Shown: in pieces, positions 1-64,000 of the stretch
Position numbering within the stretch: the first letter of the stretch is position 1
Layout of the letters: the number at the start of each line of letters is the position of its first letter
Origin: Cyanidioschyzon merolae
Taxonomy: Eukaryota
Length of the DNA stretch: 64,000 bases
NCBI GenBank assembly: GCA_000091205.1
Contig: AP006500.2
Direction: 5' to 3' (one strand)
Translations under genes and position numbers: made by a program
Notes under the pieces: generated by a model
What the model was told of the DNA's origin: nothing
Databases searched by the model: none
What the model saw: the letters and a program-made list of their open reading frames with translations, nothing else

Positions 1-1663
1 AGCAACGGCGGTCCAAGACCAGCGGCCGCTAGCTCTGCATACAAGCTGTTCTCCCGGCGACGGTTAAAAAAGTCACCGGAGCCAAAGATTCGAACGAGAA
101 CCGCGGTGCCGGTAACTGTACTTGTACACCGGTACATTCGGTTCGTAACCCCACCCTGAACTCGCTCCACCGTGCAACACGAGGGCGCCCAGGCGTTATC
201 TGAGAAGAGCTGCCCAAGGACTAGCAGCACCTCACGTTCCTCTGCCTCGGTAGCTCGAGCGGCCTGCGTCGCCAGTTCCACGTCTCGTCGCTTGACTTCA
301 CCCCCCGCATCTTCAAGGGTTTGCAGCACCATTCTACGCACGGTGGCTAAGCATTCGCTTCAGAACAGCGATGCTCTGCCTGTTCTTATGCTCCGAGGCA
401 GTTCAACGTCTACTCGGCTATTGTGCTGGTCAACTCGAGCCGAGCCCTTACCGTTCAGGAAGATCCTGTGAACTGAGAAAACGATCTGAGACGTTGGGAA
501 ATTCTGCGCGCGGCGCCGACGCTGCGTTTCAGGCGAAGTCGCAGCAGCAGCAGCAGCCGTAGTAGTCGTAGTTTGCGGATCTCGATTGAACCATCGAAGC
601 TCGCATGGTCGTCAACAATGTCTACATCTGAGCAGCTGCAGTATTCGATAAATATCGAGTCTCAATGACGAATACATCTTACGATACCGCAGTTCCTTTT
701 CGTGACCGCAAAATCGAGGTTTTCTCTGCGCTGTATCGGCGGAGGCTGGTATTGCATCAGCTCAGAGGCTTCGCGCTCGGTGGCAACGGTTACGACAGAG
801 GGCAAGGAGAGGATCCGAACAGCCCATGCACGCTCCGGGAATGGTAGTCTTGCTTCATTGCAGCATAAAGCACCATCGTCTCACTGGTTGTTTCGGACTG
901 GGCAGCGTTGACGACACCTGCAGAAATGGACGGACGATCCAGACCGCCAGCGAAAAGAGCTTCGATCTGCGCACAGAGCCTCGTACTGCAGGGCATGATC
1001 GACCGAAAAGCAACCCACCTGCTCCGAGAATGGACCCGGGTTCGATTCATGTCCATCGCTAGAAAGCTGTTACGGATCGCGGTCCGCTCGTCATGCAATC
1101 GTTTCCGAGCTGATCGGCAGCTGAGCTGCGGGCGTACGCAAGGCCAGACTCCATCGCAACCTGTCGATACCGCCACGGACCGACGAGGCGCTTGCGGCAC
1201 CGTTGCAGGCGCTTTTACCAGCCTCGGCAGCCGCAGCATCGTTTGAACGGAGCACGATCTCCGAAGACAAACCTGGTTTGTGGTTCATTGAACGAAGACG
1301 TCTCGGAAGGCGGCGTGGCGGCCTCGCTGGATACCCATCATATCTCACGCACTCGTCGATGCCCGCGCCAGCGCATCGGTCCACCAGAATCATCAGCATT
1401 TGCAGCGCGTTGCATCTGACACGTATATAGGTATCAAACTGTCCATATCTATACAATACAGTAGCACTTGCATGGCGCCCCGGCACCGCACCACCCGCAT
1501 CGCTGGACGTGCCGCAAACGCCGCGTCGCGATCGCTCCCGCGATGCGCGATCGGGGCTGATGCGTGCACCACTGCTCCGCGCATCCATGCGGTTGCCGCG
1601 TACGCATTGCTTCTCGCACAACGACGAGAGACTTTGCTCCCGAGGGAGCTGCGCACGTAGGCA

Positions 1664-3199
1664 ATGACGTTCGTGACGCTACCACTCTGTGCAAGCAGAA
1701 GCGTTGTACCTAGCTTGAAGTGTGCTGCCTGTCGGCGCGGAAGTCGTTTAGGGCTTGGCGGCCGATTAAGGTCGAAGCTGCGTTCCTCCCCTGGCTCGTC
1801 GTCTCTGAGGTGCCTGCAACCTAACGGGACACCTAGTGCAGGGCACCAGGGAAATAAAGCAGGAAATGTGAACACTTTTGGTAAAACTGTTCTTGTTCTT
1901 GGGGGGGATGGATTTTGTGGCTGGCCGACCGCTCTCCATCTGTCAGATCTGGGGTACAGTGTCGTAATTGTCGACAACTTGTCGCGGCGCAAGATCGATA
2001 TCGAGCTGGAGTGCGAGTCCTTGACGCCTATTGCGGCACCGAGCGAGCGCATCGCTGTTTGGAATGCCTTGTCCGATCGCGAGATTCGCTTTGAGTTTAT
2101 GGACGTTGCTCATGAGTACTGGCATTTGTTGGAGCTCATCAAAAGGGAGCAACCCTGCGCTATCGTGCACTTTGCGGAACAGCGGGCTGCACCGTACAGC
2201 ATGAAAGGGAGCCGCCAGAAACGCTATACAGTTGATAACAATGTGAACGGCACCATGAGCGTGCTGACAGCGGTCGTGGAGTCCAACCTGGATATCCATG
2301 TTGTTCACCTGGGCACCATGGGCGTCTACGGCTACGGCTCCAGTGGCGGCAAGATTCCCGAAGGCTACCTCGATGTCGTGCTGCCCTCCGGAGAGCGCCG
2401 CTCGATCCTGCATCCAGCCTACCCGGGGAGTGTCTATCACGCCTCCAAGTGTCTCGATGCGCTGCTGTTTCAGTTCTTTGCAAGGAATGATGGGCTTCGC
2501 ATAACGGATCTGCATCAAGGCGTCGTTTGGGGCACGTTCACCCAGAATACCATGCGCCATGAGCTCTTAATGAATCGTTACGACTACGACTCCGATTACG
2601 GCACCGTGTTGAACCGCTTTTTAATGCAAGCTGCATGTGGGCTGCCTCTTACGGTTTACGGAAGTGGTGGGCAGACTCGAGCCTTTATTCATATTAGCGA
2701 TACGTGCAAGTGTATCGCACTTGCGCTAGCAAATCCGCCTAATCGCGGCGATCGTGTCAAGATCTACAACCAAGTCGCAGAGACACATCGCGTGCGCGAC
2801 CTCGCGGCTCTTGTCGCCCGGAAAACGGGCGCCAGTGTGCACCAAATTCCCAATCCTCGGAACGAGGCCTCCGAGAACGAACTCGATGTGAGCAACCAGA
2901 ATTTTCGTTCGCTTGGCTGGGACCCTGTCACACTGGAGGAGAGTCTGCTCGAGGAGGTGGTTGGTGTCGCGGAAAGATATCGGCATCGCATTCGCCGTGA
3001 CAAGGTCATGCCCAGCAGCTTCTGGAACCGGGAGCGAGAAGAGGCGTGTCGCGCGAATGCGACAAACTCGAGCGACGCACTAGCCGAGATATCGGCTGCG
3101 GCGAGTTCCGAGTGGCGTGATGAGGTGTTAAAGCAGCTGGCCAATGGTGACGACAAGAAACTCGAGCGTATGCGCTCGGCGCTGCGAGATGAACCCTAG
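1664..3199 (+). CDS. SQD1: UDP-sulfoquinovose synthase (SQD1), NAD-dependent epimerase/dehydratase family, with a Ser/Arg-rich N-terminal extension of about 70 aa (putative plastid transit peptide)
   Basis: ATG at 1664, TAG at 3197-3199. Rossmann motif VLVLGGDGFCGWPTALHLSDLGYSVVIVDNLSRRKID. The ORF is collinear with plant and cyanobacterial SQD1/SqdB over its whole length (HLGTMGVYGY, YHASKC catalytic YxxxK, VYGSGGQTRAF). The first ~70 residues have no homologous counterpart and are rich in S, R, L, G. Confidence 0.85.
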   Translation: MTFVTLPLCASRSVVPSLKCAACRRGSRLGLGGRLRSKLRSSPGSSSLRCLQPNGTPSAGHQGNKAGNVNTFGKTVLVLGGDGFCGWPTALHLSDLGYSVVIVDNLSRRKIDIELECESLTPIAAPSERIAVWNALSDREIRFEFMDVAHEYWHLLELIKREQPCAIVHFAEQRAAPYSMKGSRQKRYTVDNNVNGTMSVLTAVVESNLDIHVVHLGTMGVYGYGSSGGKIPEGYLDVVLPSGERRSILHPAYPGSVYHASKCLDALLFQFFARNDGLRITDLHQGVVWGTFTQNTMRHELLMNRYDYDSDYGTVLNRFLMQAACGLPLTVYGSGGQTRAFIHISDTCKCIALALANPPNRGDRVKIYNQVAETHRVRDLAALVARKTGASVHQIPNPRNEASENELDVSNQNFRSLGWDPVTLEESLLEEVVGVAERYRHRIRRDKVMPSSFWNREREEACRANATNSSDALAEISAAASSEWRDEVLKQLANGDDKKLERMRSALRDEP

Positions 3200-4789
3200 A
3201 GCAGTTTACGCAGGTGGCTTGTTACCAAGGTCGCTCCGATCATGCGCTTGCGTGTCGCCAAGCGACGCTAGCAGAAAAGTGCGAATATAGAAACCACATG
3301 ACGTGCGGCCTTCCATTCGGATGAAAACGCTGTCCGAGAGACCGCATCCCAGATATAAGTTGTACCGCAAGGGCTACAAAAAGTAAGTCTAAAGCAACGC
3401 CTGAATCCTGAGACAATAGCATTCGACTCGATCGTTCGCGAAATGGGTATCGCGGACCCATCTGAGCGCATCTACCCAGGACGTGCGGATCCGCACCTGA
3501 GGCCGTCGATGGATAGGATCCACCGTTTAAAGCGCGCTGTTCGCCACGGAAAACCCTACAGCCACCAAGCCAGTTGCCGTGAAGCTCCTCAATGCATCGG
3601 CCAATGCTTCTTCCGACACGGCATTTCCATTGCATGCATATTCAAATCGTACCTGGTACGCGTCTATGTGATCAGCGTATACGTAGCAGCCAGCTGAGAC
3701 GCAGTCGACACCCGCTCCGTTTCCTAAGCTTTCCGAGTAAATATTAAAACTCGTACTGGAAAGAGCCACTGCGCAGACGCAGCCGTCAAGGCGAAGCTCG
3801 CTGATGGAAGCGTCTGTGGAGACATGCGGCATGCCAAGTGCACACGAGTCCCGTTAACCTTTATCAGAAGTGCGTGGGCTTCGTTCCTCAGCGAAGCTGG
3901 TTCAGATACAGGTATTTGAAATAAGATCAGCGCTGAACACTCTGCAGATTGCCAAACCCTAAAAACGCTGTGACACCAAGTACGAAAGAGGCCGCGAACG
4001 TGCCCCACTCGAAAGCACGTCGGGCAAGGCGAAGCTGCGTCTTCCTCGGTTAGAGCAAACGGCGCTTCGGCTCGACACTCGTTCGGCCATAGCGCTGTCC
4101 ACCACGAGCAGCAGAGGCAGCTGCGGTGCAAGGACCGTCGTAGCTGCCACGGAAGTGCTGCAACAGCGCTCACCGAAGCAGCGCACGACTCCGAGTCCGT
4201 CGCGGGGTGGTTCATGAAAACCTGCCCTCGGACTAGGTCTGTCTAGCTACGTACCAACGCCTGTCATGATAGTACGACACCAACTCACATCATCGAAACG
4301 ACAACTCGGGGCAGTATACGCAACACTTGTGGCGCAGTAGAGGCTCGTGTAAAACGGTTTTTAATGCACCTGCTGTTGCCAGCTGTGTCGCCAGCAACTA
4401 AGCTTGCGCTCTGCCGGCTCGCGGGGGTATTTTTGATTACCGGAACATTGACAAGGACACGGAATCCCGCTTTACGTGAGGAAGAGCGGCAATCAAGGAT
4501 CATGCTGCGTATCTTTCTATCAACGGAATGTTTGCAATGACGCGGAATACCTGGTCGCGCGATGGACACCGGTCTCCGGGAAAACCATCCAAAACGCCAC
4601 ACCATACCGGCAAGTTCCAGTGGGCAATACCCTCGCTTCCCGTTAGTCATTCTGGTCACTTGCGACCGATCCACCGCAGGCGCTTTCTCGTCGACGCAAT
4701 GAACAATGCTGCTGCTGCCTTGCACGCGAAGCCGGGCGACTCGAATTGCACACTATCGCTGCAGGCAACGCATCCGTTGGAGCTCCGCA

Positions 4790-5455
4790 TGCAGATACCA
4801 GTATGAAGAGGCGCGAAAAGTCATTCCAGGAACCGGCCTTGAATACCCGAACATCCACCATACCAGAATGAAGAGGCACGAAAAGTCAGAATGGTAGTGT
4901 GCCCTATGTACCCGAACATCCACCACACCAGATTGAAGAGGCACGAAAAGTCAGAATGGTTATGTGCACTACGCACCCGAACATCCACCATACCAGTATG
5001 AAGAGGCACGAAAAGTCATTCCAGGAACCGGCCTTGAATACCCGAACATCCACCATACCAGAATGAAGAGGCACGAAAAGTCAGAATGGTTATGTGCACT
5101 ACGCACCCGAACATCCACCATACCAGTATGAAGAGGCACGAAAAGTCATTCCAGGAACCGGCCTTGAATACCCGAACATCCACCGATACCAGAGTGAAGA
5201 GGCACGAAAAGTCAGAATGGTTATGTGCACTACGCACCCGAACATCCACCATACCAGTATGAAGAGGCACGAAAAGTCATTCCAGGAACCGGCCTTGAAT
5301 ACCCGAACATCCACCGATACCAGAGTGAAGAGGCACGAAAAGTCAGAATGGTTATGTGCACTACGCACCCGAACATCCACCATACCAGTATGAAGAGGCA
5401 CGAAAAGTCATTCCAGGAACCGGCCTTGAATACCCGAACATCCACCGATACCGAA
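4790..5455. repeat. Tandem array with higher-order structure: 130-131 bp unit made of two alternating 65-66 bp subunits sharing the core atgaagaggcacgaaaagtca, about 10 subunits, ending at the G6PD start codon
   Basis: Direct reading: ccagtatgaagaggcacgaaaagtcattccaggaaccggccttgaatacccgaacatccaccatac alternates with cagaatgaagaggcacgaaaagtcagaatggttatgtgcactacgcacccgaacatccaccatac. The 131-bp unit starts at about 4993, 5123, 5254 and 5384, with a variant copy from about 4798. Confidence 0.9.
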
Positions 5456-7369
5456 ATGCAGCGCGACGCGTCCAGGAAAAAATCGCGGCGATATCGAGGC
5501 ATCCGTTGCGTACAAGCAGGTGGAGGTCGCTCTCCAGGAACGATGTTCGTAGCTTTACCAAGTGTGCTGTTCACCAGCAAACCCTCAAGGATACGTACTG
5601 TTAAGATTGAAAAGCGTAGAACGTTATTTGCCTGCGACAGGGCGAAAGCAGGCACCGATGGGAACGCTAGCAACGCTGCGGCGTCAGCACCGAAACCCTC
5701 TGCTGCGAGCAGCGGGCGATCTGCTGGTACTGCAGCTCGAGACCAGGTAACGATCAGTGCCCAGACGAGTTCGTCAAACTCGCGGACGATAGATCGAAGC
5801 ACCGATTCATCGCAAACAGTACAGGTTGCGTCCATGTTTGACTCGATGACGAAGCGCCGTGAGGCTGCTCGCCGCGAGGCGCTGAGCATCGTCGTGCTGG
5901 GCGCGTCCGGGGATCTGGCCCGCAAGAAGACGCTCCCGGCGCTTTTCTCACTCTACTACCACGATCTGCTGCCGAGCGACTTTTATGTGGTCGGCTACGC
6001 ACGATCAAACATGACGAGCGAGGCGTTCCGGAACACGATCAAGTCAAGTTTGACCTGCCGCGTTATCGAAGGCCCCGAGTGCGCACGCAAAATGGAGCAT
6101 TTCCTCTCGCGTTGTTTCTACGTTTCCGGAACTTATCATGAAACTACTGCATTCCGAACGCTGGACGAGTTTCTCGTGAACGAGTTTGAGAAAGAGCGCT
6201 GGAATCGCGGGGTTCCGACCAATCGCCTCTACTACTTGGCGATTCCTTCCAACGTCTTCGCTGAGGCCTGTCGCGGCATCGCCCATGCCCACACCAAGCC
6301 TCCGGAGTCGACCAAGGGCTGGATGCGGGTCGTCTTGGAGAAACCGTTCGGGAGAGATCTGGATACCTTCCAGACCCTGCACCAGGAACTGCAATTGTAC
6401 ATTAGCGAGGAACAAACCTTCCGCATTGACCATTACTTGGGCAAGGAGCTCGTTCAGAACGTGCTGGCGCTGCGCTTTGCGAATTATTTTTTGGAGCCTC
6501 TCTGGAACAACCAACACATCCAATCTATCCAGGTGACGTTCAAGGAGAACTTTGGTGTCGAGGGACGCGCTGGCTACTTTGACCAGTACGGAATCATCCG
6601 CGACATCATGCAGAATCACCTGCTGCAAATGGTGGCGCTCTTTACGATGGAACAGCCGGCTTCTTTGAACGCCGAAGATATTCGTGACGAGAAAGTGAAA
6701 GTCTTGCGCAGTTTGGAAACGCTACGTGCTACAGATTTCGTCATCGGGCAGTATATGGGGTATCGGGAGGAAGACGGCGTTCGTCCGGGCTCCAAGACGC
6801 CTACGTTTGCAGCGTGTCGGATGAACATTCGAAACCGACGCTGGGACGGTGTACCGATCCTGGTCAAAGCGGGGAAGCATTTGGATGAACGCCTCGCGGA
6901 AGTGCGTGTCACGTTCCGCAGTGTGCCTGGTAGTATTTTCTCGCTTGCGAATACCCTGCCGAACAATGAGCTTGTTGTTCGCGTTCAGCCCGACGAAGCC
7001 ATTTATCTTCGCATCGTCAGCAAATCCCCGGGGTTGACCTCTCGCCTAGAAGAGGCGCGTCTGACGCTATTCTACCGGACGGCCTGGGAAGAAGCGCACG
7101 ACATTCCCGATGCCTACGAGCGCCTCATCTTGGACGTCATCTATGGTGACAAATCGCTCTTCATACGAAGCGATGAATTAAAAGTCGCCTGGGAGAAGTT
7201 TACGCCGGCGCTTCACGAACTCGAGCAGAGCGACCGCTATCGACCGGTACCGTACGTAGCGGGCAGTCGCGGCCCTGCCGAAGCCGACTACCTTGCCGCG
7301 CGCTACGGATGCGTTTGGGCCAGCGACCTTGACATTGGCGGCAAGCGACTGCAAAGCAAGGTGCCGTAA
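5456..7369 (+). CDS. G6PD: Glucose-6-phosphate 1-dehydrogenase, plastidic redox-regulated type (C-x7-C regulatory cysteine pair), with an N-terminal presequence
   Basis: The track ORF 5225-7369 runs back through the tandem repeat, so I take the first ATG after the repeat (5456, MQRDAS) as the start; ATGs at 5543 (MFVALPSVLF) and 5834 (MFDSM) are alternatives. Dinucleotide-binding motif VVLGASGDLARKKTLPALF, active-site RIDHYLGKE, EKPFGRD. LTCRVIEGPECARKMEHFLSRCFY matches the thioredoxin-regulated cysteine pair of plant plastidic G6PD (LTCRIDKRENCGxKMEQFLKRCFY). TAA at 7367-7369. Confidence 0.85.
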   Translation: MQRDASRKKSRRYRGIRCVQAGGGRSPGTMFVALPSVLFTSKPSRIRTVKIEKRRTLFACDRAKAGTDGNASNAAASAPKPSAASSGRSAGTAARDQVTISAQTSSSNSRTIDRSTDSSQTVQVASMFDSMTKRREAARREALSIVVLGASGDLARKKTLPALFSLYYHDLLPSDFYVVGYARSNMTSEAFRNTIKSSLTCRVIEGPECARKMEHFLSRCFYVSGTYHETTAFRTLDEFLVNEFEKERWNRGVPTNRLYYLAIPSNVFAEACRGIAHAHTKPPESTKGWMRVVLEKPFGRDLDTFQTLHQELQLYISEEQTFRIDHYLGKELVQNVLALRFANYFLEPLWNNQHIQSIQVTFKENFGVEGRAGYFDQYGIIRDIMQNHLLQMVALFTMEQPASLNAEDIRDEKVKVLRSLETLRATDFVIGQYMGYREEDGVRPGSKTPTFAACRMNIRNRRWDGVPILVKAGKHLDERLAEVRVTFRSVPGSIFSLANTLPNNELVVRVQPDEAIYLRIVSKSPGLTSRLEEARLTLFYRTAWEEAHDIPDAYERLILDVIYGDKSLFIRSDELKVAWEKFTPALHELEQSDRYRPVPYVAGSRGPAEADYLAARYGCVWASDLDIGGKRLQSKVP

Positions 7370-7973
7370 AAACCAGACAGTCCGACTTCCGCCTAGTCTG
7401 GATCGGAGGAGTTTCCAGATGCCCTGGCGATTCCCGAATCCCGGTCGGCGCCTACGAAGCCTACCATCAAGCCGGGCATGCACCGCGAGTAGTCGACGCG
7501 CACAACGCGCTCTACGAAAATCCAAAAGCTCGCGGCACCAGCACTTTACAGCCACAAAACTTGTCTCATGAAAGCGGCGAATAAAACCTCTGTCATCGTC
7601 ATCTGTGAATGTACGGGTGAGGCATCGCGGATCGCGCAGCACAGAACACCTCCACGAGATACACCAGTGAATCGTCGCGATAGCACGTCCGGCTGTGATC
7701 TTTTCGGATACACACACAAGACATGCACTGATGGATTCGCTCAGCGGATACCGCTCGACATGCAATGCCCAGTGCCTGCATCCATTCGTGAACGACGCTC
7801 ACACCTGCACTACGCAACAAGCATCAGCGAGACTTGCGATTCGCCACGCAAAGGATGTACCCGCATTGCCGAAATCGTAGCCGCTATCAAAGTGCAGCGT
7901 TCAACGCATGAAAAACGACTCCGCAATTCCAGTCTATCCTTTTGCTGCATCAACAGTCTCGTTTCGGAAGCGA

Positions 7974-9527
7974 TCAAGCAGGTTTGAAGAATGCCCGAGC
8001 GAGCTGGCGGCGCAGCCAGCGCAGCCACGAGAGCGATCGCGGCAAGCCGAGGCCTCCAAGTGCTCGGAAACGAAAATTGTTCATCGCTCGATTGTACTGC
8101 ACATTGCGGATCCAGGCGGTTGCAGCACACCAACTCCAGCGCTCCGCCTCGCGACGAGCAGCGTCGCCCATCCGTTTGCGCATGACGGCATCGCCGAGTA
8201 GGGCACATACATAGGTTGCAGCCTCGCTGGTGTTGCCCTTGGTGTACAGAAATCCTGTCTCGCCGTGAACAATCAGATCGGGGATACCGCCAGCTGCTGT
8301 GGCAACTACAGGCACACCCGATGCCATGGCCTCCAGTACCACAAACCCAAGGGTTTCGCTCTCTGAGGGCATCACAAATACGTCGGCACAGGCGAATGCT
8401 CGCGATAAATCATCGCCGTGTAGTTGTCCGGTCATGACCACGGGCAGACCTGCGAAATGTCGCCGTACCGTCTCGGCGTACGGTCCGTCACCGACGAAAG
8501 CGAGTCGCGTTCCGGGTGGACAACAGGTGAGGATCCGCTTCAAACTCAGCAGATTCTTCTCGGCACCGAGTCGCCCGATGTAAACCAGCAGCGGCGCGGT
8601 AGGATGGCCATCTGTGAGCCGCGCCCGCATCGCACCACCATCATCGTTGCGGAAACGCGGATGGAAGCGCTCCGTGTTGATGCCTTTTCGCCAGAGGTCC
8701 ACGCGCTCGATGCCGTGTTGTCGAAGTTCTGCGCATATCTGTGGAGACGTCGCCAGCGTCAGGTCTGCGCGATTCAAACAGAAACGCATGAGTGTCCACG
8801 CCAGTCCTATGAGAATCCCTAACCCATAAGTTTTCGCATACATTGGTAGATGTGTGTGATACGATGCAACAAGTGGCTTGCGCAGAACACGCGCCATGAG
8901 AAGGATGGCAAATACCAGGAATCCGGGTGTTGCCAAGTGGATGAGGTCAGGATCGAACTCGCGAACGCGCTGCAGCAAACTGCGCCTTCCGAAAACCATG
9001 CCACTACCAAAGCCGATTGAGAGCGTAATGCGTGGATAGAGTGCAAACTTGAAACCCCGGATGGTTATAACCGGATAACCGAACACTTCTTGCGGTGCGT
9101 CCGGCGAGTTATCGGGGGTTATGATCAATACCTCGTCGCCGGCCTCTTTCAAATACCGTAATAGCTCATTAAAACGATTCGAATACCCGGACACGTGCGT
9201 GAACGGCGTCGGTTCAACCACGAGACACACTCGACGCCGAGGCGCGCGCCGCAGGTCAACGAGGTTCGGGTCATCGCCCGACGTCGGCTGCGGGTACACG
9301 GGACCAGTGGCGACACTCGCCAGTGCGAACGCGCAGCTCGTCCGCGGTACACCCGGTGCCCGCAGCCGGACTGGCGCATAGCGTCGCCTCAAGAGAGCAA
9401 CCTCTAAGGGACACAGCTGCGAGCCGTTTGATGGCGCGCTCTGCCGCCTCAACGTCCGCGCGCACGCGAAAGCGCCAGTGTCCCCGTTGTTAACGCCCAG
9501 GAATGCCGCTGTTCGACCAGTGAACAT
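7974..9527 (-). CDS. SQD2: Sulfoquinovosyldiacylglycerol synthase (SQD2), GT4 glycosyltransferase, with an N-terminal presequence of about 95 aa
   Basis: ATG at 9527 (reverse complement of cat at 9525-9527). Strong collinear identity to plant SQD2: VVEPTPFTHVSGYSNRFNELLRYLKEAGDEV, DLIHLATPGFLVFAILLMAR, SYHTHLPMYA, FVGDGPY, ADVFVMPSESETLGFVVLEAMASGVPVVATAAGGIPDL, and the GT4 EX7E region. The N-terminus is Arg/Ala/Pro-rich. Confidence 0.85.
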   Translation of the reverse strand: MFTGRTAAFLGVNNGDTGAFACARTLRRQSAPSNGSQLCPLEVALLRRRYAPVRLRAPGVPRTSCAFALASVATGPVYPQPTSGDDPNLVDLRRAPRRRVCLVVEPTPFTHVSGYSNRFNELLRYLKEAGDEVLIITPDNSPDAPQEVFGYPVITIRGFKFALYPRITLSIGFGSGMVFGRRSLLQRVREFDPDLIHLATPGFLVFAILLMARVLRKPLVASYHTHLPMYAKTYGLGILIGLAWTLMRFCLNRADLTLATSPQICAELRQHGIERVDLWRKGINTERFHPRFRNDDGGAMRARLTDGHPTAPLLVYIGRLGAEKNLLSLKRILTCCPPGTRLAFVGDGPYAETVRRHFAGLPVVMTGQLHGDDLSRAFACADVFVMPSESETLGFVVLEAMASGVPVVATAAGGIPDLIVHGETGFLYTKGNTSEAATYVCALLGDAVMRKRMGDAARREAERWSWCAATAWIRNVQYNRAMNNFRFRALGGLGLPRSLSWLRWLRRQLARAFFKPA

Positions 9528-10199
9528 TCACCGCCACCAACACCAACACCAGCTGAAGCAACGATACCAACAACAGTTCTATAGTCTGCACGAGAGCGAC
9601 TCTACCTGTCTGTAGCCTCCTTGTGTTGAAGGGTACGCGTTAGCGCCCGTTGGGCCGCCACCGCATCGGCAACGCGCCCCAAGCGTGAGGGCTTGTCCAG
9701 CGAATTACATGCCCACAACACCGCGGCTGCAGGCGATGCGCATCGAATCTTGCTGCCGATGCGCTGTCATATTTTGTTCGATAACGAAATTCGTTTATAT
9801 CGACGCTGGATCCTAGATTGCGGGATGGGTATTCGTAATCGCAAAAGCATCCATTATGATGCAGTTACCCCCAAGTTCCATTATTCGTACTTCATTTCGG
9901 ATATGCTGGTCGGTTTGCACGTTCAGTCGTGCACCTAACCTGCCCTGATCGTCCGCGATAGCGCCTATACCGCTGGAGCAGATCTTTCATAGAGGCAGAG
10001 CGGCGTTGCGATTCCACTGAGGGTAATGGCTCGAGGCGCGGCTCACCGTACACGGAATCGGAGTAGCGAATCATTCTGGGCGCCTGCGAGCCGCGCAGAG
10101 AGACGTACTTTCTGCGACAGCGCGAAGCGATATACTAAGAGTCCACCGCTACCGAGGCGACACCAAGACGCAGCCTAACTGCCCCTAATCCCAGAACAA

Positions 10200-12119
10200 A
10201 CTGCGTTACGGACGAGTTGCTCAGATTTGGCCACAACATAGGGAAACGGAGCGATAGCCTGGCATGCTCGTCCGACTCGTGGGGCCTTCCGTCTAAAAGG
10301 TAAACTTTCGACAATACCGAAATCTTTTCCCCTTTTTGACGTTTATCGTAGATGGTAAAAGGAATTTTTTATCGTTGCAAGTGAGTGGTTAGTCTCTGTC
10401 CTTTGTTCTACATAGTGCGGTCGATACGCGTACCTCCATATCTAGCAGGCATGAGATACGACGTGCATCTTGTCGCTACAGGGAATAGCGACCCTCACCG
10501 TTATCGTATTGATGGAATATACAAGTTGCATTTGCGTAACAGCCGTACCAAAATGCAAGGTTTCCATTCAGTTGTGTTTCAACCCTCAAGTCAGTGTACT
10601 CATGTGATTTTTTTCCGGTTTATATCAGAAGCGTTCAAAGTGCGTTCTTTTTCAGAAAGAAATAAGAAAGGAAAGTTGTCGAAATGGAAGTGGAGGATCC
10701 CGAAGGCCCTGGGTCACCACCTGGCAGAAAAAACGAAAAAAAGTGCCGCGCGAAGAGGAACAGGAGAATACCAAGGAGCGAACATGGACGCCCCACGTCA
10801 CAAGCTGTCTGAATCGAGAACTCGAACGCAAGGCGGAGATGGAGCTGGGTGTCGAAAAAATGAAGAGTCCGTGGAACGGAAGACTGCGCTTCTCGGGAAG
10901 CGATTCGACGCCGTTCCGTGATATGCAACATCAAGTGGCACTCTGCGACCATCGACTCCAGTGTCCGTCATGGCATTATGAGGGAGACCAGCTCCGAGTT
11001 CGATGTAAGCAACAAGGAATTCACAGGTGAAAACCGGGAGACGTACTGGAAGTATATCGTAGACTTGAAACGTCTCGAAACGGGCAAGAAAAGGCATCCA
11101 CGGAGACGATCGAAACCGATGGTGTAGCCATGTGTGTACGCTATCGGCGGTCGAAGGCAGATCGTCCTGGTCCGCCTTCGATATCGCCCTCGGGGAAGCA
11201 TGAAGAAAAGGAAATGGCAGATCCTAGGATGCAGGAGGTGCAGGAGAGCGACTTTGTTGTTGGCGCGGACCCTGGGGCTACGAACATCGTAACCATCGCA
11301 GTACCCAAGCGTGCGGAAAATGGCATTCGCGGCAACTTGCATCAGAAAGATATGCGTATTTTGAGGTTCTCGAGAGCGAGATACTATCGAGAATCGGGAA
11401 TCATGAATACGAGGAAGAAAATCGAGACATGGAATGCAGGAATGAATGAGCACCAGGAAGCTATGAGCCAGGTGACGAGCCGAGGAGCGGACTGTCGAGC
11501 TTTTCGGGAGTTCATGGAAGTTCGTGTTGCCCATTGGGATGCGCTGTGGGAGGAGTATACCAAGCCCCGGTGGGCTCGTTTGCGTATGAATCTATACGGT
11601 GGGAAGCAGCGGGCCTTTACGAATTCTTTCAATCAGTTGAGTGCCCTGAAGGAGGATGAGAGTCAGGGGCTCGTAGTAGCGTACGGGGCAGGGCGATGGA
11701 AGACCCAAAAAGGGACTACGCCAGCTCCAACGACGAGAACGTGTAAGGAGTGCGCACGGCGTTTTGTTACAATACCGATAGATGAGTTCCGAACGTCCTA
11801 TACACACCATGAGCTGGGGTGTACGCTTCAGAGAGTGGAGATGGAAAAGCGCCAAAGGAGTCCTGAGGAAATCGCAAAGTACGGACCGCTGACGGAGGAG
11901 CAAATGGAAAGGAGAGCGAAAGTTCGAGGATTGCTTGCATTAGTAAGTACAACCAACGATGGCAAGAAACGTATGGAGTTTGTGAACCGAGAATTCAATG
12001 CCGCTATGAATATCAGGAGATGTGCGCTGTTGGAGAATAGACCTCCGGAGTCGACAAGAGGGAACTTGTTGGACAACCTCTCAAAGTGGAACTATATGAG
12101 AAAAAATTGGAAGAAGTAG
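10200..12119 (+). mobile_element. AT-richer island carrying a TnpB/Fanzor-like (OrfB_Zn_ribbon, RuvC-fold) transposon-associated nuclease gene; upstream part fragmented across three reading frames (introns or decay)
   Basis: Composition drops visibly (about 48-50% GC against about 60% in flanks) from about 10.2 to 12.1 kb. Adjacent ORFs in three + frames (10385-10921, 10743-11030, 10918-11127) precede the main ORF 11130-12119. The main ORF carries the RuvC-I GxDxG motif ([12 protein letters not shown]), a zinc ribbon (TCKEC...HHELGC) and a RuvC-III-like NAAxNI motif ([13 protein letters not shown]). Confidence 0.5.
11130..12119 (+). CDS. TnpB/Fanzor-like RuvC nuclease homolog (C-terminal RuvC-I, Zn-ribbon and RuvC-III segment); the canonical catalytic Asp of RuvC-III is replaced (DRDxNAAxNI becomes [10 protein letters not shown]), so it is possibly inactive or domesticated
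   Basis: ATG at 11130. Motifs [67 protein letters not shown]. Basic C-terminal tail. The stop TAG at 12117-12119 is followed in the same frame by a 457-codon ORF. Confidence 0.45.
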
Positions 12120-13493
12120 TTGGTGGCCCGTCGAGAAAGACGGGGAGGCGTCCGCACACCAGTTGGCGACGCTATATCTAACACGCGTTCGCCGCCACTA
12201 CTGTACACCGCTGGCGACTGCTTGCGACCTTTGAAAAGCTTTCGGTCGACACGAAACACCCCTAAAAGGCGATACCGTACATCCCTAAGCAACTCGATAA
12301 AAGATTTGCAACCTCCCAGCGCACGCATGCTTCGGTACAGCTTCATTAACGCCGTCTGGCCGTCCAAGTCATGCGGCAGGGTCCACGTTGAGCGCCATCG
12401 AAAGCAGAAGACACAGTCTGTACAAACTGCACAGCGCTGGAAACTGCGGGCGAACTTGAACCGGCGAGGTCCAGACTCAGCGACCTGGGATCGGCAGGGC
12501 GGTGGCCAGGCGGAGCGCCTGCTTATGGAGCAGGTACTGCAACTGAGGCGAGAGTTAGATGCCTTGCGAGCGGAGAATGAGAGTTTGCGTAAATATCGTG
12601 TCAACGAGCACCTGCTCGTGGATGCCGACGACTCTGTCACAACCGAGGACGGACGGACGCGTTGCGGCAAGCACGGGGAGCGCTCGCGCTATTTACCGGT
12701 CTATTCAGTCGCCCCTGAAGAGGTTCTAAGCCGCGTCATCCCCGTCATTGGACCTAACCCAACGATCGAGCAACTCGACGCAGCAATCACGCTGTCGTTC
12801 CAAGTACGCGATGAGCTGGTGAACCGACGTGGGCTCGAGCGTTACGAGGATGTCATGGCTGGTCGATTCCTCGTGTTCCAGACCAGTGAACTACCTGTCA
12901 AGGGGGTCCAGAGAGTCGCCCTTCCTGGTACGGTAGGATCGATGCGCTGGGCGTCGGCACCAGTTGGTATCCTGATGCCTGCCTCCGAGCTGGGACTGGA
13001 GTCCTTCTACCCGAACGCTCCGACGGATGTCAACTGTCTTGTCATTATCGAGGCTGATTTCGATTCAGAGATCCCCGCGGATACCCTGGCATCACCTGAC
13101 ATCATTCGCGACATCCGAGACGGTACCAAAGACGTGCTCGACCGTATCGAAAACGTTTGGTTCGACGAGCAAGGCCGCGCGTCTCGCGATGCCGGCTTTC
13201 CGAGCTCGCTCACTGAAGAGACAGAAACCGACGAGGACGAGCAACCAGACGAAAACGGTGACGGACCGGAATTCAGTCCGGGGAAATTTTACCTCTGGCT
13301 GGAGGAGAGGCCTCCGCAGGGCGTCGAGTCCGGCGAGGAGCCAGCCCACAGGTGGCACGTTCGCTGGTATGAGCGTCGTCCAGACCCCGCGGTTGACGGT
13401 GTGGAATGCGTTGGCCGCGTGATTACCGTGATAGCACCGAGCGCTTCAAGGCGTCGCACCAAGACGTTTGCCGAAGAGGACGATGTGTTCTAA
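12120..13493 (+). CDS. Hypothetical protein (coiled-coil segment LMEQVLQLRRELDALRAENESLRKY, acidic DE-rich C-terminal region). It is in the same frame as the upstream TnpB-like ORF; the first in-frame ATG is at 12327
   Basis: A 1374-nt stop-free frame at about 60% GC is far longer than chance allows. No recognisable domain. The track start is a TTG; ATG at 12327 (SARMLRYSF). Confidence 0.4.
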   Translation: MVARRERRGGVRTPVGDAISNTRSPPLLYTAGDCLRPLKSFRSTRNTPKRRYRTSLSNSIKDLQPPSARMLRYSFINAVWPSKSCGRVHVERHRKQKTQSVQTAQRWKLRANLNRRGPDSATWDRQGGGQAERLLMEQVLQLRRELDALRAENESLRKYRVNEHLLVDADDSVTTEDGRTRCGKHGERSRYLPVYSVAPEEVLSRVIPVIGPNPTIEQLDAAITLSFQVRDELVNRRGLERYEDVMAGRFLVFQTSELPVKGVQRVALPGTVGSMRWASAPVGILMPASELGLESFYPNAPTDVNCLVIIEADFDSEIPADTLASPDIIRDIRDGTKDVLDRIENVWFDEQGRASRDAGFPSSLTEETETDEDEQPDENGDGPEFSPGKFYLWLEERPPQGVESGEEPAHRWHVRWYERRPDPAVDGVECVGRVITVIAPSASRRRTKTFAEEDDVF

Positions 13494-16400
13494 GATGACG
13501 CCGTCAACGCAACAGGGATGCATCGTACTTGAGGGTCCCCGTATACAGCACTGAGCGAGGGCGAGCTACAGATCCGAACAATGCATTCACGCGAAGTCCA
13601 GTTTGGACCGCACAGCATGCAATATATCATCGTTCATGTACGCGTTATGCCGCTGCATCCGATTCTTTTGGTGACGGGCAGATCGAGCGCGTGAACGTCT
13701 GCATCTGCCCGATAAAATGGACGCTGTTGCGCGCAAAACGCATGCTGTTTCGGGATCATATGTCAAGGAGGCATAAGACCGGCTGAACGCGAGGGCACCT
13801 CTGACAGCGAGCGCAAAGCGCAGAGCACCGCCCGGTACTCGACATCAGTGGAGAGCAGGGCTTGTTTTGGGCGGCAACGAGTCCTCGTTGCCGATAGGCT
13901 GCTGCATTTCAGCAGCGCACTGTCATGCAAAGATAACGAGATAGAGAGTGCGTGCATCACGACACGAGCACGTGTTGAAGTTTGCCTCTAGAGCGATCGA
14001 GGAAATAGCAGGAGTGTCGTACATCGCTCGAGTAATGGCGAAAAATGAATGGTTTGTACTCGGAGCAGTGAGGTTTGAAACAGTCGCGTCAGCGAACGCT
14101 TTTTGTTTTGTTTTCTTTTTGTTTTTCTCACGAGTATAAAACAAATAAAAAATATGTTTTAGATTGGAGCAAGGCTGCGAAAAGGCGTGAGTCTAGTCTC
14201 AGTAGAGTACGGAATAGCGTTATCCTCGCCCAAGTAACGTATTCTTGGGTCAGCAGGTGGATGAATCACCCTTCTCGCGACACTTGTCCTGAACGTCATG
14301 TACCCAAAAGCAGAACTTGTGCAACACTGTCCACGCGACTGTGCGTGTTCGTAAATCCATTCCAGTCCATACGCTGTTCAGGAAATACGATCAAAAAAGC
14401 AGCAGAATGCAAAACTTTCGTACCACGGGTACGAACGTTGATGAAGCGACACAGATGGACACAGGGAAAAGAGCACCCCGCTACGGTAGCCCGTCGAAAG
14501 CGGAACAACACACGATCCATGTCGTCCTCGAACGCGAACACAGCGTCCAGGAGCGATGCGTATTTGTCTCTTTGGAAGCGACTTGAATGAAATGGAGGAC
14601 CTGTATGTAGGTATGCGAAACTTGACAACTCACTGATCGTATCCAAGGGAATCGTGAGCAATTCGACGACATTCACTGTAGCTGCGATGCAAACACGTGG
14701 TAGTCTACAAATCGCCACACGAGCAACTTCGATCAACGCCTCATTCTTTTTCAAGGCAAGCTTCATGGCTTCTCTTCGCCGGATTCTCAAGCCCTGCTCT
14801 TAGACAACGCCGCTTTGCATCGCTCACAAGCTGACAAAAAATACGCTCTTCTTCATGCCAGCCTGTGTTTCGTGAATAAATTCAGACGAAGACTTTTTTT
14901 CAGTGTTGTGCAACGCCATCTCTACGCAAACGGAGCAGCAGATGATTGATTCACATCCGCGACACCGTTCTTTGAAGAATCCTTCGACCATACATGGTTG
15001 TCTGCAATATATACCAGTTCCGTTTTGTTCTGCTGGTCATCTTGACGCGCACCGGAGCGAGAGAAAAGTCCGACTTCGGTCAATGGGCGTGCTGGAGAAA
15101 GAGACGATGACGAAAAGGTGCCTGAGCAATGGTATATGTACATTTAGAAAAGGTGCGATTCGGTGCCACCGTCCACCCGGTCCGTCTGAGACCGCCAAAA
15201 GTAATAATATGGAGTAGAGTGTCCCCAGCGATGCCATCCCGCCAAGCGGGGGCGTTGGCGAAAATGGATCCCGTCTGTGCGAGTACCCATCAAGTATTCG
15301 ATCTACATTGCCATGCGCATTGACGAGGCTCGTTCAAGGTTTCTCGTTCACAGGAAGGAAATGAATACAAGTTGATAAGGACTTGTGCGCGATGCTCATC
15401 GATGCGTTCAGGACCACGTGCTCAACTCATGGGCATGGACGAACGCTGAAACTGGTAGAGAAGAAGCGAACAAAAGAGACCCGAATGCACGACGCGGGGG
15501 TTTGTACGGTACGATGACGGAACGTCAGATGGCAAGGCAATCCATCGCAAGCGGCTCGCGATACGGTCTGATCCCAACAGCCGCCCTGCGTCCGCGTACT
15601 TTCTATACTGAAACTTGAACGCTTCGATTCATACTCGGGAAAGTGTCGTGAATCTGGAGCAGTCAGCGAGTTTTGCGTCATGCGACCTTTGGGGTGAATC
15701 ACGTCGTGGTCATTGTCGAGAACGTACTGAAATACTGAACACTTGCATAGAAAGAAATGTCCGTCTCCAGGAGCGCGCAAGCCGCGGGTCGTCCCCGACA
15801 TCAACGCACTGGAATGGTGCGGTCCGCGATCCAGCACTCTTGATGCACCGTGTATACAAACCAGAAACAATTTTCTTGATGTTTATCAACACACGCAACA
15901 CACGCACCAGCAACCTTGCGGCTCTGTGCACCAGACAATAGACTTGCAGCTTAACAGACCTGCTTCCATGAGTTTATCGAATACGTGCGTCGCCAGCAAC
16001 CCTGCGGCTGCGTGCACCAGACAAGAAACTCCCGACCAAACAGCCCGTCTTCCATAAGCATATAGAATACACGCTTCACGAGCCTCGAAAAGCGTACCGT
16101 TGCGACTCCTTCGCGTGGAAACGCTCGAGCACACACCCGCCGCCTCTGTGGCTTCAGGATACGCGCCGCGCGCTGCCGTTGCCCAGCGCAGCAGCTGCTG
16201 CAACGGAAACGTCAGCGTCTCTCCTCGCCGTTGCCCAGCGCTGCAGCTGCAACGGGTACCGGTTCCACGAGTTTCGTGAATTGACGCTCCAGCCGTCGGG
16301 GTGTAAGGGACACCTATCGACGGCACGCATCGTAAGGCGTTGTGTGCTTCTCCTCAGGTGCTCCGAGAACGCACTCACAAAAGGCGAGCGTCACACTGAG

Positions 16401-16579
16401 CTGCACACGCGCTACGGTGCCGTACACGGCCACTGAGCAGCTCTCGCCCAACAAGACTTGCTGAGGCCCTGAACGACGCATCGTTGTGTACGCGAACAGC
16501 TGTTACCGGCGAGTACAGTCTCTGCGGGGAGGCGCTTCCGAAGAGCCCAAGTTGATGCGCACACGCTCCGTCAAGCAAC

Positions 16580-19500
16580 ATGTCGACGACCTCGTCTTCG
16601 TCAACGGGAGCTGTTTCGGCATCACGTGCTGTAGCGTCGCCGCTCATGAACGGCAAGTCTGGACTTGCTGATGCAGCTCCGGTGCTAACAGCGTCTCGCT
16701 CTACACCACCACCACCACCACCAGCAGCAGCAGCACCAGGCACGAGCACGCGAGCACGAGCAGCGTCGCAGGGTGCGCACGCATCAGAGCGCTGGGGTGC
16801 TGCGAATATGACCAGCTTGCCCGCTCTGGCGTCAGGCTCGTCACAACTTCTCGCTGGCTCGACACACGCGCTCGTAGCGCTTCACGATGCCTCCATTGAA
16901 CGCGCGCTTCGGCGCCTGGAACGCGCGACGGGCTCAGAGAGGCGCTACGAGGCAGCACAACGGCTCCGCATGCTCTATGAACGCAAGTTTCAGACCATGA
17001 AACAGCCTGAGGCCATAAGTGTGCTCAGTGACGCCTTGGCATATCGTTTGCAGGCTATGATCAGCTCGGGGAGTCAGCGGGATCGACTAGCAGGCCTGAC
17101 TGGCCTCAGCGCGCTCATCGAGACGCGCGGCGAGGCGTACCGCACCAAAGTCCAACGAACCTACAACGGCTTGCGTCCTATCCTGAGACGTCCTCCAGAC
17201 TGGGAGGCTGCTCGCGCTGCCGCTGATATGCTGGGCCGGCTCAGTCGACTCGGCGGGGTTCTCGTGAATCGTTTTGTCGAAGCGGAGGCCGTTCGTGCAC
17301 TCGAGTACCTGAATACCAATAGCGTGCTTCTGAAGGGAATGGCAATCATGGTGCTCAATGCTTTATGTGAGCACGTTCCCGCATCCATGTATACCTCGAG
17401 AGTTCAGCTGGCGCAGGTGGTGTGGCGAGGCCTCACCGACAGTCGACCGATTCTTCGCCTGGAGAGTGCCAGCTTGCTGCGCTCCTTCCTCGCCCTACTG
17501 GAACAGCGCGCATCCGATGATAGCGCCCGCACCTGTCAGATGATCATTCAGCGTTGCCTTGAGATGTTGATCTCCGATGAACGAGAAACAACCCCACCAG
17601 AAACGCACGGCAGTTTGTTGGCGCTCCACGAACTCGTGCGGAACCGCTTCTCGGCAACGTTCCTAGACGAGCATATCAGTCGAATACGGAAGCGTCTCGA
17701 GAGCTTACGTCTGACTCGCGATAACCTCATCCGAGCGGCGATTCTCCAGCTGCTTCCAGACTTGGTGCGCCTGGATCGAACACTCATCGAACTCGGCATG
17801 AGCATGGCGCTCGAGAACGAGGACCTGGTTGCCCTGGGGAAACTGGCGGTAGCAGTGGGTCCTACCGCTGCGCTCCCTTGGATGGAGCACATCTTTGTGG
17901 TACTGCGTAATAGCGAGGTCGCAGCGGCAGCGAAACACGAATGCATCGCGCTGTTGGCCCCGATCATCGTGGAAAGCGAACAGAGCGAGCGTCTCGCTGA
18001 GCTCCTGGAAGACTCCATCCTAACGCAGGGTCTGAGTCCCTCGCTAGTCGAAGCCCTGGAACGCGTTTGTGAGCATGTTCCGAGTCTGCGAGACCTGGTT
18101 CACGGGCATGTGCTGCGCCTGTGTGCGGAAACGACGGATATCGCGTGCGCGCTGCAGGCATTGCAACGTTTCACCTTCGGGCGTCGACCCTGTTTGGACG
18201 ACTACGTCCGCCAGCATGTCCTGCCCTACATCTACGGCAAACGCAGCCTCAGATCAGCAGCCTTCGCTGCCTCGCTGCACGTCTTGACTGCAGCCGTCCA
18301 GTCAGCGACTCCAGGGCGGCCGCTTCAACCGAAAATCTTCGAGACGCTACAACAACTGATTGTGGTGGTTGTTGCTGACCCCGACAGCCGCATACGCGCA
18401 GAGGTACTGCTGCACTTGGCCAAGCCGGCGTACTTTCCAGTCTTTGAACGCTACCTTGCGCAACCGGAACTCTTGCGAGCGCTCTGCTTGGCACTTCACG
18501 ATGAGGATGCCACAGTACGCGAGCGAGCACTGAGCCTCGTCGGCCGACTCTCCACGGTGAATCCAGCGCATACGTTGCCCTCTCTCCGTCGCCTCTTCAT
18601 GAATCTACGCATCATTCTCGAATGTGAAAGCGAACCGCTGCAGGGATCCCAGGAGGATGCACTCCGCCTTTTGCTCCGCCTCGTCCAGGATGCACCGCAG
18701 CTGATCGAACCCTACACACCCACAACAGCCAAACTACTGGTGCAACGGCTCCAGCAAAACTCGACTAGTGCAGTTGCCGTCGACACTTCAGTGATACACA
18801 CACTCCACAGCATCGCATGCTTGGCAGAGCGTGGCGTTGCAGCAGAACTCCAAACGCTCCTGCATGATGCCATGCCGCACCTGCTGCGCATCCTGCAACA
18901 CACCTCGGTAGAGGCGGACCTTCGGGAGGCAGTTTGTCGGGCGCTTTCGAGTCTAGCGCGAGCTGCAGGTGCAACCACGGAGCTCTACACCCAATACCCC
19001 AGTTTGCTGTCGACGCTGCTGCGCATGCTGCGAACCGAAACCAACTTGTTCGTGCGTCTGGAGATAGAGCGAACGCTGGGGACGCTCGGAGCGGTGGACC
19101 CCGACCGTACCGCACCGCTACTGCTCGACCGGACGCGGTATCCGTATACACGACTCGAGTCGCTCACGGAGGTGTATCACCAGCAGACCGCTCCAATGCA
19201 TTACGCGCCACGCCCAACCGCTACCGGAACTGGAGCTACGAATGCGTTTACAACGGATACGCGCTGCGGACTCGTGGCCGAGGAGCCGGCCTTGCCAGGC
19301 ACTGCTGCTGCTGCTGCTGCTGCAACGACGACGACGACAACGACGACACTTACTGGACAAGCACTGCGTGCCCAGTTGCGCTTTGAAGCGCCGAACGAGC
19401 TCGAGACGCTGGTAGGTCGACTCCCGCACCCGTTCACGGCAAACGAAGAGTACTTTCCCTCGGCAGCACTGGATGCCTTGCATCGCATCCTCGCGAATGC

Positions 19501-22500
19501 CAAACTGACGACACTTCACTACGACACTGTCGGTGCGATTGTGAACATCATGAGCAGTCTCGGGATGAAGTGTGCACCTTTTCTATCCGTGGTGGTGCCG
19601 CGCCTGCTCTGGATGCTACGGCCGCGAACCGAGGATACGCATGACTTGGCGTTCCGCGAGTACGTCATCCGAGGCCTGGCTAGTGTCGTGCTCTCTGCCC
19701 GCCAATACATACGCCCGTACGCAGCTTCGCTGGTGGCGCTCATTCTCGAGTACTGGCCGCTGCAAGTCCTGCATCGCTCGATGTTCGCCCTAATGGAATG
19801 CCTCCGCGTAGCGCTCCATGATGAATTCCGACCCTTTGTGCCGGTTTTGCTGCCGCTCATCCTGCCCTGGATGTCGTTGCGGGTGCTCAAGGTGCTCTTG
19901 GTGTTCGGCACCCACACCAGTGAGTACGTGGTGCTTGTTTTACCGCCCGTGATGCGTTTCCTGGAGGATGCCACCCGTCCGCTTGCGGCTCGCATTGAGG
20001 TTCTCAAGCGCTTGCCGCGACTCTTCGCCATGCTCGATCTATCGGATATGGCGAGCCAGCTGATGCACCCGCTGTGTCGGATGCTGCGCACCAGTGAATT
20101 CCAGTGGCACGCTCGGCAACTGCTCGAGTCGCTGCTCCCTCGTCTGGGATTAGACGCGGCCTACTACACGTTGCTGGTCCGTGAAATGCTCCTTGGAGAT
20201 GCAGCATCGGCATCAGCAGCAGCAACCGGCAATGACGACGAAGACGATGACGGCAACGACGACGAAGACGATGACCAGCACCCAACGGATGAAGCCAGTG
20301 CTCGTGGTGCAGCGGCATCGACCGAGTCTGCCTCGACACAGGCCGGTGCTGCCCTGCAGTCGAGCAGTGCGAGTGCACTTCACCGCCTCGCACGCTATCG
20401 CCATGAACGCACGGCGCTGAGTCGCTCCGAGTCGCTTGACTCGTTGAATGGTGTACCGCGTACCACGTCACTGGGTTCACTCGCTGACCTAGCCTCTGGG
20501 GATGCGTTGCTGGCTCACAGTCCCGACTCGTTGCTCGACAGCACACACGTATCGCTGGTTGCGTCAGCGTCGATGTTGGATTTGCAGCAGCAGCTACAGC
20601 AACAGCAACAGCAACAGGCGCTCCTGGGAAGCGGTGCCAGCAACACCACCACCACCAACACCAACAACAACAACAACAGCGGCCACAATAGCGCCCGTCG
20701 TCACCACGTCAATGAGAAGATGCTCCAAAAGGCGTGGCAAGTCGGTCGACGCACCACCCGCGACGACTGGAACGACTGGATGATGGCGCTTGCGTCGGCG
20801 CTTTTCCGGGAGAGCGGCTCACCGTCGCTGCGCTCATGTGCGCGACTCGCTGAGGTGCACCCGCCACTCGCTCGTGAACTCTTCAACGCTGCCTTTCTGA
20901 GCTGCTGGACGGAACTCTCGGATCCGTGTCGTGCGTCACTGGTGCGCAACCTGGTACTTGCGCTCTCCAGCGAGTCCATACCACTGGACGTGCTGCAGGT
21001 GCTCCTGAGCCTCGTCGAGTTCATGGAACATGACGAGAAGCCCTTACCCATTGACCTTCGACAACTAGCTGCCATGGCGTTCCGCTGCGGTGCCTACGCC
21101 AAAGCGCTCCGCTACAAAGAGGCCGAGTATATGCAGAACCCGGCATCAGCCATGGAAGGTGACGATAGTCTCATTGCGATCTACGAAGCGCTGGGTCAAC
21201 GGGAAGCAGCAATGGGCGCCCTGCTCGATGCCGAACGTCACCAGGTCACGATACGCCACGAGGCGTGTTACGAGCGGCTCCAGCAATGGGACCTCGCGCT
21301 CAGCGCCTACGAACGTCAGGGACCAGCGCACTCGTTTGCAAACCGGCGCGGTCGGATGCGCTGTATGGCACAACTCGGCGAACTGCACCGCATGGAGGCG
21401 CTCTGTAACGACCTCTGGTCCGAGGCAGCCGAGCAGCCGTCGCTTCGCCAGGAACTCGCTGAGGAAGCGGCTCAAGTGGCGTATCAGCTCCAGCTCTGGG
21501 ACAAGTTTACGGAACGCGTTGCGTATACGAGTCGCGACAGCATCCGCGGGAATGTGTTTCGGGCGATGCTGGCTATTCATCAGGGCGACGATGAGGCTGC
21601 TCGCGGCTATATTCGAGCGGGGCGTCGACTGCTGGATACCGGGGTCACAGCACGCGTCGGTGAAGGCTATCCCCGCGCCTATGGCGATATCCTCCTGACC
21701 CAGCAACTGGTGGAACTCGAGGAATGCCTCATGGTAAGGCAGCGTATTCTACCGCAGCGCCACGTGGTGGAACAGCTCTGGAATACGCGCTTGTACGGAT
21801 GCCGTTTCGATTATACCACGTGGCAACAGACGCTGCTCGTTCGACGGCTCCTCTTGGAACCTCGACACGACAAGGACGTGTGGTTGCGCTTTGTGAGCCT
21901 CTGTAGGCGGGCGAATCGACTCCCGATGGCCAACGAGGCACTCGCCATGCTCCAGGATGAGCAGCATCCCGATCCCGAGGTAACGTATGCTTCGCTCAAG
22001 TTGTGCTGGTCGCAGGGTCGGCATCACGAGGCCTACGAATGCCTCCGGCGTTGTGCGGAGCAGCCGGTACCCTCCGCTCGGCTCGCTGCACGTCGTTTTC
22101 TCAAGCTATGCGTCTGGGGTCGGGCGTTACGCGCAGAAGGCACCAGCACGTTCGTCTCTTCGCCTTCGTCATCGCTACGGTGGCATACGTTGATGGAGCA
22201 CGCGCGACGAGCGGTGGTATCGGATCCGTCGTGGTCATCCGGCTGGCATACCTGGGCAGCGTTGAACGCTGATGCCGCCGCAGCACACAGTACCGGGCAT
22301 CGCTTCGGGGGTGCCTGGCCTGCTCGACCGACAGCGGTAGCGGCGGCTGAGTCTAACGTGCTGGTTCGAGCGTATGTGCTCAACGCGGTGAACGGCTTCT
22401 TCCGAGCGATCGCACTAGGTGAAAGCTACGCGGAACAAGCGCAAGATGTGCTCAAGCTGTTAACGCTCTGGTTCCGCTACGGTGCGGTCCCTGAGATCGA

Positions 22501-24130
22501 ACAAGCGCTCCTGAACGGTTTTGCGGAGACCAATGTCGACATCTGGGTCGACGTGATTCCCCAGATTGTCGCTCGTCTGCACTCGCCGGTACCACCGGTG
22601 CAGGCCGGTGTTCGAGCGCTCCTAATTCGCATCGGGCGAGCACATCCACAAGCGCTGGTGTTTCCGCTCGCAGTGGCCGCCAAGTCCAGTAATGCGCGTC
22701 GACGTGAGGCCGCTATCGACGTGCTCCAGGCGCTGCGTCTCGAGTCACCGGCGCTGGTTGCCCAGGCTGAACTCGTATCCCGCGAACTGGTGCGTATCGC
22801 GGTGCTCTGGCCCGAAATGTGGCATGAGGCACTCGAGGAGGCCTCGCGCGTCTACTTTGGCGAACACAACGTGCCGGGCATGTTGGCGATTCTGTCGCCG
22901 CTGCACGACCTGGTCGAGGCAGGCCCTAGCACCGCACGTGAGGCTAGCTTCATTCGCGAGTTTGGCCGTGAACTCGCCGAGGCTCGCGAATGGTGTCGGC
23001 GCTATCTGGCGAGTGGACGCGACTCCGACCTGAATCAGGCCTGGGAGCTCTACTACTCCATCTTTCGCCGGATCAACAAGTCGCTCTCCAGCATGACACA
23101 GCTGCAACTCGCGGAGGTGTCGCCAGCGCTGCTGGAGGCTCGGAACTTGGCGCTGGCGGTGCCCGGCACCCGCGAACAGGTCACCATCGTCTCGTTTGCA
23201 CCGGTGTTGAACGTGATCAGTTCGAAACAACGGCCGCGAACGCTGACCATCTACGGTTCCGATGGCCACGAGTACCCGTTCCTGCTCAAAGGACACGAGG
23301 ACCTGCGTCAGGATGAACGCGTGCAACAGTTTTTTGGCCTCGTGAATACGCTCCTGCCGCCCGAGATGTCCATCGTGACGTACGCGGTGCTGCCGTTGAG
23401 TCAGCAGGTCGGCCTCATTGGTTGGGTCAAGAACTGCGATACGCTGCACGCGTTGATCCGCGAGTATCGCGAACAACGCAAGATCATCCTGAACGTGGAA
23501 CATCGGATCATGTTGTCTGCAGCACCGGACTACGATAACCTGACGCTGCTCCAGAAAGTAGAAATATTCGAGTATGTGCTCGCGAATACCTCGGGCAATG
23601 ACTTGGCCAATATCATGTGGCTGCGTAGTCGCAGCGCGGAGATGTGGCTGGAGCGACGCACCAACTACGCACGTTCGCTGGCGGTCATGTCCATGGTAGG
23701 GTATATTATCGGCCTCGGGGATCGACACCCGTCGAATATGCTCATCACACGCGACACCGGCAAAGTCATTCATATCGATCACGGTGATTGTTTCGAGACC
23801 GCGATGCATCGCGAGAAGTATCCCGAGAAAGTGCCGTTCCGGTTGACGCGGATGTTGGTACGGGCACTGGGTGTCTCGGGTGTCGAGGGCATCTTTCGGG
23901 TGACATGTGAGTCGACCATGGAGATTCTGCGTGCGAACAAACCCGTGCTCATGGCTATGTTGGAAATCTTTGTGCACGATCCGTTGCTGGTACGAACGCT
24001 GCAGCCGGCGGCGGCACCGGGGGCAACAACCACGGGCCTCGAGGCGACTGGGTTGGCGGCTGTTGCAGCCGGCTCGCCGCTGCATACACCGGCAGTGTGG
24101 CCTCGGCAGGCTACTGGAGCAACAGCAGCA

Positions 24131-24169
<39 letters not shown>

Positions 24170-24793
24170 GCAGCAGCAACAGGGCAATGGGGCACGGTAT
24201 CGACGTTTCCTGTGCAAGAGGCACGCCTTGGCGAGCGTGCTGGCGAAGAGCAGCCGCAGCCAGCGTCGACGCTGGTGCAAGTACCTCGAGCGCCAACCAG
24301 GATGCGACGTGTCGACATGTCGGGTGCAGAGGCGACGGCTGCGGCTGCAGCTGCGGGCGAGGCGTCCTTGTCGTTGCGGCTGCTGCAGGGCACCATGTCG
24401 TTACGTGCAGCGCTTCGTCTGGAGCAGTCCAATGCCGGCACAGTCGAGGAGGTCGCTGAAGAGGGTATCGCGGAGACGCCGTCGCCGCTGACAACGCGTC
24501 GACCAGGTGCGGGTAGTCTAACGCCGCGCACGCTGGGCAACGGTACCTTGACGACAGGTGCCGGTGCTGGTGCCGGTGCTCCCACGATACTTCCCGAGGA
24601 TCTACTCGGCGATGAAAACCGCGGTGAACGCGCTGTTGCGATCGTGCAACGCATGTCACAGAAACTGAGTGGGCGCGACTTTGATCCACGACGTGTGCTC
24701 ACTGTCGCTGAGCAGGTCGAACGCCTGATTCAGCAGGCAACGAACTCAGAGAACCTGGCACCTGCTTATGTGGGCTGGTGCAACTGTTGGTAG
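16580..24793 (+). CDS. TOR: Target of rapamycin (TOR) serine/threonine kinase: HEAT/FAT repeats, FRB domain, PIKK kinase domain, FATC
   Basis: ATG at 16580, TAG at 24791-24793. FRB: WHEALEEASRVYFGEHNVPGMLAILSPLHDLV...AWELYYSIFRRI. Catalytic loop GLGDRHPSNMLI. Activation segment HIDHGDCFETAMHREKYPEKVPFRLTRML (canonical HIDFGDCFE). FATC ending AYVGWCNCW. Single 2737-codon ORF with several low-complexity inserts. Confidence 0.92.
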
Positions 24794-26156
24794 CCAGAGC
24801 GGGCCTCTGGTCGAGTCCATGGAACCAGAGTGCACAGCAGGCAGGCAGGCAGGCAGGCAGGCAACCGACTCGAGGATCATGATAGGCAGCGCGCTGGTCG
24901 AGTCTAGTCATGCTCCAGGGCACAACGCCGGGCTATGCGTCGTTCAACAGAGACGCACTGGTCTGTTTTTTGATTCGATGGGTAGAGGCGGCAGCATCGG
25001 GATTCCAACGGGGAATCTTCGCGAACCACATATCGTATCGCACGTTTCACTGGGATTGATTTACGACGCTTTCTTGATACGCAACCTCTAAATACCGATG
25101 CATCATTCATTCGTTCATTCATTGGTTGATTCTAGCGTTGCGCTGTGGATCTGTTGCGGTGGTGCTGGCACGATCACCAACAGGCAACTGCGTACCAGCG
25201 GGCGTACCGTGCGCACCAGCTGCTACATACAACCCGAGTCGGTGTCGCAGCATCCGTTGCTTGGAGTGAGCGCCTACAACCGGATTCTCAACGTTCATGG
25301 CGGTAAGCAACAAAGTGCACCAGCTCGAGTCTGAACGATATGTTTACGGATCGGGACGTGTGCGAGACAAAAGCGTAAATGTCAGCGCAGCTGCTACCAA
25401 GCACGCGAGTTGCTTCGAAGAAAGATGCACCGCTCTGCGAACATATCAGGCACCGAGGACGAATGCTCTCCACGAATGGGCGATGGATCGTGTACTTGGT
25501 CTGGAGTGTTGGCGAATCGTCGTGGAGTGCGCCTCTGCCGGACGCCAGCGTCTGTAGTGACGATACAGAGGCACGGACGTCGTACGGACACCAGGTCTCG
25601 CGAATCCAGCGCATGTGCATCACTCTGGATCGTAGGTACCGCAGCAGGTGACCCGGGAAAGGCGCGCGAGTGAGTTTCCCATCCATCACGTGGAGACGCG
25701 GAAAACGGCAATCGAAACGTATGGGAGCGGTCAAGTGAAGCGTCCCGGTACCTGGTTTGCGCGCTTCTCTAGGAGAGCACAGGTGCGCGGTGCTCGCGCA
25801 CCACCACGCGCGACGGTCGCTGCTGCTGGTGCTAAACTCGGGCATCGGCCAGCGGTATTTTCGTCATTCGCGTCCGAGACGGAGTTAGCGAGTCAGCGGC
25901 AGCTGGGCGGCTCGATATGGGAGAAAGCGCGTACCCGGTGGTTTCCCTGGTCAGCTGTCCATCCGACCGTTATGTGCCGCCTTCGAACCGAGCGCCAATA
26001 CGGGATCAATGAATAGGCTGTGTATCGCATTGCGAGGCTGCAGGCGAACCGAAAAGCGCGCACAAGTCTGCGGCTCCAACAGACGTATTCACCAACATGT
26101 ATCGATATGTGCTGAAAACCCGCAATCGGGAAGTATCCCGGAATACGCACCATGCC

Positions 26157-28457
26157 TCAGCAGACATGGCCTGGACTCGTGCGTCTGGAGCACGATTCCC
26201 TAGTTGTCGATGACATTGCATTCGGGGCGCTGTGCGAATGCTGCTTTTGAGCACGGGCTGCTGCAAGTATCCGCAGCTTTCGCTCATCCTCAATCGCAAA
26301 TTGTACGATCAGGCGTCGCCCCTGGTGCGGAGCAGGCAACACGTTGGGATTATTGTTGACGAGTCGCAAAGCTCGAAGCGCTGCATCGTGCGTTGCAAAC
26401 TCTACAAATGCATACGCACATACCCGTTGCTTGCGACTTCGTTCCCGAGCAATGCGCACCTGTTTGATGACGGCTGGTTTGGCGTCGGTTTCAGTCGATG
26501 CTCCAGCTTGGGCAAAAATCGCCTTGATCTGAGCGATACGCAGGCTGCGCGGAATATTATGAACGCTGAGTAGTGTCCGGGATACAAAGGTATGGGGATT
26601 GCGGCGTAGTTTTCGCTGTTTCGCCTGCTCTAGGCGCTCTCGTAACGCCAACTCGGACTCGCTGAGACCCGCTGCTGCCGGTTGGTGGCGTTCGATGACA
26701 CCCTCTAGGGCGAGATAAAGATTACGACGATCCGAGTGATGCGCTCGTGTCAGCATGGACTGTTGTCTCTGGGTGACGACCTGGGCGACGTCCGTGCGCG
26801 ATAAAGCCCAACTGAACTGTAAACGCTGGCCATGGAGTTGGAAAGCAGATTCATGGAGAGAGGCGGGTGCGTCAGAGGAGGCCTCGTTCAAGACGCGTTC
26901 AGCGGATGCGCGTTCCGCGAAACAGACAAAAGCTCGACCGCGTGGGAGTCCCGTAATCGAATCGCGGACCAGAGCACAGTACCGAATAGGTCCGTAGGGC
27001 TCCAGAAGCGCCTTGACTTGAGCGGCTGTTGCATCCAACGGTACATGACGCACAAAGAGTGTGCACGCGAGCATGGCTCTTGCTCGATCTTCAGAGGTGC
27101 CAGCGCCGACTCGAGACGCTTCACCGTCGCGTCCAGAGGACGTATGAAGTGGCTTTGCCTGATCCGCCTCGGGTTGCATCGAGTCGCTGGAACTCGCCTC
27201 CAAACGCTCTATTCTTGTTGTTGTTGTTGTTGTTGTTGCTGCCGGTCGTTGACGTTTTCGCGATCGATCGCTGGGGGCATGGGCACCGTCTGCAACCGGC
27301 GTCTGCGCGGCTGTCTCTGCAGGCAACGCACTCGCAGGGGTGTCGGCTTCGTGGGAGGCGTGCACCACCTTTGTTGTGCATGCCTCTGACGAAGATGCGC
27401 GACCGTCTCCTTCAGTGTTAGCGTTTGAGTCCCGGCTTGCATCGGATGCGTTGTCTGCGGTCGACGCTTGCCGCTCGCGGTAGTCATCGCGCGAAAGCGC
27501 CCGATCCAACGCAAGCACGCGCCCACAGAACGACTGTCCATTGAGGCGCTGGACTGCAGCGTTTGCGTCCGCCCGGGTAAAGTACTCGGCAAAAGCGTAG
27601 CCAGCCCAGCAGGTATCCGAGGACGCCCCTCCGGTGGACGCTGCTTTGCGAGGCACGTTTACTGCAACCAGAGGTCCAACCTGGCGTAAACGCTCCAGCA
27701 ACGCATCCAATGAAAATCTAAAGGGAAGATTGCGAAGAATGACCCGGCACTGCTTTCTCGTGCTGATACCAACAATCTGGGCACTGAGTCCTTCGCGCTG
27801 ATCCGTACTAGGTTCGTGTTCCAGCACCAGGTCGTGCAACATGCCACAGACGTTCCGTGCATCCACCCAGGTTGGTAAAATGAGCTCCCGCTCTCGCTCT
27901 TGGGTATAGGTCGGTGCGAGCGCACCCGTTGCCGTACTCAAGCCGTTTGTCGATGCCCCGGTCCATACCTGGGTGCCGAATCGCTCTAGGACGCTGCGAA
28001 AGCGCGTCTCTTGGGCAACGCTCCAGGCGGCCGCATCCCGTCGTCGAACACGTACCGTGCGTAGGGGCAGTGCTCCTTCAACGGGTCGTCTGACTGGTTC
28101 AGACCGCTCAGTGGTACGCTGTAGCGGGTTTTTCCCGCGTTGCGCTGGAACCAGTGCAGCTTGCAAAGTGGCACGCACTAGCTCAGAGACGCTGTCGCTG
28201 AGGTTGCTCGCAGGCTCCGAAGCTGCTGCTACTGCTACTGCTGCTAACTGTCTCTGGTGCACAAGTTTCAAGGCCTGTTCGGCGTCTCTAGTGAGAATGT
28301 ACTCAATATAGGCCTCACCTGTTTTCGGTTGCACCAGACAGCGACGTATCGGTCCGATGCGTCCGAAGAGCTCCGTTACCGCAGCTCGACGACAGCTCGA
28401 TCGAGGCACTCCGCTGAGCTTTAGCGCTAAGCGGGGCTCAGCTGCACCAGCTTTCAT
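26157..28457 (-). CDS. Multi-RRM RNA-binding protein, Nop4/RBM28-like (four RRM-type domains)
   Basis: The track ORF starts at a TTG (28469); the first ATG is at 28457 (MKAGAAEPRLALKLSG). RNP-like segments GYAFAEYF, RAFVCFAE, CAYAFVEFAT. Arrangement of four RRMs and a basic tail as in Nop4/RBM28; acidic and Thr-rich linker. Confidence 0.55.
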   Translation of the reverse strand: MKAGAAEPRLALKLSGVPRSSCRRAAVTELFGRIGPIRRCLVQPKTGEAYIEYILTRDAEQALKLVHQRQLAAVAVAAASEPASNLSDSVSELVRATLQAALVPAQRGKNPLQRTTERSEPVRRPVEGALPLRTVRVRRRDAAAWSVAQETRFRSVLERFGTQVWTGASTNGLSTATGALAPTYTQERERELILPTWVDARNVCGMLHDLVLEHEPSTDQREGLSAQIVGISTRKQCRVILRNLPFRFSLDALLERLRQVGPLVAVNVPRKAASTGGASSDTCWAGYAFAEYFTRADANAAVQRLNGQSFCGRVLALDRALSRDDYRERQASTADNASDASRDSNANTEGDGRASSSEACTTKVVHASHEADTPASALPAETAAQTPVADGAHAPSDRSRKRQRPAATTTTTTTRIERLEASSSDSMQPEADQAKPLHTSSGRDGEASRVGAGTSEDRARAMLACTLFVRHVPLDATAAQVKALLEPYGPIRYCALVRDSITGLPRGRAFVCFAERASAERVLNEASSDAPASLHESAFQLHGQRLQFSWALSRTDVAQVVTQRQQSMLTRAHHSDRRNLYLALEGVIERHQPAAAGLSESELALRERLEQAKQRKLRRNPHTFVSRTLLSVHNIPRSLRIAQIKAIFAQAGASTETDAKPAVIKQVRIARERSRKQRVCAYAFVEFATHDAALRALRLVNNNPNVLPAPHQGRRLIVQFAIEDERKLRILAAARAQKQHSHSAPNAMSSTTRESCSRRTSPGHVC

Positions 28458-28599
28458 CACGTCCGTCAATGAACAAGCACGTGTTCGTTAGAGCAACGAA
28501 GCAGTATGGACACGTGCGTGGTGTGTGCCCCGTGATCGCTACGCTTTTTCGACGCAAAGCCGCAACGACCTGCTCCAGGCGAGCGGCGAACGCCCCAGA

Positions 28600-29810
28600 C
28601 GTACAGTGCTGGTGCGAGACGCCCGGAGCGTTCCATGCGGTGGGAAACGTCCCCGCCGCCTCCTCCTCCTCCTCGTGCACACAACCGACACCGCCAAAGC
28701 ACAAAGCGTGAAACGTGATCACTGGTACGGAATAGCGTCAACACTGGGTGCTTGTTCATGGATGGGCTATGGACGGTGGTCCCGGGCAGTGCCGTGCGGT
28801 GGGAAACGTCCCCGCCGCCTCCTCCTCCTCCTCGTGCACACAACCGACACCGCCAAAGCACAAAGCGTGAAACGTGATCACTGGTACGGAATAGCGTCAA
28901 CACTGGGTGCTTGTTCATGGATGGGTTATGGACGGTGGTCCCGGGCAGTGCCGTGCGGTGGGAAACGTCCCCGCCGCCTCCTCCTCATCCTCCTCCTCCT
29001 CCTCGTGCACACAACCGACACCGCCAAAGCACAAAGCGTGAAACGTGATCACTGGTACGGAATAGCGTCAACACTGGGTGCTTGTTCATGGATGGGCTAT
29101 GGACGGTGGTCCCGGGCAGTGCCGTGCGGTGGGAAACGTCCCCGCCGCCTCCTCCTCATCCTCCTCCTCCTCCTCCTCGTGCACACAACCGACACCGCCA
29201 AAGCACAAAGCGTGAAACGTGATCACTGCTACGGAACAGCGTCAACACTGGGTGCTTGTTCATGGATGGGTTATGGACGGTGGTCCCGGGCAGTGCCGTG
29301 CGGTGGGAAACGTCCCCGCCGCCTCCTCCTCATCCTCCTCCTCCTCCTCGTGCACACAACCGACACCGCCAAAGCACAAAGCGTGAAACGTGATCACTGG
29401 TACGGAACAGCGTCAACACTGGGTGCTTGTTCATGGATGGGTTATGGACGGTGGTCCCGGGCAGTGCCGTGCGGTGGGAAACGTCCCCGCCGCCTCCTCC
29501 TCATCCTTCTCCTCCGCCTCGTGCACGCAACCGACACCGCCAAAGCACAAAGCGTGAAACATGATCACTGGTACGGAACAGCGTCAACACTGGGTGCTTG
29601 TTCATGGATGGGTTATGGACGGTGGTCCCGGGCAGTGCCGTGCGGTGGGAAACGTCCCCGCCGCCTCCTCCTCATCCTCCTCCTCCGCCTCGTGCACACA
29701 ACCGACACCGCCAAAGCACAAAGCGTGAAACGTGATCACTGGTACGGAATAGCGTCAACACTGGGTGCTTGTTCATGGATGGGTTATGGACGGTGGTCCG
29801 GGTGCAAACC
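28600..29810. repeat. Tandem minisatellite, about 7 copies of a 159-174 bp unit containing a variable (CCT)n tract, immediately upstream (about 140 bp) of the RRM-protein start codon
   Basis: The unit ggtggtcccgggcagtgccgtgcggtgggaaacgtccccgccgcc(tcc)n tcgtgcacacaaccgacaccgccaaagcacaaagcgtgaaacgtgatcactggtacggaatagcgtcaacactgggtgcttgttcatggatgggttatggac recurs with period 159, 159, 171, 174, 170, 172 bp. The track ORFs 28525-29901 (+) and 28466-28918 (-) are translations of this repeat. Confidence 0.9.
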
Positions 29811-30679
29811 TGCTTGGCGGGTACCAACTTGGTCGTGGTTTACGCGTGTGACAAGCGTACCCGAAGCGCGTATCGTCATGAATGGATTTCGTGCTTGGTA
29901 GGCTGCGGACTGGATGCAAAGCTGCTCGATGCAGTGTAGCAGCGGAGTCGATGTTGGATAGCAGCAGTGTTTGGTTGACGTGCATCACTGGGGTTGCGTG
30001 AGTGAGGCATCAGGAATCACGTTATAGAAAAAGATGTATGTCAACGATGAGCACTCAGGGCATGATCGCGGGGGAGTCGAGGTCGCATCATCCGGCATCC
30101 GCAACGATCGAAAATGATGTTGCTTCCCTGCTGTTGGCGGCTATGTGTTCGGTACCAGGTATTGTGTTCGGGTGCAATACGCAACGTCCATCGCTCAACA
30201 AACATGAAGGATAAGTAGCATGGCGGAGGAGTTTCAGAGGAGCGCGGATCCCTGGACCGGTTGCGCTGCTCGCGCTCGGTAAATGTTTCCGATCCTGTTC
30301 TCGGCGAATAGGATCGATATTCAGAGAGCAGTAGTACAGGATTCGGGACACTAGGTCGACTTTTTGAAACGGCTGGTTCGGCGAGTTGCCGCTGCAATTC
30401 ATCAAGTCACTGAAATCAAGATGAATTGTGATGTCGGCGAACACCGGTGCCGCAAAGTAATCCATTTCGCGATCCAATGCATACGTACATGCCTCCACTA
30501 GTCCCATTTGCTTACACGCAGCACGCTGGAATCATGCGCTCTTCAACTTGTCGATCTTTCTGTTCTAAAAAAACTCCCGGGTGTAGTGATTCGCGTGGCT
30601 GGGTCCCCGGGCTCAGAAACTCAACGTCGTGCCTTGACGACTTTATATACAACTCCGGCCGAAATATCACTGAAACGCT

Positions 30680-30900
30680 CAAGGCAAATACGGATCGAGT
30701 TCATTCGAAAGAGGAATTCCTCTATCTTTGAGTCCATCGCCAAAACCGCATTCGATAGCAGGATGAAACCTCGTACGAGATACGCTCCAAACACGCCCGT
30801 CTCTTTTTTTCGGAATGAAGAAAAAGGGCCCTGGACTCGAACTCGACTCGTCGCAGCGATCACTTGTAACGGAGATTGCGTCACAGTATTGCACGACGGG
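30680..30900 (-). repeat. Copy 1 of a dispersed SINE-like element of about 200 bp carrying a tRNA B-box-like motif (gagttcgagtcc)
   Basis: Shares about 70% identity with 39890-40100 (+) and, more weakly, with 61700-61900 (-). Conserved blocks gacgcaatct, gatcgctgcRaYga, tcRagtYcgagtYcaaggcc. The short ORFs translate to similar peptides (SDRCDESSSSPGPF / NDRCNDSSPSSRPF / TDRCNDSCPYPRPF). Confidence 0.55.
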
Positions 30901-31909
30901 ATCGTAGACGGGGTGGAATTTCTCGACTTGCTCTCTAGCCGAGATTTTCCTTCGGGTTCAAGTTCCATTATGGACGACAATGCGTTCCATGAATCCGGTA
31001 TTAACTGGAACAAAGTGAGTTTTCGTTGGTGCAGAAGAAAGCGATTGCGGTGAGGGCATTGCTCAGAAAAAGCGTGAGATCGTCGAGTACGGCACTGGGC
31101 GGATACCCGGCACAGAGGGTTACCGAGGCGAGCCTTCTCTACCCGTCCAGGGCAGGTACTGGGCTATGAAACAGGCGCATGTCGCACTGCAGGGCGGCCC
31201 ACGGAGCATGCATAATGGTGAATGCACGGGAGTACCTGACGAGTATCCTTTGGAAGCGCTGGGCGGGCCAAACCGGTGCTATATACAAAGAAAATGAAAA
31301 ACGCTCGAAGCGAAGATCATAACCTGCGACTGGGCCTGCATTGCGTCGGTAAAGAAAATGGAAAACGCTCGAAGCGAAGATCATAACCTGCGACTGGGCC
31401 TGCATTGCGTCGATAACAGCGTAGAGCACCGAAATCGGGATTTGAACGCTGTCCCCAACATCCTTCGAATACTGACAACAGAGCTGCAAGAACAGAAGAC
31501 ATCGCCGAATGTACATCCAGAGATAAGAAAGAGTGCGGATAAACAAAACAGTCACCGACAAATCCAGTCATGGCCGGTGTTGATAACATCAGAAACAACC
31601 CACAGCTCTCATGTGAGCGCCCCAGTACGAGCACCCGTTCCAGTTTGATTTGATATGCATATAGACGAACGTGGGAAAACGAACCCCAAACTCTGGATGA
31701 TTTCAAGACATACCCCAGAATATGAGTCCGAGACCAGGATGCATCCGGCAGGGCAGCGGCTGGTTTCGCGTCGCTGGTCGGGTACAGGACGAACACCACG
31801 AGGCCCCAATTAGTTTGCAATCCGAGCGAATCCACTCCGTCGGCACCGCTATCCGAATATCCCCGTCTTTCATCAACAACAGAGCAAGTGGCATGTTGGT
31901 GCTCAAACT

Positions 31910-32748
31910 CTAGGCTAGCGCTACATTACCGGTGAGATGGTGTTGGAGCATCTCGACCAGGCGCGAGATGACCAGTTTTGGTGCCTGCGAGCGCACCACT
32001 AGCGCTACCCGCGGCGGTGTGGACTCGACAACCATTTCGCCCAACATTGGTGCACTGAGACCCATCTGAGCTGCCCAGAACACCTGCCAGACAGACGCAT
32101 CAGTCGGCTGGAGCCAGCGCTCCGCCATGATCGACAAGGTCTGTGTCAGCGCCCGGAGACGCGTCCGAACGTCTGATACCGTCTGCGAGGCGGCTCGCTC
32201 CCAGTTGAAACGCTCTTCAGCAGCGGATCCCAAACGATTCCACTGGTCTAGAAAAGCTGCTCGATCAAGGGAGCGAGGTGTCGCGTGGATCGCCTCCATG
32301 ACCGGTATCGTATCGGAAAAGTAGAGCACCCCCAGTGGTGTGCACTTGATGGCAATTTGCACCAGATTCGCTCGTTGATCAGCGAATGCTTCCTTCTGGA
32401 TGGTGAGCGGGAGCACCACCACCGCACTGTCGCCTCGTTGAAGGATTGGTGGCTCCGTTGTGAAGCGCGGCGGTGCCACGACCCCAAAGATGTTCTTGTT
32501 CAGTTGAATCGCAAAATCACCGACGCCCTGAGCTGCGGCAATATTCTCCAACAGCAAACGCAGCTGCATGCCATGCGTCTCATCAAATGACGATGACGAT
32601 GTCCGAGATCGCACCAGTCCACCGGTAATACGTAGCCCGTGTCCGGCCTCTGTCGATAAGAGCAAGCGAGGCGGAATATGATCAGGAGCCGCAGGCAAAG
32701 GAACCTCATTCCCGCTTGGCACCGAACGGGACGCTGAGGTCGAGCGCT

Positions 32749-32779
<31 letters not shown>

Positions 32780-34816
32780 GGGGAGCGGCACTCTAGCGGT
32801 TGCTTGGACACCACCAGCTCTTTCTGGGTGCATATCTGAGCCCGCATGCGCCAGCGCCTGCGTTTCGAAACGTGTGGAACGGACCCATGCCAGCCTATGT
32901 GACGACAGACCAAGCACCGAAGCGATGGATCCGAGTTCGTCTTGGAACTCTTGAAGCAGCGCCGGGTCCTCGTTGAAAACAGCATGCAGTGGTATTGCTG
33001 GTGGCTTTTCTTCGTGGGCGAGACGTTCCACTTCGCTAAGCGTGATGCTGGACGTCGTTGCCGACGGAGCCTCTTGGTCGAGCAGCCAACGATAAAAGAG
33101 CGCCCGAGCGCGCACCTCGGGGCGTCCGCTCTGCGCGATAGCCACCTGGCACGTGTGCTCCAGGGCCGCTGCAGCAGCACGAAGCTCACTGACCGCCTCA
33201 GGCGTCGACTTGCTAGCCGCGCGCTGCCGAGCACGCCCATACAAACGCGCCAGACTCGATAGTATTTGACTCTGGACGGAATGCGTCTCCGACAGAAACC
33301 CAGCCTCCTGCTCCGCTGCCCAAATGGACCCACGAAGCACATCACAAAAAATGAGTGGTGCGTATGCGCCTACCAGCCAGAGCAGGGCAACACGTGCTCG
33401 CTCATCTTCGAAGCGAACGAGTGCCACTTGGCCATGCTCGTCGTCTGGAGCGGTTGCGAGCTGCACAAATTTCTCTGCTGCTGCCTGGAAGCGATTACCG
33501 TACTGACGGAGAAGCACGGTGACCGCCACCAGCACGCGCTCTGTCATCTGCGGTGCACCGCGTCGCGCAAGGCTCAGCAAAGCCTCTACCGCGGCAGGCG
33601 CAGCGGCCTCGCACCGCAGGCCCGCAAAGCCGATAGCGTCAACGGCGCGTGTCGCCAGGTTTTGCTCGACGTCGTTCGCATAGCGCTGCAGCTCCGCGAG
33701 TATCGCATTCGCATTTGCCGCATTCAACACGTACATGAGAAGGCCGATTTTTTCCTGTTTCACATAACTAGGCTCATTAAAATCACAGAAAAAGCTCTGA
33801 TAGTGCTTTTCTAGATAGGCTGAATTGGTATGCATGAAAATATGCAGGATCCGGAGTGCAACGTATGCAACCTCTGGCGGCTGCGCACTCGATACCAAAG
33901 ACACCAGTGCCGGAAGCATCTTGCGCGTTTTGAAATCACCGCTGCTTGATTCGCTCAATGCTGTGGGGAAGCGCTCCAGTAAACGCCACAGGATCCGAAT
34001 CGTCATGAGGACGACGGCGCAGTTTGCGTGTTGAAGTCGCGAGGTCAGACGCTCGACGATGATTTTCGCCTCAGCAGCGTGCTGGGGATCGTACAGCGAT
34101 AACGCCTCAAGCAGGGTCAGCTGACCCCATTCACCACAGTCCGGAAGCGCAACCAGGAGTCTTCGAATATGGGTCGCTTCGAGCGACAAGTGGCTGCGCG
34201 CAGCGTCATCGCGTTGCGCTGCTCTTCGGCGGATATCCAACCAGGCAGCGATCGCGTTACTGAGGACCACGGCATTGCCGTCTTGAAGAAGGTTGCGAAG
34301 CGCATCTAAAAAGCCGCCCTCTATTGCAACGGTAGGATTCACATCATAGAGTTTGGCGACAGCGAGTGCTGCAGTCTTTCGAACGTAGGGGTCTGGATCG
34401 GTGAGCGCTTGTCGCAGCGGCGGCACCAGGTACTCTGCAATGCGCTCCAGTCGAATGCAACTCATCGTTCGGATAGCGATTGCTCGGATCAGGGGATTGG
34501 GATCCTGCGCATCCTTCACGAAACTGTTGACGGCGAGGATCGCGAGATCCGGCTGATTCTTGGCGTAGTACATGATGTAGAGGTAAACGAGCTTTTTCAT
34601 CTGGAGGTTACTTGTCTGGCCGCAGTTTACCACATCGGTGAACAGCGGCGCCATATCCTTGCCAACGGTCATCGATGCGATAGTCTGTCGCAGAGCGTGC
34701 TTCCGAACCGTGGAGGACGAAGCGTGCAGGTCTTCGCGAATTTCCGAAACCTCGCCCCGCTTTCCACCAGTGAAGAAGTGTAGCGCACGCTTCTTCAAGG
34801 ACGATAAGCTTGCCAT
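31910..34816 (-). CDS. AP-complex beta-adaptin large subunit (AP-1/AP-2 beta type)
   Basis: ATG at 34816 (reverse complement of cat at 34814-34816). The N-terminal 200 aa are collinear with beta-adaptins: TVGKDMAPLFTDVVNCGQTSNLQMKKLVYLYIMYYAKNQPDLAILAVNSFVKDAQDPNPLIRAIAIRTMSCIRLERIAEYLVPPLRQALTDPDPYVRKTAALAVAKLYD. 968 aa. Confidence 0.88.
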
Positions 34817-36189
34817 GGTAGCCTTTAACTCCGATGGTGCTGCGAAGATGAACTCGCTGGGTGACTTGGATCGTTCCCCAGGCCGGTTATACTGCGTTTT
34901 AACGTGCAGTCGATAGCACGGCTGCTCGGGAGCGAGGAGTCCGCGCTCTCAGTTGCCTGACGTCAGCGTAGGAGTGCTTAACGCTGAGCTTCAAGACCGT
35001 TGTCTGCAGAACCTCGTTTGGTTTCTGGCTTTCTCAGTCTGTGGAGAGAACTTGCACAGAATCGTCGGCCCCAACGCAGTGAACGTTACCTATTGAGTGC
35101 GTCGAGGCACATGGGCAACTCGCGAGTCGAAACGGTGCGCCGCCTCAATGGCGAACGCCAGCCACGCGCAGGTACCAGTCCGGTGCTACTGGGTGCTGTG
35201 TGCACCCTCTCGACAGGCCTCGTGTTTACCGCGAGTGCAGCCGTTGGCATCGCTGGGAATAACGTCAACGACGGCTTCGAAGCTTCTCTCATGCACGATA
35301 GAGTTTCCTAGTGTTTTTTAGTCAACGGAGCAGCGCCAGACAAGTTTCGTAGCAACGGTGCGTAACTGCCTGCTCGCTGAGTCGCATCGGCAGAGGCTGT
35401 GTTGCTGGGTTTTGGGTGTTGGAAAAGTTTGTTCGGATGGCAACTGGATCATCACCTAAATTCTGCGTTCGGTAGCCTCTCTGGTCCGTATGGGAAATGG
35501 CAGGCGGTTATCGTGGAGAGATCTCGGGGGGTGTGAAGGCATCCAAACGTGATATTTTTCTGCTTTCACAGCAATGAGGGAACGAGCGGCATCGTGAAAA
35601 CACTGCAACTGGGGTGTAGATTGCCCCGAGCACCGTCACTGCCGCTACAGGTCATTTCCATGCCCGAACAAGATAAGAGCTGCACTAGCACGAGGTGACG
35701 AGCTCAGCGAGCGTCTTCGCATGAGCATCGGAAACTCCGGAAACCAACGACGACGTTGAGCATGCCCTCATAGGTCCAGCGGCATGCATCGCCGCATCAA
35801 CGCATAACTGCGGAAAACAGGAAGAGAGCGAAAATCCGCAGCCTGCGTGATTTGCGCATGCTCCACGTAAGGAAACAACAAACGCGGCGACGTTTACGTC
35901 GTCCTTCGATCACGATATCGGTTCGTGAAGGAACGATGGTTCGAGCACGTTGCGACTCTTCGGGAATACGCTGACGAAACGAATACCAGCGGCATTGCGT
36001 CGAATGATCCACTCCGAAAAGACGACCGTGATTCCTCCAACTTCATACCCCATCCGCAAGCACGTATAGTTGCACTTGGTATGAGGATTCTGCAGATCTA
36101 TTCAAAGTTTGGAACCAGCCGCAAAGCAAGAACGAAGCGAGCACTACCATAGCCCATAGAGACGGGACACCGCCAGAGATCATAGCACA

Positions 36190-36520
36190 CCGGGCGACAC
36201 AATGCATCCATCGATGAATGCCGGGAAGTATCGTCCAATAATATTCATTATTGACGCAATTTTCGAAGCAACCCGACACAATGCATCCATCGATGAATGC
36301 CGGGAAGTATCGTCCAATAATATTCATTATTGACCCAATTTTCGAAGCAACCCGACACGATGCATCCATCGATGAATGCAAGGAAGTATCGTCCAATGAT
36401 ATTCATTATTGACCCAATTTTCGAAGCAACCCGACACGATGCATCCATCGATGAATGCCGGGAAGTATCGTCCAATAATATTCATTATTGACCCAATTTT
36501 CGAAGCAATCCCCTGCGGGA
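36190..36520. repeat. Tandem array, 4 copies of an 81-bp AT-richer unit containing two near-palindromes, about 150 bp upstream of the NusG-like ATG
   Basis: Unit gacacRatgcatccatcgatgaatgccgggaagtatcgtccaataatattcattattgacccaattttcgaagcaaccc repeated from about 36193, 36276, 36356 and 36437. Near-palindromes: gcatccatcgatgaatgc and aataatattcattatt. Confidence 0.9.
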
Positions 36521-36667
36521 CACGTTTCCATCCAGCGCCGCCTCTGAGCGCGTCGCGGCGCTTTCTCAAGCGCTATCCCGGTCGCGTTCGCGTTGCTGGA
36601 ATATGCGGAGCAACGCTCATACCGACTAGACGCTGGACTGCATACCGCTCGAGCTGGTACCGCTACT

Positions 36668-37978
36668 ATGTTTACGGAGGCAGCGATACCGTTCCCTTGG
36701 CGACAACGAGGGACCAGGCTTATGGCCTGTTCCGGGCGCGAGTTCCTGTGTGGGTTGCGACGCTGGAACTCGAGCTGTAACACGTTGCGAGAACCGCAAC
36801 AGGCTACGGTGCGGCAGCTGCTCACCATGCGTGGTCGAAAGAAGAGCAGCAAAGAGGCAGAGCTGCAGCGTGACGATGACGTGACAAAAGCGGCCTCGGG
36901 AAAGGAGGCCACAGCGGCGGCGGCAGCGGCGGCAGAGGGCTCTGAGCAAGCTGCGGCCTCGGATGCTGCCGGTGTGTTGCGGGACATGCCTGCAGTGCTG
37001 CGAGAGCGGCCACACTGGTACCTCGTGCAGACGGTACCTGGGCTCGAGGATAACGTACGAATCACGCTTGAGGCGAAGGTGCGCAATACGCCGTCGATGA
37101 CGGATAAAATCACGCAAGTGATCGTGCCCAAGCTGAAGGCGATGCAGCTTTCTGCGGGCGGTGAGCGTGTCGAGTTCGAAGAAAAAGTTTTTCCTTGCTA
37201 TGTCATGGTAGAGATGGTGCTAAACGAGGAGACCTGGGAGTTTGTTCGCTCAACTGCCTATGTTGTTCAGTTCGTAGGCCGGGACCGTGCTCGTCGATCG
37301 CGGGCGGGTGGGGTCGTCGGCGGACGCGGTCTCGTCCAACCGCAACCGCTTTCAGAGAGCGAAGTGCGTCGAATATTCGATCAGATCTCCGTAGGATCAT
37401 CCATTGTCTCGCAGGAGCTGAAAATCCAGGCCGGTGACTTTGTAAGGGTGCGGCAGGGGAACCTCGCTGGTCACGAAGGAGTCGTAGCCTCGGTTAGCCC
37501 AGGTCGAGGCAAGCTTACTGTGAACCTCCGCTGGCTCAATAGAGACGTGCCTACAGAATTTGGATTAGAAGAGGTCGAGAAGCTCGATCGAAAATTCGTC
37601 GATCTGCCGGCGCCTCCACCAGACGAGGAGTCAGAGGCTGAGCCTAGTGAAGAGAGCGCAGCCACGAAAATACCACGCACCGTACGGCGGGTTCTCCCTG
37701 AGGATCGAGTGGAGGCCCTCGAGGCACTCGCGCGACTTGACTACGATTGGAGAATGCTTGTTGCGATGGAACGTCTGGATCGGGTCCCGATGCAGGCCCT
37801 GCGTCAGTACTGTCGAGCGTATGGGCTGGGAGCATCTGGTCGGAAAGTCGCCCTCATTGAACGTGTTCGACAACACGTCATTGAAGCGATTCGCAAGGAG
37901 GAGGAGCAGGAGGAGCAGGAGCAGGTTGCTGAGAATCCCCCAACGCCCAAAGAGCACTCGGAAACCGTACGCGAATAA
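36668..37978 (+). CDS. Bacterial-type NusG transcription elongation factor homolog (NGN + KOW), nuclear-encoded, with an N-terminal presequence plus KE-rich linker and a C-terminal SAP-like helix extension (probable plastid NusG)
   Basis: The track start 36593 is a TTG; the first ATG is at 36668 (MFTEAAIPFPW). NGN: WYLVQTVPGLEDNVRITLEAK...FPCYVMVEMVLNEETWEFVRSTAYVVQFVG. KOW: IQAGDFVRVRQGNLAGHEGVVASVSPGRGKLTVNLRWLNRDVPTEFGLEEVEKL, collinear with E. coli NusG. C-terminal ALRQYCRAYGLGASGRKVALIERVRQHV is SAP/Rho-N-like. TAA at 37976-37978. Confidence 0.75.
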   Translation: MFTEAAIPFPWRQRGTRLMACSGREFLCGLRRWNSSCNTLREPQQATVRQLLTMRGRKKSSKEAELQRDDDVTKAASGKEATAAAAAAAEGSEQAAASDAAGVLRDMPAVLRERPHWYLVQTVPGLEDNVRITLEAKVRNTPSMTDKITQVIVPKLKAMQLSAGGERVEFEEKVFPCYVMVEMVLNEETWEFVRSTAYVVQFVGRDRARRSRAGGVVGGRGLVQPQPLSESEVRRIFDQISVGSSIVSQELKIQAGDFVRVRQGNLAGHEGVVASVSPGRGKLTVNLRWLNRDVPTEFGLEEVEKLDRKFVDLPAPPPDEESEAEPSEESAATKIPRTVRRVLPEDRVEALEALARLDYDWRMLVAMERLDRVPMQALRQYCRAYGLGASGRKVALIERVRQHVIEAIRKEEEQEEQEQVAENPPTPKEHSETVRE

Positions 37979-39889
37979 ACATACGGGCGCGACCAAGTAC
38001 TGCGCCCTGGACGCACTGTGGCTGGTCGCGAATGGAAGCCAGCGTGCATCTTTCCGTGAACACGGCATCCCGTGGCAGCAACTGCAGCAGCAGCAGCAGT
38101 AGCTGCAACGGCAGCAGGTACGGAAGCGATTGGGGTTGCGCTCAGCGTCGGGGCGCCAGCCTTGAGCGCCCTTTTGGATGCACACAGCGATCAGCATGGG
38201 CTCCGGGAGCACCAGCTGCTCAAGAGCTCTGGATTATGATCTCTCAGTCGAGGCGCTATCCGCTAGGAACCGCATTTGCGTCGTGTGGCGAGGGCGGGAA
38301 GAGTGCTTGGCACCCGAGACGCTCGGCTGGACTCGGGACGTATGCGGCTGTTGCGATGATCCTCACCACCGTATTCATGAGCGAACGGAACCTTCGAGAT
38401 GTTCAAGTCGTATGTCGCTGCCGCTATGAGCGCAGTAAACACGCTGATCCTAGGATTTGCGGTTAAACGAGCCAGCTGGACCTTGCATGGATGTGTTGCG
38501 AGACTGCTTCCGCAGACAGTCTGCCTAGCTCCACAAGCATAGCGCTGCAGTGCGTCCCCGATGGTGCAGCGAACGCCCGAGGACGCTCCACTCTGACGCG
38601 ATACCGGCATTGTGGGTAGAGCGGACCTTGCCACATCGCCTTTTTCCGCGCTGTGGAAGACGCGCTCGATCGCGGCGCTGCTCACGTTCACACGTGCGAT
38701 GCAACCAGTACTGGATACGATCAGCAGTATCAGGCCGCAAACCCGGGAACGTATGGCGTCGGTACGAAGCGTACAAAGCGGCTGGCTCGCAAGTGCAACG
38801 CGTTCATCGCATTCTGGGGCAAGAAACGCGCTCGCTTCAGGAGGATCCGTCATTCGGGTAGCAGCGGAGACGAATGGCGCCTGCGAGAGGTACGGCGTCG
38901 CGCGGGCGTCTGTGGATACGTCAACGGCACGATGCTGAACCCGAAGACTGGTTTTGAGCGTGTTGAACGCAGGAACGCCAAGGCCAACAGCAACGCTCGT
39001 CGTTTCCGTGGTTGCGTAGAGCTCGCGCGCCTTCACGTGGAACCTGACGCGATCCACGGAGGCGACACCACACAGAAATACTCCACTGCGGACAGAACGG
39101 CAGCATCGGGTATATGGTGGCAACTCGGGTGCAAACACAAACGCTGTTTACACGGCGAGATGCCGGTATGTACGCATACCAGGATAAGAAGAGACGCGTC
39201 TGTCGCGATGACTCGAGCGTGCACCCTAAAATGTTGAGCCTCTTTCCGGTGTCATGAGCATCGGCCGGTGCGGGCTTCTCTACGACTGCTTGGTTTTCCG
39301 CTCTCACGGATCCCTGGATCGAAAAACGCCGGTCTCTCTTTTGTTGTCAGACTCGATGTCGACTGCCCAATGATGCTGATGGCAGTGTTCAGGAAGTCGC
39401 CACAACGTCGCACACAGCTGCTGGCACGGCATGACATGGACTGACAGAAGTTTCCATCTACGCTTTGCTCGCTGAGTTCATCTTCTTTGGGTGCGGCCTC
39501 GGAGCGCATGTCGCATTCGTGACGCATTGCTGTGTGGTGAGGTGCTCCCGTCTATCCACGGGATATCGTTAGCACGCGCGCCCTCTGAGCACTGCCTTGG
39601 GGCCCGTAAACGCTCGCTTCATCGTTCGGTACCCGCAATCGACGGGCGGCCAGACGCCTCCGGTCGATGCTCACTTCCGTTTCCGCGTCACGGGGCGGGA
39701 TTCTATGATCTCGGGCCTTTTCTAGGGAACCTCGCGGACTAGTACGCTGTCTGCTGCACGCGCAAGTGCAAGCAGTCCAATTCGGTAGAGGATCTGTGGC
39801 GCACAATGTTTTCCATGATGAAAAAGATATCAAACGGAAACCAAGGCGAGAGAAGCATCCAAGAGTGATTCCGATACGTCTACAGTGCC

Positions 39890-40100
39890 TTTGTGCAAAG
39901 CGACGACGCAATCTGCACTCGAAATGATCGCTGCAATGACTCAAGTCCGAGTTCAAGGCCGTTTTCCATGCAAGCACAAGGGATGTATGCTGCTGGGCGC
40001 AAATCCCGTGCCAGATACCGTGATGCTGCTTTCAAATGCCGTTTCGCCAATGGCCAGAAAGACAGCAGGATTTTGCCTGTCGAACGATATCGATTCTTTG
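39890..40100 (+). repeat. Copy 2 of the dispersed SINE-like element of about 200 bp
   Basis: See copy 1. Contains gatcgctgcaatgactcaagtccgagttcaaggcc. Confidence 0.5.
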
Positions 40101-40629
40101 ACGTGGCAAGTTCAGTGAACGTGTAGCATCAGTGTGTAGGGCGACTCGTCAATCACGAGGCGCGAACTGCTGCTTCCACCAGTTGCCTTGAAACCAAAAG
40201 ATCGAAAACCAGAATCACATGTGATTTGATCATGGTCCATGTAAGGCAACGAGATGCTTCCTGGACGGAATGTCTGCACTGCACCAGGGTACCGCGGGGC
40301 TACGAACGCTCGTTCGTGCGGGCGCGTCTCGTCGTCTGATGTCGATCGCAATGAAGCTGTGATTTTCAGCTGCGGTTCGTCGAGTGATCCAACACGGAAA
40401 GACTGATCGAAAAATACCTTTAGAACGACGGACGCAATCGTAAGCCCCCGTTTTTCGCCGCACTTTGCCTGCCAAAGCTGTATATCTGAACGTGCTCGAC
40501 AAGGAGCACGCGGCAAGCACCGGACAAACGGCGCGCTAGTCGATGATCGTCGCGCACACTGCGGACCTTCGAGGCGGAATCCGTTGATAACGTGTACATA
40601 AATGTTCATTTGCGGAACAATCGCCCTTA

Positions 40630-42906
40630 ATGGTTGAGTACAAGCCTATATCTTTCTGGACAAATCAGAGACACCATCGACAGCGACCTGCGATGGCATC
40701 CCTGTGGACGCGCGCGGCGGCGCCTCTGTCGCGCACCCAGCACACCCGCGTCCGACGGACAGCTCGCGGATGCGCTTCTGGTGCCGAACACCAGAGGCCG
40801 GTGTTCATGGCAACCACCGCAGAGGCAGCGGCGGCCTTGGCTTCAGATATAACACCCGAGGACTTTGCAGGCTATGAGTGTTTGCTGTGCCAACGCCGGG
40901 GTGCTCTCGTGGTCTGCAGCAACGCAGAGCGGTACACTTGTCGTGCTTGCGTCTGCAGGGCCTGCTTCCGACGCTGGGGCTGGTCGTGGGAGCGCTACAC
41001 AAGCGCCTCGGTTGACGTACCCTTTCTCTGTCCGAGATGTTTGGTGAGCGAGCCCATTCTAAGCTTCGAGACTGGAATGCTAGAGGAGGAGGAGGAGGAG
41101 GCGTCGCCACGCGCGTCAGAAGTTAGCGACACACCAACGTTGAGGGAGAAACTAAGCATGGTACAAGCGTTCTACGCGTGCAGCCGCAGCCCTCTTTTCC
41201 GCAGCGAGGACACGTACCGGAACGGTCGACGCCGTCCTGGGACCAAGTTCGGCACCACAGCATCCGAAACGCTCTCTGGCGTGAAGCGCTCGCCGAATCG
41301 AGTCTGCGTCTGGCGGCGGCTCGACGCTGCACCCGTCGCACGCTACACATCGGATGGGCGCGAGTTCTTCTGTAGACTCGGGGATGGGACGCATAGTCAT
41401 CATCCGCTTTTATGGTGCAGTGCATGTCCGGCAGCGTATCATGCGCCGAGTTGTCTCAGCGCCGCCGCTGCTGCTGCTGCTGCTGCTACATCAGTTACAA
41501 CGACAAGTCTGACATCGGATGAGCAGGAGCAGCAGAACGTTGCGACGACACCACGCACTGGTGTCGACGCAGACCGGCAAACATTCTGGCTCTGTCCGTT
41601 TTGCCGTCGCCAGCGTCTACCATGGTGGCAGAACAGCTCAGAATCAGCACCCGGTACCGTGCTGCAGAAACGACATCGACACCAGCGGGTGCAGCAGCGA
41701 CTGCGACAACCAGCGGCGCTGCTGGAGGCACTCGCGCGCTATTGTCGCAGAACCTGGCCGCCGCGTGTCTTCAGCGGACCCCGGTTCGTAGTGCTCTCTC
41801 TCTTTGACGGTTTGGCATCTGCGCGTCACGCGCTGGCCTTGCTGCAGATACCACCGACGCTCATCCGGTACTACGCTTCCGAGATCGATCGAGACGCACT
41901 GGCTGTGGCACAGTCGCAGTACCCGGACGTGCTTCAGCTGGGGCCAGTCGAGCACCTGGCCGCCTTTGACGACATTCCCGAGCAGATCGATCTGCTGATC
42001 GGCGGCTCACCGTGTACTTCCTTGAGCGGCCTCGGGAAGCGCAAAGGACTGTATCACGGCACATCGGCACTGTTTTTCGAGTTCCTGCGCATCAAACGCG
42101 TCATGAAACCGCGTTTTTACCTGTTCGAAAATGTAGCGTCCATGCGTTGTGCCGACAAGCGTCGCATTCACCAGCTGCTGAACGCGAGCAGACTCAACGA
42201 AGCAAGCACAAGTGCCGACCAACGAAAAAACAGTGTCCTGGTCGAGTTGGATGCAGCCCGTGTGACCGCGAGCCTGCGTCGACGCCTCTATGTGGCGAAC
42301 TTCCCGTTGCCCGCGACGGATGCCGCGCTCCCCGATTGGAACCTGCGTCTCCAAGACGTTCTAGATCGCGACGGTAGTATTGCCGAGTCGGCCAAGGCGT
42401 TCTGTATCACGACGAATAACATGCAGGGTCGTCCAGGAGATTCCCGTTTCAATGTGATTGCAATGCCGGAGCAGGGCGTGCGACGCGGAGTGCGCATCCA
42501 CGAAGCCGAAAAATGTCTCGGCTTTCCGGCAGGCTACACAGCGGTGTTGGCAAAGCGATCCGAGGGAGCAATGCCCCGACGCTGGCGACTCTTGGGGAAT
42601 GCGTTTGCACCACCGTTGATTGCGCTGCTTTTGAGGCCGCTGCTAGAGCACAGCGTGATCGGCGCGTATCTGGAGCGAGCTGCGGTGCTCCCGCACCTCG
42701 AAGCGGCCTGTCGGGAGCAACTCCGGGGTGATCGCCCGGAGGCGAACACGCTTGTGCTCGTGAAGGTTATGCTCCAGAGGCCATCGCATGCCCAGCTCAC
42801 TGGAGACGATGAGGGCACGGTGTCTTGCGAGTCGCGTATGCGCTCCGTGGCGGGCGCTCAGCGCACCAACAGCGATACCTGTCTTGTTCGGGGGAGCACG
42901 AGATAG
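40630..42906 (+). CDS. DNA (cytosine-5)-methyltransferase, DNMT3-like, with N-terminal Cys-rich PHD/ADD-type zinc fingers
   Basis: ATG at 40630, TAG at 42904-42906. Motif I VVLSLFDGLASARHAL, motif IV GGSPCTSLSG (PC), motif VI FYLFENVASM (ENV), motif X RLLGNAFAPPLIALLL. N-terminal Cys clusters: YECLLCQRRGALVVCSNAERYTCRACVCRAC, FLCPRCL, WCSACPAAYHAPSC, FWLCPFCRRQ. Confidence 0.8.
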   Translation: MVEYKPISFWTNQRHHRQRPAMASLWTRAAAPLSRTQHTRVRRTARGCASGAEHQRPVFMATTAEAAAALASDITPEDFAGYECLLCQRRGALVVCSNAERYTCRACVCRACFRRWGWSWERYTSASVDVPFLCPRCLVSEPILSFETGMLEEEEEEASPRASEVSDTPTLREKLSMVQAFYACSRSPLFRSEDTYRNGRRRPGTKFGTTASETLSGVKRSPNRVCVWRRLDAAPVARYTSDGREFFCRLGDGTHSHHPLLWCSACPAAYHAPSCLSAAAAAAAAATSVTTTSLTSDEQEQQNVATTPRTGVDADRQTFWLCPFCRRQRLPWWQNSSESAPGTVLQKRHRHQRVQQRLRQPAALLEALARYCRRTWPPRVFSGPRFVVLSLFDGLASARHALALLQIPPTLIRYYASEIDRDALAVAQSQYPDVLQLGPVEHLAAFDDIPEQIDLLIGGSPCTSLSGLGKRKGLYHGTSALFFEFLRIKRVMKPRFYLFENVASMRCADKRRIHQLLNASRLNEASTSADQRKNSVLVELDAARVTASLRRRLYVANFPLPATDAALPDWNLRLQDVLDRDGSIAESAKAFCITTNNMQGRPGDSRFNVIAMPEQGVRRGVRIHEAEKCLGFPAGYTAVLAKRSEGAMPRRWRLLGNAFAPPLIALLLRPLLEHSVIGAYLERAAVLPHLEAACREQLRGDRPEANTLVLVKVMLQRPSHAQLTGDDEGTVSCESRMRSVAGAQRTNSDTCLVRGSTR

Positions 42907-44219
42907 CGCATTCGCTGCGCTGCGCTGCGCTGCGCTGCGGTATCGAAGGACGCATTCAGTAGCATGCCATTCGACAGCGGAGTCGTTTCGCCGCTCGTCG
43001 CATCTGTGTAGAGGACGCTCTTGCGCCTCAGAGTGCACTTGGCCAGAGCGCTGGATCCAGCCAGCCTCAAATCGACGACGAAAGAGGCGAACGCACCTGT
43101 AGGCTGCTACGACTGCTGTGGGTTGCGCTGACCGCTGTTGCTGCTTCCGATTGCGTGCAGAAACAAAAAACGCGCAGTGCAGAACGGCTTGGTGTCACGG
43201 GACGCACAGGACGTAGGCTCTGGACGCAAATCATCTGCGACTGGTGTCCGGACGCCTCGTGGAGCAACTCCGCTCCACGTCCTGTGCCTGGGTAGATTGC
43301 AGCATGCGATTCCAGCGGGAGCGCTGCTCGCTAGTCAGTGCACCGGGAAAAACATCGCACGAGCACCCAGGTACGGGTCCAGGCCTGGAGCAAGCGACTC
43401 GAACATGCCGTCTGCGCTCTGCTATAGAGGCGTGCAGCGTGCTTCGGGGCGATTGCATCTGGGTCTCGAATACGACCTCGTGCGTTTCGTATCTGTTCGC
43501 TGGCGCGTTCACTCGTGCGTATCGCGTCATCGTTGGCGTTCGTGTATACACATCCGGTGGACGCGTCGATCAAGCGCTGCGAAACGCTTCCCGACGCCTT
43601 GACGAGCATACCGCTCCGAGCTGAACACAGTCTCTCGGACGATGCTAGGCGAGCCAGTAATTCGCGGTGTCAACCAGATAATATCCGAGCTGGGTGCAAG
43701 CGTCATGACGCTGCGACACCAGCAGAACGTGAATGCAGGTCTCGGGAAGTGTCGTACCAGGAAGCTGCACCTCGGATGCACGGCAGCATCCGATCTCTGC
43801 GGTTCCATATCACTTCAGCGCCTCCACGCGAGCGCTCTTCCCTGTCTGTAGACGATATGCATGAGGCTCACGCGACGCGACACCACGCCATGGTTGATCC
43901 CGCGCAGTGCCGTGCGACAAGCAGCAGCAGCAGCAGCAGCAGCAGCATGAACAAGCGCAGCAGTGTCGCGTTCGGAGGTAGCTGATGCGACGCCCCCGCT
44001 TGCCCGCCTCCCCTCGGCACCGCACTATCATCCAAGAAACCGTCCCGCAAGAGATGCGGCAACAACTCGGGTGCTGCACCGAGCGCTGGACGTTGCACTC
44101 TGTGTACAGCATGCGTTCACAATGTGTATAAAACACATCAAGCTCGGCTTTGGAGCTGCTGGTGAGCGCCATACCCGCGCTCCGTACGAGCCGGTGCTCG
44201 TGAAGACGCCCCGCCCCAG

Positions 44220-47200
44220 TTAACCTTTCTCGAGTAAACTCAATGTCAAGAGCACGATAAAAAGCAAGACCGCTGTGCGGTAAGTTGCCCCCAGACCAGG
44301 CCACTGTGCGAGCACGATCTGCACCAACAAGGACAACCAGAAGAGCGGCTCCGTCCAAACAGGCCAGGGTTTGGGCACCGGCTGTCGCTTCAGGAAACCG
44401 TTCTCGCCTATGACGAGCCGGGGAGAGATTCGTAAGCGTCGTAGTCGGCCCGAGGCCTCGTTGCCGTGTTGACGGGAACGTGCTACGGTCCGACTAGCGG
44501 AGGTGCGGCTCTGAAAGGCCGCCAAAACATACGCAGAGATGATACTCGAGGTCGCGTCAATCTCAATCCACTGAAAACAACGCGGATATGGCACGTCGTT
44601 CCAGCCATGGGCGAAGCTATAAACCGTCGTAACGAGCACAAGAACGTTACTCACGACTGCGGTCCATTCGATGAGTCCGTGGTCGGCCCAGGTGAGCTGC
44701 TCAGGTGGCCAGTTGCCTCCGAGGAGGCAGCTCAGCACGAAAAAGTGCCAAGTGATGTGCAAGATCCACAGCCCAATGGGCATGGACGGTTGATGCTCCA
44801 CAAGAGCAGATTCCACGACCAAGGATGCTGCGGACTGCTGCAATGCTCTCGCTCGTACCATGGCGAGATGTTGGTGCAGAATATGCCTACCGAGGCGCGG
44901 CAATAAGATAGCGTAGAGCGCCAGAAAGCCGGTATCCAGCGAGAAGAACATCTGGCTGAAGCGCTGAAGCAAACGACGACGCGAGCTACGACGCCAACGA
45001 GTTCCCAGTGAGGCACTCCGTAGACGTTGCAGAATCGCTACCCATCGTATCCCAGAGGCATCATGCTGGAGCCGAAACTGACTCAGAATTCGGATGAAAC
45101 ATTTTGCGGGATACCAGAGCGACGCCAGTGCCGAGGTATAGCGGCAGTGCAGTGCGCGTCGAAGCCATGAGCGCGGAGCTGCAGTTCGGGGCCTCCAGAG
45201 CCGCCCTGCTGAGCACGCAAGACGAAGACAACTGAGAAGCTTCCAAGTCGATCGTCGAGGCGCTCGCACAGCGGCTGACATGATCAACGCTCGCTCCGTA
45301 ACATTGCACGCTGGTGCTGGTGATATCGCTCCCGCTGGGACGAACTCGGAGGATCCAGACAGAATCTCGTGGACTGGACACGGTGCTCCATGTGCCCGAG
45401 TCTGCGCTCGTGTGCGGCTCACGCTGTGTAGGCCAGGAGACGAAGATGCATCCGCCGCTGATAATGACGACGATGACGATGACGATAAGGATATTGATGT
45501 TGATGGCGGAGCATTTGTGGCGGGAATACGCCTCCAGTGAGCATCCGCTGCGATAGGCTCCTGTGAGGCGTTGCAACTGCCGCTGCAAGCAGAGGTTCCC
45601 GGAGTCGTCACGGAGCGATGCGGGGAGCTCGAGGCAGCTGGCCTCGTGCGGTACGCTCCTGCCTCACTCGTGCTGCCTTTTGCCTCCTCCGCTTCGACAG
45701 CATCCATAGTAGGCACCGAGGCGGTAGCCGTGCCTGCAGCAGTTTCGTTCGCTGATGCAGTCTCGCTCTGGATAGCATCGGATGCAGATACCGTAGCAGG
45801 TATCGTATACCGAGTATCGCTTCTAGCATTGTGGTTCGTTGTTGCACTCTCGTGCTTAGCACTGGGTAGCTGGGTAGTCGCATTGGTGCACTGAGTGGAG
45901 ACTGTCTCCCCTGATTGTCCGTTTTCGCTACGAACGAGACGTTGCGAGACTGTCGGCTGCACCGCACTGGTAGCGCCTTGAAGCATCAACGGGACCTGCG
46001 GCGAGTTCTCTGGGGCTACGCTGTGCGCTGAGCTGCGCTCGACACCAGGTGACGATAAGACAGCAGCAGCAGCAGCAGCAGCGCTACGATGGACTGCTGG
46101 CTGCCTTAACCCCGCGGGCGACGCATTTGCAGGTGCAACACTCGGTTTTGGCAGACATGTCTGGTCCCAGAAAGGTCTCGTTGAGACAGGGCAGCGTGAT
46201 ACTCGCTCCGCGTCACTGATACGATCGCTTGACGCTGAGACCGGCGTCAGTATCGTCTGTCTAGAGACTTGTGTCGTAGCAATAGGTTTGACGAGTGACT
46301 CCCGCGAGCTTCTCTGAGTAAACGTACCCAAGGAGACGTTCTGGAGGGACGACCATGGACCCGGTGTGCAGGCGCTGAAGCGTTCTCTTTCATCCACCGG
46401 TATGCAAGGCGTGTCTGTGACAATGCTAAGCGGAAGTTGGAGGCTTGGTGTATTTTGCTCTGCGGCGGCATGGGAGCTGCGTATTCTTGGCGACAAAGCA
46501 GCAAGACTCGCGCTGTTTGATGCTTGCGAGTGATCCTTGCCCAAAGCAGGGATCCTGTCCACACCCTGACCGTGCATCATTGGCGGCAGCAGTGTTGCCA
46601 CATCCGCAAGATGCAATCGGTCCCGGGACTCGCTTTCACCAGTGCGAAAGAGCGCCCCTCGTACGTCGCTGTCGTCAGTTGAAGGCAACTCTGGGACTTT
46701 CCGTCGTCGCCATCCCCAGTCCTCTACCTGCATCGTCGCTGCATCGTTGCCGTGGCTCCAGTGACACTTGAAGGGCGCCGAGGCCGCCAAGGGAGTGCTC
46801 ATCAGAGATGCCCCAAGGCAGTCAACCGGAGCAGACGTGCTCGGCGACGGAGATGGATTGTCCAGAGTCTGCATTTGCTCCTCCTGTTGCTGCCGTTGAT
46901 GTTGTTGTTGTTGCTTCCAAATCGGGGAGAGACGCTGTTGAAGCGTCGGCAACAGGCTCGAAAATTCCAATTCCGAGCGATTCTCCGGATAATTTGTGAG
47001 CCACCACACGAGATATTTGTAAGCATCCTCCTCATCTGCCGGATGGAAAAATCGACAACGACTTTCACCACGGTAGCAGTTCGGCCAGAAGCGACACAGA
47101 CCGCGAGCTTTCTTCTTTGCCAATCCAGCCTGTGCTTTCTCGGATATCGATGTCGAGCTCGCTGCGGACGTCGTAGGCACGAAAGGGGTTCCGGTTTCCG

Positions 47201-48287
47201 ACGGCAGCGAACTGTTCGTGTGCCGCAAAGCTTGGTCTGCAGGTCGCGGCTCACGGCTCAAGCCTGCTCTGCGAGTTCCACTCGGTCGGCTGGAGAAGGG
47301 TCCAGCACGATGCCTAGACGACGACTCAGGTCCGTGATTTCCTTCACCAGGTTCAGTGCGTTCCTGACGCAAGTGACGCTGTGTGCTTGAAGGCAAGCTG
47401 GGTATGTCCCGCCCGAACGCATATCGCGGAGATGGCGACACTGCTCGATCGTAATGCCAACCCCGATCAAGCAGGCTCTCACTTACGCGCTCCATATCCT
47501 CGGTATGAGACGTCAAGTTGGGACTGTGCTGCCTGTTGGTAACGCTGGCTGGCGGCAGGACCACGTCCTCCGGTTCCAGCAAGTCTCGAATCATCGCGAC
47601 CATCAGGGAACTGCAACCGAGACTGATTTCGATATCCTCAGGTTCCTGGTCATGATCAGGATTATCTCTCAGTGATGCTTGTGCCGCAGATGCAACTGCC
47701 GGTGCTTGGAAGGTTGTCTTCGCGGACCCGGATTGCAAGCATGTCTCATGCCTGACGCTCGGCGGTAAGTTCGGGAAACGAGCGGGGAGGTCGCTTACAC
47801 TGGCCCCTCGATGCTCGGATGTGTGCAACGATACATACTCAGTGGCTTCAAAGGTCCCAAGTCCAGTCTTCGTCGCCGGACGGCCAACCCAGGCGGGGGA
47901 AGGCTGTTGCCGCGTCCCTTGGAGGCTCACTGGCGAAACCGGTGCACTTGCAGGAATGCGCTGATCGAACTGAGGTTCAGAACTCCAGTGAGGAGTTTCC
48001 CACGAAAATCTGCCAGACGCAGCTTCGGCCAGCAATGGGGGGCTGCTCGCGTCCCCGGGCGACAAGCCGCCACTGATGTGCCGCGCCTGTTCAACGTCCG
48101 CCCGCTCCGCACGCTGCGAACTCTGCTTGGTGCGTGAACCCTTAGAGCCCAAAGAAGGGAGGGCGAAACTTCCCGTCCGTGTACCCTCTCCGGGTGATGT
48201 CGCCATATCAGTCTTCAGGCGGGATGAAGCTTTGCTGCGCAAACCAGAGAAGCCATGTCCCTGTGCAGCATCGAGCGCCAACACCAT
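44220..48287 (-). CDS. Hypothetical large protein: about 800-aa Ser/Pro/Ala-rich low-complexity N-terminal region, a CCCH-like zinc-finger motif (CRFWPNCYRGESRCRFFH), and a C-terminal multipass membrane domain
   Basis: ATG at 48287. A 1355-codon open frame is far beyond chance length. The C-terminal about 300 aa have several hydrophobic helices (LWILHITWHFFVLSCLLGG, VVSNVLVLVTTVYSF, LFWLSLLVQIVLAQW, AVLLFIVLLTLSLL). Whether it is one gene or a fusion of two cannot be decided without transcripts. Confidence 0.4.
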   Translation of the reverse strand: MVLALDAAQGHGFSGLRSKASSRLKTDMATSPGEGTRTGSFALPSLGSKGSRTKQSSQRAERADVEQARHISGGLSPGDASSPPLLAEAASGRFSWETPHWSSEPQFDQRIPASAPVSPVSLQGTRQQPSPAWVGRPATKTGLGTFEATEYVSLHTSEHRGASVSDLPARFPNLPPSVRHETCLQSGSAKTTFQAPAVASAAQASLRDNPDHDQEPEDIEISLGCSSLMVAMIRDLLEPEDVVLPPASVTNRQHSPNLTSHTEDMERVSESLLDRGWHYDRAVSPSPRYAFGRDIPSLPSSTQRHLRQERTEPGEGNHGPESSSRHRAGPFSSRPSGTRRAGLSREPRPADQALRHTNSSLPSETGTPFVPTTSAASSTSISEKAQAGLAKKKARGLCRFWPNCYRGESRCRFFHPADEEDAYKYLVWWLTNYPENRSELEFSSLLPTLQQRLSPIWKQQQQHQRQQQEEQMQTLDNPSPSPSTSAPVDCLGASLMSTPLAASAPFKCHWSHGNDAATMQVEDWGWRRRKVPELPSTDDSDVRGALFRTGESESRDRLHLADVATLLPPMMHGQGVDRIPALGKDHSQASNSASLAALSPRIRSSHAAAEQNTPSLQLPLSIVTDTPCIPVDERERFSACTPGPWSSLQNVSLGTFTQRSSRESLVKPIATTQVSRQTILTPVSASSDRISDAERVSRCPVSTRPFWDQTCLPKPSVAPANASPAGLRQPAVHRSAAAAAAAVLSSPGVERSSAHSVAPENSPQVPLMLQGATSAVQPTVSQRLVRSENGQSGETVSTQCTNATTQLPSAKHESATTNHNARSDTRYTIPATVSASDAIQSETASANETAAGTATASVPTMDAVEAEEAKGSTSEAGAYRTRPAASSSPHRSVTTPGTSACSGSCNASQEPIAADAHWRRIPATNAPPSTSISLSSSSSSSLSAADASSSPGLHSVSRTRAQTRAHGAPCPVHEILSGSSEFVPAGAISPAPACNVTERALIMSAAVRAPRRSTWKLLSCLRLACSAGRLWRPRTAAPRSWLRRALHCRYTSALASLWYPAKCFIRILSQFRLQHDASGIRWVAILQRLRSASLGTRWRRSSRRRLLQRFSQMFFSLDTGFLALYAILLPRLGRHILHQHLAMVRARALQQSAASLVVESALVEHQPSMPIGLWILHITWHFFVLSCLLGGNWPPEQLTWADHGLIEWTAVVSNVLVLVTTVYSFAHGWNDVPYPRCFQWIEIDATSSIISAYVLAAFQSRTSASRTVARSRQHGNEASGRLRRLRISPRLVIGENGFLKRQPVPKPWPVWTEPLFWLSLLVQIVLAQWPGLGATYRTAVLLFIVLLTLSLLEKG

Positions 48288-48349
48288 CGAAATGCGTCGA
48301 GCGCACGCCGCCGGCGATGCGGATGCTGGCCCTGGCGGGAACTGGAGAA

Positions 48350-48480
48350 CGTGAATCTTATGAAACTATATTATATAAAAATATAAAGAATTGGATTCAT
48401 AGGGATTATCATGATATAAATGAGAAATAAATGACATACACGTTTGAATATAAAATGGTATAAGTATGCACTATACGGAC
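48350..48480 (-). promoter_or_regulatory. AT-rich patch with TATA-like runs (tatataaaaatataaag) 65-190 bp upstream of the ATG of the 44220-48287 gene; candidate core promoter
   Basis: About 130 bp at roughly 20-25% GC embedded in about 60% GC sequence, located just 5' of a minus-strand start codon. Confidence 0.3.
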
Positions 48481-49380
48481 TGTGATCGATGGAGTCCTGG
48501 GCGCACGCCTCAGTCGCTTCCTGGTGAATCGCGGGCCCGTCGGGTTCCGTACGCGTTGCCGCCTCGGTCGGTATGCCTGGCGTATTCCGTGCTGCTCTCC
48601 CAAGAGCAAGGTGCGTCTACCGACAAGCAAGCAGATCGAGTTCAACGCTGCACAACAGCCGCGGAGAGTAAGCGCCAGAACATGCACGAGGTCACCAACC
48701 GGTTGACCACGTCCCTATGAGGTCGCGTACGAGCGCATTTTCGGTTTGCCAGCACGTTTACACGGACCGGTAAACATTGATGGTGCGCTTTATATCGTCG
48801 ATCCGGAATGCATCCATCATTCCACGCCCTATTTTCCATCTCTATCACGCATACTTCCCCTCAAAGATATCGGTGATGTCTCGGGTTCCACCACGAGCCG
48901 AGCTCGCCGTCAGCCTTGAACATGTCGCCTCTAACGCCGGTGCCGACGATACCCGGAGAAAGAACAGCCCTGCCATATCGCGCAGCGCATCCGCTCAGCG
49001 ACGCACGTTCGATGTACTGGCCACAACGGGCGATGCCCCGCGACGCTAGGGCGTGAAACGCGGTACGACTGCTCAGGCAAGTTCTCCGTGGGAGCGTAGG
49101 CGTCCTGGAATTTGAAAATGAGGTGTGGAATGACGGACGCATTCCCGATCAAAGATACGTAGCGCACGTTCAGGAATCACCAGTCATTGGAAACGCTTTG
49201 TCAAAACAGGAGTTTGCGGTCGCTGTCGCTCTGGAAGCGCTCCTGTACGGTGAGCTTTCGATAACGCCGCCAGCGCAACAAAGTGCACGATCGATGCCTG
49301 CGCCTCGGGTGCCGTTCTTTCAGGAACACCAGAATCTGAGTCCGAACGACCCGTATCCCAAGAAAAAAAAACCTGCCTGG

Positions 49381-52083
49381 TTAGGCCAAGAGTTTTCTGG
49401 AGGCTTTACGCGAGCCTCTACGGGCTGCAGGTTTCTTTTTTCCCGTCGTTCGCGGCTGAACGATGAGCGCATCCGCCGCTGTATCCGTTTCCGATTCGGT
49501 GCCGGTGTCTGGTGCAGCTGCTCCACGGGTGTCATCAATGACGACAGCACCATCCGCATCGAGTAGACCTGCGTTGCCGTCGCCGACGCTTTCGTTTTCG
49601 TTGTCCTGGGGGCGCTCGGGAACACCGCGGCGCCCAAGCGGCACCAGATGAACGGGGTGCTCGTGCTGCTGGTACGCTCTCGTCAGCGCAGCCTTGATAC
49701 TAGCGGGCACCTCAACACTTGGTCTAAGCCATAATTCATCCAGAAGCGAACGCCAGTGTTCCAGGGTCAACGAGTACACATCCATCGTATCCATGACGCC
49801 TGGAAGCGCATCGTTACCCTGCAGTACAAGAGGCACGACGAGCCGGTACGGTAACATCGGCCGATAGTCGAGCACCAGGGCACGCCTGTCGACAGCGCCG
49901 CCAAGAGCGCCCCCTGGACCACGTGCAGCCTGAAATCGTAACACCCAGTCGCTCAGCATACGCTGCATTTTCCCTGTTGTGCTGTTCTTGCCCAGCCAGG
50001 ATGGGAAATTAGGTCGTCCGCTCATCTGGGATCCGGCCATGGCGTGACCCGGCAGGATGCACGATAAAAAGGCCAGCACGTTGCTGAGGTCCCAGCGATT
50101 CTGTCGACGAATCTGATCGTTGGTGAGGTCTCCCCAGGAAATCGCGTCCGCGGCATCAGCCATGCAGCGCAGAGCGTACGGTGCATGTGTGGGATTCCGC
50201 TTTCCATTGGTGAAGAGCAGATAATTCTCCTGAACCATAAGCGGAAGGAGATCCGCGTCCATGAAAAAAGTTTCAAACAGGTCGCTCAAACCCGGTAGTT
50301 GTGCCGATGACTCGAGTGCTCCATGGTCGACGCGCGGGTCCACGTGCGGCGTCTGTCCTGGGAGGTGCCATCCCGGGCTGTGGAAGAACAGACCGAACAA
50401 CTGGAAAACAGACTGATCCTCAAAAGTCTTGCCCAGGAATTCGTTCAACTGCTTCACATCCATGTAACTGAGGCGTTCTGAACTGCTTCCGCTGTAGAGC
50501 TGCATCATGGTAATCATTTGACGAATGTCCCCGTGGCACGCTTCAGCAAGCTTCTCCAAGGCGGCATCGTCAACGCGCAGACCCTCTTTCTGGGCGATCT
50601 CCTGCAGACGTTTCCTAATCTGGCTCCACATCGGGCGGCGGAAGCGCAGGTAAAGCGTTGAATATTTGAGCGTTCGTAAATTCGGACTCGAATCGTCGTT
50701 GCAGATGCAGATAATGGGTACTCGCGACTTTCTAATGAGTCGCGAGAGTTCCGCGAGACCCCCGCGATCACCCGATGACATGCCGTCGATTTCATCCATG
50801 ATGAGTACCTGGCCCTGCGGAGCGGGTAATTTGTTTCTCCAAAGACCCTTGCTGGTGCCGGCTAACTCCAAGTGTGGGCGCCCCTGACCAAAGGCATGCA
50901 TCGTTCGCGAGCGCAGCAACTCGGCTACGGTTTCATGGAGCGAAGAACGGTTCCGTGTATCACTCGCATTGAACTCGATAGGTTCGTAGCCACATTGCCG
51001 AGCAACAGCATGAGCTGCACTCGTCTTTCCGATTCCAGGCGGACCTGCAAGCAGCGCTGCCCGCGGAAGTTTGTTGTTCCCGTTCGTAATGCGGCCTCTT
51101 GAACCATTCGCTGAACTCGATCGGTTGCTGGTATGATCAGCTGCGCCATAGACCTGGCTCCAGGTACGTAACCAATCCTCGAGTTGCTTGAGTACACCCG
51201 GATTCGCTAGGAGCTCTGTCGCCTGCCGCGGATGATACTTCACTGTCCACAGCTCTGCTTGGGCATTCATTCGCGCGGGCACATTCTCCTTGGTCTCCTG
51301 TCTCGGCACAGCGGCATCAGAGCGGGGACGCGGTGGCGACGGCCGTCGACCTTTTGGTGGCGGAGCCAGTGCCTGCTCCAACTGAGGGTTCACAGGCGGC
51401 TTGGTGTCTCTCGAGCGCTCTCGAATCAGCGCAAAAACACCATCCTCATCAAGAACCGTGATGCTGGGCCTGCTTGCAGCGAGCTGCATCTTCTTGGGTC
51501 CTGGATCCGCCCCGGCAACAAGATAGTTCAGGTTGCGCGTGACGCTCTTGCAAACATGACCACCGTTGGCACGAATGAGATCCTCCATCTCCTCGCGCGT
51601 CAAAGAGTCCATTACGCCTGTGATGCAAAAGTTCAAGCCCGAAAGACAGTCGGGGCTTCCACGAGGTGGCGGGGCCTTCTTCCCACGTAACGGAGGCGAC
51701 ATGACCTGTTGAACGTGCTCCCAGACGCGCTGTCGTATGCTCTCTCGACTGGGTGTTGGTGTCTCAGCTTCCGCGACGTTCTCACCTGGTGAAGAGCCCC
51801 GAGGTGCTCCCGCTCGGGCTTGCGTCACTCTGGGTGGCGTGACAAGGTGCTCGTCCACGTTGACTAACGATCGCTGAGGGCTTTGCTCGAGCCCAGTGGA
51901 GCGCGCTTCAGCTTCTTCAACTGCGCTCTGCCTTGCCCGTTTGCGTGGCGTCGTTTCTCGTGCTTGCGCTGTAGCCGCTGAGGCCGACTCCGGTTCCCAG
52001 TCTGCACCAAGGGCATCCTCCTCGTCATCGTCGATGATGACGCGCCTCCTGGAAACGCTTGACTTGCGGCTCGGGCCCGGCAT
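49381..52083 (-). CDS. RFC1: Replication factor C large subunit (RFC1): BRCT domain plus AAA+ clamp-loader module
   Basis: ATG at 52083. BRCT: LNFCITGVMDSLTREEMEDLIRANGGHVCKSVTRNLNYLVAGADPGPKKMQLA. RFC1 box: ELWTVKYHPRQATELLANPGVLKQLEDWLRTW. Walker A GPPGIGKTSAAHAVA, Walker B/DExD VLIMDEIDGM, sensor-1 ICICND. 900 aa. Confidence 0.88.
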   Translation of the reverse strand: MPGPSRKSSVSRRRVIIDDDEEDALGADWEPESASAATAQARETTPRKRARQSAVEEAEARSTGLEQSPQRSLVNVDEHLVTPPRVTQARAGAPRGSSPGENVAEAETPTPSRESIRQRVWEHVQQVMSPPLRGKKAPPPRGSPDCLSGLNFCITGVMDSLTREEMEDLIRANGGHVCKSVTRNLNYLVAGADPGPKKMQLAASRPSITVLDEDGVFALIRERSRDTKPPVNPQLEQALAPPPKGRRPSPPRPRSDAAVPRQETKENVPARMNAQAELWTVKYHPRQATELLANPGVLKQLEDWLRTWSQVYGAADHTSNRSSSANGSRGRITNGNNKLPRAALLAGPPGIGKTSAAHAVARQCGYEPIEFNASDTRNRSSLHETVAELLRSRTMHAFGQGRPHLELAGTSKGLWRNKLPAPQGQVLIMDEIDGMSSGDRGGLAELSRLIRKSRVPIICICNDDSSPNLRTLKYSTLYLRFRRPMWSQIRKRLQEIAQKEGLRVDDAALEKLAEACHGDIRQMITMMQLYSGSSSERLSYMDVKQLNEFLGKTFEDQSVFQLFGLFFHSPGWHLPGQTPHVDPRVDHGALESSAQLPGLSDLFETFFMDADLLPLMVQENYLLFTNGKRNPTHAPYALRCMADAADAISWGDLTNDQIRRQNRWDLSNVLAFLSCILPGHAMAGSQMSGRPNFPSWLGKNSTTGKMQRMLSDWVLRFQAARGPGGALGGAVDRRALVLDYRPMLPYRLVVPLVLQGNDALPGVMDTMDVYSLTLEHWRSLLDELWLRPSVEVPASIKAALTRAYQQHEHPVHLVPLGRRGVPERPQDNENESVGDGNAGLLDADGAVVIDDTRGAAAPDTGTESETDTAADALIVQPRTTGKKKPAARRGSRKASRKLLA

Positions 52084-53104
52084 ACTTGACTATTGCAAGT
52101 CTATAGCAAATACGTTGTTCGGTGGTATGGCAAGGTGTTGACGGCAGTAGCGCCTGCGAAGCGCAGACATGTGCGCGCGCAGCCGTCGAGGTCGTTTACC
52201 GGTGATGCTTTTCGCAGAAGCGCGATGCTCAGAGTACACACGCCTTGTGCGGAAACGACGATCGAATAAATGAGCAGAAAGAACTTGCAGGGCGAGTCAG
52301 TCGCACTCGTGCGAGATGCAGGATGCTCGCTTTGCGCATAAAACGTCATCGGTACACGCGCATGGTACATGTTTTCGGGTGGTATATGGATCGCACCATG
52401 GCAACCCACAGGTGCATTCTGTACGCGAGGTAGCGACAGCGACTTGTGTATCAGGCGGCTCGTGTCCAGGGCAGGGGGTCCAGGCTAGGCACGCCCCGTG
52501 CTCGGGTTCGTACAACGACTCGCAGACCGTGTGCTTGGATTTCGATTTCCCTCACCCAATATGATAGCGTGGGAGCGAGCGAGAGAGACAGAGAATCTCC
52601 AGGGCGTCCAAGCAACGTGAAACGTGCGGTTGCGCTTCGTACTGCTGGCATTCGCGCAGCCGAGTGCCGCTGACGAGGTCCGTGAATCCTGTCACAAAAA
52701 AAAAGCTTTGTCTTCTCTCCAGAGCTCTGGACGCCGAGTGAACGCTCCGCAACTACCTCGATCCAGGAAGCACAGGTCCAGAGATGCCCAGAGCGCTTCC
52801 ACTTTTAGTCCCAAACGAGCGTATCTGTCCGGCACCTGCTCTGAAAATGAAAATGCCCCATGCAACCCAGTCGGTCCGCCTTGAACCGAAAAGGTGCACA
52901 CATCCCACGCAAGAGCGTACCGTACCGCCTTGATGCTCAAGGTATATGGTTCGACACCGGCTCCCGTCCCCTGGAACATGCCACATCCAGAGCGCAGGAT
53001 GAGGTGTTTCCCGGGCACAGGAAGCGTGCAAAGCGCCGACGCTCGAACGCCGCCTTCTCATCAGCGATGTCTTGCCTATACTAAAAACATCGCAGTACAG
53101 TGAT

Positions 53105-53830
53105 CATCATTAAGGTCATCATCACCATCATCATCAGCGATGCCTCTGTTATGATATACATCATACTACATTGATAATCATCATCTTCATCATCATCGTC
53201 AGCGATGCCTCTCATATTCCATACATCATTATACATTGATAAGCATCATTATGGTCATCATCATCATCTTCTTCTTCTTCATCAGCGATGCCTCTCATAT
53301 TCCATACATCATCATACATTGATAAGCATCATTATGGTCATCATCATCATCTTCATCTTCTTCTTCTTCTTCGTCCGCGACGCCTCTCATATTCCATACA
53401 TCATTATACATTGATAAGCATCATAATCGTCGTCGTTAACATCATCATCATCATCTTCTTCTTCATCAGCGATGCCTCTCATACTCCATACATCATCATA
53501 CATTGATAAGCATCATTATGGTCATCATCATCTTCTTCTTCTTCTTCGTCCGCGATCCTCTCATATTCCATACATCATCATACATTGATAATCATCATAA
53601 TCGTCGTCGTTAACATCATCATCATCATCTTCTTCTTCATCAGCGATGCCTCTCATATTCCATACATCATCATACATTGATAAGCATCATTATGGTCATC
53701 ATCATCATCATCTTCTTCTTCTTCTTCTTCGTCCGCGACGCCTCTCATATTCCATACATCATTATACATTGATAAGCATCATTATCGTCGTCGTTAACAT
53801 CATCATCTTCTTCTTCTTCAGCGATAACCG
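53105..53830. repeat. Tandem array of about 8-9 units (about 80-100 bp), each = (CAT)n/(CTT)n microsatellite + agcgatgcctctcatattccatacatcatYatacattgataagcatcatta; each unit carries a GATA-type motif (TGATAAG); the array ends about 200 bp upstream of the S2P protease ATG
   Basis: Direct reading. agcgatgcctct recurs at about 53126, 53200, 53283, 53369 (variant), 53463, 53539, 53643 and 53733. Track ORFs in this interval (MPLIFHTS...HHHH) are translations of the repeat. Confidence 0.88.
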
Positions 53831-54037
53831 TTGCTACAGCGCCAAAGCAGCGTGTGCGGCAGGCGCGCCGCGCACCCCCAACGTGAAGATCGACTGCCTC
53901 CGACGTCGCCGACTCACGGTTTTCAGTACCAAGCAGAGGTCGTGAGCGTCTCCTGAGGCGTGTGCAATTCTTGAGTGCTTGTTTCCATTCGTCCCTCGAA
54001 AATCTATCGATTTGAGTAGGTTCCGGATCCAGACTAT

Positions 54038-55330
54038 ATGGTTGAGGCATTCGTTTGGTCGGTTGCAGCGGCAAAAGTCCCACGTACGGGCCGTCACACT
54101 CTTGGGGCGCAGCGGCAAGCCTACAAGCCAGGGAGTGCAGAGCTGTCGGCGTGGCGGTGTCCGCAGAGACGCCTGAGTGCTAGCAAGAGACCAGCACTTG
54201 TCGCATCAATAGCTACCGAGGCTGGCGTGAATCTAACGGGAGTTTTCATTCTCGCGGGGACGGTGGTGATCCACGAGCTTGGGCACTTTCTCGCTGCTCG
54301 CCTGCAAGGTATTAAAGTGAAAGGGTTCTCTATAGGCTTCGGGCCTCGCCTTTTCAGCTTTCGACCGAAAAACTCGGAAACAGAGTTCGCGATTCGGCTC
54401 CTTCCACTTGGGGGCTTTGTCGCCTTCCCCGAAGACTATCGATACGATGAGGAGTCGAAAACCATCGTCAAGAATGACGATCCTGATTTGTTGCAGAATC
54501 GGCCGTTGATGCAGCGTGCACTGGTGATCGCTGCGGGCGTCCTTGCGAATATCGCGCTCGCTTGGACGCTGCTTTTCACTTCAGTTGAGACGGTTGGCGC
54601 TCCGCGGATGCAGTTTGAAACGGGAGTTTCAGTGCCGGCGCTTACGGACATGAGCGCTCCTGCAGCGAAGGCCGGACTCAAGCCAGGTGACGTCATTGTC
54701 GCAGTGAACGGCCAAGCGCTGGCACCCGGTGCGGAATCCGCGTTGGAGGCTGCGAACATGTTACGGCGCCTCGCCGCAGATCCCCAGCACAAACCGATCG
54801 AGCTGCAGCTTTCAGACGGAAGAGTAGTACGAGTGGATCCCGAAGGGGGCCGCATCGGCGTGCAGCTGGTCCCCAATGCGAAAGTATCGCGTGAGCGAGT
54901 CCCTCTACGGAATGCTGTACCAGAGACCAACAAGGAGTTTGTGAATACCTTACGCAATACGATCAACGGTTTCATCACGCTGTTTTCGAATCTCAAAGAA
55001 AACAGCAAGGAGCTCAGCGGCCCGCTCGGCGTGGCATCCATAGGTGCCGAAATCGCTCGCCATGATGCCTCTGTCCTCCTGCAGTTTGCTGCAGTCATTT
55101 CGCTGAATTTAGGGATCATCAATGCGTTACCGTTGCCGGCTCTGGATGGCGGTCAGATGGCCTTTTTGATTGTCGAAGCGATTCGTGGGAAACCGTTGCC
55201 ACGGAACCTCGAGAATGCGATCAATGGGACTGCGCTAACCCTGTTGCTGGTGATGAGTGGGTTCCTGCTCATAGGCGACCTTGAACGGATTCAGGTGCTG
55301 TCGTGGCTGATGAATGGCCCTTCGCCGTGA
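54038..55330 (+). CDS. Site-2 protease / RseP-like M50 intramembrane zinc metalloprotease with PDZ domain (plastid ARASP/EGY-type), with an N-terminal presequence
   Basis: ATG at 54038, TGA at 55328-55330. HExxH in TM helix: VVIHELGHFLAARLQG. Second M50 motif near the C-terminus (LNLGIINALPLPALDGG, LDG). PDZ-like LKPGDVIVAVNG between membrane segments. Architecture as in bacterial RseP. Confidence 0.8.
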   Translation: MVEAFVWSVAAAKVPRTGRHTLGAQRQAYKPGSAELSAWRCPQRRLSASKRPALVASIATEAGVNLTGVFILAGTVVIHELGHFLAARLQGIKVKGFSIGFGPRLFSFRPKNSETEFAIRLLPLGGFVAFPEDYRYDEESKTIVKNDDPDLLQNRPLMQRALVIAAGVLANIALAWTLLFTSVETVGAPRMQFETGVSVPALTDMSAPAAKAGLKPGDVIVAVNGQALAPGAESALEAANMLRRLAADPQHKPIELQLSDGRVVRVDPEGGRIGVQLVPNAKVSRERVPLRNAVPETNKEFVNTLRNTINGFITLFSNLKENSKELSGPLGVASIGAEIARHDASVLLQFAAVISLNLGIINALPLPALDGGQMAFLIVEAIRGKPLPRNLENAINGTALTLLLVMSGFLLIGDLERIQVLSWLMNGPSP

Positions 55331-56770
55331 GCACCCCTGACGGCGGTAGCTGGTATAGGCGATGGCGAGCGTGCTCTCAGACGCCATCGATAACCTTGGG
55401 TGTTTTTTGCGAGCCGCATGCTGCCGAGGACAGGACAGGGGCACGAGTTTTTCGAGGTCGCCTGCACATAACAGACGCGTTTCTCAAGGGCACAGCACCT
55501 GATCGCCGGTTTGGCAATCGCAATCGAGCAGGTCCCTGGGGAGGAAAACCCGTAGCGTTTGTTCGGCATGGACATCGCTCTGGTGGACCATAATTTTGAG
55601 GTCGAATACATCTTGATAGATACTGTGTCAATGGAGCGAGGCGTACACTTCCTCTGTATGCCGCGGTACCAACTGCACATGGCGCCTGTAGCCTGCCCGC
55701 TGTGCGAGCGGTTTGCAGCGCAGCTAGCAGTGGAACGCTCCGATGGTACGATGTGCAACGGTAGCTCGTCAAAGGAATACATGGGTGCATCTATTGAGCG
55801 CTCGTTTACTAGAGGTGTGAACAAGAGGCATCGCATCGGTGCGATACCATTCGCAACTGCAACTCGGGAAAGGAGTACATGGTTGCGTCTACTGAACGCT
55901 CGGTTATCCAAAGTATGAAAGAGAGGCATCGTGCTGGCAGACACTGGCGCTGGACCCATTGGACTCGCCTTAAATGGCTGCTGTTTTCATTCAAGGTTGT
56001 GATTGGTGCATCGTTAACAGGGCGCTGCATATGGACGCTGCACGGTACGCTTGGGTGAGTGTTCGTTCAAGTGCGTCCGCTGTGGCGCCACACCGCCGTG
56101 CGCAGTATCAGTTGTTGCTCCCGTTGTTGTAAACAACCTGGAGGCCTGCCCAAGGCGACGAAGAACTCCAGCTCGAGCCAACACGCGCTTTAGTCTGTCC
56201 AAGGCACGATTTCTATGCAGGGCACCCACGGCAGCGACACATCCGACACGGGTGCTGGCGTCTGAGGCAGACTTGGCACCCCGCAGGTTCGCTGCAGCGA
56301 TCGAGCTACGATCGTATACGTGAAGCCGTTTTTGGAATCCGTCCGATATTGAGGTGTCTGGTGCGAAATGGTCGTCCGATTCCTGAATATCGACAGCCAC
56401 CGCATGTCCAGAAAAGTCGTATTGGACCTATCGATTGTACTTTAAACGAAAAAGATGACCATTCAGCGGCAGAGGTGGCGTTCTTATTCAACAACGAGCT
56501 CCAGAATCGGAGTGCGCGCGTATCCCGAGGCCATAACGCCCAGCAGTGCCCTGGGTTCTCTAGCGAGTAGCGAACTCACCGGTTATTGATCATCGGCCTA
56601 AGCAAGTCCACCATTGTAGTCCCCAGGCACAGCTGATCGACCCGCAGACACAGACTCGTACCTGCTATTCACTCGCGTCCTAACTAGCGCACCCGCAGGT
56701 TCTCAGATATTCATTTTTGAAAGCATTCAAGCGTGATCTCGATGCACCTTCCCCCGTCGCTACGTCACCA

Positions 56771-57886
56771 TTAAATTGCATAGACGTAGACGAGCCCCGC
56801 ATCACCTCCAAAGGCAATCAACCGTTCAGTTTGAATGATATCGAGACTGTTCGCGAAATCGGCTCCGGGTCCTCCACGAACCACTGGACCCAAGTCTGCC
56901 GCTGTACTGCCAAAGTACACCCGCCCGTCTGTCCCACAAGAGGCGATCTTGCGTTGCCCACCCGCACACTGGACGCTGCGAGCATCAAGGACCGGGCCCT
57001 CGTGCAGGCGGTCCGCTCGCAGCAGGCTCGCCGGCTGACGTCGATCCCACTCCAGAACGTCGCCGCAGTCGGTGCCGGCAACCAGGTACCGCTCATCGAC
57101 ATCCATACACAGCGGAATCGAGCCTTGTGGTCGCGGGAATGCGCTAATGGATGACGCCAGTAGAGCGCTGGGGAGTTCAGAGGCAGCGCTACAGGCATCA
57201 GCGCGAACACGAAGGTCCCAGCATCGCACGGCACCGTCAAGGGTTGCAGTCATGACCTCAAAACTGTGCTCGAGCGCCGCAAAAGCGCTAAAACCTGTTC
57301 CAACCATCCCATGAAGCTCAAAACATGCGCTTTCGAGGTCTATACGGTATAAGTGTCCCGCATCCGTGGCTACTGCTTTGGAGTTCAGCCCGATAATCGA
57401 GCTGTGCGCTGTTTGCATGATGACCTCGAGCTCGTAAGTCTGGTAGCTAGGAGCTCTCGCAGGCTCACGGTTGTCTGCACTTGTATTCGGTAGTCGCAGG
57501 ATCGTACCGCGTGCCGTTCCAACAAGGGACAACTCCGCACACAGCGCCGTGATGGGGTCTGTGTGCAGGCCGCGGCACCAGTGGTCCCACTGCAGCACCC
57601 GTGCCGAACTTGAGGAGCGTTGCAGCTTGCGTTCGTCCTCTTCAGTCACTGCAGGTCTTGGCTCGTGTTCCGATACGCCGGGCTCTCTCGAGCGCAGAGC
57701 GCCTATCACCCACGAACGGCCGCCCACGATCGTCGCTATCCCGCTTTCTCCCAGACGAAGCCAACGCACCGGTCCGGTGAGTACGACTGCCGCTGGCGCC
57801 GGTACACTTTCGAGAAACCCCATATCATGATTGACGTCCGCATCCTGCTCGAGAAAGGCGGAAACGGGCGTCCTGACTTGCTGCAT
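56771..57886 (-). CDS. WD40-repeat protein (hypothetical)
   Basis: The track start (58036) is a GTG; the first ATG is at 57886 (MQQVRTPVSAF). WD-like strands/turns: GAVRCWDL, LVAGTDCGDVLEWD, IASCGTDGRVYF, LIAFGGDAGLVYVYAI. The upstream in-frame extension contains a (GT)n/HTHTH microsatellite, so it is unlikely to be coding. Confidence 0.5.
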   Translation of the reverse strand: MQQVRTPVSAFLEQDADVNHDMGFLESVPAPAAVVLTGPVRWLRLGESGIATIVGGRSWVIGALRSREPGVSEHEPRPAVTEEDERKLQRSSSSARVLQWDHWCRGLHTDPITALCAELSLVGTARGTILRLPNTSADNREPARAPSYQTYELEVIMQTAHSSIIGLNSKAVATDAGHLYRIDLESACFELHGMVGTGFSAFAALEHSFEVMTATLDGAVRCWDLRVRADACSAASELPSALLASSISAFPRPQGSIPLCMDVDERYLVAGTDCGDVLEWDRRQPASLLRADRLHEGPVLDARSVQCAGGQRKIASCGTDGRVYFGSTAADLGPVVRGGPGADFANSLDIIQTERLIAFGGDAGLVYVYAI

Positions 57887-59537
57887 GAACGCGATGCCTC
57901 GGCACCAGGTGTGTCGCCTGTACGGAAGCAGCGCGACCACGGCGCTGGTGTGTGTGTGTGTGAACGCGTGCTGGCCCCCAGGCCGTACAGCAACTCGCCA
58001 CGGCACGCCAGTTCTGCCCAGAAACAGCCCGAGCACAAGAGTCTACGCTTTCTATCGCCGGGGTCTTCCTGCAAACGCTCCGCACGGAACGCTGAACCAA
58101 TGTAGGTCGTGCATCCGCAGCCGAGAAATGTGCGGGGAAATGGGTGTGCGTCAGCAGCTGCGACCGTGCCCCGGACCTCCAGCATCGCTCTATTCATTTC
58201 TACTCTGAAAGAGAAGAACTGTAAAGGATATCGTTTATCGAGATCGGGACTCGTTTCGTATAGAACCTGCGACGCGAACTGCGTACTCGGTATGCCACCC
58301 GCTTCATGGAGCACACCTGGGCCTTCTGCGTAGCACCACACGTACAAGAGCACAGAGCAAGGCGCCACTTGTGATGAATGCTGGGATGCAATCAGTCCGA
58401 ACGCTCAAATGATGACGGCAGCTGCTCGCGTCGAATTCCAGGAATCAGACGTGAAGGAGAAGATGATGACCGTCCATTTCGCTGCAGAGGAAGCGTCCGC
58501 GCTCGACACCGTGCAGGGATGCGTTCTGGGGCGCATTCGAGAGCGCAGCAGCTACCGATGTGCAGCTATCACTCGCGATAGAAACGTTTCATATCCTGGG
58601 AGGGTATGTATATACCCACTCGGAGACGACTCCCAGCCTTTCTTGACTGGCCACCATCAACCGGTTTCGGTTCATCAAGGCACACTTCGAGGGTTAGGGA
58701 CTGCCTCACAAAGTTGGATCGTGGCAGCTCCGCGGATGTCGACTTCAACACCATACACGTTCTGATATTCATGGCGGCATAAAGTCTCGGTTCACGGACT
58801 CCATGCGTTTGTTGCCTCTACTCAAACTCACCATTGCTAGGATTCCTCAAATACGTGTCCTTTGAGCCACTAGAATCCCGTCATCGTCCTGTCGGGCAAA
58901 CAACACTCCTCTTCTATCTCCGCTCTTCGACCTCTTCTTCATACCTAGATCGTCGTCGCGCCCTATAGTCGGCGAGTAGAGGATTTTATCGTTTTGTTTT
59001 ATACCATCCGACGATAACGTGTCTCCGGGATCCTCGACCTGCATATCCATGACTTTCCCCTGTGTTTTTATGTCCTCAAATCAACGCTCTTCGAAAACGC
59101 CTGCTATGAACCGAGGAAAAGCATTTCGGTGACACGCACCTTGGAATTGGAACGCAATTGAGATGAAATGCCATGATATACAGGTTTATACAGGATTGAT
59201 GAACCCAGTTGCTTCTGCTGGGAAACGCAGGTGCTCGACGAGACGTCATCGCCACCTGAAGACAACGTCATTTTTCAAAAACTAGGCTCCAGTTTGGGCA
59301 GACGCATTATTTCAACAGGACTTGTGTGCGCTTGGGAGTAGACGGAACGCTTTCGAGCACTTGGGACGGGAGCGCTTTACGGGTGCGTCCGAGGTCATAC
59401 TTCCAGTCGTGCGCGTCGCTACGAAGCAGGCGAGCGCTTGGCGGCAGGAGTCTTCGTGGAGGTGGTGCTTCGTCTCGAATAATCTCGAGACTACAAAGAC
59501 GTTAATACGCTGGTTTGAACCTGGACAGCTCCAACTC

Positions 59538-61043
59538 ATGGCCCGCCGAGGGCGCGGTGCTGCAGCCAAGTCAGCTGGCCGTGCCGGTTCGCAGCCGCGA
59601 GACGACACTCCCGTAATAGGTACTTTGCGGCCGTTGGTGCCATTTTACGTGCCAGACGGCGCGGAGGGTGCTGGCAAAGTGAACACTGAGCTACGCTCTT
59701 ATGAAAGAGGGAAAGCTAGCCACGATAGTTGGTCACGAAACGAGAGGCCGGCTGTTTCTGCGGAAGCGAGCTCTGGCGGTGCGGCTCCTGATAACCGTAT
59801 CCCTGTTCGAGTGAGACGCTGGGACGCACTCCAGGGCACCTTCGGACCTGAAGACGTTCATTACGTCCAGGTTGCCACTTCGTCACTAGACGGCGAGCAG
59901 CAGTCAAAAGCGCCCGTAACGCTTCCATATTCCAGCGCTCAAACACTCGTCACCGGACAACAAGACACCGCGAGGAATCTCCTGACTCCGGATAGCATTC
60001 TACAGCAGAGAACTGAGCCCAAACCACACTACGCCAATCCCGCATGCACTATATCAAAAGAACTTGCAACATCTCTGGTGCAGTACCCAAATCACGGCGC
60101 CCGTGAACGTCCGGAATCGTATACACCTGGACAAGCGGCGAACGCATTAGGAGCGCCTACCTCGCACCACCCGATGCAGAATGCTTCACGTCGTCATTCC
60201 ACGAGCGCATCGGAGCGCATCCGCTACGAAACAGCAGCCCCACTGAAACATCACACGCACCGTAATGGATCCACATCGACAACGTCTCATGTGCGATTGG
60301 ATCAGGGAAAGCGCTGCAGCACCGTGAATGACGGAATGCGGTACGCAGGAGCGAGCTATTCTGCAACGGTACCGACACCGCAAGCCGTTCCGATTCCAAA
60401 GTTCGCGAGGCGATATCTAGAAATGCAAACAGCAACACCAGGTCCCAGCACAGGAGCATCCTCATCCGCATCAACGACGGCATCGGGACACACCACAATG
60501 TTGCCCACAAACATTCCCATGGACTTGAATGGGACCTATTCTCATTCTCGAAGCGCCTTGACGGCCGCAGAACGTTGCACACTCATGGATGGAACGCAAG
60601 TCGAGCGATGTTTGCTCGCGCGGAGCGACTACGGAGAACAAGCCGGATCGCCAGCTGTGCTTTGCCCAACAGCGAGCACAGCGTGGGCGCCACCGATGCA
60701 TTCGGGAACGGGCCACCAGTCAGTGGACCGACCGATGCCGCCATGGAGTGTGTCGGGGTATCAACTCTATCAAAACCTGGGATGCGAACAAGCGCCCAGC
60801 ACACATGCATTGCGCCCTTGGCCTGCCAGCGAGCACCCGCTGGGACCCGCAAGTCTGGCGCCTATCACGACGGTGCCTGTATCGAGTCAGACGGCGTCAT
60901 CTGTAGGGACAACGTCGACTGGTCACGATGCGGAGGATCCTATAACCGCACAACTTCGCCAGGTGCTGAGGCTCGCCTCGCCAGCGGCGGTGCCGCAGCA
61001 GCAGCAGCAGTCGAAGATGCAGCGCTCACCGCGCTCGCGTTGA
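59538..61043 (+). CDS. Hypothetical Ser/Thr/Pro/Ala-rich low-complexity protein
   Basis: The long frame 59322-61043 starts at a TTG; the first ATG is at 59538. No recognisable domain. Retained only because of its length. Confidence 0.3.
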   Translation: MARRGRGAAAKSAGRAGSQPRDDTPVIGTLRPLVPFYVPDGAEGAGKVNTELRSYERGKASHDSWSRNERPAVSAEASSGGAAPDNRIPVRVRRWDALQGTFGPEDVHYVQVATSSLDGEQQSKAPVTLPYSSAQTLVTGQQDTARNLLTPDSILQQRTEPKPHYANPACTISKELATSLVQYPNHGARERPESYTPGQAANALGAPTSHHPMQNASRRHSTSASERIRYETAAPLKHHTHRNGSTSTTSHVRLDQGKRCSTVNDGMRYAGASYSATVPTPQAVPIPKFARRYLEMQTATPGPSTGASSSASTTASGHTTMLPTNIPMDLNGTYSHSRSALTAAERCTLMDGTQVERCLLARSDYGEQAGSPAVLCPTASTAWAPPMHSGTGHQSVDRPMPPWSVSGYQLYQNLGCEQAPSTHALRPWPASEHPLGPASLAPITTVPVSSQTASSVGTTSTGHDAEDPITAQLRQVLRLASPAAVPQQQQQSKMQRSPRSR

Positions 61044-61699
61044 GTGCTCGGCACGGACCTGAGAGCCGCAACGTTCCCCGTGCATAAAAGCAAAACACGC
61101 GCCGGCGTGTGGAATGATGCCGATGATCGTGACTTGTTTTTGCCAAGACACGGAAATGATGATACGCTTGGTTGATCACGCGCTGTCAGCTTACGTGAGC
61201 AGCATCTACTCGGGCGTCAGATGAAAATGGAACACTGAAGCTGTGGCTCCATTCGGGTCTTTCAATTTTCCCGAGCTTTTTTACGTGTACAGCCTCGACA
61301 TGCGAAAAGCAGGTGCAAGTGCTGCCGGATTCACGCGTAATTTTTGGATCCGCGGTCGGCTTTTCGCAGAGGAGCCTTTCACGCTGTGCCGCTGGACGCT
61401 TTTACGTCATCTTCATCAGGATGATTCGCGACACCCCCGAGCTCGGATTCGTCAAATAACCGATATCGTAATCGAAGTTATAGAAACGAGCTGCCACTGT
61501 TCTTGAATCCTTTTCTTACGTGTACCAGAATCGAATCACGCATTCTACGAGTGTTGGATCCTTGTGTTCCCGGGCAACTCGAGGCGTATCCATTGGCACC
61601 GCACACTTGACGACGCAAAAAATTGTCGACGTCGAGCTTTGACGACTTGTTTACAAGCGCATGCCGAAAACCTCGTGGAGCTGCCGACGTCGCATAATC

Positions 61700-61900
61700 G
61701 TCTCCGGTCTAAAGATGAAGCTTCATTTCCTGCAGGTCATCGACGAAGCCGGTCGCGAATGCACCATCACCATGCCTTCGACGGGATATGCGCGCAGGAG
61801 TTCCCGTCTCTCCTAGCTCTATAAGAAATGGTCTTGGATATGGACATGAGTCATTACAGCGATCTGTCTCTATGGAGCGCGCATCTCCGCTTTGCACGAA
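61700..61900 (-). repeat. Copy 3 (more diverged) of the dispersed SINE-like element of about 200 bp
   Basis: See copy 1. Reverse-complement blocks tgcaaagcg, gatcgctgtaatgactcatgtcc. Confidence 0.4.
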
Positions 61901-62949
61901 GCGAGCATATTCGGTTCGATACTTTTCGACGTACTCTGGAGCCTCGATTCCCTCTCCGATACCTGTTTCATCACAGGCAACAACAAGGTCCTAAAATCCT
62001 CTATTCGTTAGAATAGCATGCACTTGCAAGTGCAGCGGACAACGTACTCGCCGAGCGTATCGCCCAGATACAGCTCCTGGTCTTCGAGTGCAGCACTGGG
62101 CCAGGAACCGAAGCACAGGATCGTTGGAAGCTTTTTCGTTTCCTGCCAGTCAACGGCATGTGTCGAGCGATGCAGCGAGCGTTCACGCGTCACAGGGCGG
62201 CGCTCAGCGGACGAAGTCTTGTGATGGACGTATGGGAGCACCTGATGACACTCAAGTGTAAACGTCGCGGATCGAGAGCTACCGATGTATACAAGAAAGA
62301 TGCAAATCGTTACCGAATCGTAGATCACAGCTTCCATCTGTGCACCAAATGCGTCGGTAAGAGCTGCAAAACGACGTAACCGAGACTCGGGGGCAGCCAT
62401 AAACATCCTTCGACTGCTGGCAACGGACCTGAAGAGACAAGAAAGGCCGGCGTATGTAAAATCCGGAGACAAACAAGAACGAGGATCGGGAAGCAGCATG
62501 AGAGAGAGCCCGCAAAGGCTTGTGCCAATAACAGTGGGAACAGTTCCAGAATTCATTCGTATACGCCCGAGTTCCCTCCATGAGCCTCCTTTATTTCATT
62601 CTGATACGAGTGCAATGACGCTACCCCGGACGGTATTGGGACAGTTGGGACGTAGGGCAGGGCGCTTCGTTGCCACCCGCCGAACGCTGCCTCAGTGAAG
62701 AACGCGAGTGTGTCCGTTGTTGCATGTCTGGGGCCTGGGGCACGCTTGCGATGCGCACAAACTGCAATGCTCTAGCCGCCGGGCACTTGGGTCCACCACC
62801 GGCACGACCCCGGTCATCCTGGAGGTGCACCAACTAGGCAGCCCAGTGGCGTGCAGGAACAGAACGCGCTTCGCAAAGATCGACGCGGGACCACGTGTGC
62901 GAAGCTTACAGAGATGCCGCTAGGTTTCATCTAAAAGATCACGTAAAGC

Positions 62950-63978
62950 TTAAAGAAACGATTCCCAGAAACGACCACCAAAAAGACGATTCTTACGGGC
63001 CAGACGCTCAGACAAGTTCTCAAAGGCGCTGGCATCGTTCTGCAGACCTGCACTTGAGATATGCAGGTTGCGCAGCGCTTCCCCGCGCTGAGCCAAACGC
63101 TCCCGGGCTCGCTCTACGCGTTGCTGCACGAGCGCGGCTGAATATCTTGGTGCCATACGCGACGTAGCAGCAGGATGCTGCTGCTGCTGCTGCTGCTGAC
63201 GCTGACGCTCATGCTCAGGCGTTGGCAGCACCGAGCCAGCATCGATGAGTTGTGCACGTTCGTTCGCATAGCGACTCGTGTATCCCGTAGCTGCAGCACT
63301 TGCTGTATCAGCCGCATCTGCCCACTCCCAGTGGCGGACAGGCGAAACGGAATGTGTTCGCTTGCGATAAGCGGACTGTTCTATAGCGTCATCGAACGAA
63401 GCGGATCGATACTCCTGGGCTGAGCTCGGATCGACGACGTCGTCTGCTGCCGTCTGCGGCCGAGGCATCGTCTGTGAAGACGTATGTGTCGTGTACGCTG
63501 GATTATCTTCGCGTTCGAATTCCGCTGTCCAGGATTCGGTGGGTACTTCATCTGCGTGGATGTGTGCGGGTGCTGTTGCATCCCGACGACCTGTGTCCTC
63601 GGAATGTAGCCGCAGCGGCTCCGTCTGCCCAGCAGAAACGGCCGCGTCATGCTTGAAATGCTGACGAGTCTGAAAGGAGATCGCGTTTGGCTCAGCAGTA
63701 GCCTGCCAGAGATCCTCTTCCTCTACTTGGAGCATCGCGTCGGCAATATCATCGAGACACTTGTTCAGCTTTTCTCTTCGGGTCTCGAGCATGCGCAGCC
63801 GGGCTAGCGACTCGCCTGTATGGCCGTCGTTCTGGGATCGATGCGAATGTTCATGCCACAGACGAATCTGGCGCTCAACCTCGTTCAGTTGTTCGCTCTG
63901 TTCAACACTGAGCTCTCTTAGCTCGGCAAGGCTTAGCCCAGCAAGCGTAGCTTCAATCGGGTCGGCATCTGCGCTCAT
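62950..63978 (-). CDS. Coiled-coil protein with a C-terminal R-SNARE-like heptad motif (LAQRGEALRNLHISSAGLQNDASAFENLSERLARK) but no transmembrane anchor in this frame
   Basis: The track start 63993 is a TTG; the first ATG is at 63978 (MSADADPIEA). The C-terminal 55 aa align with the VAMP core ([25 protein letters not shown]) including the zero-layer Arg. polyQ stretch upstream. The N-terminus lies within 25 bp of the window edge, so the gene may start outside the window. Confidence 0.35.
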   Translation of the reverse strand: MSADADPIEATLAGLSLAELRELSVEQSEQLNEVERQIRLWHEHSHRSQNDGHTGESLARLRMLETRREKLNKCLDDIADAMLQVEEEDLWQATAEPNAISFQTRQHFKHDAAVSAGQTEPLRLHSEDTGRRDATAPAHIHADEVPTESWTAEFEREDNPAYTTHTSSQTMPRPQTAADDVVDPSSAQEYRSASFDDAIEQSAYRKRTHSVSPVRHWEWADAADTASAAATGYTSRYANERAQLIDAGSVLPTPEHERQRQQQQQQQHPAATSRMAPRYSAALVQQRVERARERLAQRGEALRNLHISSAGLQNDASAFENLSERLARKNRLFGGRFWESFL

Positions 63979-64000
63979 GTCTCCACTGCGCAACGGTTCC

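Follow-up and report, generated by a model that had tools for sequence, protein, structure and literature searches.

The window, a 64,000-nucleotide stretch of chromosome 18 of Cyanidioschyzon merolae 10D, carries three intronless annotated genes in a row, encoding UDP-sulfoquinovose synthase (SQD1), a plastid-type glucose-6-phosphate dehydrogenase (G6PD) and the sulfoquinovosyltransferase SQD2 (Table 1). SQD1 builds UDP-sulfoquinovose out of UDP-glucose and sulfite, SQD2 moves the sulfoquinovose onto diacylglycerol to yield SQDG, and G6PD is the plastid-type isoform at the entry of the oxidative pentose-phosphate pathway. SQD1 and G6PD lie in tandem, 2.3 kb apart, while G6PD and SQD2 are convergent, with the stop codon of SQD1 4,774 bp away from the closer end of SQD2. 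The proteins are residue-identical to XP_005538339/40/41 of strain 10D (511/511, 608/608 when G6PD is read from ATG 5543, and 517/517), which have the consecutive accessions BAM82303/4/5. The stretches between the genes of the trio contain neither tRNAs nor Rfam matches, and no conserved ORF; the SQD1-G6PD intergenic region gave no match to its Cyanidiococcus counterpart by tblastx or blastn. GTG 5225, the start of the mechanically called open reading frame, was rejected as the start of G6PD, the first 76 codons crossing the tandem repeat and the annotated start being ATG 5543. The linkage of the three genes is unmentioned in the papers within reach of a literature search.

Table 1. Coordinates of the trio, its intergenic regions and the flanking synteny markers in the window
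Feature	Position	Strand	Remarks
SQD1 (UDP-sulfoquinovose synthase), CMR012C / XP_005538339.1	1664..3199	+	511 aa; presequence, residues 1-71
SQD1 motif GGDGFCGW	1901-1924	+	
SQD1 motif GTMG	2312-2323	+	
SQD1 motif YHASK	2435-2449	+	
SQD1-G6PD intergenic region	3200..5542		2,343 bp, without conserved coding sequence
Tandem repeat	4795-5452		within the SQD1-G6PD intergenic region; Tandem Repeats Finder
Plastid-type G6PD, XP_005538340.1	5543..7369	+	608 aa; presequence, residues 1-97
Cysteine pair C172-x7-C180 of G6PD (CRVIEGPEC)	6056..6082	+	by alignment
Spacer between convergent 3' ends of G6PD and SQD2	7370..7973		604 bp, without conserved ORF
SQD2 (sulfoquinovosyltransferase, GT4), CMR015C / XP_005538341.1	7974..9527	-	517 aa; presequence, residues 1-96
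E-x7-E motif of SQD2	8331-8357	-	
Conserved gene in the SQD2-TOR interval	12120..13493	+	no assigned function; homologs in relatives; synteny marker
TOR kinase	16580..24793	+	Pfam FAT, FRB, PI3_PI4_kinase, FATC; synteny marker
NOP4/RBM28-like gene	26157..28469	-	several RRM domains; marker common with the Galdieria SQD1-SQD2 locus

The assignments rest on domain and structure matches. SQD1 aligns across residues 72-456 with the full length of the Arabidopsis SQD1 crystal structures 1i24/1qrr (E ~1e-96) and keeps the catalytic motifs; however, it is just 45% identical to the Arabidopsis enzyme, compared with 58-65% to bacterial SqdB proteins, and the two plastid enzymes fall in different SqdB clades. 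SQD2 is a two-domain protein with Pfam GT4 domains and an E-x7-E motif, and its top matches are red-algal proteins named SQD2. GFP fusions have placed both CMR012C and CMR015C in the plastid (PMC4928187). The pair has functions orthologous to those of Arabidopsis SQD1 and SQD2, with plastid proteins as products in both organisms.

G6PD passes the 400.6-bit cut-off of TIGR00871 zwf with 545 bits, contains the Pfam domains G6PD_N and G6PD_C, and finds as top matches red-algal G6PDs together with green G6PDs labelled "chloroplastic". By similarity search it falls in the clade of the plant plastidic (P1/P2-type) enzymes, with which it shares a presequence. The cysteine pair of plastidic isoforms, which serves thioredoxin control in plants, had been claimed for this protein in a preliminary description of the DNA and is confirmed by alignment: C172 and C180 match, column for column, the N-terminal-domain cysteines in LTCRIDQREKC of a 576-aa Arabidopsis G6PD, which we take to be plastidic G6PD1, and the pair recurs in each of the 12 homologs, red and green, sampled from the clade. 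This suggests that C. merolae G6PD would be redox regulated through C172 and C180. The plant enzymes offer no counterpart to its position beside SQD2. The N-terminal extensions of SQD1, G6PD and SQD2 (71, 97 and 96 aa) are each basic, rich in hydroxylated residues and poor in acidic ones, with Phe at position 2-3. The preliminary description was therefore correct as to the three identities, the presequences, the nuclear location of the genes within 8 kb and an SQD1-SQD2 distance of about 4.8 kb. It was also right to call this proximity unusual. For a genome of ~5,000 genes, the chance that two named genes lie within two positions of each other is ~1e-3.

Comparison with other red algae revealed that the linkage extends beyond C. 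merolae. The same layout is found on environmental C. merolae contigs, and the trio is kept in Cyanidiococcus (locus L005; tags CCYA02G0447/0448). In Cyanidium caldarium the order is SQD2 (CDCA10G3090), an ankyrin gene and G6PD (CDCA10G3088), with SQD1 (CDCA08G2297) on a different chromosome. SQD1 and SQD2 are unlinked in Porphyridium and Rhodosorus and lie on separate scaffolds in Chondrus and Gracilariopsis. TOR and the conserved gene beside it accompany SQD2 in Cyanidium, Cyanidiococcus and C. merolae (TOR in loci L005, L007 and L011); the homologs of the latter gene, whose product has no Pfam domain, occupy the matching position with 63% (Cyanidiococcus) and 36% (Cyanidium) identity. G6PD adjoins SQD2 only within the group of Cyanidium, Cyanidiococcus and Cyanidioschyzon and lies away from the SQD genes in Galdieria.

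A second configuration exists in Galdieria, where SQD1 stands head-to-head, across ~150 bp, with an SQD2 paralog in four species and on six environmental contigs: G. sulphuraria (locus L015), G. yellowstonensis (tags 5596/5597), G. partita (g6440/1 and g7055/6) and G. phlegrea (gene models 5348/5349). Both Galdieria SQD2 paralogs group in a single clade (NJ bootstrap 100%) and are therefore co-orthologs of CMR015C. The paralog adjacent to SQD1 has just ~40 residues ahead of its core, acidic and unlike a transit peptide, and may therefore be something other than the plastid SQDG synthase. With the trio kept in Cyanidiococcus and the adjacency present in Galdieria, the scattering in all relatives that would have marked the C. 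merolae arrangement as chance was not encountered.

Unrelated genes also recur near SQD2. The top PDB match of the NOP4-like gene of the window is Nop4 (9qjc_B, E 5e-30), as it is for a gene at 3182-5147 of L015, whose product is colinear with the C. merolae protein, inter-RRM linker included. UBC13 is found near SQD2 in both Galdieria and Cyanidium (69-81% identity, UBE2N the top PDB match for both). Orthology of NOP4 and UBC13 was assigned from best matches and colinearity rather than from whole-proteome reciprocal searches or trees. With SQD2 as anchor, chance would place, as a rough estimate, ~0.05 of the 13 other genes of L015 in a 20-gene window, and two (SQD1 and NOP4) were observed; with SQD1 excluded, each species comparison retains one supporting marker (p ~0.05 each). 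This synteny pattern, together with the unrelated genes kept near SQD2 across lineages, indicates that the SQD1-SQD2 linkage is probably old within the Cyanidiophyceae, red algae of hot springs, and was carried in a slowly scrambling ancestral block. Cyanidium, which lacks the linkage, counts against great age.

Coincidence offers one alternative, whereby independent neutral events, one in Galdieria and one in the Cyanidioschyzon/Cyanidiococcus lineage, brought SQD1 and SQD2 together, the conservation between Cyanidioschyzon and Cyanidiococcus reflecting recent divergence only. The two configurations are wholly unlike each other, linkage is absent from Cyanidium, which is sister to Cyanidioschyzon and Cyanidiococcus, and screening many 64-kb windows for any related gene pair is bound to yield chance neighbours. 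However, the prior of ~1e-3 per event falls to ~1e-6 for two independent events, and the unrelated neighbours held in common point to homologous chromosomal regions, making this explanation distinctly improbable. The preliminary description had instead considered a block of genes transferred together out of the plastid ancestor and kept intact. Such a relic of a bacterial sqdB-sqdX operon, brought to the nucleus on one fragment, whether by the plastid ancestor or by an alpha-cyanobacterium- or proteobacterium-like donor at a later time, and never fully split in Cyanidiophyceae, would account for the apparent age of the linkage there. The operon encodes the same two steps through homologous proteins (SqdB/SQD1, SqdX/SQD2): among the 80 closest bacterial loci, 24 have an SqdX-like GT4 gene directly downstream of sqdB, abutting it on the same strand, the SqdB type that is 58-65% identical to red-algal SQD1 includes marine Synechococcus and Prochlorococcus, and Synechococcus sqdX genes are the top SQD2-like matches among those 80. 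Yet this co-directional tandem was seen in none of the algae, whose pairs are divergent (Galdieria) or, in C. merolae, convergent, monocistronic nuclear genes with their own presequences and a eukaryote-type G6PD between them; the genes are also separated in Cyanidium, Porphyridium and Rhodosorus, and occupy different scaffolds in Chondrus and Gracilariopsis. In published trees red-algal SQD1 falls in an SqdB clade apart from green and glaucophyte SQD1, and the plastid SQD2 proteins make up a single clade whose sister is cyanobacterial SqdX (PMC6946739, PMC8227023), in agreement with the SQD1 identities given above. These incongruent histories argue against a single co-transfer, and an operon relic is very unlikely.

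Selection for coordinated expression of the SQD pair, either alone or together with G6PD, for instance when phosphate is limiting and SQDG replaces phospholipids, could also have maintained the proximity, in C. merolae through a common chromatin domain and in Galdieria through a bidirectional promoter. The linkage survives in two deeply diverged lineages despite changed order and orientation, the Galdieria pair shares its ~150-bp intergenic region, and few neighbours of the Galdieria genes have a counterpart in the 64-kb window (NOP4 alone among the 13 other genes of L015, and none around the long paralog in L008). Arabidopsis SQD1 and SQD2, which are unlinked genes (At4g33030 and At5g01220), are reported to answer to phosphate availability. 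On the other hand, the trio genes share no promoter in the C. merolae window; the sequences upstream of SQD1 and SQD2 in C. merolae and Cyanidiococcus have no k-mer of at least 8 nt in common, and the one 11-mer present in both C. merolae regions is at chance level. Cyanidium copes with SQD1 on a different chromosome, the SQD2 partner in Galdieria lacks a transit-peptide-like presequence, and the neighbourhood has also kept the functionally unrelated NOP4, UBC13 and TOR, which makes special selection unnecessary. The suggestion that G6PD belongs here as a source of NADPH in the same compartment is weakened by its absence near the SQD genes of Galdieria and by the 80 bacterial loci, none of which has zwf close to sqdB. 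Primary-metabolism clusters are established in eukaryotic nuclei, as for nitrate assimilation in green algae and fungi and for yeast GAL and DAL, and resemble the SQD locus in having non-homologous genes for consecutive steps within a few kb and linkage kept across genera. The SQD locus differs in its two pathway genes only, its equally conserved unrelated neighbours, for which neutral synteny is sufficient, and the break in Cyanidium. A functional cluster remains doubtful.

We lean towards three ordinary, separately transcribed plastid-enzyme genes whose proximity was inherited from an old neighbourhood and retained neutrally. Order and orientation vary, abutting and divergent in Galdieria, convergent with G6PD in between in C. 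merolae, which counts against a single origin and would require several local rearrangements; the linkage may have arisen independently in the Galdieria and C. merolae lineages. Nevertheless, we infer a single ancient origin, with neutral retention through such rearrangements. The data presented above have led us to propose a model whereby SQD1 and SQD2 were already adjacent in an early cyanidiophycean ancestor and would then have been held in a slowly scrambling neighbourhood with the unrelated NOP4, UBC13 and TOR. G6PD, which appears to be a later passenger, would have arrived beside SQD2 in the last ancestor that Cyanidium shared with Cyanidiococcus and Cyanidioschyzon, and SQD1 would have left the neighbourhood later, in Cyanidium.

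The region 1664-9527 contains three long uninterrupted ORFs whose products are residue-for-residue identical to the C. merolae 10D proteins XP_005538339.1, XP_005538340.1 and XP_005538341.1 (BAM82303, BAM82304 and BAM82305, consecutive accessions), which places the window on nuclear chromosome 18 of strain 10D or of a strain almost identical to it. SQD1 and G6PD are arranged in tandem, 2,343 bp apart, and G6PD and SQD2 are convergent, 604 bp apart, so that SQD1 and SQD2 lie 4.8 kb from each other with one gene between, in agreement with the spacing of about 4.8 kb given in the preliminary description. Each of the three genes has a separate 5' region. No tRNA, Rfam family or conserved coding sequence was found between them, which rules out a hidden gene or RNA and indicates that the three genes are truly consecutive. 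All three were already annotated in the 2004/2007 reference genome, where SQD1 and SQD2 have been studied; thus, the gene content of the region is known.

Features of the C. merolae window and of the Galdieria comparison loci
Feature	Position	Strand	Description
SQD1 ORF	1664-3199	+	511 aa; matches solved Arabidopsis SQD1 structures
Tandem repeat	4795-5452		131-bp unit (two 65-bp subunits), 4.7 copies, 96% match
G6PD ORF	5225-7369 as mechanical ORF, start ATG 5543	+	G6PD_N and G6PD_C domains
SQD2 ORF	7974-9527	-	517 aa; two-domain GT4, Pfam Glyco_transf_4 and Glycos_transf_1
Fanzor1-like relic	10809-12119	+	Truncated eukaryotic TnpB/RuvC nuclease; 329-aa ORF at 11130-12119
Conserved gene	12120-13493	+	No Pfam domain
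TOR	16580-24793		Synteny marker
NOP4 homolog	26157-28469		Multi-RRM gene; synteny marker
DNA methylase ORF	40630-42906	+	758 aa; C-5 cytosine DNA methylase domain (PF00145, E 2e-21)
Galdieria SQD2 paralog locus	L015 6877-9850		G. sulphuraria 074W
Galdieria SQD2 paralog locus	L008 10001-13385		
Galdieria SQD2 paralog locus	L016 2890-5622		

The gene identities proposed in the preliminary description are borne out by matches to solved structures, curated families and red-algal homologs as well as by identity to the 10D proteins. Residues 72-456 of SQD1 match the Arabidopsis SQD1 structures 1i24, 1qrr and 1i2b at E 5e-96 to 2e-95, versus 1e-13 for the next-best family, UDP-glucuronate decarboxylase, and 1e-13 or worse for other SDR sugar-nucleotide enzymes. 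The motifs GGDGFCGW, GTMG and YHASK align to GGDGYCGW, GTMG and YHLSK of the Arabidopsis enzyme; from the structure papers, we take these to be the NAD-binding glycine motif, the catalytic Thr and the Tyr-His-x-x-Lys motif, respectively. NCBIfam NF041015 (UDPsulfquin_syn) is by far the best family for the protein in that collection, covering model positions 2-383 of 384, with a score of 330 bits that falls below the curated cut-off of 575. This score was not counted against membership because the NCBIfam models were built for naming bacterial and archaeal proteins and because many SqdB proteins of bacteria share 58-65% identity with this one. By sequence, the first gene is UDP-sulfoquinovose synthase (SQD1/SqdB), an extended SDR enzyme.

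SQD2 carries the E-x7-E motif (ETLGFVVLE, residues 391-399) and finds its best database matches, at 52-60% identity, among red-algal proteins named SQD2 or sulfoquinovosyltransferase; its 10D counterpart is named "sulfoquinovosyldiacylglycerol biosynthesis protein". Its identity to the SqdX-like genes that immediately follow sqdB in bacteria is 35-41%. No SQD2/SqdX model exists in NCBIfam, and therefore no curated cut-off applies to this protein, which is assigned from these matches as the SQD2/SqdX sulfoquinovosyltransferase (GT4).

G6PD scores 545 bits on TIGR00871 (cut-off 400.6) and contains the signature motifs GASGDLARKK, EKPFG and RIDHYLGKE. It corresponds to the 608-aa reference protein only if read from ATG 5543. 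A 714-aa version starting at GTG 5225 was rejected; its upstream part is a spurious 5' extension caused by the tandem repeat that it crosses. This repeat stops 90 bp upstream of the G6PD start codon, and its copy number varies among environmental C. merolae contigs.

Presequences of 71, 97 and 96 residues precede the conserved cores of SQD1, G6PD and SQD2, respectively, confirming the N-terminal extensions recognized earlier on all three. In these presequences, Phe occupies position 2-3, and Arg+Lys make up 12-15% and Asp+Glu 0-6% of the residues, a composition that fits red-algal transit peptides, which contain Phe; the G6PD presequence begins MF, and Ser, Thr and Ala are abundant in it. The C-x7-C pair reported in G6PD is also present. 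C172 and C180 (CRVIEGPEC) align exactly with the cysteines of LTCRIDQREKC in a 576-aa Arabidopsis G6PD, which we take to be plastidic G6PD1, and the pair is aligned in every red-algal and green G6PD homolog examined, several of which are named "chloroplastic" by their sources. We presume, from work on the potato P1 enzyme, that these are the thioredoxin-target cysteines. By analogy, the red-algal enzyme may be redox-regulated through C172 and C180, and the thioredoxin regulation put forward in the preliminary description has this inferred status. GFP experiments have placed SQD1 (CMR012C) and SQD2 (CMR015C) in the plastid (PMC4928187).

A synteny comparison with related algal genomes, as the preliminary description had proposed, showed that the orthologs are not scattered in all relatives: the trio is together in Cyanidiococcus, and SQD1 adjoins SQD2 in Galdieria. 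Environmental C. merolae-type contigs, ~99% identical to the window, carry its layout of SQD2, G6PD, SQD1 and choline kinase. The same order following TOR is found in a Cyanidiococcus yangmingshanensis-like contig whose SQD2 is 86% identical, and the Cyanidiococcus locus tags CCYA02G0447 and 0448 are consecutive. Contigs of the Cyanidium caldarium type contain SQD2, an ankyrin/RING gene, G6PD, a CXXC protein, a bicarbonate-transporter homolog and an E2 enzyme, while SQD1 lies on a separate contig among unrelated genes; the Cyanidium reference tags agree (SQD2, CDCA10G3090; G6PD, CDCA10G3088; SQD1, CDCA08G2297). Among mesophilic red algae, no SQD1 or G6PD was found within 10 kb of SQD2 in Porphyridium and no SQD2 or G6PD near SQD1 in Rhodosorus, and SQD1 and SQD2 of Porphyridium, Chondrus and Gracilariopsis belong to records of unequal length and hence to different scaffolds. 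The SQD1-SQD2 linkage is kept in Cyanidiococcus, takes a different form in Galdieria and is lost in Cyanidium, and unrelated neighbors are kept as well: TOR and the conserved gene 12120-13493 flank SQD2 in Cyanidium, Cyanidiococcus and C. merolae.

The protein of this conserved gene lies between SQD2 and TOR in all three lineages (36% identity in Cyanidium, 63% in Cyanidiococcus). In the window, a truncated Fanzor1-like relic separates it from SQD2; the relic is absent from the Cyanidiococcus and Cyanidium loci. The Fanzor-like ORF by itself gave no direct Pfam, PDB or phage match and was recognized only through its family: it has 1,042 relatives, mostly of 600-700 aa, matched over their C-terminal half, and a profile built from 40 of them matches the Fanzor1 structures 9cf0 (E 2e-17) and 9cer (E 1e-4). 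The copy is without ~310 N-terminal residues and has Glu in place of the near-invariant RuvC-III Asp of the family (within an 11-residue stretch not shown). Reading the ORFs from 11130 to 13493 as a single transposase gene was rejected, the second ORF being a conserved host gene and the Fanzor1-like part spanning only ~10809-12119. The stop codon that terminates the Fanzor-like ORF (12117-12119) is replaced by a sense codon in one of the environmental C. merolae contigs (L011 6034-8397), giving a single 787-aa ORF in which the Fanzor-like part is fused in frame to the conserved gene. A second environmental contig (L012 1-7316; ENA ERZ27247228) follows the window over 5367-12208 and, ~90 bp past the Fanzor-like ORF, switches to the unrelated genes SPX, a histidine-kinase-like gene and PsbW rather than going on to TOR; the switch reflects a rearrangement in that strain or else a chimera assembled at a repeated element.

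In G. sulphuraria 074W (L015), SQD1 is head-to-head with a second, shorter SQD2 paralog, ~150 bp away. The same adjacency is present in G. yellowstonensis (GAYE_SCF42G5596/5597), in G. partita (g6440/g6441 and g7055/g7056), in G. phlegrea (gene models 5348/5349) and in six environmental Galdieria contigs; the long SQD2 paralog of Galdieria has no SQD1 or G6PD neighbor. The two paralogs form one clade with 100% bootstrap in a Kimura-distance neighbor-joining tree (computed in numpy without a prokaryotic or green outgroup, and adequate for the monophyly of the Galdieria paralogs, not for deep rooting), which makes both of them co-orthologs of CMR015C. An amino-acid permease is located beside each paralog, and since the two permeases are 59% identical, a Galdieria-specific duplication of an SQD2-containing segment is indicated. 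In the SQD1-adjacent paralog (432-445 aa), the core is preceded by only ~40 residues, which are acidic and lack transit-peptide character, and in the unlinked paralog (541-561 aa) by a ~140-aa presequence; the short acidic N-terminus is a caveat for any functional reading of the pair in Galdieria.

Two unrelated genes bear on the relationship between this locus and that of C. merolae. A multi-RRM gene at a distance of three genes from the Galdieria pair and NOP4 of the window both have yeast Nop4 (9qjc_B) as by far their closest match among solved structures, and the two align colinearly, the RRM3-RRM4 linker included. An E2 gene at a distance of two genes from the pair shares 69-81% identity with the E2 in the Cyanidium SQD2-G6PD neighborhood, and the E2s of both lineages are of the UBC13/UBE2N type (226-263 bits versus ~150 bits for the next E2 family). 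With SQD2 as the anchor and a span of 20 genes, ~0.05 of the 13 other L015 genes would be expected by chance and two, SQD1 and NOP4, were observed; the expected figure is a rough one based on approximate gene counts, and orthology of the neighbors was assigned by best match and colinearity. NOP4 and UBC13 suggest that the Galdieria SQD1-SQD2 locus is homologous to the C. merolae locus.

One origin considered for the linkage was co-transfer from the plastid ancestor as a preserved block. In 24 of 80 bacterial loci (L022-L101), sqdB is immediately followed on its own strand by an SqdX-like gene. However, the bacterial pair is co-directional and abutting, whereas no algal SQD1-SQD2 pair has this arrangement, being convergent with G6PD between in the window and divergent in Galdieria; no G6PD gene is nearby in any of the 80 bacterial loci. 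When prokaryotic genomes were scanned with the SQD1 core, matches of 58-65% identity came from alpha-proteobacteria (Parvularculaceae, Maricaulis, Brevundimonas), actinobacteria, Deinococcota (Trueperaceae, Deinococcaceae), marine Synechococcus and Prochlorococcus, and C. merolae SQD1 is only 45% identical to Arabidopsis SQD1. In published trees, red-algal SQD1 falls with alpha-proteobacteria and the cyanobacterial clade of marine Synechococcus/Prochlorococcus, green and glaucophyte SQD1 with other cyanobacteria and green non-sulfur bacteria, and all plastid SQD2 proteins form one clade, with cyanobacterial SqdX as its sister group, so that the SQD1 and SQD2 trees are incongruent (PMC6946739, PMC8227023). 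Our SQD1 identities agree with these trees and are compatible with the red-lineage enzyme having arisen separately. Because the algal genes are never in the bacterial orientation, a preserved co-transferred sqdB-sqdX operon is disfavored, and the incongruent trees likewise fail to support transfer as a block. The earlier reading is supported in part: the non-random linkage stands, SQD1 and SQD2 recurring as neighbors in Galdieria, and the operon relic is improbable.

The arrangement is most simply explained as the remains of an old synteny block, worn down by local rearrangements, as the functionally unrelated NOP4, UBC13 and TOR are kept in the same neighborhood. Selection for clustering of the SQD genes is a less likely possibility. 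In a k-mer comparison, no upstream word of at least 8 nt was common to SQD1 and SQD2 in both C. merolae and Cyanidiococcus, and one upstream 11-mer shared by the two genes within C. merolae is at chance level. We regard as rather unlikely the stronger proposal that the SQD1-SQD2 linkage predates the split between Galdieria and the other Cyanidiophyceae and that selection has actively kept it to coordinate sulfolipid synthesis in hot springs that are acid, rich in sulfate and poor in phosphate. Under this proposal, Galdieria would use a bidirectional promoter, and Cyanidioschyzon would have a shared domain including a redox-regulated G6PD. The split is of the order of a billion years old, and if the proposal were true, few conserved primary-metabolism gene pairs in the nuclear genomes of eukaryotes would be as old as this one. 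The biochemical case for G6PD as a source of NADPH is weak, since the NAD of SQD1 stays tightly bound and the enzyme has no net need of NADPH. G6PD adjoins SQD2 only in the group of Cyanidium, Cyanidiococcus and Cyanidioschyzon; it is likely a passenger.

The trio is best regarded as one more minor case of pathway-gene linkage in a eukaryotic nucleus, probably an ancient synteny relic, and not as a new kind of system; a literature search, necessarily incomplete, found no paper on the SQD1/SQD2 linkage or the Galdieria head-to-head pair. Knowledge of sulfolipid biochemistry is unchanged by the finding. Clustering of primary-metabolism pathway genes is rare in eukaryotic nuclei, and each well-documented case helps to tell whether such genes stay together through selected co-regulation or through neutrally retained synteny. 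The algae that carry the pair are genetically tractable, as homologous recombination works in C. merolae and G. partita is likewise open to manipulation, so the question of clustering is directly testable. The genomes of Cyanidiophyceae have been described as sharing little gene order, and the comparison provides a small, concrete case of ancient microsynteny across this group.

Follow-up and report, generated by a model that had tools for sequence, protein, structure and literature searches.

Hypervariable minisatellites, or VNTRs, are familiar from human as noncoding, locus-specific arrays of head-to-tail units of tens of base pairs, which can be organized into higher-order repeats as in alpha satellite. 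Tandem repeats also occur in promoters: the human promoter VNTRs INS and MAOA change expression, and unstable tandem repeats in yeast promoters reportedly do so as well. Another kind of array is formed by the tandem snoRNA clusters of trypanosomatids, Euglena and plants, which consist of short intergenic units. We analyzed a 64,000-nt stretch of the Cyanidioschyzon merolae 10D genome (contig AP006500.2; hereafter the window), in which a tandem array lies in the 5′ flank of a plastid-type G6PD gene. We propose that this array is probably a locus-specific, hypervariable minisatellite (VNTR) that has no product of its own and evolves by slippage and out-of-register exchange.

Tandem Repeats Finder (TRF) placed the array at 4795-5452 and described it both as 10.1 copies of a 65-bp period with 73-76% matches and as 4.7 copies of a 131-bp period with 96% matches, which confirms the original prediction of about ten 65-bp units with a 131-bp higher-order repeat. 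With ATACCAG taken as the start of the register, 4795-5447 resolves into ten units, each 65 or 66 bp long, and ATACC occupies the last 5 nt (5448-5452); the whole lies between the unique flanks GCAGGCAACGCATCCGTTGGAGCTCCGCATGCAG and GAAATGCAGCGCGACGCGTCCAGG. Each unit comprises a 29-nt 5′ core (ATACCAGnnTGAAGAGGCACGAAAAGTCA), a 21-nt block, and a 15- or 16-nt 3′ core (ACCCGAACATCCACC, with an optional final G). The block is TTCCAGGAACCGGCCTTGAAT in A-type units and GAATGGTTATGTGCACTACGC in B-type units, and an older variant, GAATGGTAGTGTGCCCTATGT, is carried by a diverged B-type unit designated b. Two alternating unit types had been predicted; both types are indeed present, but their alternation is not strict, the units being arranged as A b B A B A B A B A. 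The features of the array, to which no strand is assigned, are as follows.

4795-5452: whole minisatellite array, ten units and a terminal ATACC, delimited by TRF, by the units in register and by the confinement of core matches to it
4795-4859: unit 1, type A, with a private G in GGCGCG; together with the far-end ATACC it matches the single-unit form of eight environmental contigs
4860-4989: unit 2 (b) with unit 3 (B), an older pair of B-type units that have diverged, from the comparison of b with B
4990-5119: units 4 and 5 (A, B), a 130-bp dimer, distinguished from the later ones by a single G insertion and an AAT-to-AGT SNP
5120-5381: units 6 to 9, two identical 131-bp A+B dimers (period 131), with 5120-5250 exactly equal to 5251-5381
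5382-5447: unit 10, type A, identical to unit 8
5448-5452: ATACC, a 5-nt microhomology that repeats the opening 5 nt of every unit

The two identical dimers, together with the identity of units 8 and 10, indicate that the latest growth of the array took place in 131-bp steps. Between A and B units the core differs at 0-7% of positions, whereas the block differs at 74%, which is the level of unrelated sequence; judged by this comparison, the A and B blocks are mutually unrelated. The b and B units differ at 5 of 21 block positions as opposed to 2 of 44 core positions (Fisher p = 0.03). Allowing up to 3 mismatches, the 44-nt core has seven matches in the 64-kb window, all within the array, where none would be expected, and neither the A nor the B block has further copies in the window at the same threshold. 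Comparison of the A and B blocks with the core and with each other on either strand detected no significant local similarity. The array has a strong AT skew on the + strand (+0.37 to +0.40 for 4800-5400; 232 A versus 102 T) and a G+C content of 0.48-0.50, compared with 0.53-0.59 in the flanks. We also observed an exact 10-nt direct repeat, GCATCCGTTG, at 4770-4779 and 5499-5508, which brackets the array with a spacing of 729 nt in 10D and could be the remnant of an older, larger duplication or a chance occurrence.

The array is located in the 2343-bp intergenic region bounded by the stop codon of an SQD1-like gene, and the features of this neighborhood are given below. As a side observation, G6PD sits between two sulfolipid genes, SQD1-like and SQD2-like (window 1664-9527).

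1664-3199, + strand: SQD1-like UDP-sulfoquinovose synthase (Epimerase fold; PF01370, PF16363), upstream neighbor
5453-5542, + strand: unique 90-nt stretch from the array to the start codon, the first 88-90 nt of which are identical in nine environmental contigs
5456-5458, + strand: upstream ATG, in frame with G6PD and unconserved, the homologues starting at 5543
5543-7369, + strand: G6PD coding sequence, 608 aa, plastid-type, N-terminus MFVALP... (identity to BAM82304.1; PF00479, PF02781)
7974-9527, strand opposite to G6PD: SQD2-like glycosyltransferase (GT4), downstream neighbor

Translation from the ATG at 5543 is 100% identical to the C. merolae 10D G6PD (BAM82304.1 / XP_005538340.1), which traces the window to the finished genome of this strain or to one that cannot be told apart from it. 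The G6PD proteins of Cyanidiococcus yangmingshanensis (609 and 611 aa) begin with MFVLFP... and MFLVIP..., and that of Cyanidium caldarium (608 aa) with MGFIVP..., and in each case this start aligns with MFVALP. Red-algal plastid transit peptides typically have an aromatic residue at the N-terminus, and a Phe at position 2-3 agrees with this. As judged from the cyanidiophyte homologues and the deposited protein, the true G6PD start is the ATG at 5543. The array had been thought to abut a candidate start codon at 5456; that ATG is in frame with G6PD, but the array ends at 5452, which is 90 nt before the conserved start. The intervening 5453-5542 stretch probably holds the core promoter and a short 5′ leader, and the one difference in the sequences compared is a C/A change at 5540, past the end of the 88-nt alignments.

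An open reading frame with a GTG start (5225-7369) does run through the array in frame, as had been noted, and it raises the possibility that the array is part of G6PD, either as an N-terminal repeat extension from the ATG at 5456 or through starts within the array. No stop codon interrupts this frame between 5225 and the end of G6PD, the ATG at 5456 lies within it, and metagenome gene callers have produced 659- and 673-aa products. Neither the 65-bp nor the 131-bp period is divisible by 3, so that the MHYAPEHPPYQYEE... peptide turns up in three frames and the units are read in different frames. In addition, each frame is interrupted by 4-7 stop codons across the array, alleles of different copy number would change the reading frame, the number of units varies between near-identical relatives, and the MF(V/L) position is where the deposited protein and every cyanidiophyte homologue begin, with a Phe that suits a red-algal transit peptide. 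For these reasons the array is noncoding, and a coding extension is highly improbable. We conclude that the open reading frame through the array is an artefact and not protein, in agreement with the original prediction. A literature search under the G6PD protein accessions found nothing.

We then considered whether the array could be a tandem cluster of small-RNA genes of the box C/D snoRNA type, in which the core would serve as a scaffold and the 21-nt block as a variable guide. The constant 44-nt core next to a variable block superficially resembles such a design. A scan of 4701-5560 for snoRNA boxes identified nine + strand heptamers one mismatch from RUGAUGA, so that nine units carry RUGAAGA; however, the + strand contains no exact box C and no CUGA, and the - strand contains five CUGA and no C-like heptamer, with the result that box C and box D pair at no spacing on either strand of this interval. 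It had been stated that every unit contains ATGAAGA and a downstream GTCAGA. The former is present in seven units, with GTGAAGA in two and TTGAAGA in one; the latter is confined to the five b/B units, the A units having GTCATT.

RNA folding of single units and of dimers (in two registers) on both strands gave no structure better than dinucleotide shuffles (z -0.6 to +1.2) and no terminal stem. Searching the whole window against Rfam at the gathering threshold gave no match in the array, and relaxing the search to E ≤ 10 over 4400-5900 gave three chance matches (CRISPR-DR23, CRISPR-DR29 and nuoG), all outside the array. No tRNA was found in the whole window by ARAGORN, so tRNA-derived or permuted-tRNA units are excluded as far as this program can detect them. 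An H/ACA snoRNA was likewise rejected, with no hairpin more stable than shuffles on either strand and no Rfam match. RNAi machinery is reportedly missing from C. merolae, which also counts against a small-RNA reading. Moreover, there are only three block types, the B types are missing from several alleles, and the sequence is restricted to this locus and absent from the other cyanidiophytes. C. merolae does possess box C/D snoRNAs, but those described are intronic rather than tandem and intergenic, and they account for 11 of the 23 introns that encode stable RNAs (bioRxiv 10.1101/2025.12.01.691491). We conclude that the array lacks the D box, fold and conservation that define a box C/D snoRNA, that the predicted small-RNA cluster is largely refuted, and that such a cluster is very unlikely to account for the array.

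A population check of copy number had been suggested for this array, and we carried it out on about 30 environmental contigs of the G6PD locus, which were retrieved by exact-protein look-up. The flanks of the compared contigs are 98.9-99.5% identical to the window, with no indels in 1591 nt of upstream intergenic DNA. The array itself showed strong structural variation, with eight distinct unit strings of 1-12 units: A (eight contigs), AA (two), AAA (one), AbBA (two), AbBAA (one), AAbBAA (one), the ten-unit AbBABABABA of 10D, and the twelve-unit AbBABABABABA of contig L024. At least 10 more contigs end inside the array. One of the eight single-unit contigs, L033 (Ga0556028_00408), has a 7-bp deletion at the 3′ end of the unit that changes CATCCACCGATACC to CATTACC. 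The b-B pair is adjacent in six distinct environmental contigs (L001, L003, L004, L016, L023 and L024), as it is in 10D.

Identical 3.1-kb flank haplotypes were found with 1 versus 4 units (L022 and L023) and with 1 versus 12 units (L020 and L024), which indicates that some single-unit contigs are probably collapsed short-read assemblies and leaves the range of alleles uncertain. Other differences cannot be attributed to assembly collapse. Many environmental contigs, but not 10D, contain A-to-A junctions and recombinant units in which an A block follows the 5′ variant of the B type (CAGAAT), and the CAGAGT+B unit occurs in 10D and L017 only. The higher-order period is 131 bp in 10D, whereas the 12 units of L024 (Ga0504772_0000800, 1-821) have a four-unit period of 261 bp, with 98.6% self-identity at that lag. 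Separate lineages have thus expanded the array independently. Both flank haplogroups include alleles that have b/B and alleles that lack it, which indicates repeated contraction or exchange. No other feature of the locus changes nearly as much as the array.

The tendency of short-read contigs to break or collapse at the array raises the question of whether the repeat was created or inflated by mis-assembly in the first place. The finished 10D genome, described as "100% complete", agrees with the window, and independent assemblies of many samples hold the same units, up to 12 of them in one contig, so the chance that the array is an assembly artefact is practically negligible. The array has the properties of a minisatellite or VNTR, namely head-to-tail noncoding units that are polymorphic in number and order at a single locus, with the reservation that some low counts may be collapse. 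Of the outcomes anticipated in the original prediction, a neutral minisatellite, put forward there as the scenario that would refute it, is the best fit.

The array is also restricted in its distribution. A 20-nt core sequence searched against the whole metagenome contig collection matched four contigs of the G6PD locus and, by chance, one unrelated coding sequence. Cyanidiococcus G6PD is 78% identical and the order SQD1-G6PD-SQD2 is common to C. merolae and Cyanidiococcus (L007, 6953-15428), while in Cyanidium only G6PD and SQD2 are still close, with an ankyrin gene between them. Upstream of G6PD we found no tandem repeat and no alignable DNA in Cyanidiococcus, and no repeat counterpart and no alignable DNA in Cyanidium. 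When the whole region between SQD1 and G6PD was compared with the upstream regions of both relatives by blastn at word size 7, it gave only 11-16-nt chance matches (E ≥ 0.23). The presence of the core at one locus and its absence from relatives indicate that the array is young and limited to the C. merolae lineage and to a single locus. No literature on minisatellites of Cyanidiophyceae was found beyond telomeres, and the array is not mentioned in the resequencing note or in the paper on the 100%-complete genome (Nozaki et al. 2007, PMC1955436).

How could a minisatellite of this kind have formed? The single-unit allele reads ATACC, ~60 nt, ATACC, a textbook substrate for duplication through slippage or microhomology. 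We suggest that a unique segment of ~65 bp between the 5-nt ATACC direct repeats was duplicated by replication slippage or by microhomology-mediated exchange, with ATACC as the likely slippage or duplication junction. The second unit type (b/B), with its unrelated 21-nt block, would have arisen once, and the array would later have grown and shrunk as sister chromatids or homologues recombined out of register. A misalignment by one unit would provide 44 nt of uninterrupted homology and a misalignment by two units 131 nt, which may be the basis of the two-unit steps; exchange would then favor such steps and give rise to the 131-bp repeat in 10D and, independently, the 261-bp repeat in the environmental lineage. 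The recombinant units suggest that exchange within the core occurs as well. Exchange of this sort would homogenize the core over all units and the blocks only within a type, and this would explain the contrast between block and core in the comparison of b with B without selection. The better conservation of the core could instead come from constraint on the 44-nt core, for example as a putative binding site. The clean replacement of a 21-nt block is the array's one odd feature, for which the local-similarity comparison gave no donor.

The position of the array relative to the start codon led us to consider the promoter. There are 17 ATGs within the array, in addition to the in-frame ATG at 5456, so a transcript that starts further upstream would be poorly translated or translated from the wrong start, and the transcription start site is therefore probably within 5459-5542. 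The most probable place for the array is the proximal promoter, immediately before the site where transcription begins, and not the leader of the mRNA. A search for 10D contigs derived from transcripts, run as exact look-ups of 10D G6PD in its 608-, 511- and 507-aa forms, found none on record. That the repeat would be embedded in the promoter had been proposed originally, and the location part of that proposal is supported by an array that ends 90 nt upstream of the start and whose 17 ATGs argue against a translated leader.

Such a location brings up the possibility that the array is a selected cis-regulatory "rheostat", in which the 44-nt core or the palindrome TTCCAGGAA of the A block is a putative transcription factor site and unit number sets G6PD transcription. 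This could act through site multiplicity or through altered spacing or nucleosome occupancy of the proximal promoter, and the copy-number alleles would then be functional variants. Besides the proximity to a conserved start, the far better conservation of the core than of the block and the nearly invariant 90-nt stretch downstream are consistent with such a role, for which yeast promoter repeats and the human promoter VNTRs are a precedent. However, the conservation of the core is explained equally well by exchange that is possible only in the shared core. No known motif was identified, the DNA upstream of G6PD in Cyanidiococcus and Cyanidium has no comparable element, and B units are wholly missing from several alleles. 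Motifs picked out by eye, namely E2F-like TTTCGTGC, STAT/GAS-like TTCCAGGAA and an HSE-like element, were rejected as one-mismatch or spacing-variant matches without support. We therefore consider a selected rheostat unlikely. Copy number may still shift upstream promoter elements or multiply putative binding sites and in this way modulate G6PD transcription, an effect that we regard for now as small or neutral.

The window contains five further minisatellites identified by TRF, which suggests that such arrays are common in the C. merolae genome.

15907-16070: 86 bp x1.9
28659-29799: 171/345-bp higher-order repeat x5.7
31287-31416: 64 bp x2
36195-36508: 79 bp x4
53116-53819: 65/92 bp x6

The three large arrays among these are 160-220 nt upstream of the first ATG of long open reading frames with Pfam domains (an RRM protein, a NusG/SAP protein and an M50 peptidase). 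Together with the G6PD array, all four large arrays of the window are thus start-proximal, at 90-220 nt, with a combined p of 0.04 for placement within each intergenic region (n = 4). This point, which would favor a regulatory role, is only suggestive of a more than random placement, and the other arrays have no motif in common with the G6PD array. Their unit variants differ by SNPs and by changes in CCT/CAT microsatellite length, with no block swaps. A look-up through neighboring genes for environmental versions of two of these arrays found none on record. We also weighed a broader reading in which C. merolae keeps hypervariable minisatellites directly upstream of starts, and the G6PD array forms an allelic series (1-12 units, in hot springs) that tunes plastid NADPH with the 44-nt core as a binding module. 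This is quite unlikely; if true, it would be the algal counterpart of the "evolvable" promoter repeats of yeast.

Additional observations were made elsewhere in the window. A 379-aa open reading frame (28762-29901, +) runs through the 171-bp array, with all of its Pfam matches sub-threshold, and like the one through the G6PD array it is a spurious repeat open reading frame. A 758-aa open reading frame (40630-42906, +) carries a C-5 cytosine DNA methyltransferase domain (PF00145, E = 2e-21). CAG/AGC trinucleotide runs at 24118-24182 and 20585-20617 fall within a 2737-aa TOR-like open reading frame (16580-24793) and probably encode poly-Gln or poly-Ser tracts in this TOR kinase homologue.

Our results correct the view of the array as a small-RNA cluster that touches the start of G6PD, as it is not such a cluster and does not touch the real start. 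Annotation pipelines should stop G6PD short of the array, into which the metagenome gene callers did extend it. The array offers a ready marker of high discriminating power with which Cyanidioschyzon populations can be typed in hot-spring metagenomes, and it is a known breakpoint of short-read assemblies. If copy number does affect G6PD transcription, which is speculative, C. merolae would offer a clean system for promoter-repeat evolvability outside fungi, and it is suited to such tests because knock-ins by homologous recombination are possible.

Among known systems, the tandem snoRNA clusters resemble the array in their short intergenic tandem units with one box-C-like heptamer per unit. The array differs from them in that it has no D box, terminal stem, stable fold or Rfam match, no conservation between species, and unit types that are lost in some alleles, and in that the box C/D snoRNAs reported so far from C. 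merolae are intronic. The promoter repeats of yeast and of human INS and MAOA are similar in lying ~100-750 bp upstream of a start and in varying in copy number among close relatives; most of those in yeast have shorter units, and the likeness is one of position and instability alone. The closest match is to the hypervariable minisatellites, with which the array shares an interspersion of variants that differs between near-identical haplotypes, recombinant units, multi-unit periods that arose independently (131 and 261 bp), and microhomology at the boundary. It departs from them in its small size (1-12 units), in its occurrence in an extremely compact, repeat-poor algal genome of 16.5 Mb, and in the complete replacement of a 21-nt block as opposed to scattered substitutions. 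On the strength of these comparisons of sequence, the G6PD array appears to be a fresh instance of the known minisatellite or VNTR kind, for which the promoter reading is probably right on location and only hypothetical on function.

Follow-up and report, generated by a model that had tools for sequence, protein, structure and literature searches.

Four large tandem arrays in the 64-kb stretch of Cyanidioschyzon merolae DNA analysed here (the window), which looks like part of chromosome 18, arose locally, are non-coding, vary among strains and have no counterpart in sister species. Since they occupy the same sites with differing copy number and unit order in different strains, and are absent from two sister species, we class them as young, lineage-specific, polymorphic minisatellites (VNTRs). 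The explanation that we favour, with a probability of roughly 0.6, is that these young VNTRs were born locally, came to be promoter-proximal through a modest bias in birth or retention, and act at most as tunable modifiers of promoters. Where the arrays lie with respect to the transcription start, why their placement is biased and how they might affect expression are matters of inference.

Structure of the arrays

TRF combined with unit-by-unit alignment recovered four large arrays with multi-copy units in the window, A1 to A4. Their units are 65–171 bp long, repeated head-to-tail in 4–10 copies, and 90–100% identical. A preliminary description of this DNA had reported four arrays built from unrelated units; both points were confirmed, and the array edges agree with its coordinates to 5–60 bp. 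Apart from (CCT)n low complexity, no similarity was found among A1–A4 or between them and the remainder of the window. No shared motif or common composition was found across the four arrays, and AT enrichment was seen in only three of them. Copies of the array units were absent from the rest of the window and from every fetched locus, including about 60 kb of syntenic sequence from each of two relatives. This absence, together with degenerate units in the flanks and contigs holding a single A2 unit, argues for a local origin. Each array derives from its own local sequence and is not dispersed satellite DNA, in agreement with the earlier view.

The array A1 (4795..5461) consists of ten 65/66-bp subunits of two types, A and B, which are 96–100% identical by unit alignment and form a 131-bp higher-order unit. 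The subunit map of the window reads A B B (A B)x3 A plus a partial unit. A1 lies on the 5′ side of G6PD, 81–90 bp from its likely ATG (5543). The plus-strand segment between them (5462..5542), the presumed core promoter and 5′ UTR, has no ATG in 81 bp and is identical in the strain contigs L016 and L017. Three alleles were found at the same site, ABBAA (L016), AABBAA (L017) and ABB(AB)3A (window), the (AB)n copy numbers of the strains being those of short-read metagenome contigs, in which collapse is possible. Among these alleles there are recombinant subunits that join the 5′ half of B to the 3′ half of A. The variation is polar: a gene-distal ABB core is common to all alleles, and the gene-proximal part is variable.

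The array A2 (28629..29806) comprises 6.8 copies of a 171-bp unit that are 97–100% identical, and (CCT)n length variants give rise to a 345-bp dimer. It lies 5′ of the gene for the RRM protein, its edge 171 bp from the likely ATG (28457, minus strand), and no ATG occurs on the gene strand of the 171-bp segment between them (28458..28628, minus strand). Between matching flanks, A2 is one unit in three contigs (L028, L030 and L032) and about two units in a fourth (L029), counts that come from short-read metagenome contigs, in which units of such high identity may have collapsed. The one-unit contigs look like the pre-duplication state, with a CCCGG microhomology at the junction.

The array A3 (36195..36508) has 4.0 copies of a 79-bp unit, 95–100% identical by unit alignment. 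Its edge lies 159 bp 5′ of the likely ATG (36668) of the NusG/SAP gene; the divergent adaptin gene has its ATG (34816) at a distance of 1378 bp. The plus-strand segment that leads to NusG (36509..36667) contains one ATG, that of a short upstream ORF at −65, and a degenerate A3 unit is present in the flank at 36509–36535. Alleles of 4, 3 and 2 units with unit-specific SNPs were found in four contigs (L028, L029, L031 and L033); the shorter alleles keep the terminal units and have lost interior ones.

The array A4 (53104..53825) is composed of ~2.3 units of 65 bp followed by ~6 units of 92 bp. The unit is lengthened via (TCA)n/(TCT)n tracts, two unit types alternate to give a dimer of ~184 bp, and a proto-unit in degenerate form is seen near 53055. 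The array edge is 212–218 bp 5′ of the likely ATG of S2P (54038); the distance to the ATG of the divergent gene RFC1 (52083) is 1020 bp. Between A4 and S2P, the plus-strand segment 53826..54037 has no ATG in 212 bp and is identical in the contigs L001–L003. The RFC1–S2P spacer measures 1669, 1576 and 1484 bp in L001–L003 versus 1955 bp in the window, which corresponds to fewer A4 units, and spacer lengths among strains change in steps of ~92 bp.

Variation among strains and origin of the arrays

Across 99%-identical metagenome strains, the number of units per locus ranged from 5 to 10 for A1, from 1 to 7 for A2 and from 2 to 4 for A3, all in short-read assemblies where copy numbers may be collapsed, foremost in A2 and in the (AB)n of A1. 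As in minisatellites, the arrays are tandem, have a single-locus unit, and differ among strains in copy number or structure. Such arrays were not found in the orthologous spacers of Cyanidiococcus yangmingshanensis (L007, L012) or of a second relative (L008–L013, L025, L026), nor did these spacers contain alignable DNA; they are shorter by roughly the array length. Long-unit repeats of a sister species included a 101-bp × 2.7 array in a 3′–3′ convergent spacer (L013:1720-1988) and a 79-bp × 2 duplication in mid-spacer.

We propose that each array began in place, at short direct repeats or microsatellite tracts, when 65–171 bp of the upstream DNA there was duplicated in tandem. The arrays would then have expanded, contracted and been homogenised through unequal exchange or replication slippage. 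The loss of interior units in A3, the recombinant subunits of A1 and the ~92-bp steps of A4 point to unequal exchange, and a history of unequal exchange or slippage would explain why the higher-order units are dimeric and why there are recombinant units. Hypervariable minisatellites of the Jeffreys type have units of 10–200 bp, variant repeats, alleles formed by unequal exchange or conversion, and variation towards one end. The arrays in the window resemble them in their unit variants and structural alleles, and A1 varies at its gene-proximal end. The link to meiotic hotspots, however, is documented in humans and speculative here, and the alleles here come from metagenome assemblies, not from pedigrees.

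Position relative to the transcription start

Each array contains 10–18 ATGs on the gene strand, whereas the array-to-ATG segments, 623 bp in total, contain 1 ATG versus about 10 expected. Other genes in the window have similar ATG-free leaders of 65–340 bp. Because ATG-rich arrays stand next to ATG-depleted segments, the arrays probably lie upstream of the transcription start, outside the 5′ UTR. None of the promoters of C. merolae has been mapped to date (PMC12770821). Under our preferred reading, the DNA occupied by the arrays would be non-transcribed and would lie just before the region where transcription of the adjacent gene starts; the arrays would at most tune promoter strength or spacing, and would not be required promoter architecture.

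Placement next to gene starts

All four large arrays adjoin the 5′ side of a gene, as first described. If arrays were placed uniformly in the 26.3 kb of intergenic DNA, the probability that all four lie within 218 bp of a start codon, taken as the most likely, inferred ATG, would be 0.0009. The tandem spacers of A1 and A2 leave 1.6–2.1 kb unoccupied towards the 3′ side, yet each array is set close to the 5′ end of the gene that follows. The preliminary description left out two further long-unit duplications, each of two copies, that TRF detected in the window. One is an 86-bp × 1.9 tandem duplication (15907..16070; 76% identical), which lies 509 bp 5′ of the TOR ATG (16580) and is also present in L014 and L016. 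The other, a 64-bp × 2.0 tandem duplication (31287..31416), contradicts a strictly 5′ placement, being located 493 bp away from the adaptin stop codon on its 3′ side; strain L032 has one copy only. When both are included, four of six elements fit and the probability is 0.007. With a threshold of 500 bp, the product of the four per-array probabilities is 0.017.

The argument from placement survives in part. Uniform intergenic placement is unlikely (P ~0.001–0.007), but the two 2-copy duplications do not fit, and the sample is four arrays in one 64-kb window picked after the fact for its striking pattern; since the published C. merolae genome of 16.5 Mb amounts to ~260 such windows, from which this one was selected, a P of 0.001 is not decisive. 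Similarly, the statement that arrays are absent from gene bodies and 3′ ends holds for large multi-copy arrays only, because TRF placed micro- and mini-repeats inside coding sequence (20227, 20585, 24118, 32749 and 41663) and 3′ of genes (24837, 42913 and 43920). The promoter-targeted expansion mechanism and the functional promoter repeats suggested in that description are hypotheses; function finds no support in unit numbers that differ among strains, in candidate motifs that change from unit to unit, or in the spacers of the two sister species, which have no such arrays.

The arrays could be neutral minisatellites with no promoter-specific bias, their four-of-four 5′ placement being a small-sample, post-hoc coincidence in a compact genome. 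We regard this as a real possibility, if a rather unlikely one. The 500-bp threshold already yields 0.017, 9 of the 14 spacers in the window contain at least one promoter, and copy number varies freely among strains in a window chosen as striking. Neither the two further duplications nor two of the three long-unit repeats of the sister species are promoter-proximal. Coincidence is harder to reconcile with the probabilities of 0.0009–0.007 within the window, and with the way A1 and A2 hug the next gene despite the free DNA on the 3′ side. Promoter enrichment of tandem repeats has also been reported in other eukaryotes, human gene starts having a high tandem-repeat density (Sawaya et al. 2013, PMC3566118). 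Under the reading that we favour, the 5′-proximal bias would be real but modest, like that seen in yeast and human promoters, with tandem repeats being born or kept more often where promoter DNA is accessible.

A more far-reaching proposal, which we hold to be doubtful, is that in the C. merolae lineage long-unit minisatellites are born and turned over preferentially at the upstream edge of the transcription start region, which would act as a hotspot. Its causes may be breaks in nucleosome-free promoter DNA during meiosis, or encounters between replication and transcription. If this were true, copy-number-variable promoter arrays would be a main source of cis-regulatory variation in a transposon- and intron-poor genome (reported to have ~0.7% transposons and few introns), and a flanking hotspot would have left its mark in the polar variation of A1.

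Candidate regulatory motifs and known promoter repeats

Alternatively, the arrays might be selected promoter repeats, or enhancer multimers: every unit would hold a site for a transcription factor, and selection would have favoured amplification for raising or tuning expression of the adjacent gene; we judge this to be improbable. The A3 unit contains the near-palindrome CATCGATGAATG, and the same 12-mer is found 478 bp upstream of the C. yangmingshanensis NusG ortholog, with ~0.007 occurrences expected for that pair and a match that is marginal once corrected for 24 comparisons. Some ~200 bp upstream of the NusG/SAP gene in the second relative lies another duplication, 58 bp × 2, whose GCATCAATCGA core is related. 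Multimerised upstream binding sites (12 × ZBS), in synthetic 12-copy arrays, drive transcription in C. merolae (PMC12770821). The candidate motif of A3, however, differs by mutation from unit to unit and strain to strain (CATCGATCAATG, CATCGACCAATG), the species has no fixed copy number, the arrays are missing from the orthologous promoters of both relatives, and the four share no motif. For A1, A2 and A4, no shared motif was found.

Tandem repeats near promoters are already known in yeast and humans, and the window adds another case. The yeast promoter repeats described by Vinces et al. in 2009 as unstable and as conferring transcriptional evolvability are reportedly mostly short and AT-rich, with measured effects on nucleosomes and expression. 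Like these repeats of S. cerevisiae, the arrays are locus-specific, unstable in copy number and different among strains, and belong to a compact genome with few introns, in which they lie no more than a few hundred bp upstream of genes; unlike them, they have units of 65–171 bp, with AT enrichment in three of four. Selected promoter repeats are known in fungi, with a 126-bp × 5 repeat in CYP51 of Penicillium digitatum and TR34/TR46 in cyp51A of Aspergillus fumigatus. The arrays are comparable to these in unit size (34–126 bp there), in lying just upstream of one gene, and in their independent origin from the local promoter. The fungal repeats have a demonstrated effect on expression and a known selective agent, and the yeast repeats a measured effect, whereas for the arrays an effect on expression is putative. 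With human promoter microsatellites and upstream VNTRs, such as those of INS and MAOA, the arrays share density at gene starts, polymorphic copy number and possible regulatory modulation; the human enrichment, however, is genome-wide, and here there are four arrays in 64 kb. In Arabidopsis, the promoter tandem repeats of FWA and SDC attract silencing, and direct repeats immediately upstream of a gene, as in the window, could likewise recruit repressive chromatin. About half of the annotated repeats of C. merolae carry H3K27me3 (PMC5405695); these are dispersed repeats, unlike the arrays.

Coding, RNA and transposon readings

The arrays might also be tandem gene clusters, encoding either small RNAs, such as C/D-box snoRNAs from the A4 minus strand, or a repeat protein in the case of A2, but we find this very hard to credit. 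The minus strand of A4 weakly matches archaeal C/D sRNA models with the boxes in order, at 28.9 bits at best versus cut-offs of 35–50. In Rfam, no array gave a match at the gathering score; the A4 matches were all more than 15 bits below it, and A1–A3 gave nothing at E ≤ 1. The A4 matches are produced by (UGA)n plus one CUGA. Alternate A4 units have CGGA instead of CUGA on the minus strand and so no D box, and A4 units cannot form a terminal stem because their flanks are purine-only. No tRNAs were found in the arrays. A tandem snoRNA or small-RNA cluster was rejected on the sub-threshold Rfam matches, the D box missing in alternate A4 units, and folding z-scores of the arrays of −0.6 to +2.1.

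The period of A2 is a multiple of three, unlike those of A1, A3 and A4, and one of its frames stays open throughout the array as a 458-aa ORF. The ORF was rejected as coding, as it has a GTG start, a non-coding GC2 pattern and no Pfam match above the curated cut-off. In the relatives, tblastx found no homologue of it, and a reading of A2 in the ORF frame shows that the unit-to-unit differences are mostly non-synonymous. A transposable element or WSV486-like repeat was also rejected. The WSV486-like interspersed repeat of C. merolae consists of dispersed ~3.2 kb copies with a truncated ORF (Nozaki 2007; PMC1955436), whereas the arrays are 0.3–1.2 kb long and made of short units, and have neither ORF homology nor dispersed copies.

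An assembly artefact, or an inserted foreign or transposon-derived satellite, has next to no probability: same-species short-read contigs often break at array edges (L004–L006, L014, L015, L024, L034 and L035), but the degenerate flanking units and the lack of any other copy in fetched sequence speak against an insertion, at least ten independent contigs from different samples cross the arrays at the same sites, and metagenome assemblies of the 99%-identical strains independently have arrays at matching sites.

Four unrelated tandem arrays lie just upstream of gene starts

Tandem arrays were verified with TRF and by alignment unit by unit, and the gap between each array and the gene it precedes was measured to the likely ATG. 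A1 (4795-5461) is composed of ten 65/66-bp subunits of two types, A and B, which form a 131-bp higher-order unit, and ends 81-90 bp from the G6PD ATG at 5543. A2 (28629-29806) has 6.8 copies of a 171-bp unit with (CCT)n length variants and is separated by 171 bp from the ATG of the RRM protein gene (28457, minus strand). A3 (36195-36508) has 4.0 copies of a 79-bp unit and lies 159 bp from the NusG/SAP ATG at 36668. A4 (53104-53825), with 65-bp and then 92-bp units of two alternating types, lies 212-218 bp from the S2P ATG at 54038. Units within an array are 90-100% identical. Taken together, the four arrays account for 4.5% of the window, or 11% of the intergenic part. Except for low-complexity (CCT)n, no sequence is common to A1-A4 or shared with the remaining window.

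TRF and the unit alignment thus agree on what the preliminary description had proposed, namely four large arrays with mutually unrelated units, each 5' of a gene start. The further claim that arrays are absent from gene bodies and 3' ends holds for the large arrays, but not for short repeats, which TRF found in coding sequence and at 3' ends in the window. Likewise, a restriction of tandem repeats to 5' positions is true of A1-A4, but two long-unit duplications had not been listed: 86 bp x 1.9 (15907-16070; 76% identical), 509 bp 5' of TOR, and 64 bp x 2 (31287-31416), 493 bp 3' of the adaptin stop codon. The former, an old duplication by its identity, was also found in two same-species contigs (L014, L016). 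An unusually long stretch with few ATGs has this duplication at its upstream end; counted from the TOR start, ATGs occur at -25 and next at -612.

Next, we compared the positions of the arrays with a null model in which arrays of the observed lengths were placed uniformly in the intergenic space. The window has 15 gene models, backed by conservation in relatives both in its left part and right of ~22 kb (tblastx on the right), and its intergenic space consists of 14 spacers totaling 26.3 kb, 9 of which have at least one promoter side. Under the uniform null, the probability that all four arrays lie as near to start codons as observed was P = 0.0009, and a statistic of summed distances for the four arrays gave P = 0.0027. 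When the two 2-copy duplications were added, four of six repeats lay within 220 bp of a start (P = 0.007). The 5'-proximal bias is nominally significant, for four arrays in one window that had been flagged for this very pattern; the published C. merolae genome size of 16.5 Mb corresponds to ~260 windows of 64 kb. For this species, Ensembl holds 3335 TRF rows (PMC11050394). For this genome the bias is suggestive, and it is in line with findings on yeast and human promoters.

The arrays vary between strains of the same species

All four arrays were found at the same sites, with differing structures, in metagenome contigs of same-species strains that are 99% identical to the window (L001-L006, L014-L018, L024, L028-L035). 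A3 has four units in L028, three in L029 and L031, and two in L033; its alleles carry unit-specific SNPs, and interior units are missing while terminal units are retained. A1 reads ABBAA in L016, AABBAA in L017 and ABB(AB)3A in the window. The alleles have the gene-distal ABB core in common and vary mostly at the gene-proximal end; in other strains, some A1 subunits join the 5' half of B to the 3' half of A. For A4, the RFC1-S2P spacer is 1484, 1576 or 1669 bp long in other strains and ~1955 bp long in the window, with steps of ~92 bp between these lengths, and the array is 81-83% alignable between strains while its flanks are 99-100% identical. A2 has 6.8 units in the window, about two in L029, and one unit of 152-176 bp in L028, L030 and L032, where the flanks are the same as in the window; at its internal junction, the two flanks share CCCGG microhomology. 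The 64-bp duplication at 31287-31416 is present as one copy in L032.

Since short-read assemblers may collapse near-identical units, the low A2 counts and the A1 (AB)n counts are insecure. Collapse cannot account for the A3 alleles, nor for the A1 alleles with units absent from the window. The anatomy of the arrays fits an origin by tandem duplication, followed by unequal exchange or slippage: higher-order units are dimeric, some units are recombinant, units at the edges are degenerate, and one junction has microhomology.

Metagenome gene callers placed spurious ORFs inside or through the arrays (L001-L003, L028-L035, protein P0124), and small ORFs were called between RFC1 and S2P. P0124, which matches window 5543-7369 at 99%, is a G6PD call of 659 aa; relative to the 608-aa reading it is extended upstream by 51 aa and would run into A1.

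Comparable arrays are absent from orthologous spacers of two relatives

Syntenic loci of Cyanidiococcus yangmingshanensis (L007, L012) and of a second relative, whose proteins are about 77% identical (L008-L011, L013, L025, L026), cover essentially the whole window. Intergenic DNA has no alignable sequence between the window and these relatives, so that orthology of the arrays can be excluded only by absence and spacer length. Comparable arrays were found in none of the four orthologous spacers of either relative, and these spacers are shorter by roughly the length of the array: 1518 bp against 2343 bp in the window for SQD1-G6PD, 1259 against 1851 bp for adaptin-NusG, 1624 and 1461 against ~1955 bp for RFC1-S2P, and 738 and 1009 against 3452 bp for RRM-adaptin. 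The large arrays are peculiar to the lineage of the window. Past A2, the RRM-adaptin spacer continues for ~2.1 kb (29807-31909) at lower G+C (0.515 in the bin 30001-32000); this stretch holds no conserved coding sequence and is 99.2-99.5% identical in all same-species strains.

The second relative has small repeats of its own. NusG is preceded, at no more than ~310 bp, by a duplication of 58 bp (x 2) and by a (TCACGCACGCACCC)x3.9 tract. The RFC1-S2P spacer has a 79-bp x 2 duplication at its middle, and the convergent 3'-3' spacer between TOR and RRM has a 101-bp x 2.7 array (L013:1720-1988). The mid-spacer and 3'-3' repeats indicate that long-unit repeats of these algae are not restricted to 5' regions. 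In both relatives, a (CACG)n / (TCACGCACGCACCC)n microsatellite precedes the NusG start by 30-60 bp (L012:9948-9971, L013:9511-9569); the window lacks this microsatellite and has A3 instead. In a third relative (L027, an ENA contig), G6PD is 78% identical over 82% of the query and gene order is different; the contig opens with a perfect 93-bp x 2.4 array (L027:1-220), which overlaps a called ORF.

In conclusion, A1-A4 are polymorphic minisatellites of recent and local origin, each a short way upstream of its gene.

Position relative to the transcript and possible roles

A 2025 paper states that the endogenous promoters of C. merolae have been neither characterized nor dissected (PMC12770821). 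Each array contains 10-18 ATGs on the gene strand, while the four leaders between array edge and likely ATG (623 bp) contain one ATG; at the intergenic frequency of 1.64 per 100 bp, ~10 would be expected. Other genes in the window likewise have leaders of 65-340 bp that lack ATGs. As an array within the leader would add many upstream ATGs, the most probable place for the transcription start is downstream of the array edge and before the ATG, which would make the arrays part of the proximal upstream region.

The preliminary description had favored promoter-targeted expansion or functional promoter repeats over random satellite DNA. That copy number varies freely, and that orthologous promoters have no such arrays, speaks against the arrays being a required part of promoter architecture. 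An array may still modulate the adjacent promoter. In C. merolae, transcription is activated by a tandem of twelve binding sites placed ahead of a core promoter (PMC12770821). Among A1-A4, no motif is common beyond chance, and a 9-mer that A1 and A3 seemed to have in common arose artificially when the A1 unit was joined into a circle. Nor is there a common composition, with array GC ranging from 0.37 to 0.60; an AT-rich, nucleosome-free-like composition was rejected as a general property, A2 being 60% GC and upstream regions generally lacking a signature. ATCGAT was not supported as a general promoter element. The A3 unit holds CATCGATGAATG, and the identical 12-mer occurs 478 bp upstream of NusG in C. 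yangmingshanensis; ~0.007 such matches are expected for this comparison, which is marginal after correction. The element is mutated between A3 units and strains, and its sharing may be a hint of function. Leaders show extra conservation between strains at G6PD and S2P, not at NusG and RRM; overall they are no more conserved than other intergenic DNA, and this was dropped as a general feature.

A structured or small RNA was rejected as a reading of the arrays. Sub-threshold matches of A4 to archaeal C/D sRNAs (at most 28.9 bits against cut-offs of 35-50) are a product of (UGA)n plus one CUGA; on the minus strand, alternate units have CGGA and not CUGA, so that the D box is missing, and the flanks are purine-only. 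A1-A4 gave no Rfam match at the gathering score and no tRNAs, permissive RNA-family searches of A1-A3 returned no matches, and folding z-scores ranged from -0.6 to +2.1. Coding repeats were likewise rejected. The period is divisible by three in A2 only. The 458-aa ORF of A2 has a GTG start and a GC2 pattern like that of non-coding ORFs, its unit-to-unit differences are mostly non-synonymous in our own reading of the sequence in the ORF frame, and it has neither a Pfam match above the curated cut-off nor a homologue in the relatives. A dispersed family was rejected, with no copies outside their own array in the window, as was identity with the 3.2-kb WSV486-like interspersed repeat described for C. 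merolae (PMC1955436).

Our search of the literature on tandem repeats and minisatellites in Cyanidioschyzon and Cyanidiophyceae found no description of promoter-proximal arrays. The main present gain is that a red alga joins the organisms with polymorphic tandem repeats adjoining gene starts, a kind already known elsewhere. If long-unit VNTRs concentrate at the upstream edge of promoters in this minimal model eukaryote, they would provide a natural copy-number series for studying promoter function and could serve as strain markers in hot-spring populations. They would also be a practical hazard for promoter cloning and for short-read assembly, the latter because many contigs break at arrays (those ending at array edges are L004-L006, L014, L015, L024, L034 and L035).

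Genes of the window

The genes encoded here are long eukaryotic ones that lack introns, among them TOR (2737 aa in a single ORF), beta-adaptin, RFC1, plastid-type G6PD, SQD1, a GT4 glycosyltransferase, the NusG/SAP protein, an S2P/RseP protease and a C5 DNA methyltransferase. Exact-protein look-ups returned no record for the SQD1 and RRM-protein products. For the S2P protein, JGI and Logan metagenome contigs gave matches at 100% identity; identity is 77% with C. yangmingshanensis and 50% with Cyanidium caldarium. The gene order is SQD1 - G6PD - GT4 (SQD2) - x - TOR, and we take CMR018C to be TOR. With this assignment, the order fits the numbering CMR012C, CMR015C, CMR018C. On chromosome 18 of C. 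merolae 10D, CMR012C is SQD1 and CMR015C is SQD2 (PMC4928187). In the literature search, CMR018C was named in one paper, a review on TOR signalling in microalgae (PMC9664231).

The 2.65-kb spacer 37979-40629 holds a 291-aa ORF on the minus strand (38263-39138), without a Pfam match or conservation in the relatives. Two same-frame ORFs at 11130-12119 and 12120-13493 are separated by one stop codon, and conservation of the pair in relatives is limited to the second half (~12443-13493); the pair could reflect a wrongly assigned start, a pseudogene, read-through or an error in the sequence.

Follow-up and report, generated by a model that had tools for sequence, protein, structure and literature searches.

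The closest described relatives of the sequence analyzed here are the repeats of the family CMe-1A, a Fanzor1-carrying family known in the genome of Cyanidioschyzon merolae since 2013, with approximately 150 copies that are about 80% identical to a consensus of 3169 bp (PMC3627910). The consensus encodes a single-exon Fanzor1 protein of 734 aa, listed as 734 (1) in supplementary table 1 of the same study, and has no terminal inverted repeats (TIRs); a target site duplication (TSD) was not established for the family, and the 5′ 635 bp of CMe-1A correspond, according to Bao and Jurka, to the element TE-N2_CMe (PMC3627910). In Fanzors, the canonical RuvC-II Glu is replaced by Gly or Pro with a compensating Glu further downstream, and the fRNA originates from the 3′ noncoding region adjoining the right end (PMC10530073). 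The active site of SpuFz1 consists of D383/E541/D606 (PMC10432273).

An intact CMe-1A encodes a single-exon 734-aa Fanzor1, a eukaryotic homologue of TnpB. By analogy with characterized relatives, this protein would act as an RNA-guided double-strand DNA endonuclease whose guide RNA is transcribed at the 3′ end of the transposon. The active site is a rearranged RuvC triad of the Fanzor type, formed by Asp in GADPG, by Gly at the canonical RuvC-II position together with a compensating Glu in the DEFRTS motif, and by Asp in NRDxNAAxNI. No report of RNA-guided DNA cleavage by CMe-1 was found in the literature searched.

The whole stretch of DNA that was analyzed, here called the window, covers 64 kb of C. 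merolae 10D. With a probability of approximately 0.93, its segment 9779-12239 is one fixed, nonfunctional copy of CMe-1A. The identity, anatomy, lesions, and neutrality of this copy are documented below, and the coordinates of its parts are given in Table 1.

Position and limits of the element

The gene SQD2 was identified at 7974-9527 on the minus strand by an exact match to BAM82305.1, and the gene downstream of the element corresponds to BAM82306.1; there is therefore no annotation between the two, and the copy is unannotated in the reference genome. The sequence-only reading, an earlier examination of the bare letters, was correct in this respect, but not in regarding such a sequence as uncommon, given the number of family members already described (PMC3627910). 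The annotated start of CMR017C lies 88 bp past the end of the element in the same orientation, and SQD2 is 252 bp away from its 5′ end.

Alignment by blastn with the CMe-1A consensus, taken from supplement 2 of PMC3627910, gave two segments, namely, consensus 1-1037 at 9779-10807 with 78.5% identity and consensus 1736-3168 at 10808-12239 with 86.3% identity. The AT-richer island noticed earlier between SQD2 and the next gene does exist, with a GC content of 0.498 at 10200-12119 and 0.51 over the full element versus 0.566 for the window, which places the element at the 1.7th percentile among windows of the same length; its limits were misplaced, and the real unit is the one aligned with the consensus. 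When the copies are compared, conservation seems to continue past the ends of the published consensus by approximately 12 nt at the 5′ end (T-rich) and 7 nt at the 3′ end (TTTGTTG), and about 12 nt before 9779 and 7 nt after 12239 may also belong to the element.

Table 1 Features of the CMe-1A copy and of a second remnant in the window
Feature	Coordinates	Strand	Basis
Internally deleted CMe-1A Fanzor1 element, full extent by the published consensus limits	9779..12239	+	blastn of consensus
5′ module equivalent to TE-N2_CMe (consensus 1-635)	9779..10403	+	coordinate mapping
Noncoding leader of the Fanzor unit (consensus 636-905)	10404..10677	+	consensus alignment
Remnant of Fanzor1 codons 1-44 with three small indels	10678..10807	+	consensus alignment
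Junction of the 698-bp internal deletion (consensus 1038-1735, codons 45-277, N-terminal part)	10807..10808	+	abutting blastn segments, junction sequence
Frameshifted remnant of codons 278-374; indels at consensus 1783, 1849, 1919/1922, and 2016	10808..11129	+	
329-aa ORF, RuvC half; start is an internal Met (consensus M375)	11130..12119	+	
RuvC-I Asp, D47 of the ORF, D431 of CMe-1	11268..11270	+	invariant in 61-sequence clade alignment
Gly186 (AYG), canonical RuvC-II position, Fanzor-type rearranged site	11685..11687	+	invariant column
Alternative RuvC-II Glu, E219 in IDEFRTS	11784..11786	+	invariant column
RuvC-III position, Glu288 (GAA) here, Asp (GAC; D672 of CMe-1) in the family	11991..11993	+	polymorphic among orthologous copies
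1-bp deletion, codon 697; moves the natural C terminus to another frame	12066..12066	+	
Natural C-terminal coding remnant, CMe-1 residues 697-734 and stop, frame 2	12065..12181	+	tblastn, translation
3′ noncoding tail with terminal hairpin-capable sequence	12182..12239	+	alignment of 31 copies
Second, much older CMe-1A remnant, CMe-1 residues ~620-728, with stops and frameshifts	58617..58942	-	

The equivalence of the 5′ module with TE-N2_CMe follows from the alignment to the CMe-1A consensus and the statement of its authors (PMC3627910); in other CMe-1A copies, the TE-N2_CMe-like module is absent or inverted. Neither TIRs nor TSDs were found in the window copy, and its two ends are not linked by any pair of inverted or direct repeats. 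A second full CMe-1A copy, considered at a composition dip at 30 to 32 kb, was rejected; the only other match in the window is the remnant at 58.6 to 58.9 kb.

An alignment of 31 copies showed conservation of the 3′ tail, and the scaffold of a guide RNA (fRNA/omega-RNA) would, by analogy with relatives, end within it. RNAalifold predicted only a weak 5-bp hairpin in the tail, the terminal hairpin in its two registers did not exceed shuffle controls (82/500 and 15/500), and the Rfam search of 9400-12700 gave no match.

Fanzor1 homology and motifs of the ORF

The ORF of the sequence-only reading and its motif strings are present in the order described: GADPG at aa 45-49 (11262-11276), CKEC at aa 205-208 (11742-11753), IDEFRTS at aa 217-223 (11778-11798), HHELGC at aa 226-231 (11805-11822), and the 10-residue RuvC-III string at aa 286-295 (11985-12014). 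Translation of the window in six frames contains the signature NAAxNI a single time. Motifs in this combination are far from a chance occurrence, and assignment to the RuvC nucleases of the TnpB/Fanzor lineage was borne out by matches to published Fanzor1 sequences and by profile matches to solved structures. The ORF matched Fanzor1 proteins of Volvox carteri in phmmer (VCa-2, E = 5e-13; VCa-1, 6e-5), and the family profile matched chlorophyte Fanzor1 in hhalign with 98.7% and 99.9%. Searches of PDB with the ORF by phmmer and with a profile of its close homologues gave no match; a broader clade profile was required, which matched 9cf0 (5.6e-20), 8gkh (6.4e-12), and 9cer (2.8e-6). The Fanzor1 identity of the copy is thus independently supported at the level of sequence comparison. 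The AlphaFold2 model of the ORF with 39 close homologues reached a pLDDT of 43 and a pTM of 0.27 and was uninformative; the RuvC fold is therefore predicted from sequence profiles only.

Residues D47, G186, and E219 are invariant across 61 diverse relatives, in at least 90% of which D288 is also conserved. Among the CMe-1A copies, the RuvC-I position is Asp in 85 of 95, and the RuvC triad is kept in about 85 to 90% of approximately 95. G186 and E219 are 33 residues apart, and E219 corresponds in the alignment to the DEYKTS motif found in SpuFz1 and in chlorophyte Fanzor1. The earlier view that both Asp residues are replaced at RuvC-III held for the acidic residue, where the change from Asp to Glu is specific to the copy, but not for Asn, which is the normal residue of the family (consensus NRDFNAAINI) at a position of N-R-D that varies among Fanzor1 proteins. 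The RuvC-III catalytic Asp is thus present in the family and missing from the window copy.

The proposed CxxC...HHxxxC zinc ribbon was not confirmed. CKEC in the window copy is a Tyr-to-Cys change, the family consensus being YKEC and the orthologous contig L012 still carrying Tyr; the CxxC is a recent accident and not a conserved motif, and the zinc ribbon is degenerate throughout the CMe-1 lineage. Scanned against Pfam, PF07282 included, neither the ORF nor the fragments upstream of it nor a set of seven long homologues gave a relevant match. PF07282 reached E = 0.51 with the CMe-1 consensus, covering the RuvC-III tail only, and also missed VCa-1, while it detected the control Fanzor1 CVu-1 at 5e-11; the ORF has no Pfam match because its zinc ribbon is degenerate or lost. 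The spacing between the supposed ribbon and RuvC-III, previously counted as 46 residues, is 57 (C231 to E288). PF26935.1 was flagged on the longer homologues.

Short motifs brought together by chance in an unrelated ORF would agree with the missing Pfam match, the missing phmmer match in PDB, and the poor structure model. The probability of this reading is nevertheless negligible, given the 86% DNA identity to a published Fanzor1 element, the VCa-2 match, the profile matches to three solved Fanzor1 structures, and the positive control, according to which the Pfam result reflects the lost zinc ribbon.

Lesions and neutral divergence of the copy

The ancestral ATG was changed to GTC at 10678-10680, and a new ATG is found at 10684. 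About eight small frameshifts were counted in the N-terminal remnant and one more at codon 697, past which the ORF is out of frame; the orthologous contigs L011 and L012 are without this last deletion. The N-terminal half, presumably the WED/REC region, is lost or frameshifted in the window copy and present in the family consensus. The decay is uneven, with approximately 8 indels in the 413 bp of the N-terminal remnant versus no indel and no stop in the next 977 bp, and only 1.5% of purely neutral simulations stayed free of stops; taken alone, this pattern could suggest a conserved RuvC half.

The ORF fragments seen earlier upstream on the plus strand do exist (10385-10921, 10743-11030, and 10918-11127), and the frameshifted remnant directly preceding the ORF is the source of fragments in other frames. 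Homologous peptide segments in three plus-strand frames might be taken for exons of an intact Fanzor gene with introns between them, but the changes of frame are 1- to 2-bp indels in a collinear DNA alignment without any intervening sequence, the 698 bp of coding sequence is missing in comparison to the single-exon consensus, and the ancestral ATG is mutated. C. merolae also has very few introns, which was counted against this reading. With the published CDS consisting of a single exon (PMC3627910), a multi-exon gene is extremely improbable.

The window copy is approximately 12% diverged from the consensus, and comparison of the ORF with the consensus gave a dN/dS of 0.21, with 24/29/63 differences by codon position. 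The picture was different among four orthologous population contigs, where divergence of the ORF was 1.1 to 1.7%, compared to 1.1 to 1.6% in the noncoding parts of the element, 1.6 to 2.0% in intergenic sequence, and 0.06 to 0.26% in SQD2. The ORF variants among orthologs comprise 8 synonymous, 14 nonsynonymous, and 1 nonsense change, a ratio that fits neutrality (P = 0.21) and rejects an omega of 0.21 (P = 0.03) in a test based on 23 variants taken from metagenome contigs. Chimeric assembly or gene conversion involving other copies may account for some of these variants; in contig L002, a clear switch to a different copy is seen near 11800. The premature stop W136* is present in L002, L010, and L012, residue 288 is polymorphic with Asp in L011 and L012, and the frameshift at 12066 and the stop codon at 12117-12119 are polymorphic as well. 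An explanation of the open ORF by selection on the window copy was rejected, as the ORF diverges like noncoding DNA and its variants fit neutrality.

These data bear directly on the possibility that the locus encodes a domesticated or catalytically altered mini-Fanzor, i.e., a 329-aa RuvC-only protein with Glu at RuvC-III, expressed and kept for a host or regulatory function. Such a role would be in line with the 990-bp ORF remaining open despite its divergence from the consensus, the low dN/dS over 977 bp without indels, Glu as a conservative and potentially metal-binding substitute, and the presence of the copy in all five orthologous haplotypes sampled. It is, however, very unlikely, since the ORF diverges among orthologs at the rate of noncoding DNA, 10 to 20 times that of SQD2, the ratio of nonsynonymous to synonymous variants is the neutral one, three contigs carry the nonsense change, and E288 segregates with the ancestral Asp. 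Furthermore, the N-terminal part to which the sequence-only reading assigned WED/REC, for guide RNA and DNA binding, is deleted or frameshifted, the ATG of the ORF is an ancestral internal Met, and the C terminus is frameshifted. Expression of the ORF in 10D as an N-terminally truncated, Glu-substituted RuvC-only protein acting in trans on CMe-1 copies or guide RNAs, e.g., in a dominant-negative or titrating manner, is just as doubtful. Of the two fates proposed earlier, the decaying copy is the one that stood; the neutral ORF and the premature stop in orthologs contradict the other, and the copy is a dead transposon passenger and not a domesticated gene.

Exaptation of the DNA itself, with the protein dead and the element providing a promoter or 5′-untranslated region to CMR017C or SQD2, was considered somewhat less improbable, though still unlikely. 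The position and orientation of the element agree with it, as do its presence at the site in all sampled population contigs (no empty-site contig was found among the population loci retrieved) and the reading frame of the ORF, which is that of CMR017C with read-through in one haplotype. Against it stand the neutral-rate divergence along the full element, including the 3′ end, and the one-in-three chance of an in-frame placement.

The history of the nonfunctional copy can be summarized as follows. Codons 45-277 and the start codon were lost, and frameshifts were gained in the N-terminal part and near the C terminus, leaving an internal-Met ORF of 329 codons that spans the RuvC half; in strain 10D, the RuvC-III Asp was converted to Glu in addition (GAC to GAA). 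Purifying selection acted during most of the divergence of the ORF from the consensus, which took place in the active source lineage; since its insertion the copy has been drifting neutrally. The ORF is still open because its divergence mostly predates the insertion and because it was picked for ORF length from approximately 150 copies.

The outcome is negative but useful: the copy is one among approximately 150 decayed family members, no sign of function is seen in its altered catalytic motif or its open frame, and a report of the locus as a new or domesticated Fanzor would be unwarranted. The points of possible use to specialists in Fanzors and transposons concern the family: the large clade to which CMe-1 belongs (1,329 clusters at 50% identity) no longer has a zinc ribbon and for the most part escapes Pfam, it keeps the rearranged D-G-E-D active-site positions, nearly intact CMe-1A copies occur in wild Cyanidioschyzon populations, and the published ends appear slightly too short.

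Comparison with known systems

The system nearest to the window copy is CMe-1A itself (Bao and Jurka 2013, Mobile DNA 4:12; consensus in Repbase), from the same genome, with 78 to 86% DNA identity at both termini, within the range of about 80% typical of the family. The same protein, the lack of TIRs and TSDs, and the TE-N2_CMe-like 5′ module are common to both. In comparison to the consensus, the copy has the 698-bp deletion, a lost start, about nine frameshifts, and the Asp-to-Glu change at RuvC-III.

The solved Fanzor1 proteins, namely, SpuFz1 (8GKH), Parasitella parasitica Fz1 (9CF0), and Guillardia theta Fz1 (9CER), share with CMe-1 the RuvC-I Asp, the RuvC-II Gly with Glu in D-E-[FY]-[RK]-T-S, and N-R-D...N at RuvC-III. 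In contrast to their CxxC...CxxC, the CMe-1 lineage has H-H-x3-C and one Cys followed by a helical insert of approximately 45 aa, and the window copy differs from them further in lacking the N-terminal half and in having Glu at RuvC-III. The closest named relatives by sequence are VCa-1 and VCa-2 from Volvox carteri, a green alga compared to a red one, with approximately 30 to 35% identity in the RuvC half. More distant are prokaryotic TnpB (IS200/IS605 and IS607) and Cas12f, which have a homologous RuvC nuclease core and a guide RNA encoded at the right end of the transposon. Canonical TnpB differs from CMe-1 in the RuvC-II Glu at its original position and in an intact zinc ribbon, and it is partnered with the transposase TnpA, whereas CMe-1A is without an associated transposase.

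A CMe-1A copy beside SQD2

The 329-aa ORF predicted by the sequence-only reading was present, together with the three upstream + strand ORF fragments, and a six-frame translation of the window contained NAAxNI once, inside this ORF. The neighboring GT4 glycosyltransferase was identical to SQD2 of C. merolae 10D (BAM82305.1), and the window therefore derives from Cyanidioschyzon merolae 10D. From SQD2 to the next gene, CYME_CMR017C (BAM82306.1, start 12327), the reference annotation holds no feature.

Fanzor1 family CMe-1A was described in the C. merolae genome by Bao and Jurka in 2013, with about 150 copies that match a 3169-bp consensus at about 80% identity, a single-exon gene for the 734-aa Fanzor1 CMe-1, no TIRs, undetermined TSDs, and a 5' 635 bp common to the repeat TE-N2_CMe (PMC3627910). 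The consensus DNA and protein from the supplementary files of PMC3627910 were aligned to the window and matched in two exactly abutting segments. The AT-richer island noticed earlier thus amounts to a CMe-1A copy of 2461 bp that has kept its two termini and has a 698-bp internal deletion, out of frame in itself, which takes out codons 45-277. Its GC of 0.51, against 0.566 for the window, falls at the 1.7th percentile for windows of that length. CMe-1A is a transposase-less element, and a search of this copy revealed neither TIRs nor TSDs. The window element is a real Fanzor1 sequence, an ordinary decayed and unannotated copy of a family published for C. merolae.

Coordinates of the window copy, its lesions scored against the CMe-1A consensus CDS (906-3110), ORF motifs found in the translation, and surrounding features
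Feature	Position	Strand	Remark
CMe-1A consensus 1-1037	9779-10807		78.5% identity
CMe-1A consensus 1736-3168	10808-12239		86.3% identity
ORF	11130-12119	+	329 aa, from internal Met (consensus M375)
Ancestral ATG to GTC	10678-10680	+	versus consensus
New ATG	10684	+	versus consensus
Small frameshifting indels	consensus 956, 1009, 1013, 1783, 1849, 1919/1922, 2016		versus consensus CDS
1-bp deletion	12066 (consensus 2994)	+	moves natural C-terminus to another frame
Natural CMe-1 C-terminus (residues 697-734)	12065-12181		readable in another frame
GADPG	ORF aa 45-49	+	
CKEC	ORF aa 205-208	+	
IDEFRTS	ORF aa 217-223	+	
HHELGC	ORF aa 226-231	+	
RuvC-III 10-residue motif	ORF aa 286-295	+	
SQD2	7974-9527	-	BAM82305.1
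Older CMe-1A remnant	58617-58942	-	CMe-1 residues about 620-728
Tandem array	53116-53819		65/92 bp
Tandem array	4795-5452		65/131
Tandem array	28659-29799		171/345
Tandem array	36195-36508		79

The ORF spans the sole indel-free stretch. The upstream fragments, for which intron-separated exons or a decaying copy had been considered, were collinear frameshift debris, which rejects the exons and bears out the decay. Indels and start-codon loss were concentrated in the N-terminal coding remnant (10678-11129; about 8 in 413 bp), with zero indels in the next 977 bp (11090-12065), the RuvC half. This clustering may be ascertainment, one long ORF having been chosen from about 150 copies. Alternatively, indel hot spots at A runs or a tract of gene conversion could lie behind it.

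The ORF stop (TAG, 12117-12119) is followed by a same-frame ORF with CYME_CMR017C (stretch 12117-13493). The annotated start of this gene, in like orientation, is 88 bp past the element 3' end (12240-12327), so its upstream region is largely transposon sequence. The second CMe-1A remnant in the window, small and much older, still reads ...SVNRDF..., with stops and frameshifts. The four intergenic tandem arrays, tabulated with their repeat periods in bp, showed no relation to CMe-1A; no other part of the window is as AT-rich (GC 0.38) or as strand-skewed as the one at 53.1-53.8 kb.

Fanzor1 homology and the active site

Pfam, including the OrfB zinc-ribbon profile PF07282, detected neither the ORF nor its long homologues, a PDB search with the ORF and with a profile of close homologues gave zero matches, and the AlphaFold2 model of the ORF was uninformative (pLDDT 43). 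The proposed TnpB/Fanzor lineage was upheld by other comparisons. The ORF matched the Volvox Fanzor1 proteins VCa-2 (E = 5e-13) and VCa-1 (6e-5; database size set to 10^6), and a profile of 39 family members matched a chlorophyte Fanzor1 profile at 98.7% probability, pairing IDEFRTS with IDEYKTS and NRDFNAAINI with NRDVSAANVI; one of those chlorophyte proteins matches SpuFz1 (8GKH) at 2e-6. In an alignment of 61 sequences, comprising the ORF and diverse full-length relatives at 26-44% identity, the only invariant ORF columns were D47, W101, G186, and E219, and R287, D288, N290, A292, N294, and I295 were at least 90% conserved. The resulting profile matched three solved Fanzor1 structures, 9cf0 (5.6e-20), 8gkh (6.4e-12), and 9cer (2.8e-6), and chlorophyte Fanzor1 at 99.9%. 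The Fanzor-defining rearranged RuvC-II has Gly or Pro where Glu is canonical and, farther downstream, a Glu that compensates (PMC10530073), an arrangement that G186 and E219 reproduce.

When 1.84 billion representatives were searched exhaustively with a profile, 1,329 clusters emerged. The large CMe-1 clade (representative proteins P0152-P0298, alignment A4) comprises 600-740-aa proteins in 1,329 clusters at 50% identity; it keeps the D, G, E, D active-site columns without a CxxC...CxxC zinc ribbon, and PF07282 misses 9 of its 10 tested proteins. More than 20 longer homologues bear the precomputed Pfam accession PF26935.1. As a control, Fanzor1 CVu-1 matched PF07282 at 5e-11; the CMe-1 consensus matched through its 11-residue RuvC-III tail alone (E = 0.51), and VCa-1 gave no match. 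The zinc ribbon is degenerate in the CMe-1 lineage, which accounts for the Pfam negative of the ORF.

The CxxC...HHxxxC zinc ribbon first described in the ORF did not hold, since CKEC is YKEC in the CMe-1 consensus and in the orthologous metagenome locus L012, and CxxC thus stems from a recent Tyr-to-Cys mutation. The spacer to RuvC-III is indeed long; it is a family feature, running from HHELGC. Of the two Asp thought to be replaced in RuvC-III, one is Asn in the family as a rule (F-V-N-R-D-F-N-A-A-I-N-I), and Asp to Glu (GAC to GAA, 11991-11993) is the sole RuvC-III Asp change peculiar to the window copy.

Neutral evolution of the window copy

Compared with the consensus, the indel-free block showed a dN/dS of 0.21, with 24/29/63 differences by codon position, and just 1.5% of neutral simulations remained stop-free across it. 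This pattern goes back to selection while the source lineage was active, as already noted by Bao and Jurka (PMC3627910). Orthologous loci were obtained from metagenomes via the identical SQD2 protein and a family scan, and four contigs (L001, L010, L011, and L012) had this element inserted at the identical site. Their divergence from the window was 1.1-1.7% in the ORF, 1.1-1.6% in element non-coding DNA, 1.6-2.0% in SQD2-element intergenic DNA, and 0.06-0.26% in SQD2. The ORF variants (8 synonymous, 14 non-synonymous, and 1 nonsense) fit neutrality (p = 0.21) and reject omega = 0.21 (p = 0.03). W136* (11537 G>A) occurred in L002, L010, and L012, the 12066 frameshift was missing from L011 and L012, residue 288 was still Asp in the same two contigs, and the ORF stop of L001 was TAC, with the frame continuing into the downstream ORF as a 787-aa read-through (fusion called by a gene caller, L001 6034-8397).

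With neutral-rate divergence and polymorphic lesions, the ORF is not under selection. A domesticated or catalytically altered Fanzor, one of two readings offered at first, is contradicted by these variants, and the other, a dead transposon passenger, agrees with them. The substituted catalytic motif is a mutation of recent origin, still segregating, in a pseudogene.

Metagenome locus L002 tracks the window locus up to about 11800; beyond this point (L002 about 7317-7720, window 11800-12208) it continues as another CMe-1A copy, about 15% divergent and with RD intact, and with other flanking genes (SPX-domain protein). Either the metagenome assembly is chimeric here or two copies have undergone ectopic recombination.

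Family organization and predicted activity

Copies at 80 related metagenome loci ranged from full-length ones of about 3.15 kb to many forms with independent deletions. Independent copies shared about 12 nt upstream of consensus position 1 (GAT and a T-rich stretch; window 9767-9778) and about 7 nt past position 3169 (TTTGTTG / TTYGGTG; window 12240-12246), so that the published ends probably stop slightly too early, or else the element strongly prefers certain targets. The shared core begins close to position 645, and alternative modules, including inverted TE-N2, lie 5' of it. A TE-N2-like module was inverted directly 5' of the Fanzor unit in L021 (2954-3573), L030 (1-619), L036, L056, and L058, and was missing from many other copies, where two or more different modules take its place on the 5' side.

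The 3' tail was conserved across copies; RNAalifold and explicit pair counting revealed no convincing structure in it, and Rfam gave no match. Its last 20 nt (12220-12239; alignment A3 columns 239-259) read CGTTTTTCTTTTGAAAGGCG in one subfamily variant and CGTTCGACTTTCGAACGGCG in another, both hairpin-capable; a few changes look compensatory, with pair counting not above shuffle controls. A coding tandem repeat with a unit of 22 aa (about KHEEKKEAxPATQEVQDNDLVVGA) stands immediately before RuvC-I in five homologous proteins (P0001, P0006, P0008, P0015, and P0022), from one unit in the window and consensus up to six or more.

About 85-90% of the roughly 95 copies retained each residue of the rearranged triad (Asp in GADPG, the Glu in IDEFRTS that compensates for Gly at RuvC-II, and the RuvC-III Asp). 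An intact 734-aa ORF was found at none of the 80 loci; the longest was a nearly full-length Fanzor1 of 722 aa on a metagenome contig (L036 3351-5519, +). The family may still include functional members in wild Cyanidioschyzon populations. By analogy with characterized relatives, transcription of the element's 3' end would supply a guide RNA for intact CMe-1 to bind, and the protein would cut guide-matching DNA beside a short adjacent motif (PMC10432273, PMC10530073).

Follow-up and report, generated by a model that had tools for sequence, protein, structure and literature searches.

Two neighboring open reading frames (ORFs) in the nuclear genome of Cyanidioschyzon merolae 10D, a eukaryotic red alga, raise the question of whether they are parts of one broken gene or separate units lying in the same phase. 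Both are read on the + strand of the stretch of DNA analyzed, which is 64,000 nucleotides long and is called here the window. The first ORF (positions 11130-12119) comprises 329 codons, from an ATG to a TAG at 12117-12119, and the second (12120-13493) comprises 457 codons. Both are 0 mod 3, and their joint span of 2364 nt is divided solely by this TAG. No in-frame ATG was found between 12120 and 12327, and the GC content rises from 0.518 (11001-12000) to 0.568 (12001-13000). All these features had been reported in a preliminary description and were found again in this analysis. Four explanations had been put forward there, namely two genes in phase by chance, a fusion or domestication later broken by a nonsense mutation, a sequencing error, and stop-codon read-through. 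The first is very probably the correct one: two unrelated genetic units, a dead transposon copy and a host gene, are neighbors whose shared phase is accidental.

The upstream ORF has more than 230 homologues, of up to 569 aa, and matches both the CMe-1 protein and the CMe-1A DNA consensus of Bao and Jurka (2013, Mob DNA 4:12, PMC3627910). CMe-1A elements are roughly 3 kb long (consensus of 3169 bp, taken here from Additional file 2 of PMC3627910) and contain a single ORF encoding a 734-aa Fanzor1 protein. [quoted passage not shown] A Pfam scan of the ORF at 11130-12119 gave no match, and the TnpB/Cas12f models PF07282 and PF01385 stayed below the gathering threshold, full-length homologues included, PF07282 coming closest with E=0.15 for protein P0002 and E=0.0023 for P0140, a distant relative. 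A shallow profile built from the family only and compared with the PDB returned nothing relevant, just one spurious low-complexity match. A deeper alignment, obtained by a representative search, was needed for the structural matches. The profile of the CMe-1 family and its distant relatives then aligned across the WED/RuvC region with the solved Fanzor1 RNA-guided nucleases of Parasitella parasitica (9cf0, E=1.7e-18), Spizellomyces punctatus (8gkh, 9.8e-11), and Guillardia theta (9cer, 2.6e-5). The motifs xDPGRxN (RuvC-I), DEFRTS, and NRD-NAA-N (RuvC-III) are common to the family and to these proteins, whereas no CxxC…CxxC zinc ribbon is evident in the consensus of the family. Bacterial TnpB and Cas12f are more distant kin. 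On the basis of these similarities, the upstream ORF is assigned to Fanzor1, the eukaryotic homologue of the RNA-guided nuclease TnpB, and to the element family CMe-1A. The initial label "TnpB-like" was right in this sense, even if Pfam does not detect it.

The ORF is only a part of a defective CMe-1A copy of 2462 bp extending from 9779 to 12240, as delimited by blastn against the published consensus. Positions 1-1037 of the consensus correspond to window positions 9779-10807 (78.5% identity) and positions 1736-3168 to 10808-12239 (86.3% identity), and similarity to about 80 other copies begins near 9771-9823 and ends at 12208-12248. The nucleotide identity of 78-86% over both ends, in the same organism, fits the divergence published for the family. 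The junction at 10807/10808 marks an internal deletion of 698 bp (consensus 1038-1735), a region that is present in the full-length copy at locus L001. Approximately codons 45-277 of the 734 in the Fanzor1 ORF are lost through this deletion, which also causes a frameshift. Besides it, the copy displays six frameshifting indels relative to the consensus: losses of A near 10727, G near 10785, A near 10854, C near 11088, and T at 12064/12065, and a gain of GA at 10920-10921. The coding pieces upstream of the 329-codon ORF occupy two other frames, making three frames overall, and the ATG of this ORF is not a true start, being the internal Met of a GVAMCV segment. By blastp, its residues 1-314 align with residues 385-698 of the consensus protein at 85% identity. 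RuvC-I with its DPG motif is still present, whereas RuvC-III reads NREFNAA in the window and NRDFNAAINI in the consensus and at locus L053, an Asp to Glu change. The RuvC-I motif and the RuvC-III Asp are thus both found in the CMe-1A family, whereas the window copy lacks the latter. With the 698-bp deletion and six frameshifting indels, no intact ORF of about 734 codons is found in this copy, which is unable to encode an active enzyme. The 329-codon ORF is the longest stretch left open between the indels at approximately 11088 and at 12064/12065.

The last of these indels accounts for the TAG. One T of AAC TTT GTT is missing at 12064/12065, the frame passes from 2 to 3, and the TAG is met in the reading frame because of this shift. 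The T is present in the consensus (position 2994), in every other copy aligned, among them four compared with the window at this site, and at L051 and L053, loci from two metagenomes approximately 98.6% identical to the window. The final 15 codons of the 329-codon ORF are out-of-frame sequence up to the TAG. The native Fanzor1 C-terminal tail is recovered in frame 2 at 12062-12181, with 81% identity to consensus residues 698-734, and ends at an intact TAA (12179-12181), the sole stop among the consensus-aligned codons; this frame is not that of CMR017C, the gene that follows. The TAG itself is the first stop reached in the shifted frame, a frame-3 triplet formed where the native Val-Val codons GTA|GTT overlap. 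This reading is based on the frame-2 translation compared with the family sequence …KKLEAVVGGRS… and on the DNA alignment of the copies, most of which contain the same AGTAGT string. This copy lacks 698 bp of N-terminal coding sequence and has acquired six small frameshifting indels. Read past 12064/12065, it stays out of its native frame over 15 codons up to the TAG at 12117, whereas the correct frame would yield 38 further residues before the TAA.

The same site bears on the possibility that the 10D reference contains a sequencing or assembly error, either at the TAG or through loss of the T. Such an error is very improbable, even though the missing base belongs to a short run of T (TTT shortened to TT) and is present at both related loci, L051 and L053. 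The occurrence of AGTAGT in most other copies indicates that the TAG is no error, and none is needed there to explain it. With the T restored, the remnant would read on in frame 2 to the TAA of 12179-12181 and would not share its phase with the second ORF, so an error would remove the observation without creating a fusion. Furthermore, a shift of the same kind is found in an independent copy (L045), and such deletions therefore arise naturally in the CMe-1A family. L051 and L053 are assemblies of a repeated element, and they differ from the window in a local cluster at 12020-12200, where mosaic assembly is possible. The frameshift argument is independent of these two loci because it is carried by the family consensus and by other independent copies. 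Gene conversion may be the origin of this cluster, but no donor was found among the copies sampled: the versions of the window and of L053 match none of these better than each other.

The second unit is a host gene. Window positions 12327-13490 are 100% identical to CYME_CMR017C, a hypothetical protein of 388 aa in NCBI, the gene extending from 12327 to 13493 with its ATG 86 nt past the end of the CMe-1A copy. In CMR017C, the N-terminus is variable, a coiled coil lies near residues 60-94, and the C-terminal region is conserved and occurs in Cyanidiophyceae-type sequences (orthologs P0122-P0125). A Pfam scan of the protein gave nothing significant, repeating the homology search with the alignment of the orthologs brought no new relatives, no mention of CMR017C was found in the literature, and the AlphaFold2 model is poor (mean pLDDT of 47). 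The start Met is kept in three lineages (MLRYSF, MLNCSF, and MRPCGF), and at locus L004 a stop lies one codon before the ATG of the ortholog. At the syntenic locus L002 of a related alga, the genes for G6PD, GT4 (- strand), the CMR017C ortholog (+ strand), and TOR stand in the same order as in the window, and no Fanzor similarity was found there, the element being absent. CMR017C is a conserved host gene that starts at its own conserved ATG. The remnant ORF and the junction are probably not translated as such, and separate 5' ends would be expected for the two units.

Between the TAG and this ATG lie 69 stop-free codons without ATG (12120-12326), which combine the 3' end of the transposon and a short leader. 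Positions 12120-12240 contain the ORF tail in another frame and 59 nt of 3' terminal sequence, and positions 12241-12326 form an unconserved leader or intergenic stretch of 86 nt in front of CMR017C. The stretch 12120-12326 does not resemble the sequences that extend the CMR017C orthologs upstream. Such an open run is statistically unremarkable, stops in frame 3 being missing by chance in DNA of 56% GC. With a stop frequency per codon of 0.025, taken from the six frames of the window together, a geometric estimate gives a probability of 0.175 for 69 open codons, and shuffling of the 207-nt stretch itself gives 0.079. In the window, 15% of all stop-to-stop intervals reach at least 69 codons, and 4 of the 18 long ORFs have at least 69 open codons before their first ATG. 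Including the one-third chance of phase, the coincidence amounts to about 3-6%. At L002, where no transposon is present, 82 open codons precede the ATG of the ortholog. A remnant of 329 codons is fairly long for a pseudogene, and this counts against the best explanation; against this objection stand the share of long intervals given above and the slow decay of the CMe-1 family noted by Bao and Jurka (PMC3627910).

A former fusion or domestication, in which a host-like coiled-coil and acidic domain was joined to the TnpB-like nuclease and then severed by a nonsense mutation at 12117-12119, draws on just the shared frame and the missing ATG before 12327, and it is so improbable that it can practically be set aside. 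The TAG did not come from a point change in any sense codon that the native frame uses and arises only after the 12064/12065 deletion, whereas the native stop is intact in another frame. Family proteins and stop-to-stop ORFs from 84 loci were searched for a CMR017C-like extension and none continues into such sequence. The comparison of orthologous loci, suggested earlier as a way to find an intact fusion, yielded none either: the gene is preceded by a stop at L004 and stands without the element at L002, and at L053 the Fanzor1 tail (start at 4160, frame 2) and CMR017C (ATG at 4908, frame 0, located by coordinate offset from the window) are out of phase. The remnant is also broken differently at the near-identical loci, by the frameshift at 12064/12065 in the window and, at L053, by a nonsense change from TGG to TGA at window position 11537; at L051, a frame of 383 codons reaches the native stop.

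Programmed read-through of the TAG into a long Fanzor-CMR017C protein has nothing other than the shared frame in its favor and is next to impossible, considering that the upstream ORF is an N-terminally truncated and multiply frameshifted pseudogene with its last 15 codons out of frame, that the 69 codons past the TAG (transposon 3' end and unconserved leader) hold no conserved coding sequence, that the position of the TAG varies among near-identical loci (L053 has TAC there and TAG one codon later), and that neither an Rfam match nor a covariation-supported structure was found. The covariation analysis also addressed a guide RNA (omega RNA) with conserved structure near the end of the element: for the terminal 300 nt in 20 copies, RNAalifold gave a covariation term of +0.48 kcal/mol, with any double change in only 3 of 28 pairs, but the copies may be too similar for covariation.

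The proposed analogy with TnpB-derived regulators of bacteria does not apply, because the locus belongs to a eukaryotic nuclear genome and to a decaying transposon copy. Domesticated TnpB-derived bacterial regulators are intact, conserved, single-copy genes in fixed synteny. The window ORF has only the ancestry of the nuclease fold in common with them, being a decaying multi-copy remnant that is absent from L002 and that shows no sign of domestication. The result is mainly negative: neither annotation nor further study of the composite frame of 2.36 kb as a fused nuclease, a gene with stop read-through, or a domesticated TnpB is warranted. Its components are already known, CMe-1A since 2013 and CMR017C from the genome annotation, and the junction is ordinary, carries no biological meaning, and adds nothing new on Fanzor biology. 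More generally, it is a warning for GC-rich compact genomes, where frameshifted transposon pseudogenes may run in phase into their neighbors and where the triplet behind a "single in-frame stop" may have been out of frame in the original coding sequence.

Two more speculative suggestions, improbable when taken together, concern the ends of the element. With its 3' end only 86 nt before the CMR017C start codon, the CMe-1A copy may have been co-opted there as the promoter or 5' leader of this gene in the C. merolae lineage. Separately, the T-rich junctions of the copies may reveal the target-site rule of this Fanzor1 element. Such a rule could not be determined for CMe-1A in the original description (PMC3627910). 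In many copies, the 5' flank is pyrimidine- or T-rich over approximately 7 nt, and the 3' flank reads TT(T)G(T).

The locus is a defective member of the Fanzor1 family CMe-1A standing beside an annotated host gene, CMR017C, both already described or annotated. As stated in the preliminary description, an upstream ORF (ORF1, 11130-12119, 329 codons) and a 457-codon ORF (12120-13493) share one frame over 2364 nt with a single TAG at 12117-12119, the first in-frame start triplet past this stop being the ATG at 12327. The ORF coordinates bear this out, and the downstream return to higher GC is confirmed by adjoining 1-kb bins (0.518 at 11001-12000, 0.568 at 12001-13000).

A Pfam scan of ORF1 found nothing. 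Its homologues, more than 230 at 54-94% identity, come from hot-spring metagenomes, and many are longer than ORF1, reaching 569 aa among called proteins and a 778-codon open frame in the related locus L082. A single Fanzor1 family, CMe-1A, was described from C. merolae by Bao & Jurka 2013 (PMC3627910), as an element that measures 3169 bp, lacks terminal inverted repeats and encodes a 734-aa protein; each of its about 150 copies matches the consensus at ~80% identity. Aligned to the consensus from Additional file 2 of that paper, window 9779-10807 corresponds to positions 1-1037 (78.5% identity) and 10808-12239 to positions 1736-3168 (86.3%), while ORF1 residues 1-314 match consensus residues 385-698 at 85%. 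A profile of the family and distant relatives (1427 proteins at E<=0.001 in a representative library) matches the solved Fanzor1 structures 9cf0 (E=1.7e-18), 8gkh (9.8e-11) and 9cer (2.6e-5), with the RuvC-I DPG, DEFRTS and NRD-NAA-N motifs aligned. The "TnpB-like" label is therefore right, in the Fanzor1 sense. Directly before RuvC-I, family proteins (P0001, P0006-P0008, P0015, P0022) carry ~22-aa acidic repeats (K-x-EEKKEA-x-PA-x-QEV-x-DND-x-VV) numbering from 1 to about 6; the window copy (11190-11260) and the published consensus each have one. A second Fanzor fragment at 58614-58942(-), covering the Fanzor1 C-terminal region, is far more degraded than the 9779-12240 copy (tblastn 36-59% identity over two frames; blastn to consensus 2889-2998, 75%).

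The window copy is dead. Comparison with the consensus shows an internal loss of 698 bp (consensus 1038-1735, ~codons 45-277) and six small frameshifting indels within the ORF: -A near 10727, -G near 10785, -A near 10854, +GA at 10920-21, -C near 11088 and -T at 12064/65. As a result, the coding remnants are spread over three frames. The ATG at 11130 is the internal Met of TDGVAMCV, and the RuvC-III Asp is replaced by Glu (NREFNAA vs NRDFNAA in the family).

The TAG results from the last of these lesions. The C-terminal tail conserved in the family is held by frame 2 of the window, at 81% identity to consensus residues 698-734, and ends at a TAA (12179-12181) aligned with the consensus stop. 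The absence of one T at 12064/65 (AAC TTT GTT to AAC TTG TT), a base kept in the consensus and all other aligned copies, switches frame 2 to frame 3, where 15 meaningless codons precede a TAG that straddles the boundary between two native Val codons, GTA|GTT. A frameshift in a pseudogene has thus produced the "single in-frame stop", and the native nuclease stop is out of phase with CMR017C. A similar shift near the C-terminus occurs in an independent CMe-1A copy (L045:1760-3541), which suggests that single bases are readily lost from the short T run here.

Translated, 12327-13490 gives a sequence 100% identical to the NCBI hypothetical protein CYME_CMR017C of strain 10D, so the window is nuclear DNA of a eukaryote, the red alga C. 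merolae, rather than prokaryotic DNA. Its very long ORFs, CAG-type repeats, tandem repeats and GT4 glycosyltransferase gene (7974-9527(-)) are in keeping with this origin. Four orthologs (P0122-P0125; 62%, 66%, 35% and 30% identity) share invariant motifs with it, including GxHG, EVLxRxxPV, GRFLxF, QRVALP, ASAP, GKFYLW and DGxExxGR, and the initiator Met is conserved, the N-terminus reading MLRYSF in 10D, MLNCSF in P0122 and MRPCGF in the syntenic contig L002. A Pfam search gave no match, a further homology search no additional homologues, a literature search no paper on the gene, and the PDB no relative of CMR017C or its orthologs; AlphaFold2 models the protein poorly (pLDDT 47), with reasonable confidence confined to a long helix at 60-94. 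CMR017C is a conserved gene that appears restricted to Cyanidiophyceae-type sequences.

That two genes are in phase by chance, one of the explanations first proposed, is the correct one. Of the 69-codon stretch 12120-12326, the part up to 12240 is the element 3' end and the other 86 nt are leader. At the per-codon stop frequency of the window (0.025), 69 open codons have a probability of 0.175 (geometric) or 0.079 (stretch shuffled), and at least 69 precede the first ATG in 4/18 long ORFs of the window. Combined with a 1/3 phase probability, the joint chance is ~3-6%, so the shared phase is an unremarkable coincidence. Open codons upstream of the gene are also found where the transposon is absent, since the L002 ortholog has 82 of them 5' of its ATG; at the related locus L004 a stop lies one codon 5' of the ortholog ATG.

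A fusion of a host domain to the nuclease, later broken by a nonsense mutation, is refuted: the native stop is out of phase, the TAG stems from the frameshift, and the element is missing from L002. This contig (88 kb), from a more distantly related organism, has G6PD, GT4(-), CMR017C ortholog(+) and TOR in the order seen in the window, as established by tblastx and Pfam of called genes, and no Fanzor similarity was found in it. The insertion between the GT4 gene and CMR017C is therefore specific to the lineage. Orthologous loci likewise reveal no intact fusion: L053 and L051, which derive from separate metagenomes and match window 9000-13000 at ~98.6% identity, both retain the T at 12064/65. 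The native stop is reached by a 383-codon frame in L051; the L053 tail ORF (4160-4762, frame 2) is out of phase with CMR017C (frame 0; ATG at 4908, placed by coordinate offset from the window), and L053 has acquired a nonsense codon of its own, TGA for TGG, at window position 11537. From this pattern of lesions, the copy was defective before these strains diverged and has decayed independently in each. Read-through of the TAG is refuted or irrelevant, as 12120-12326 is element end plus leader bearing no resemblance to sequence upstream of the CMR017C orthologs. Sequencing error was graded likewise, the TAG being the native GTA|GTT overlap, and a domesticated TnpB-like regulator was rejected, the copy being a defective transposon-family member.

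Window 12020-12200 differs from L053:4600-4781 and L051:4600-4773 by 12-18 changes in ~180 nt, even at the TAG triplet, against ~98.6% identity elsewhere. None of the sampled copies is closer to either version than these are to each other; the cluster could stem from gene conversion by copies outside the sample or from mosaic assembly of the metagenomes.

T-rich sequence flanks the junctions of many CMe-1A copies (e.g., window 9764-9778 / 12241-12255, L006, L022, L048, L077). The 5' flank is T/pyrimidine-rich over ~7 nt (T in 8-12 of 14 distinct flanks), and the 3' flank begins TT(T)G(T), with T in 22/23 and 20/23. These flanks may reflect a target-site preference or a short duplication, which the original description could not determine; alternatively, the published consensus may stop 4-6 nt short of the true 3' end. 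No covariation-supported RNA structure was found in the last 300 nt of CMe-1A. The window also contains four tandem-repeat arrays: 92-nt units at 53107-53908, in a kilobase of low GC (0.43) and strong GC skew (-0.35); 171-nt units at 28622-29804, within ORF 28525-29901; and 65-nt and 79-nt units in the arrays at 4730-5475 and 36116-36589.
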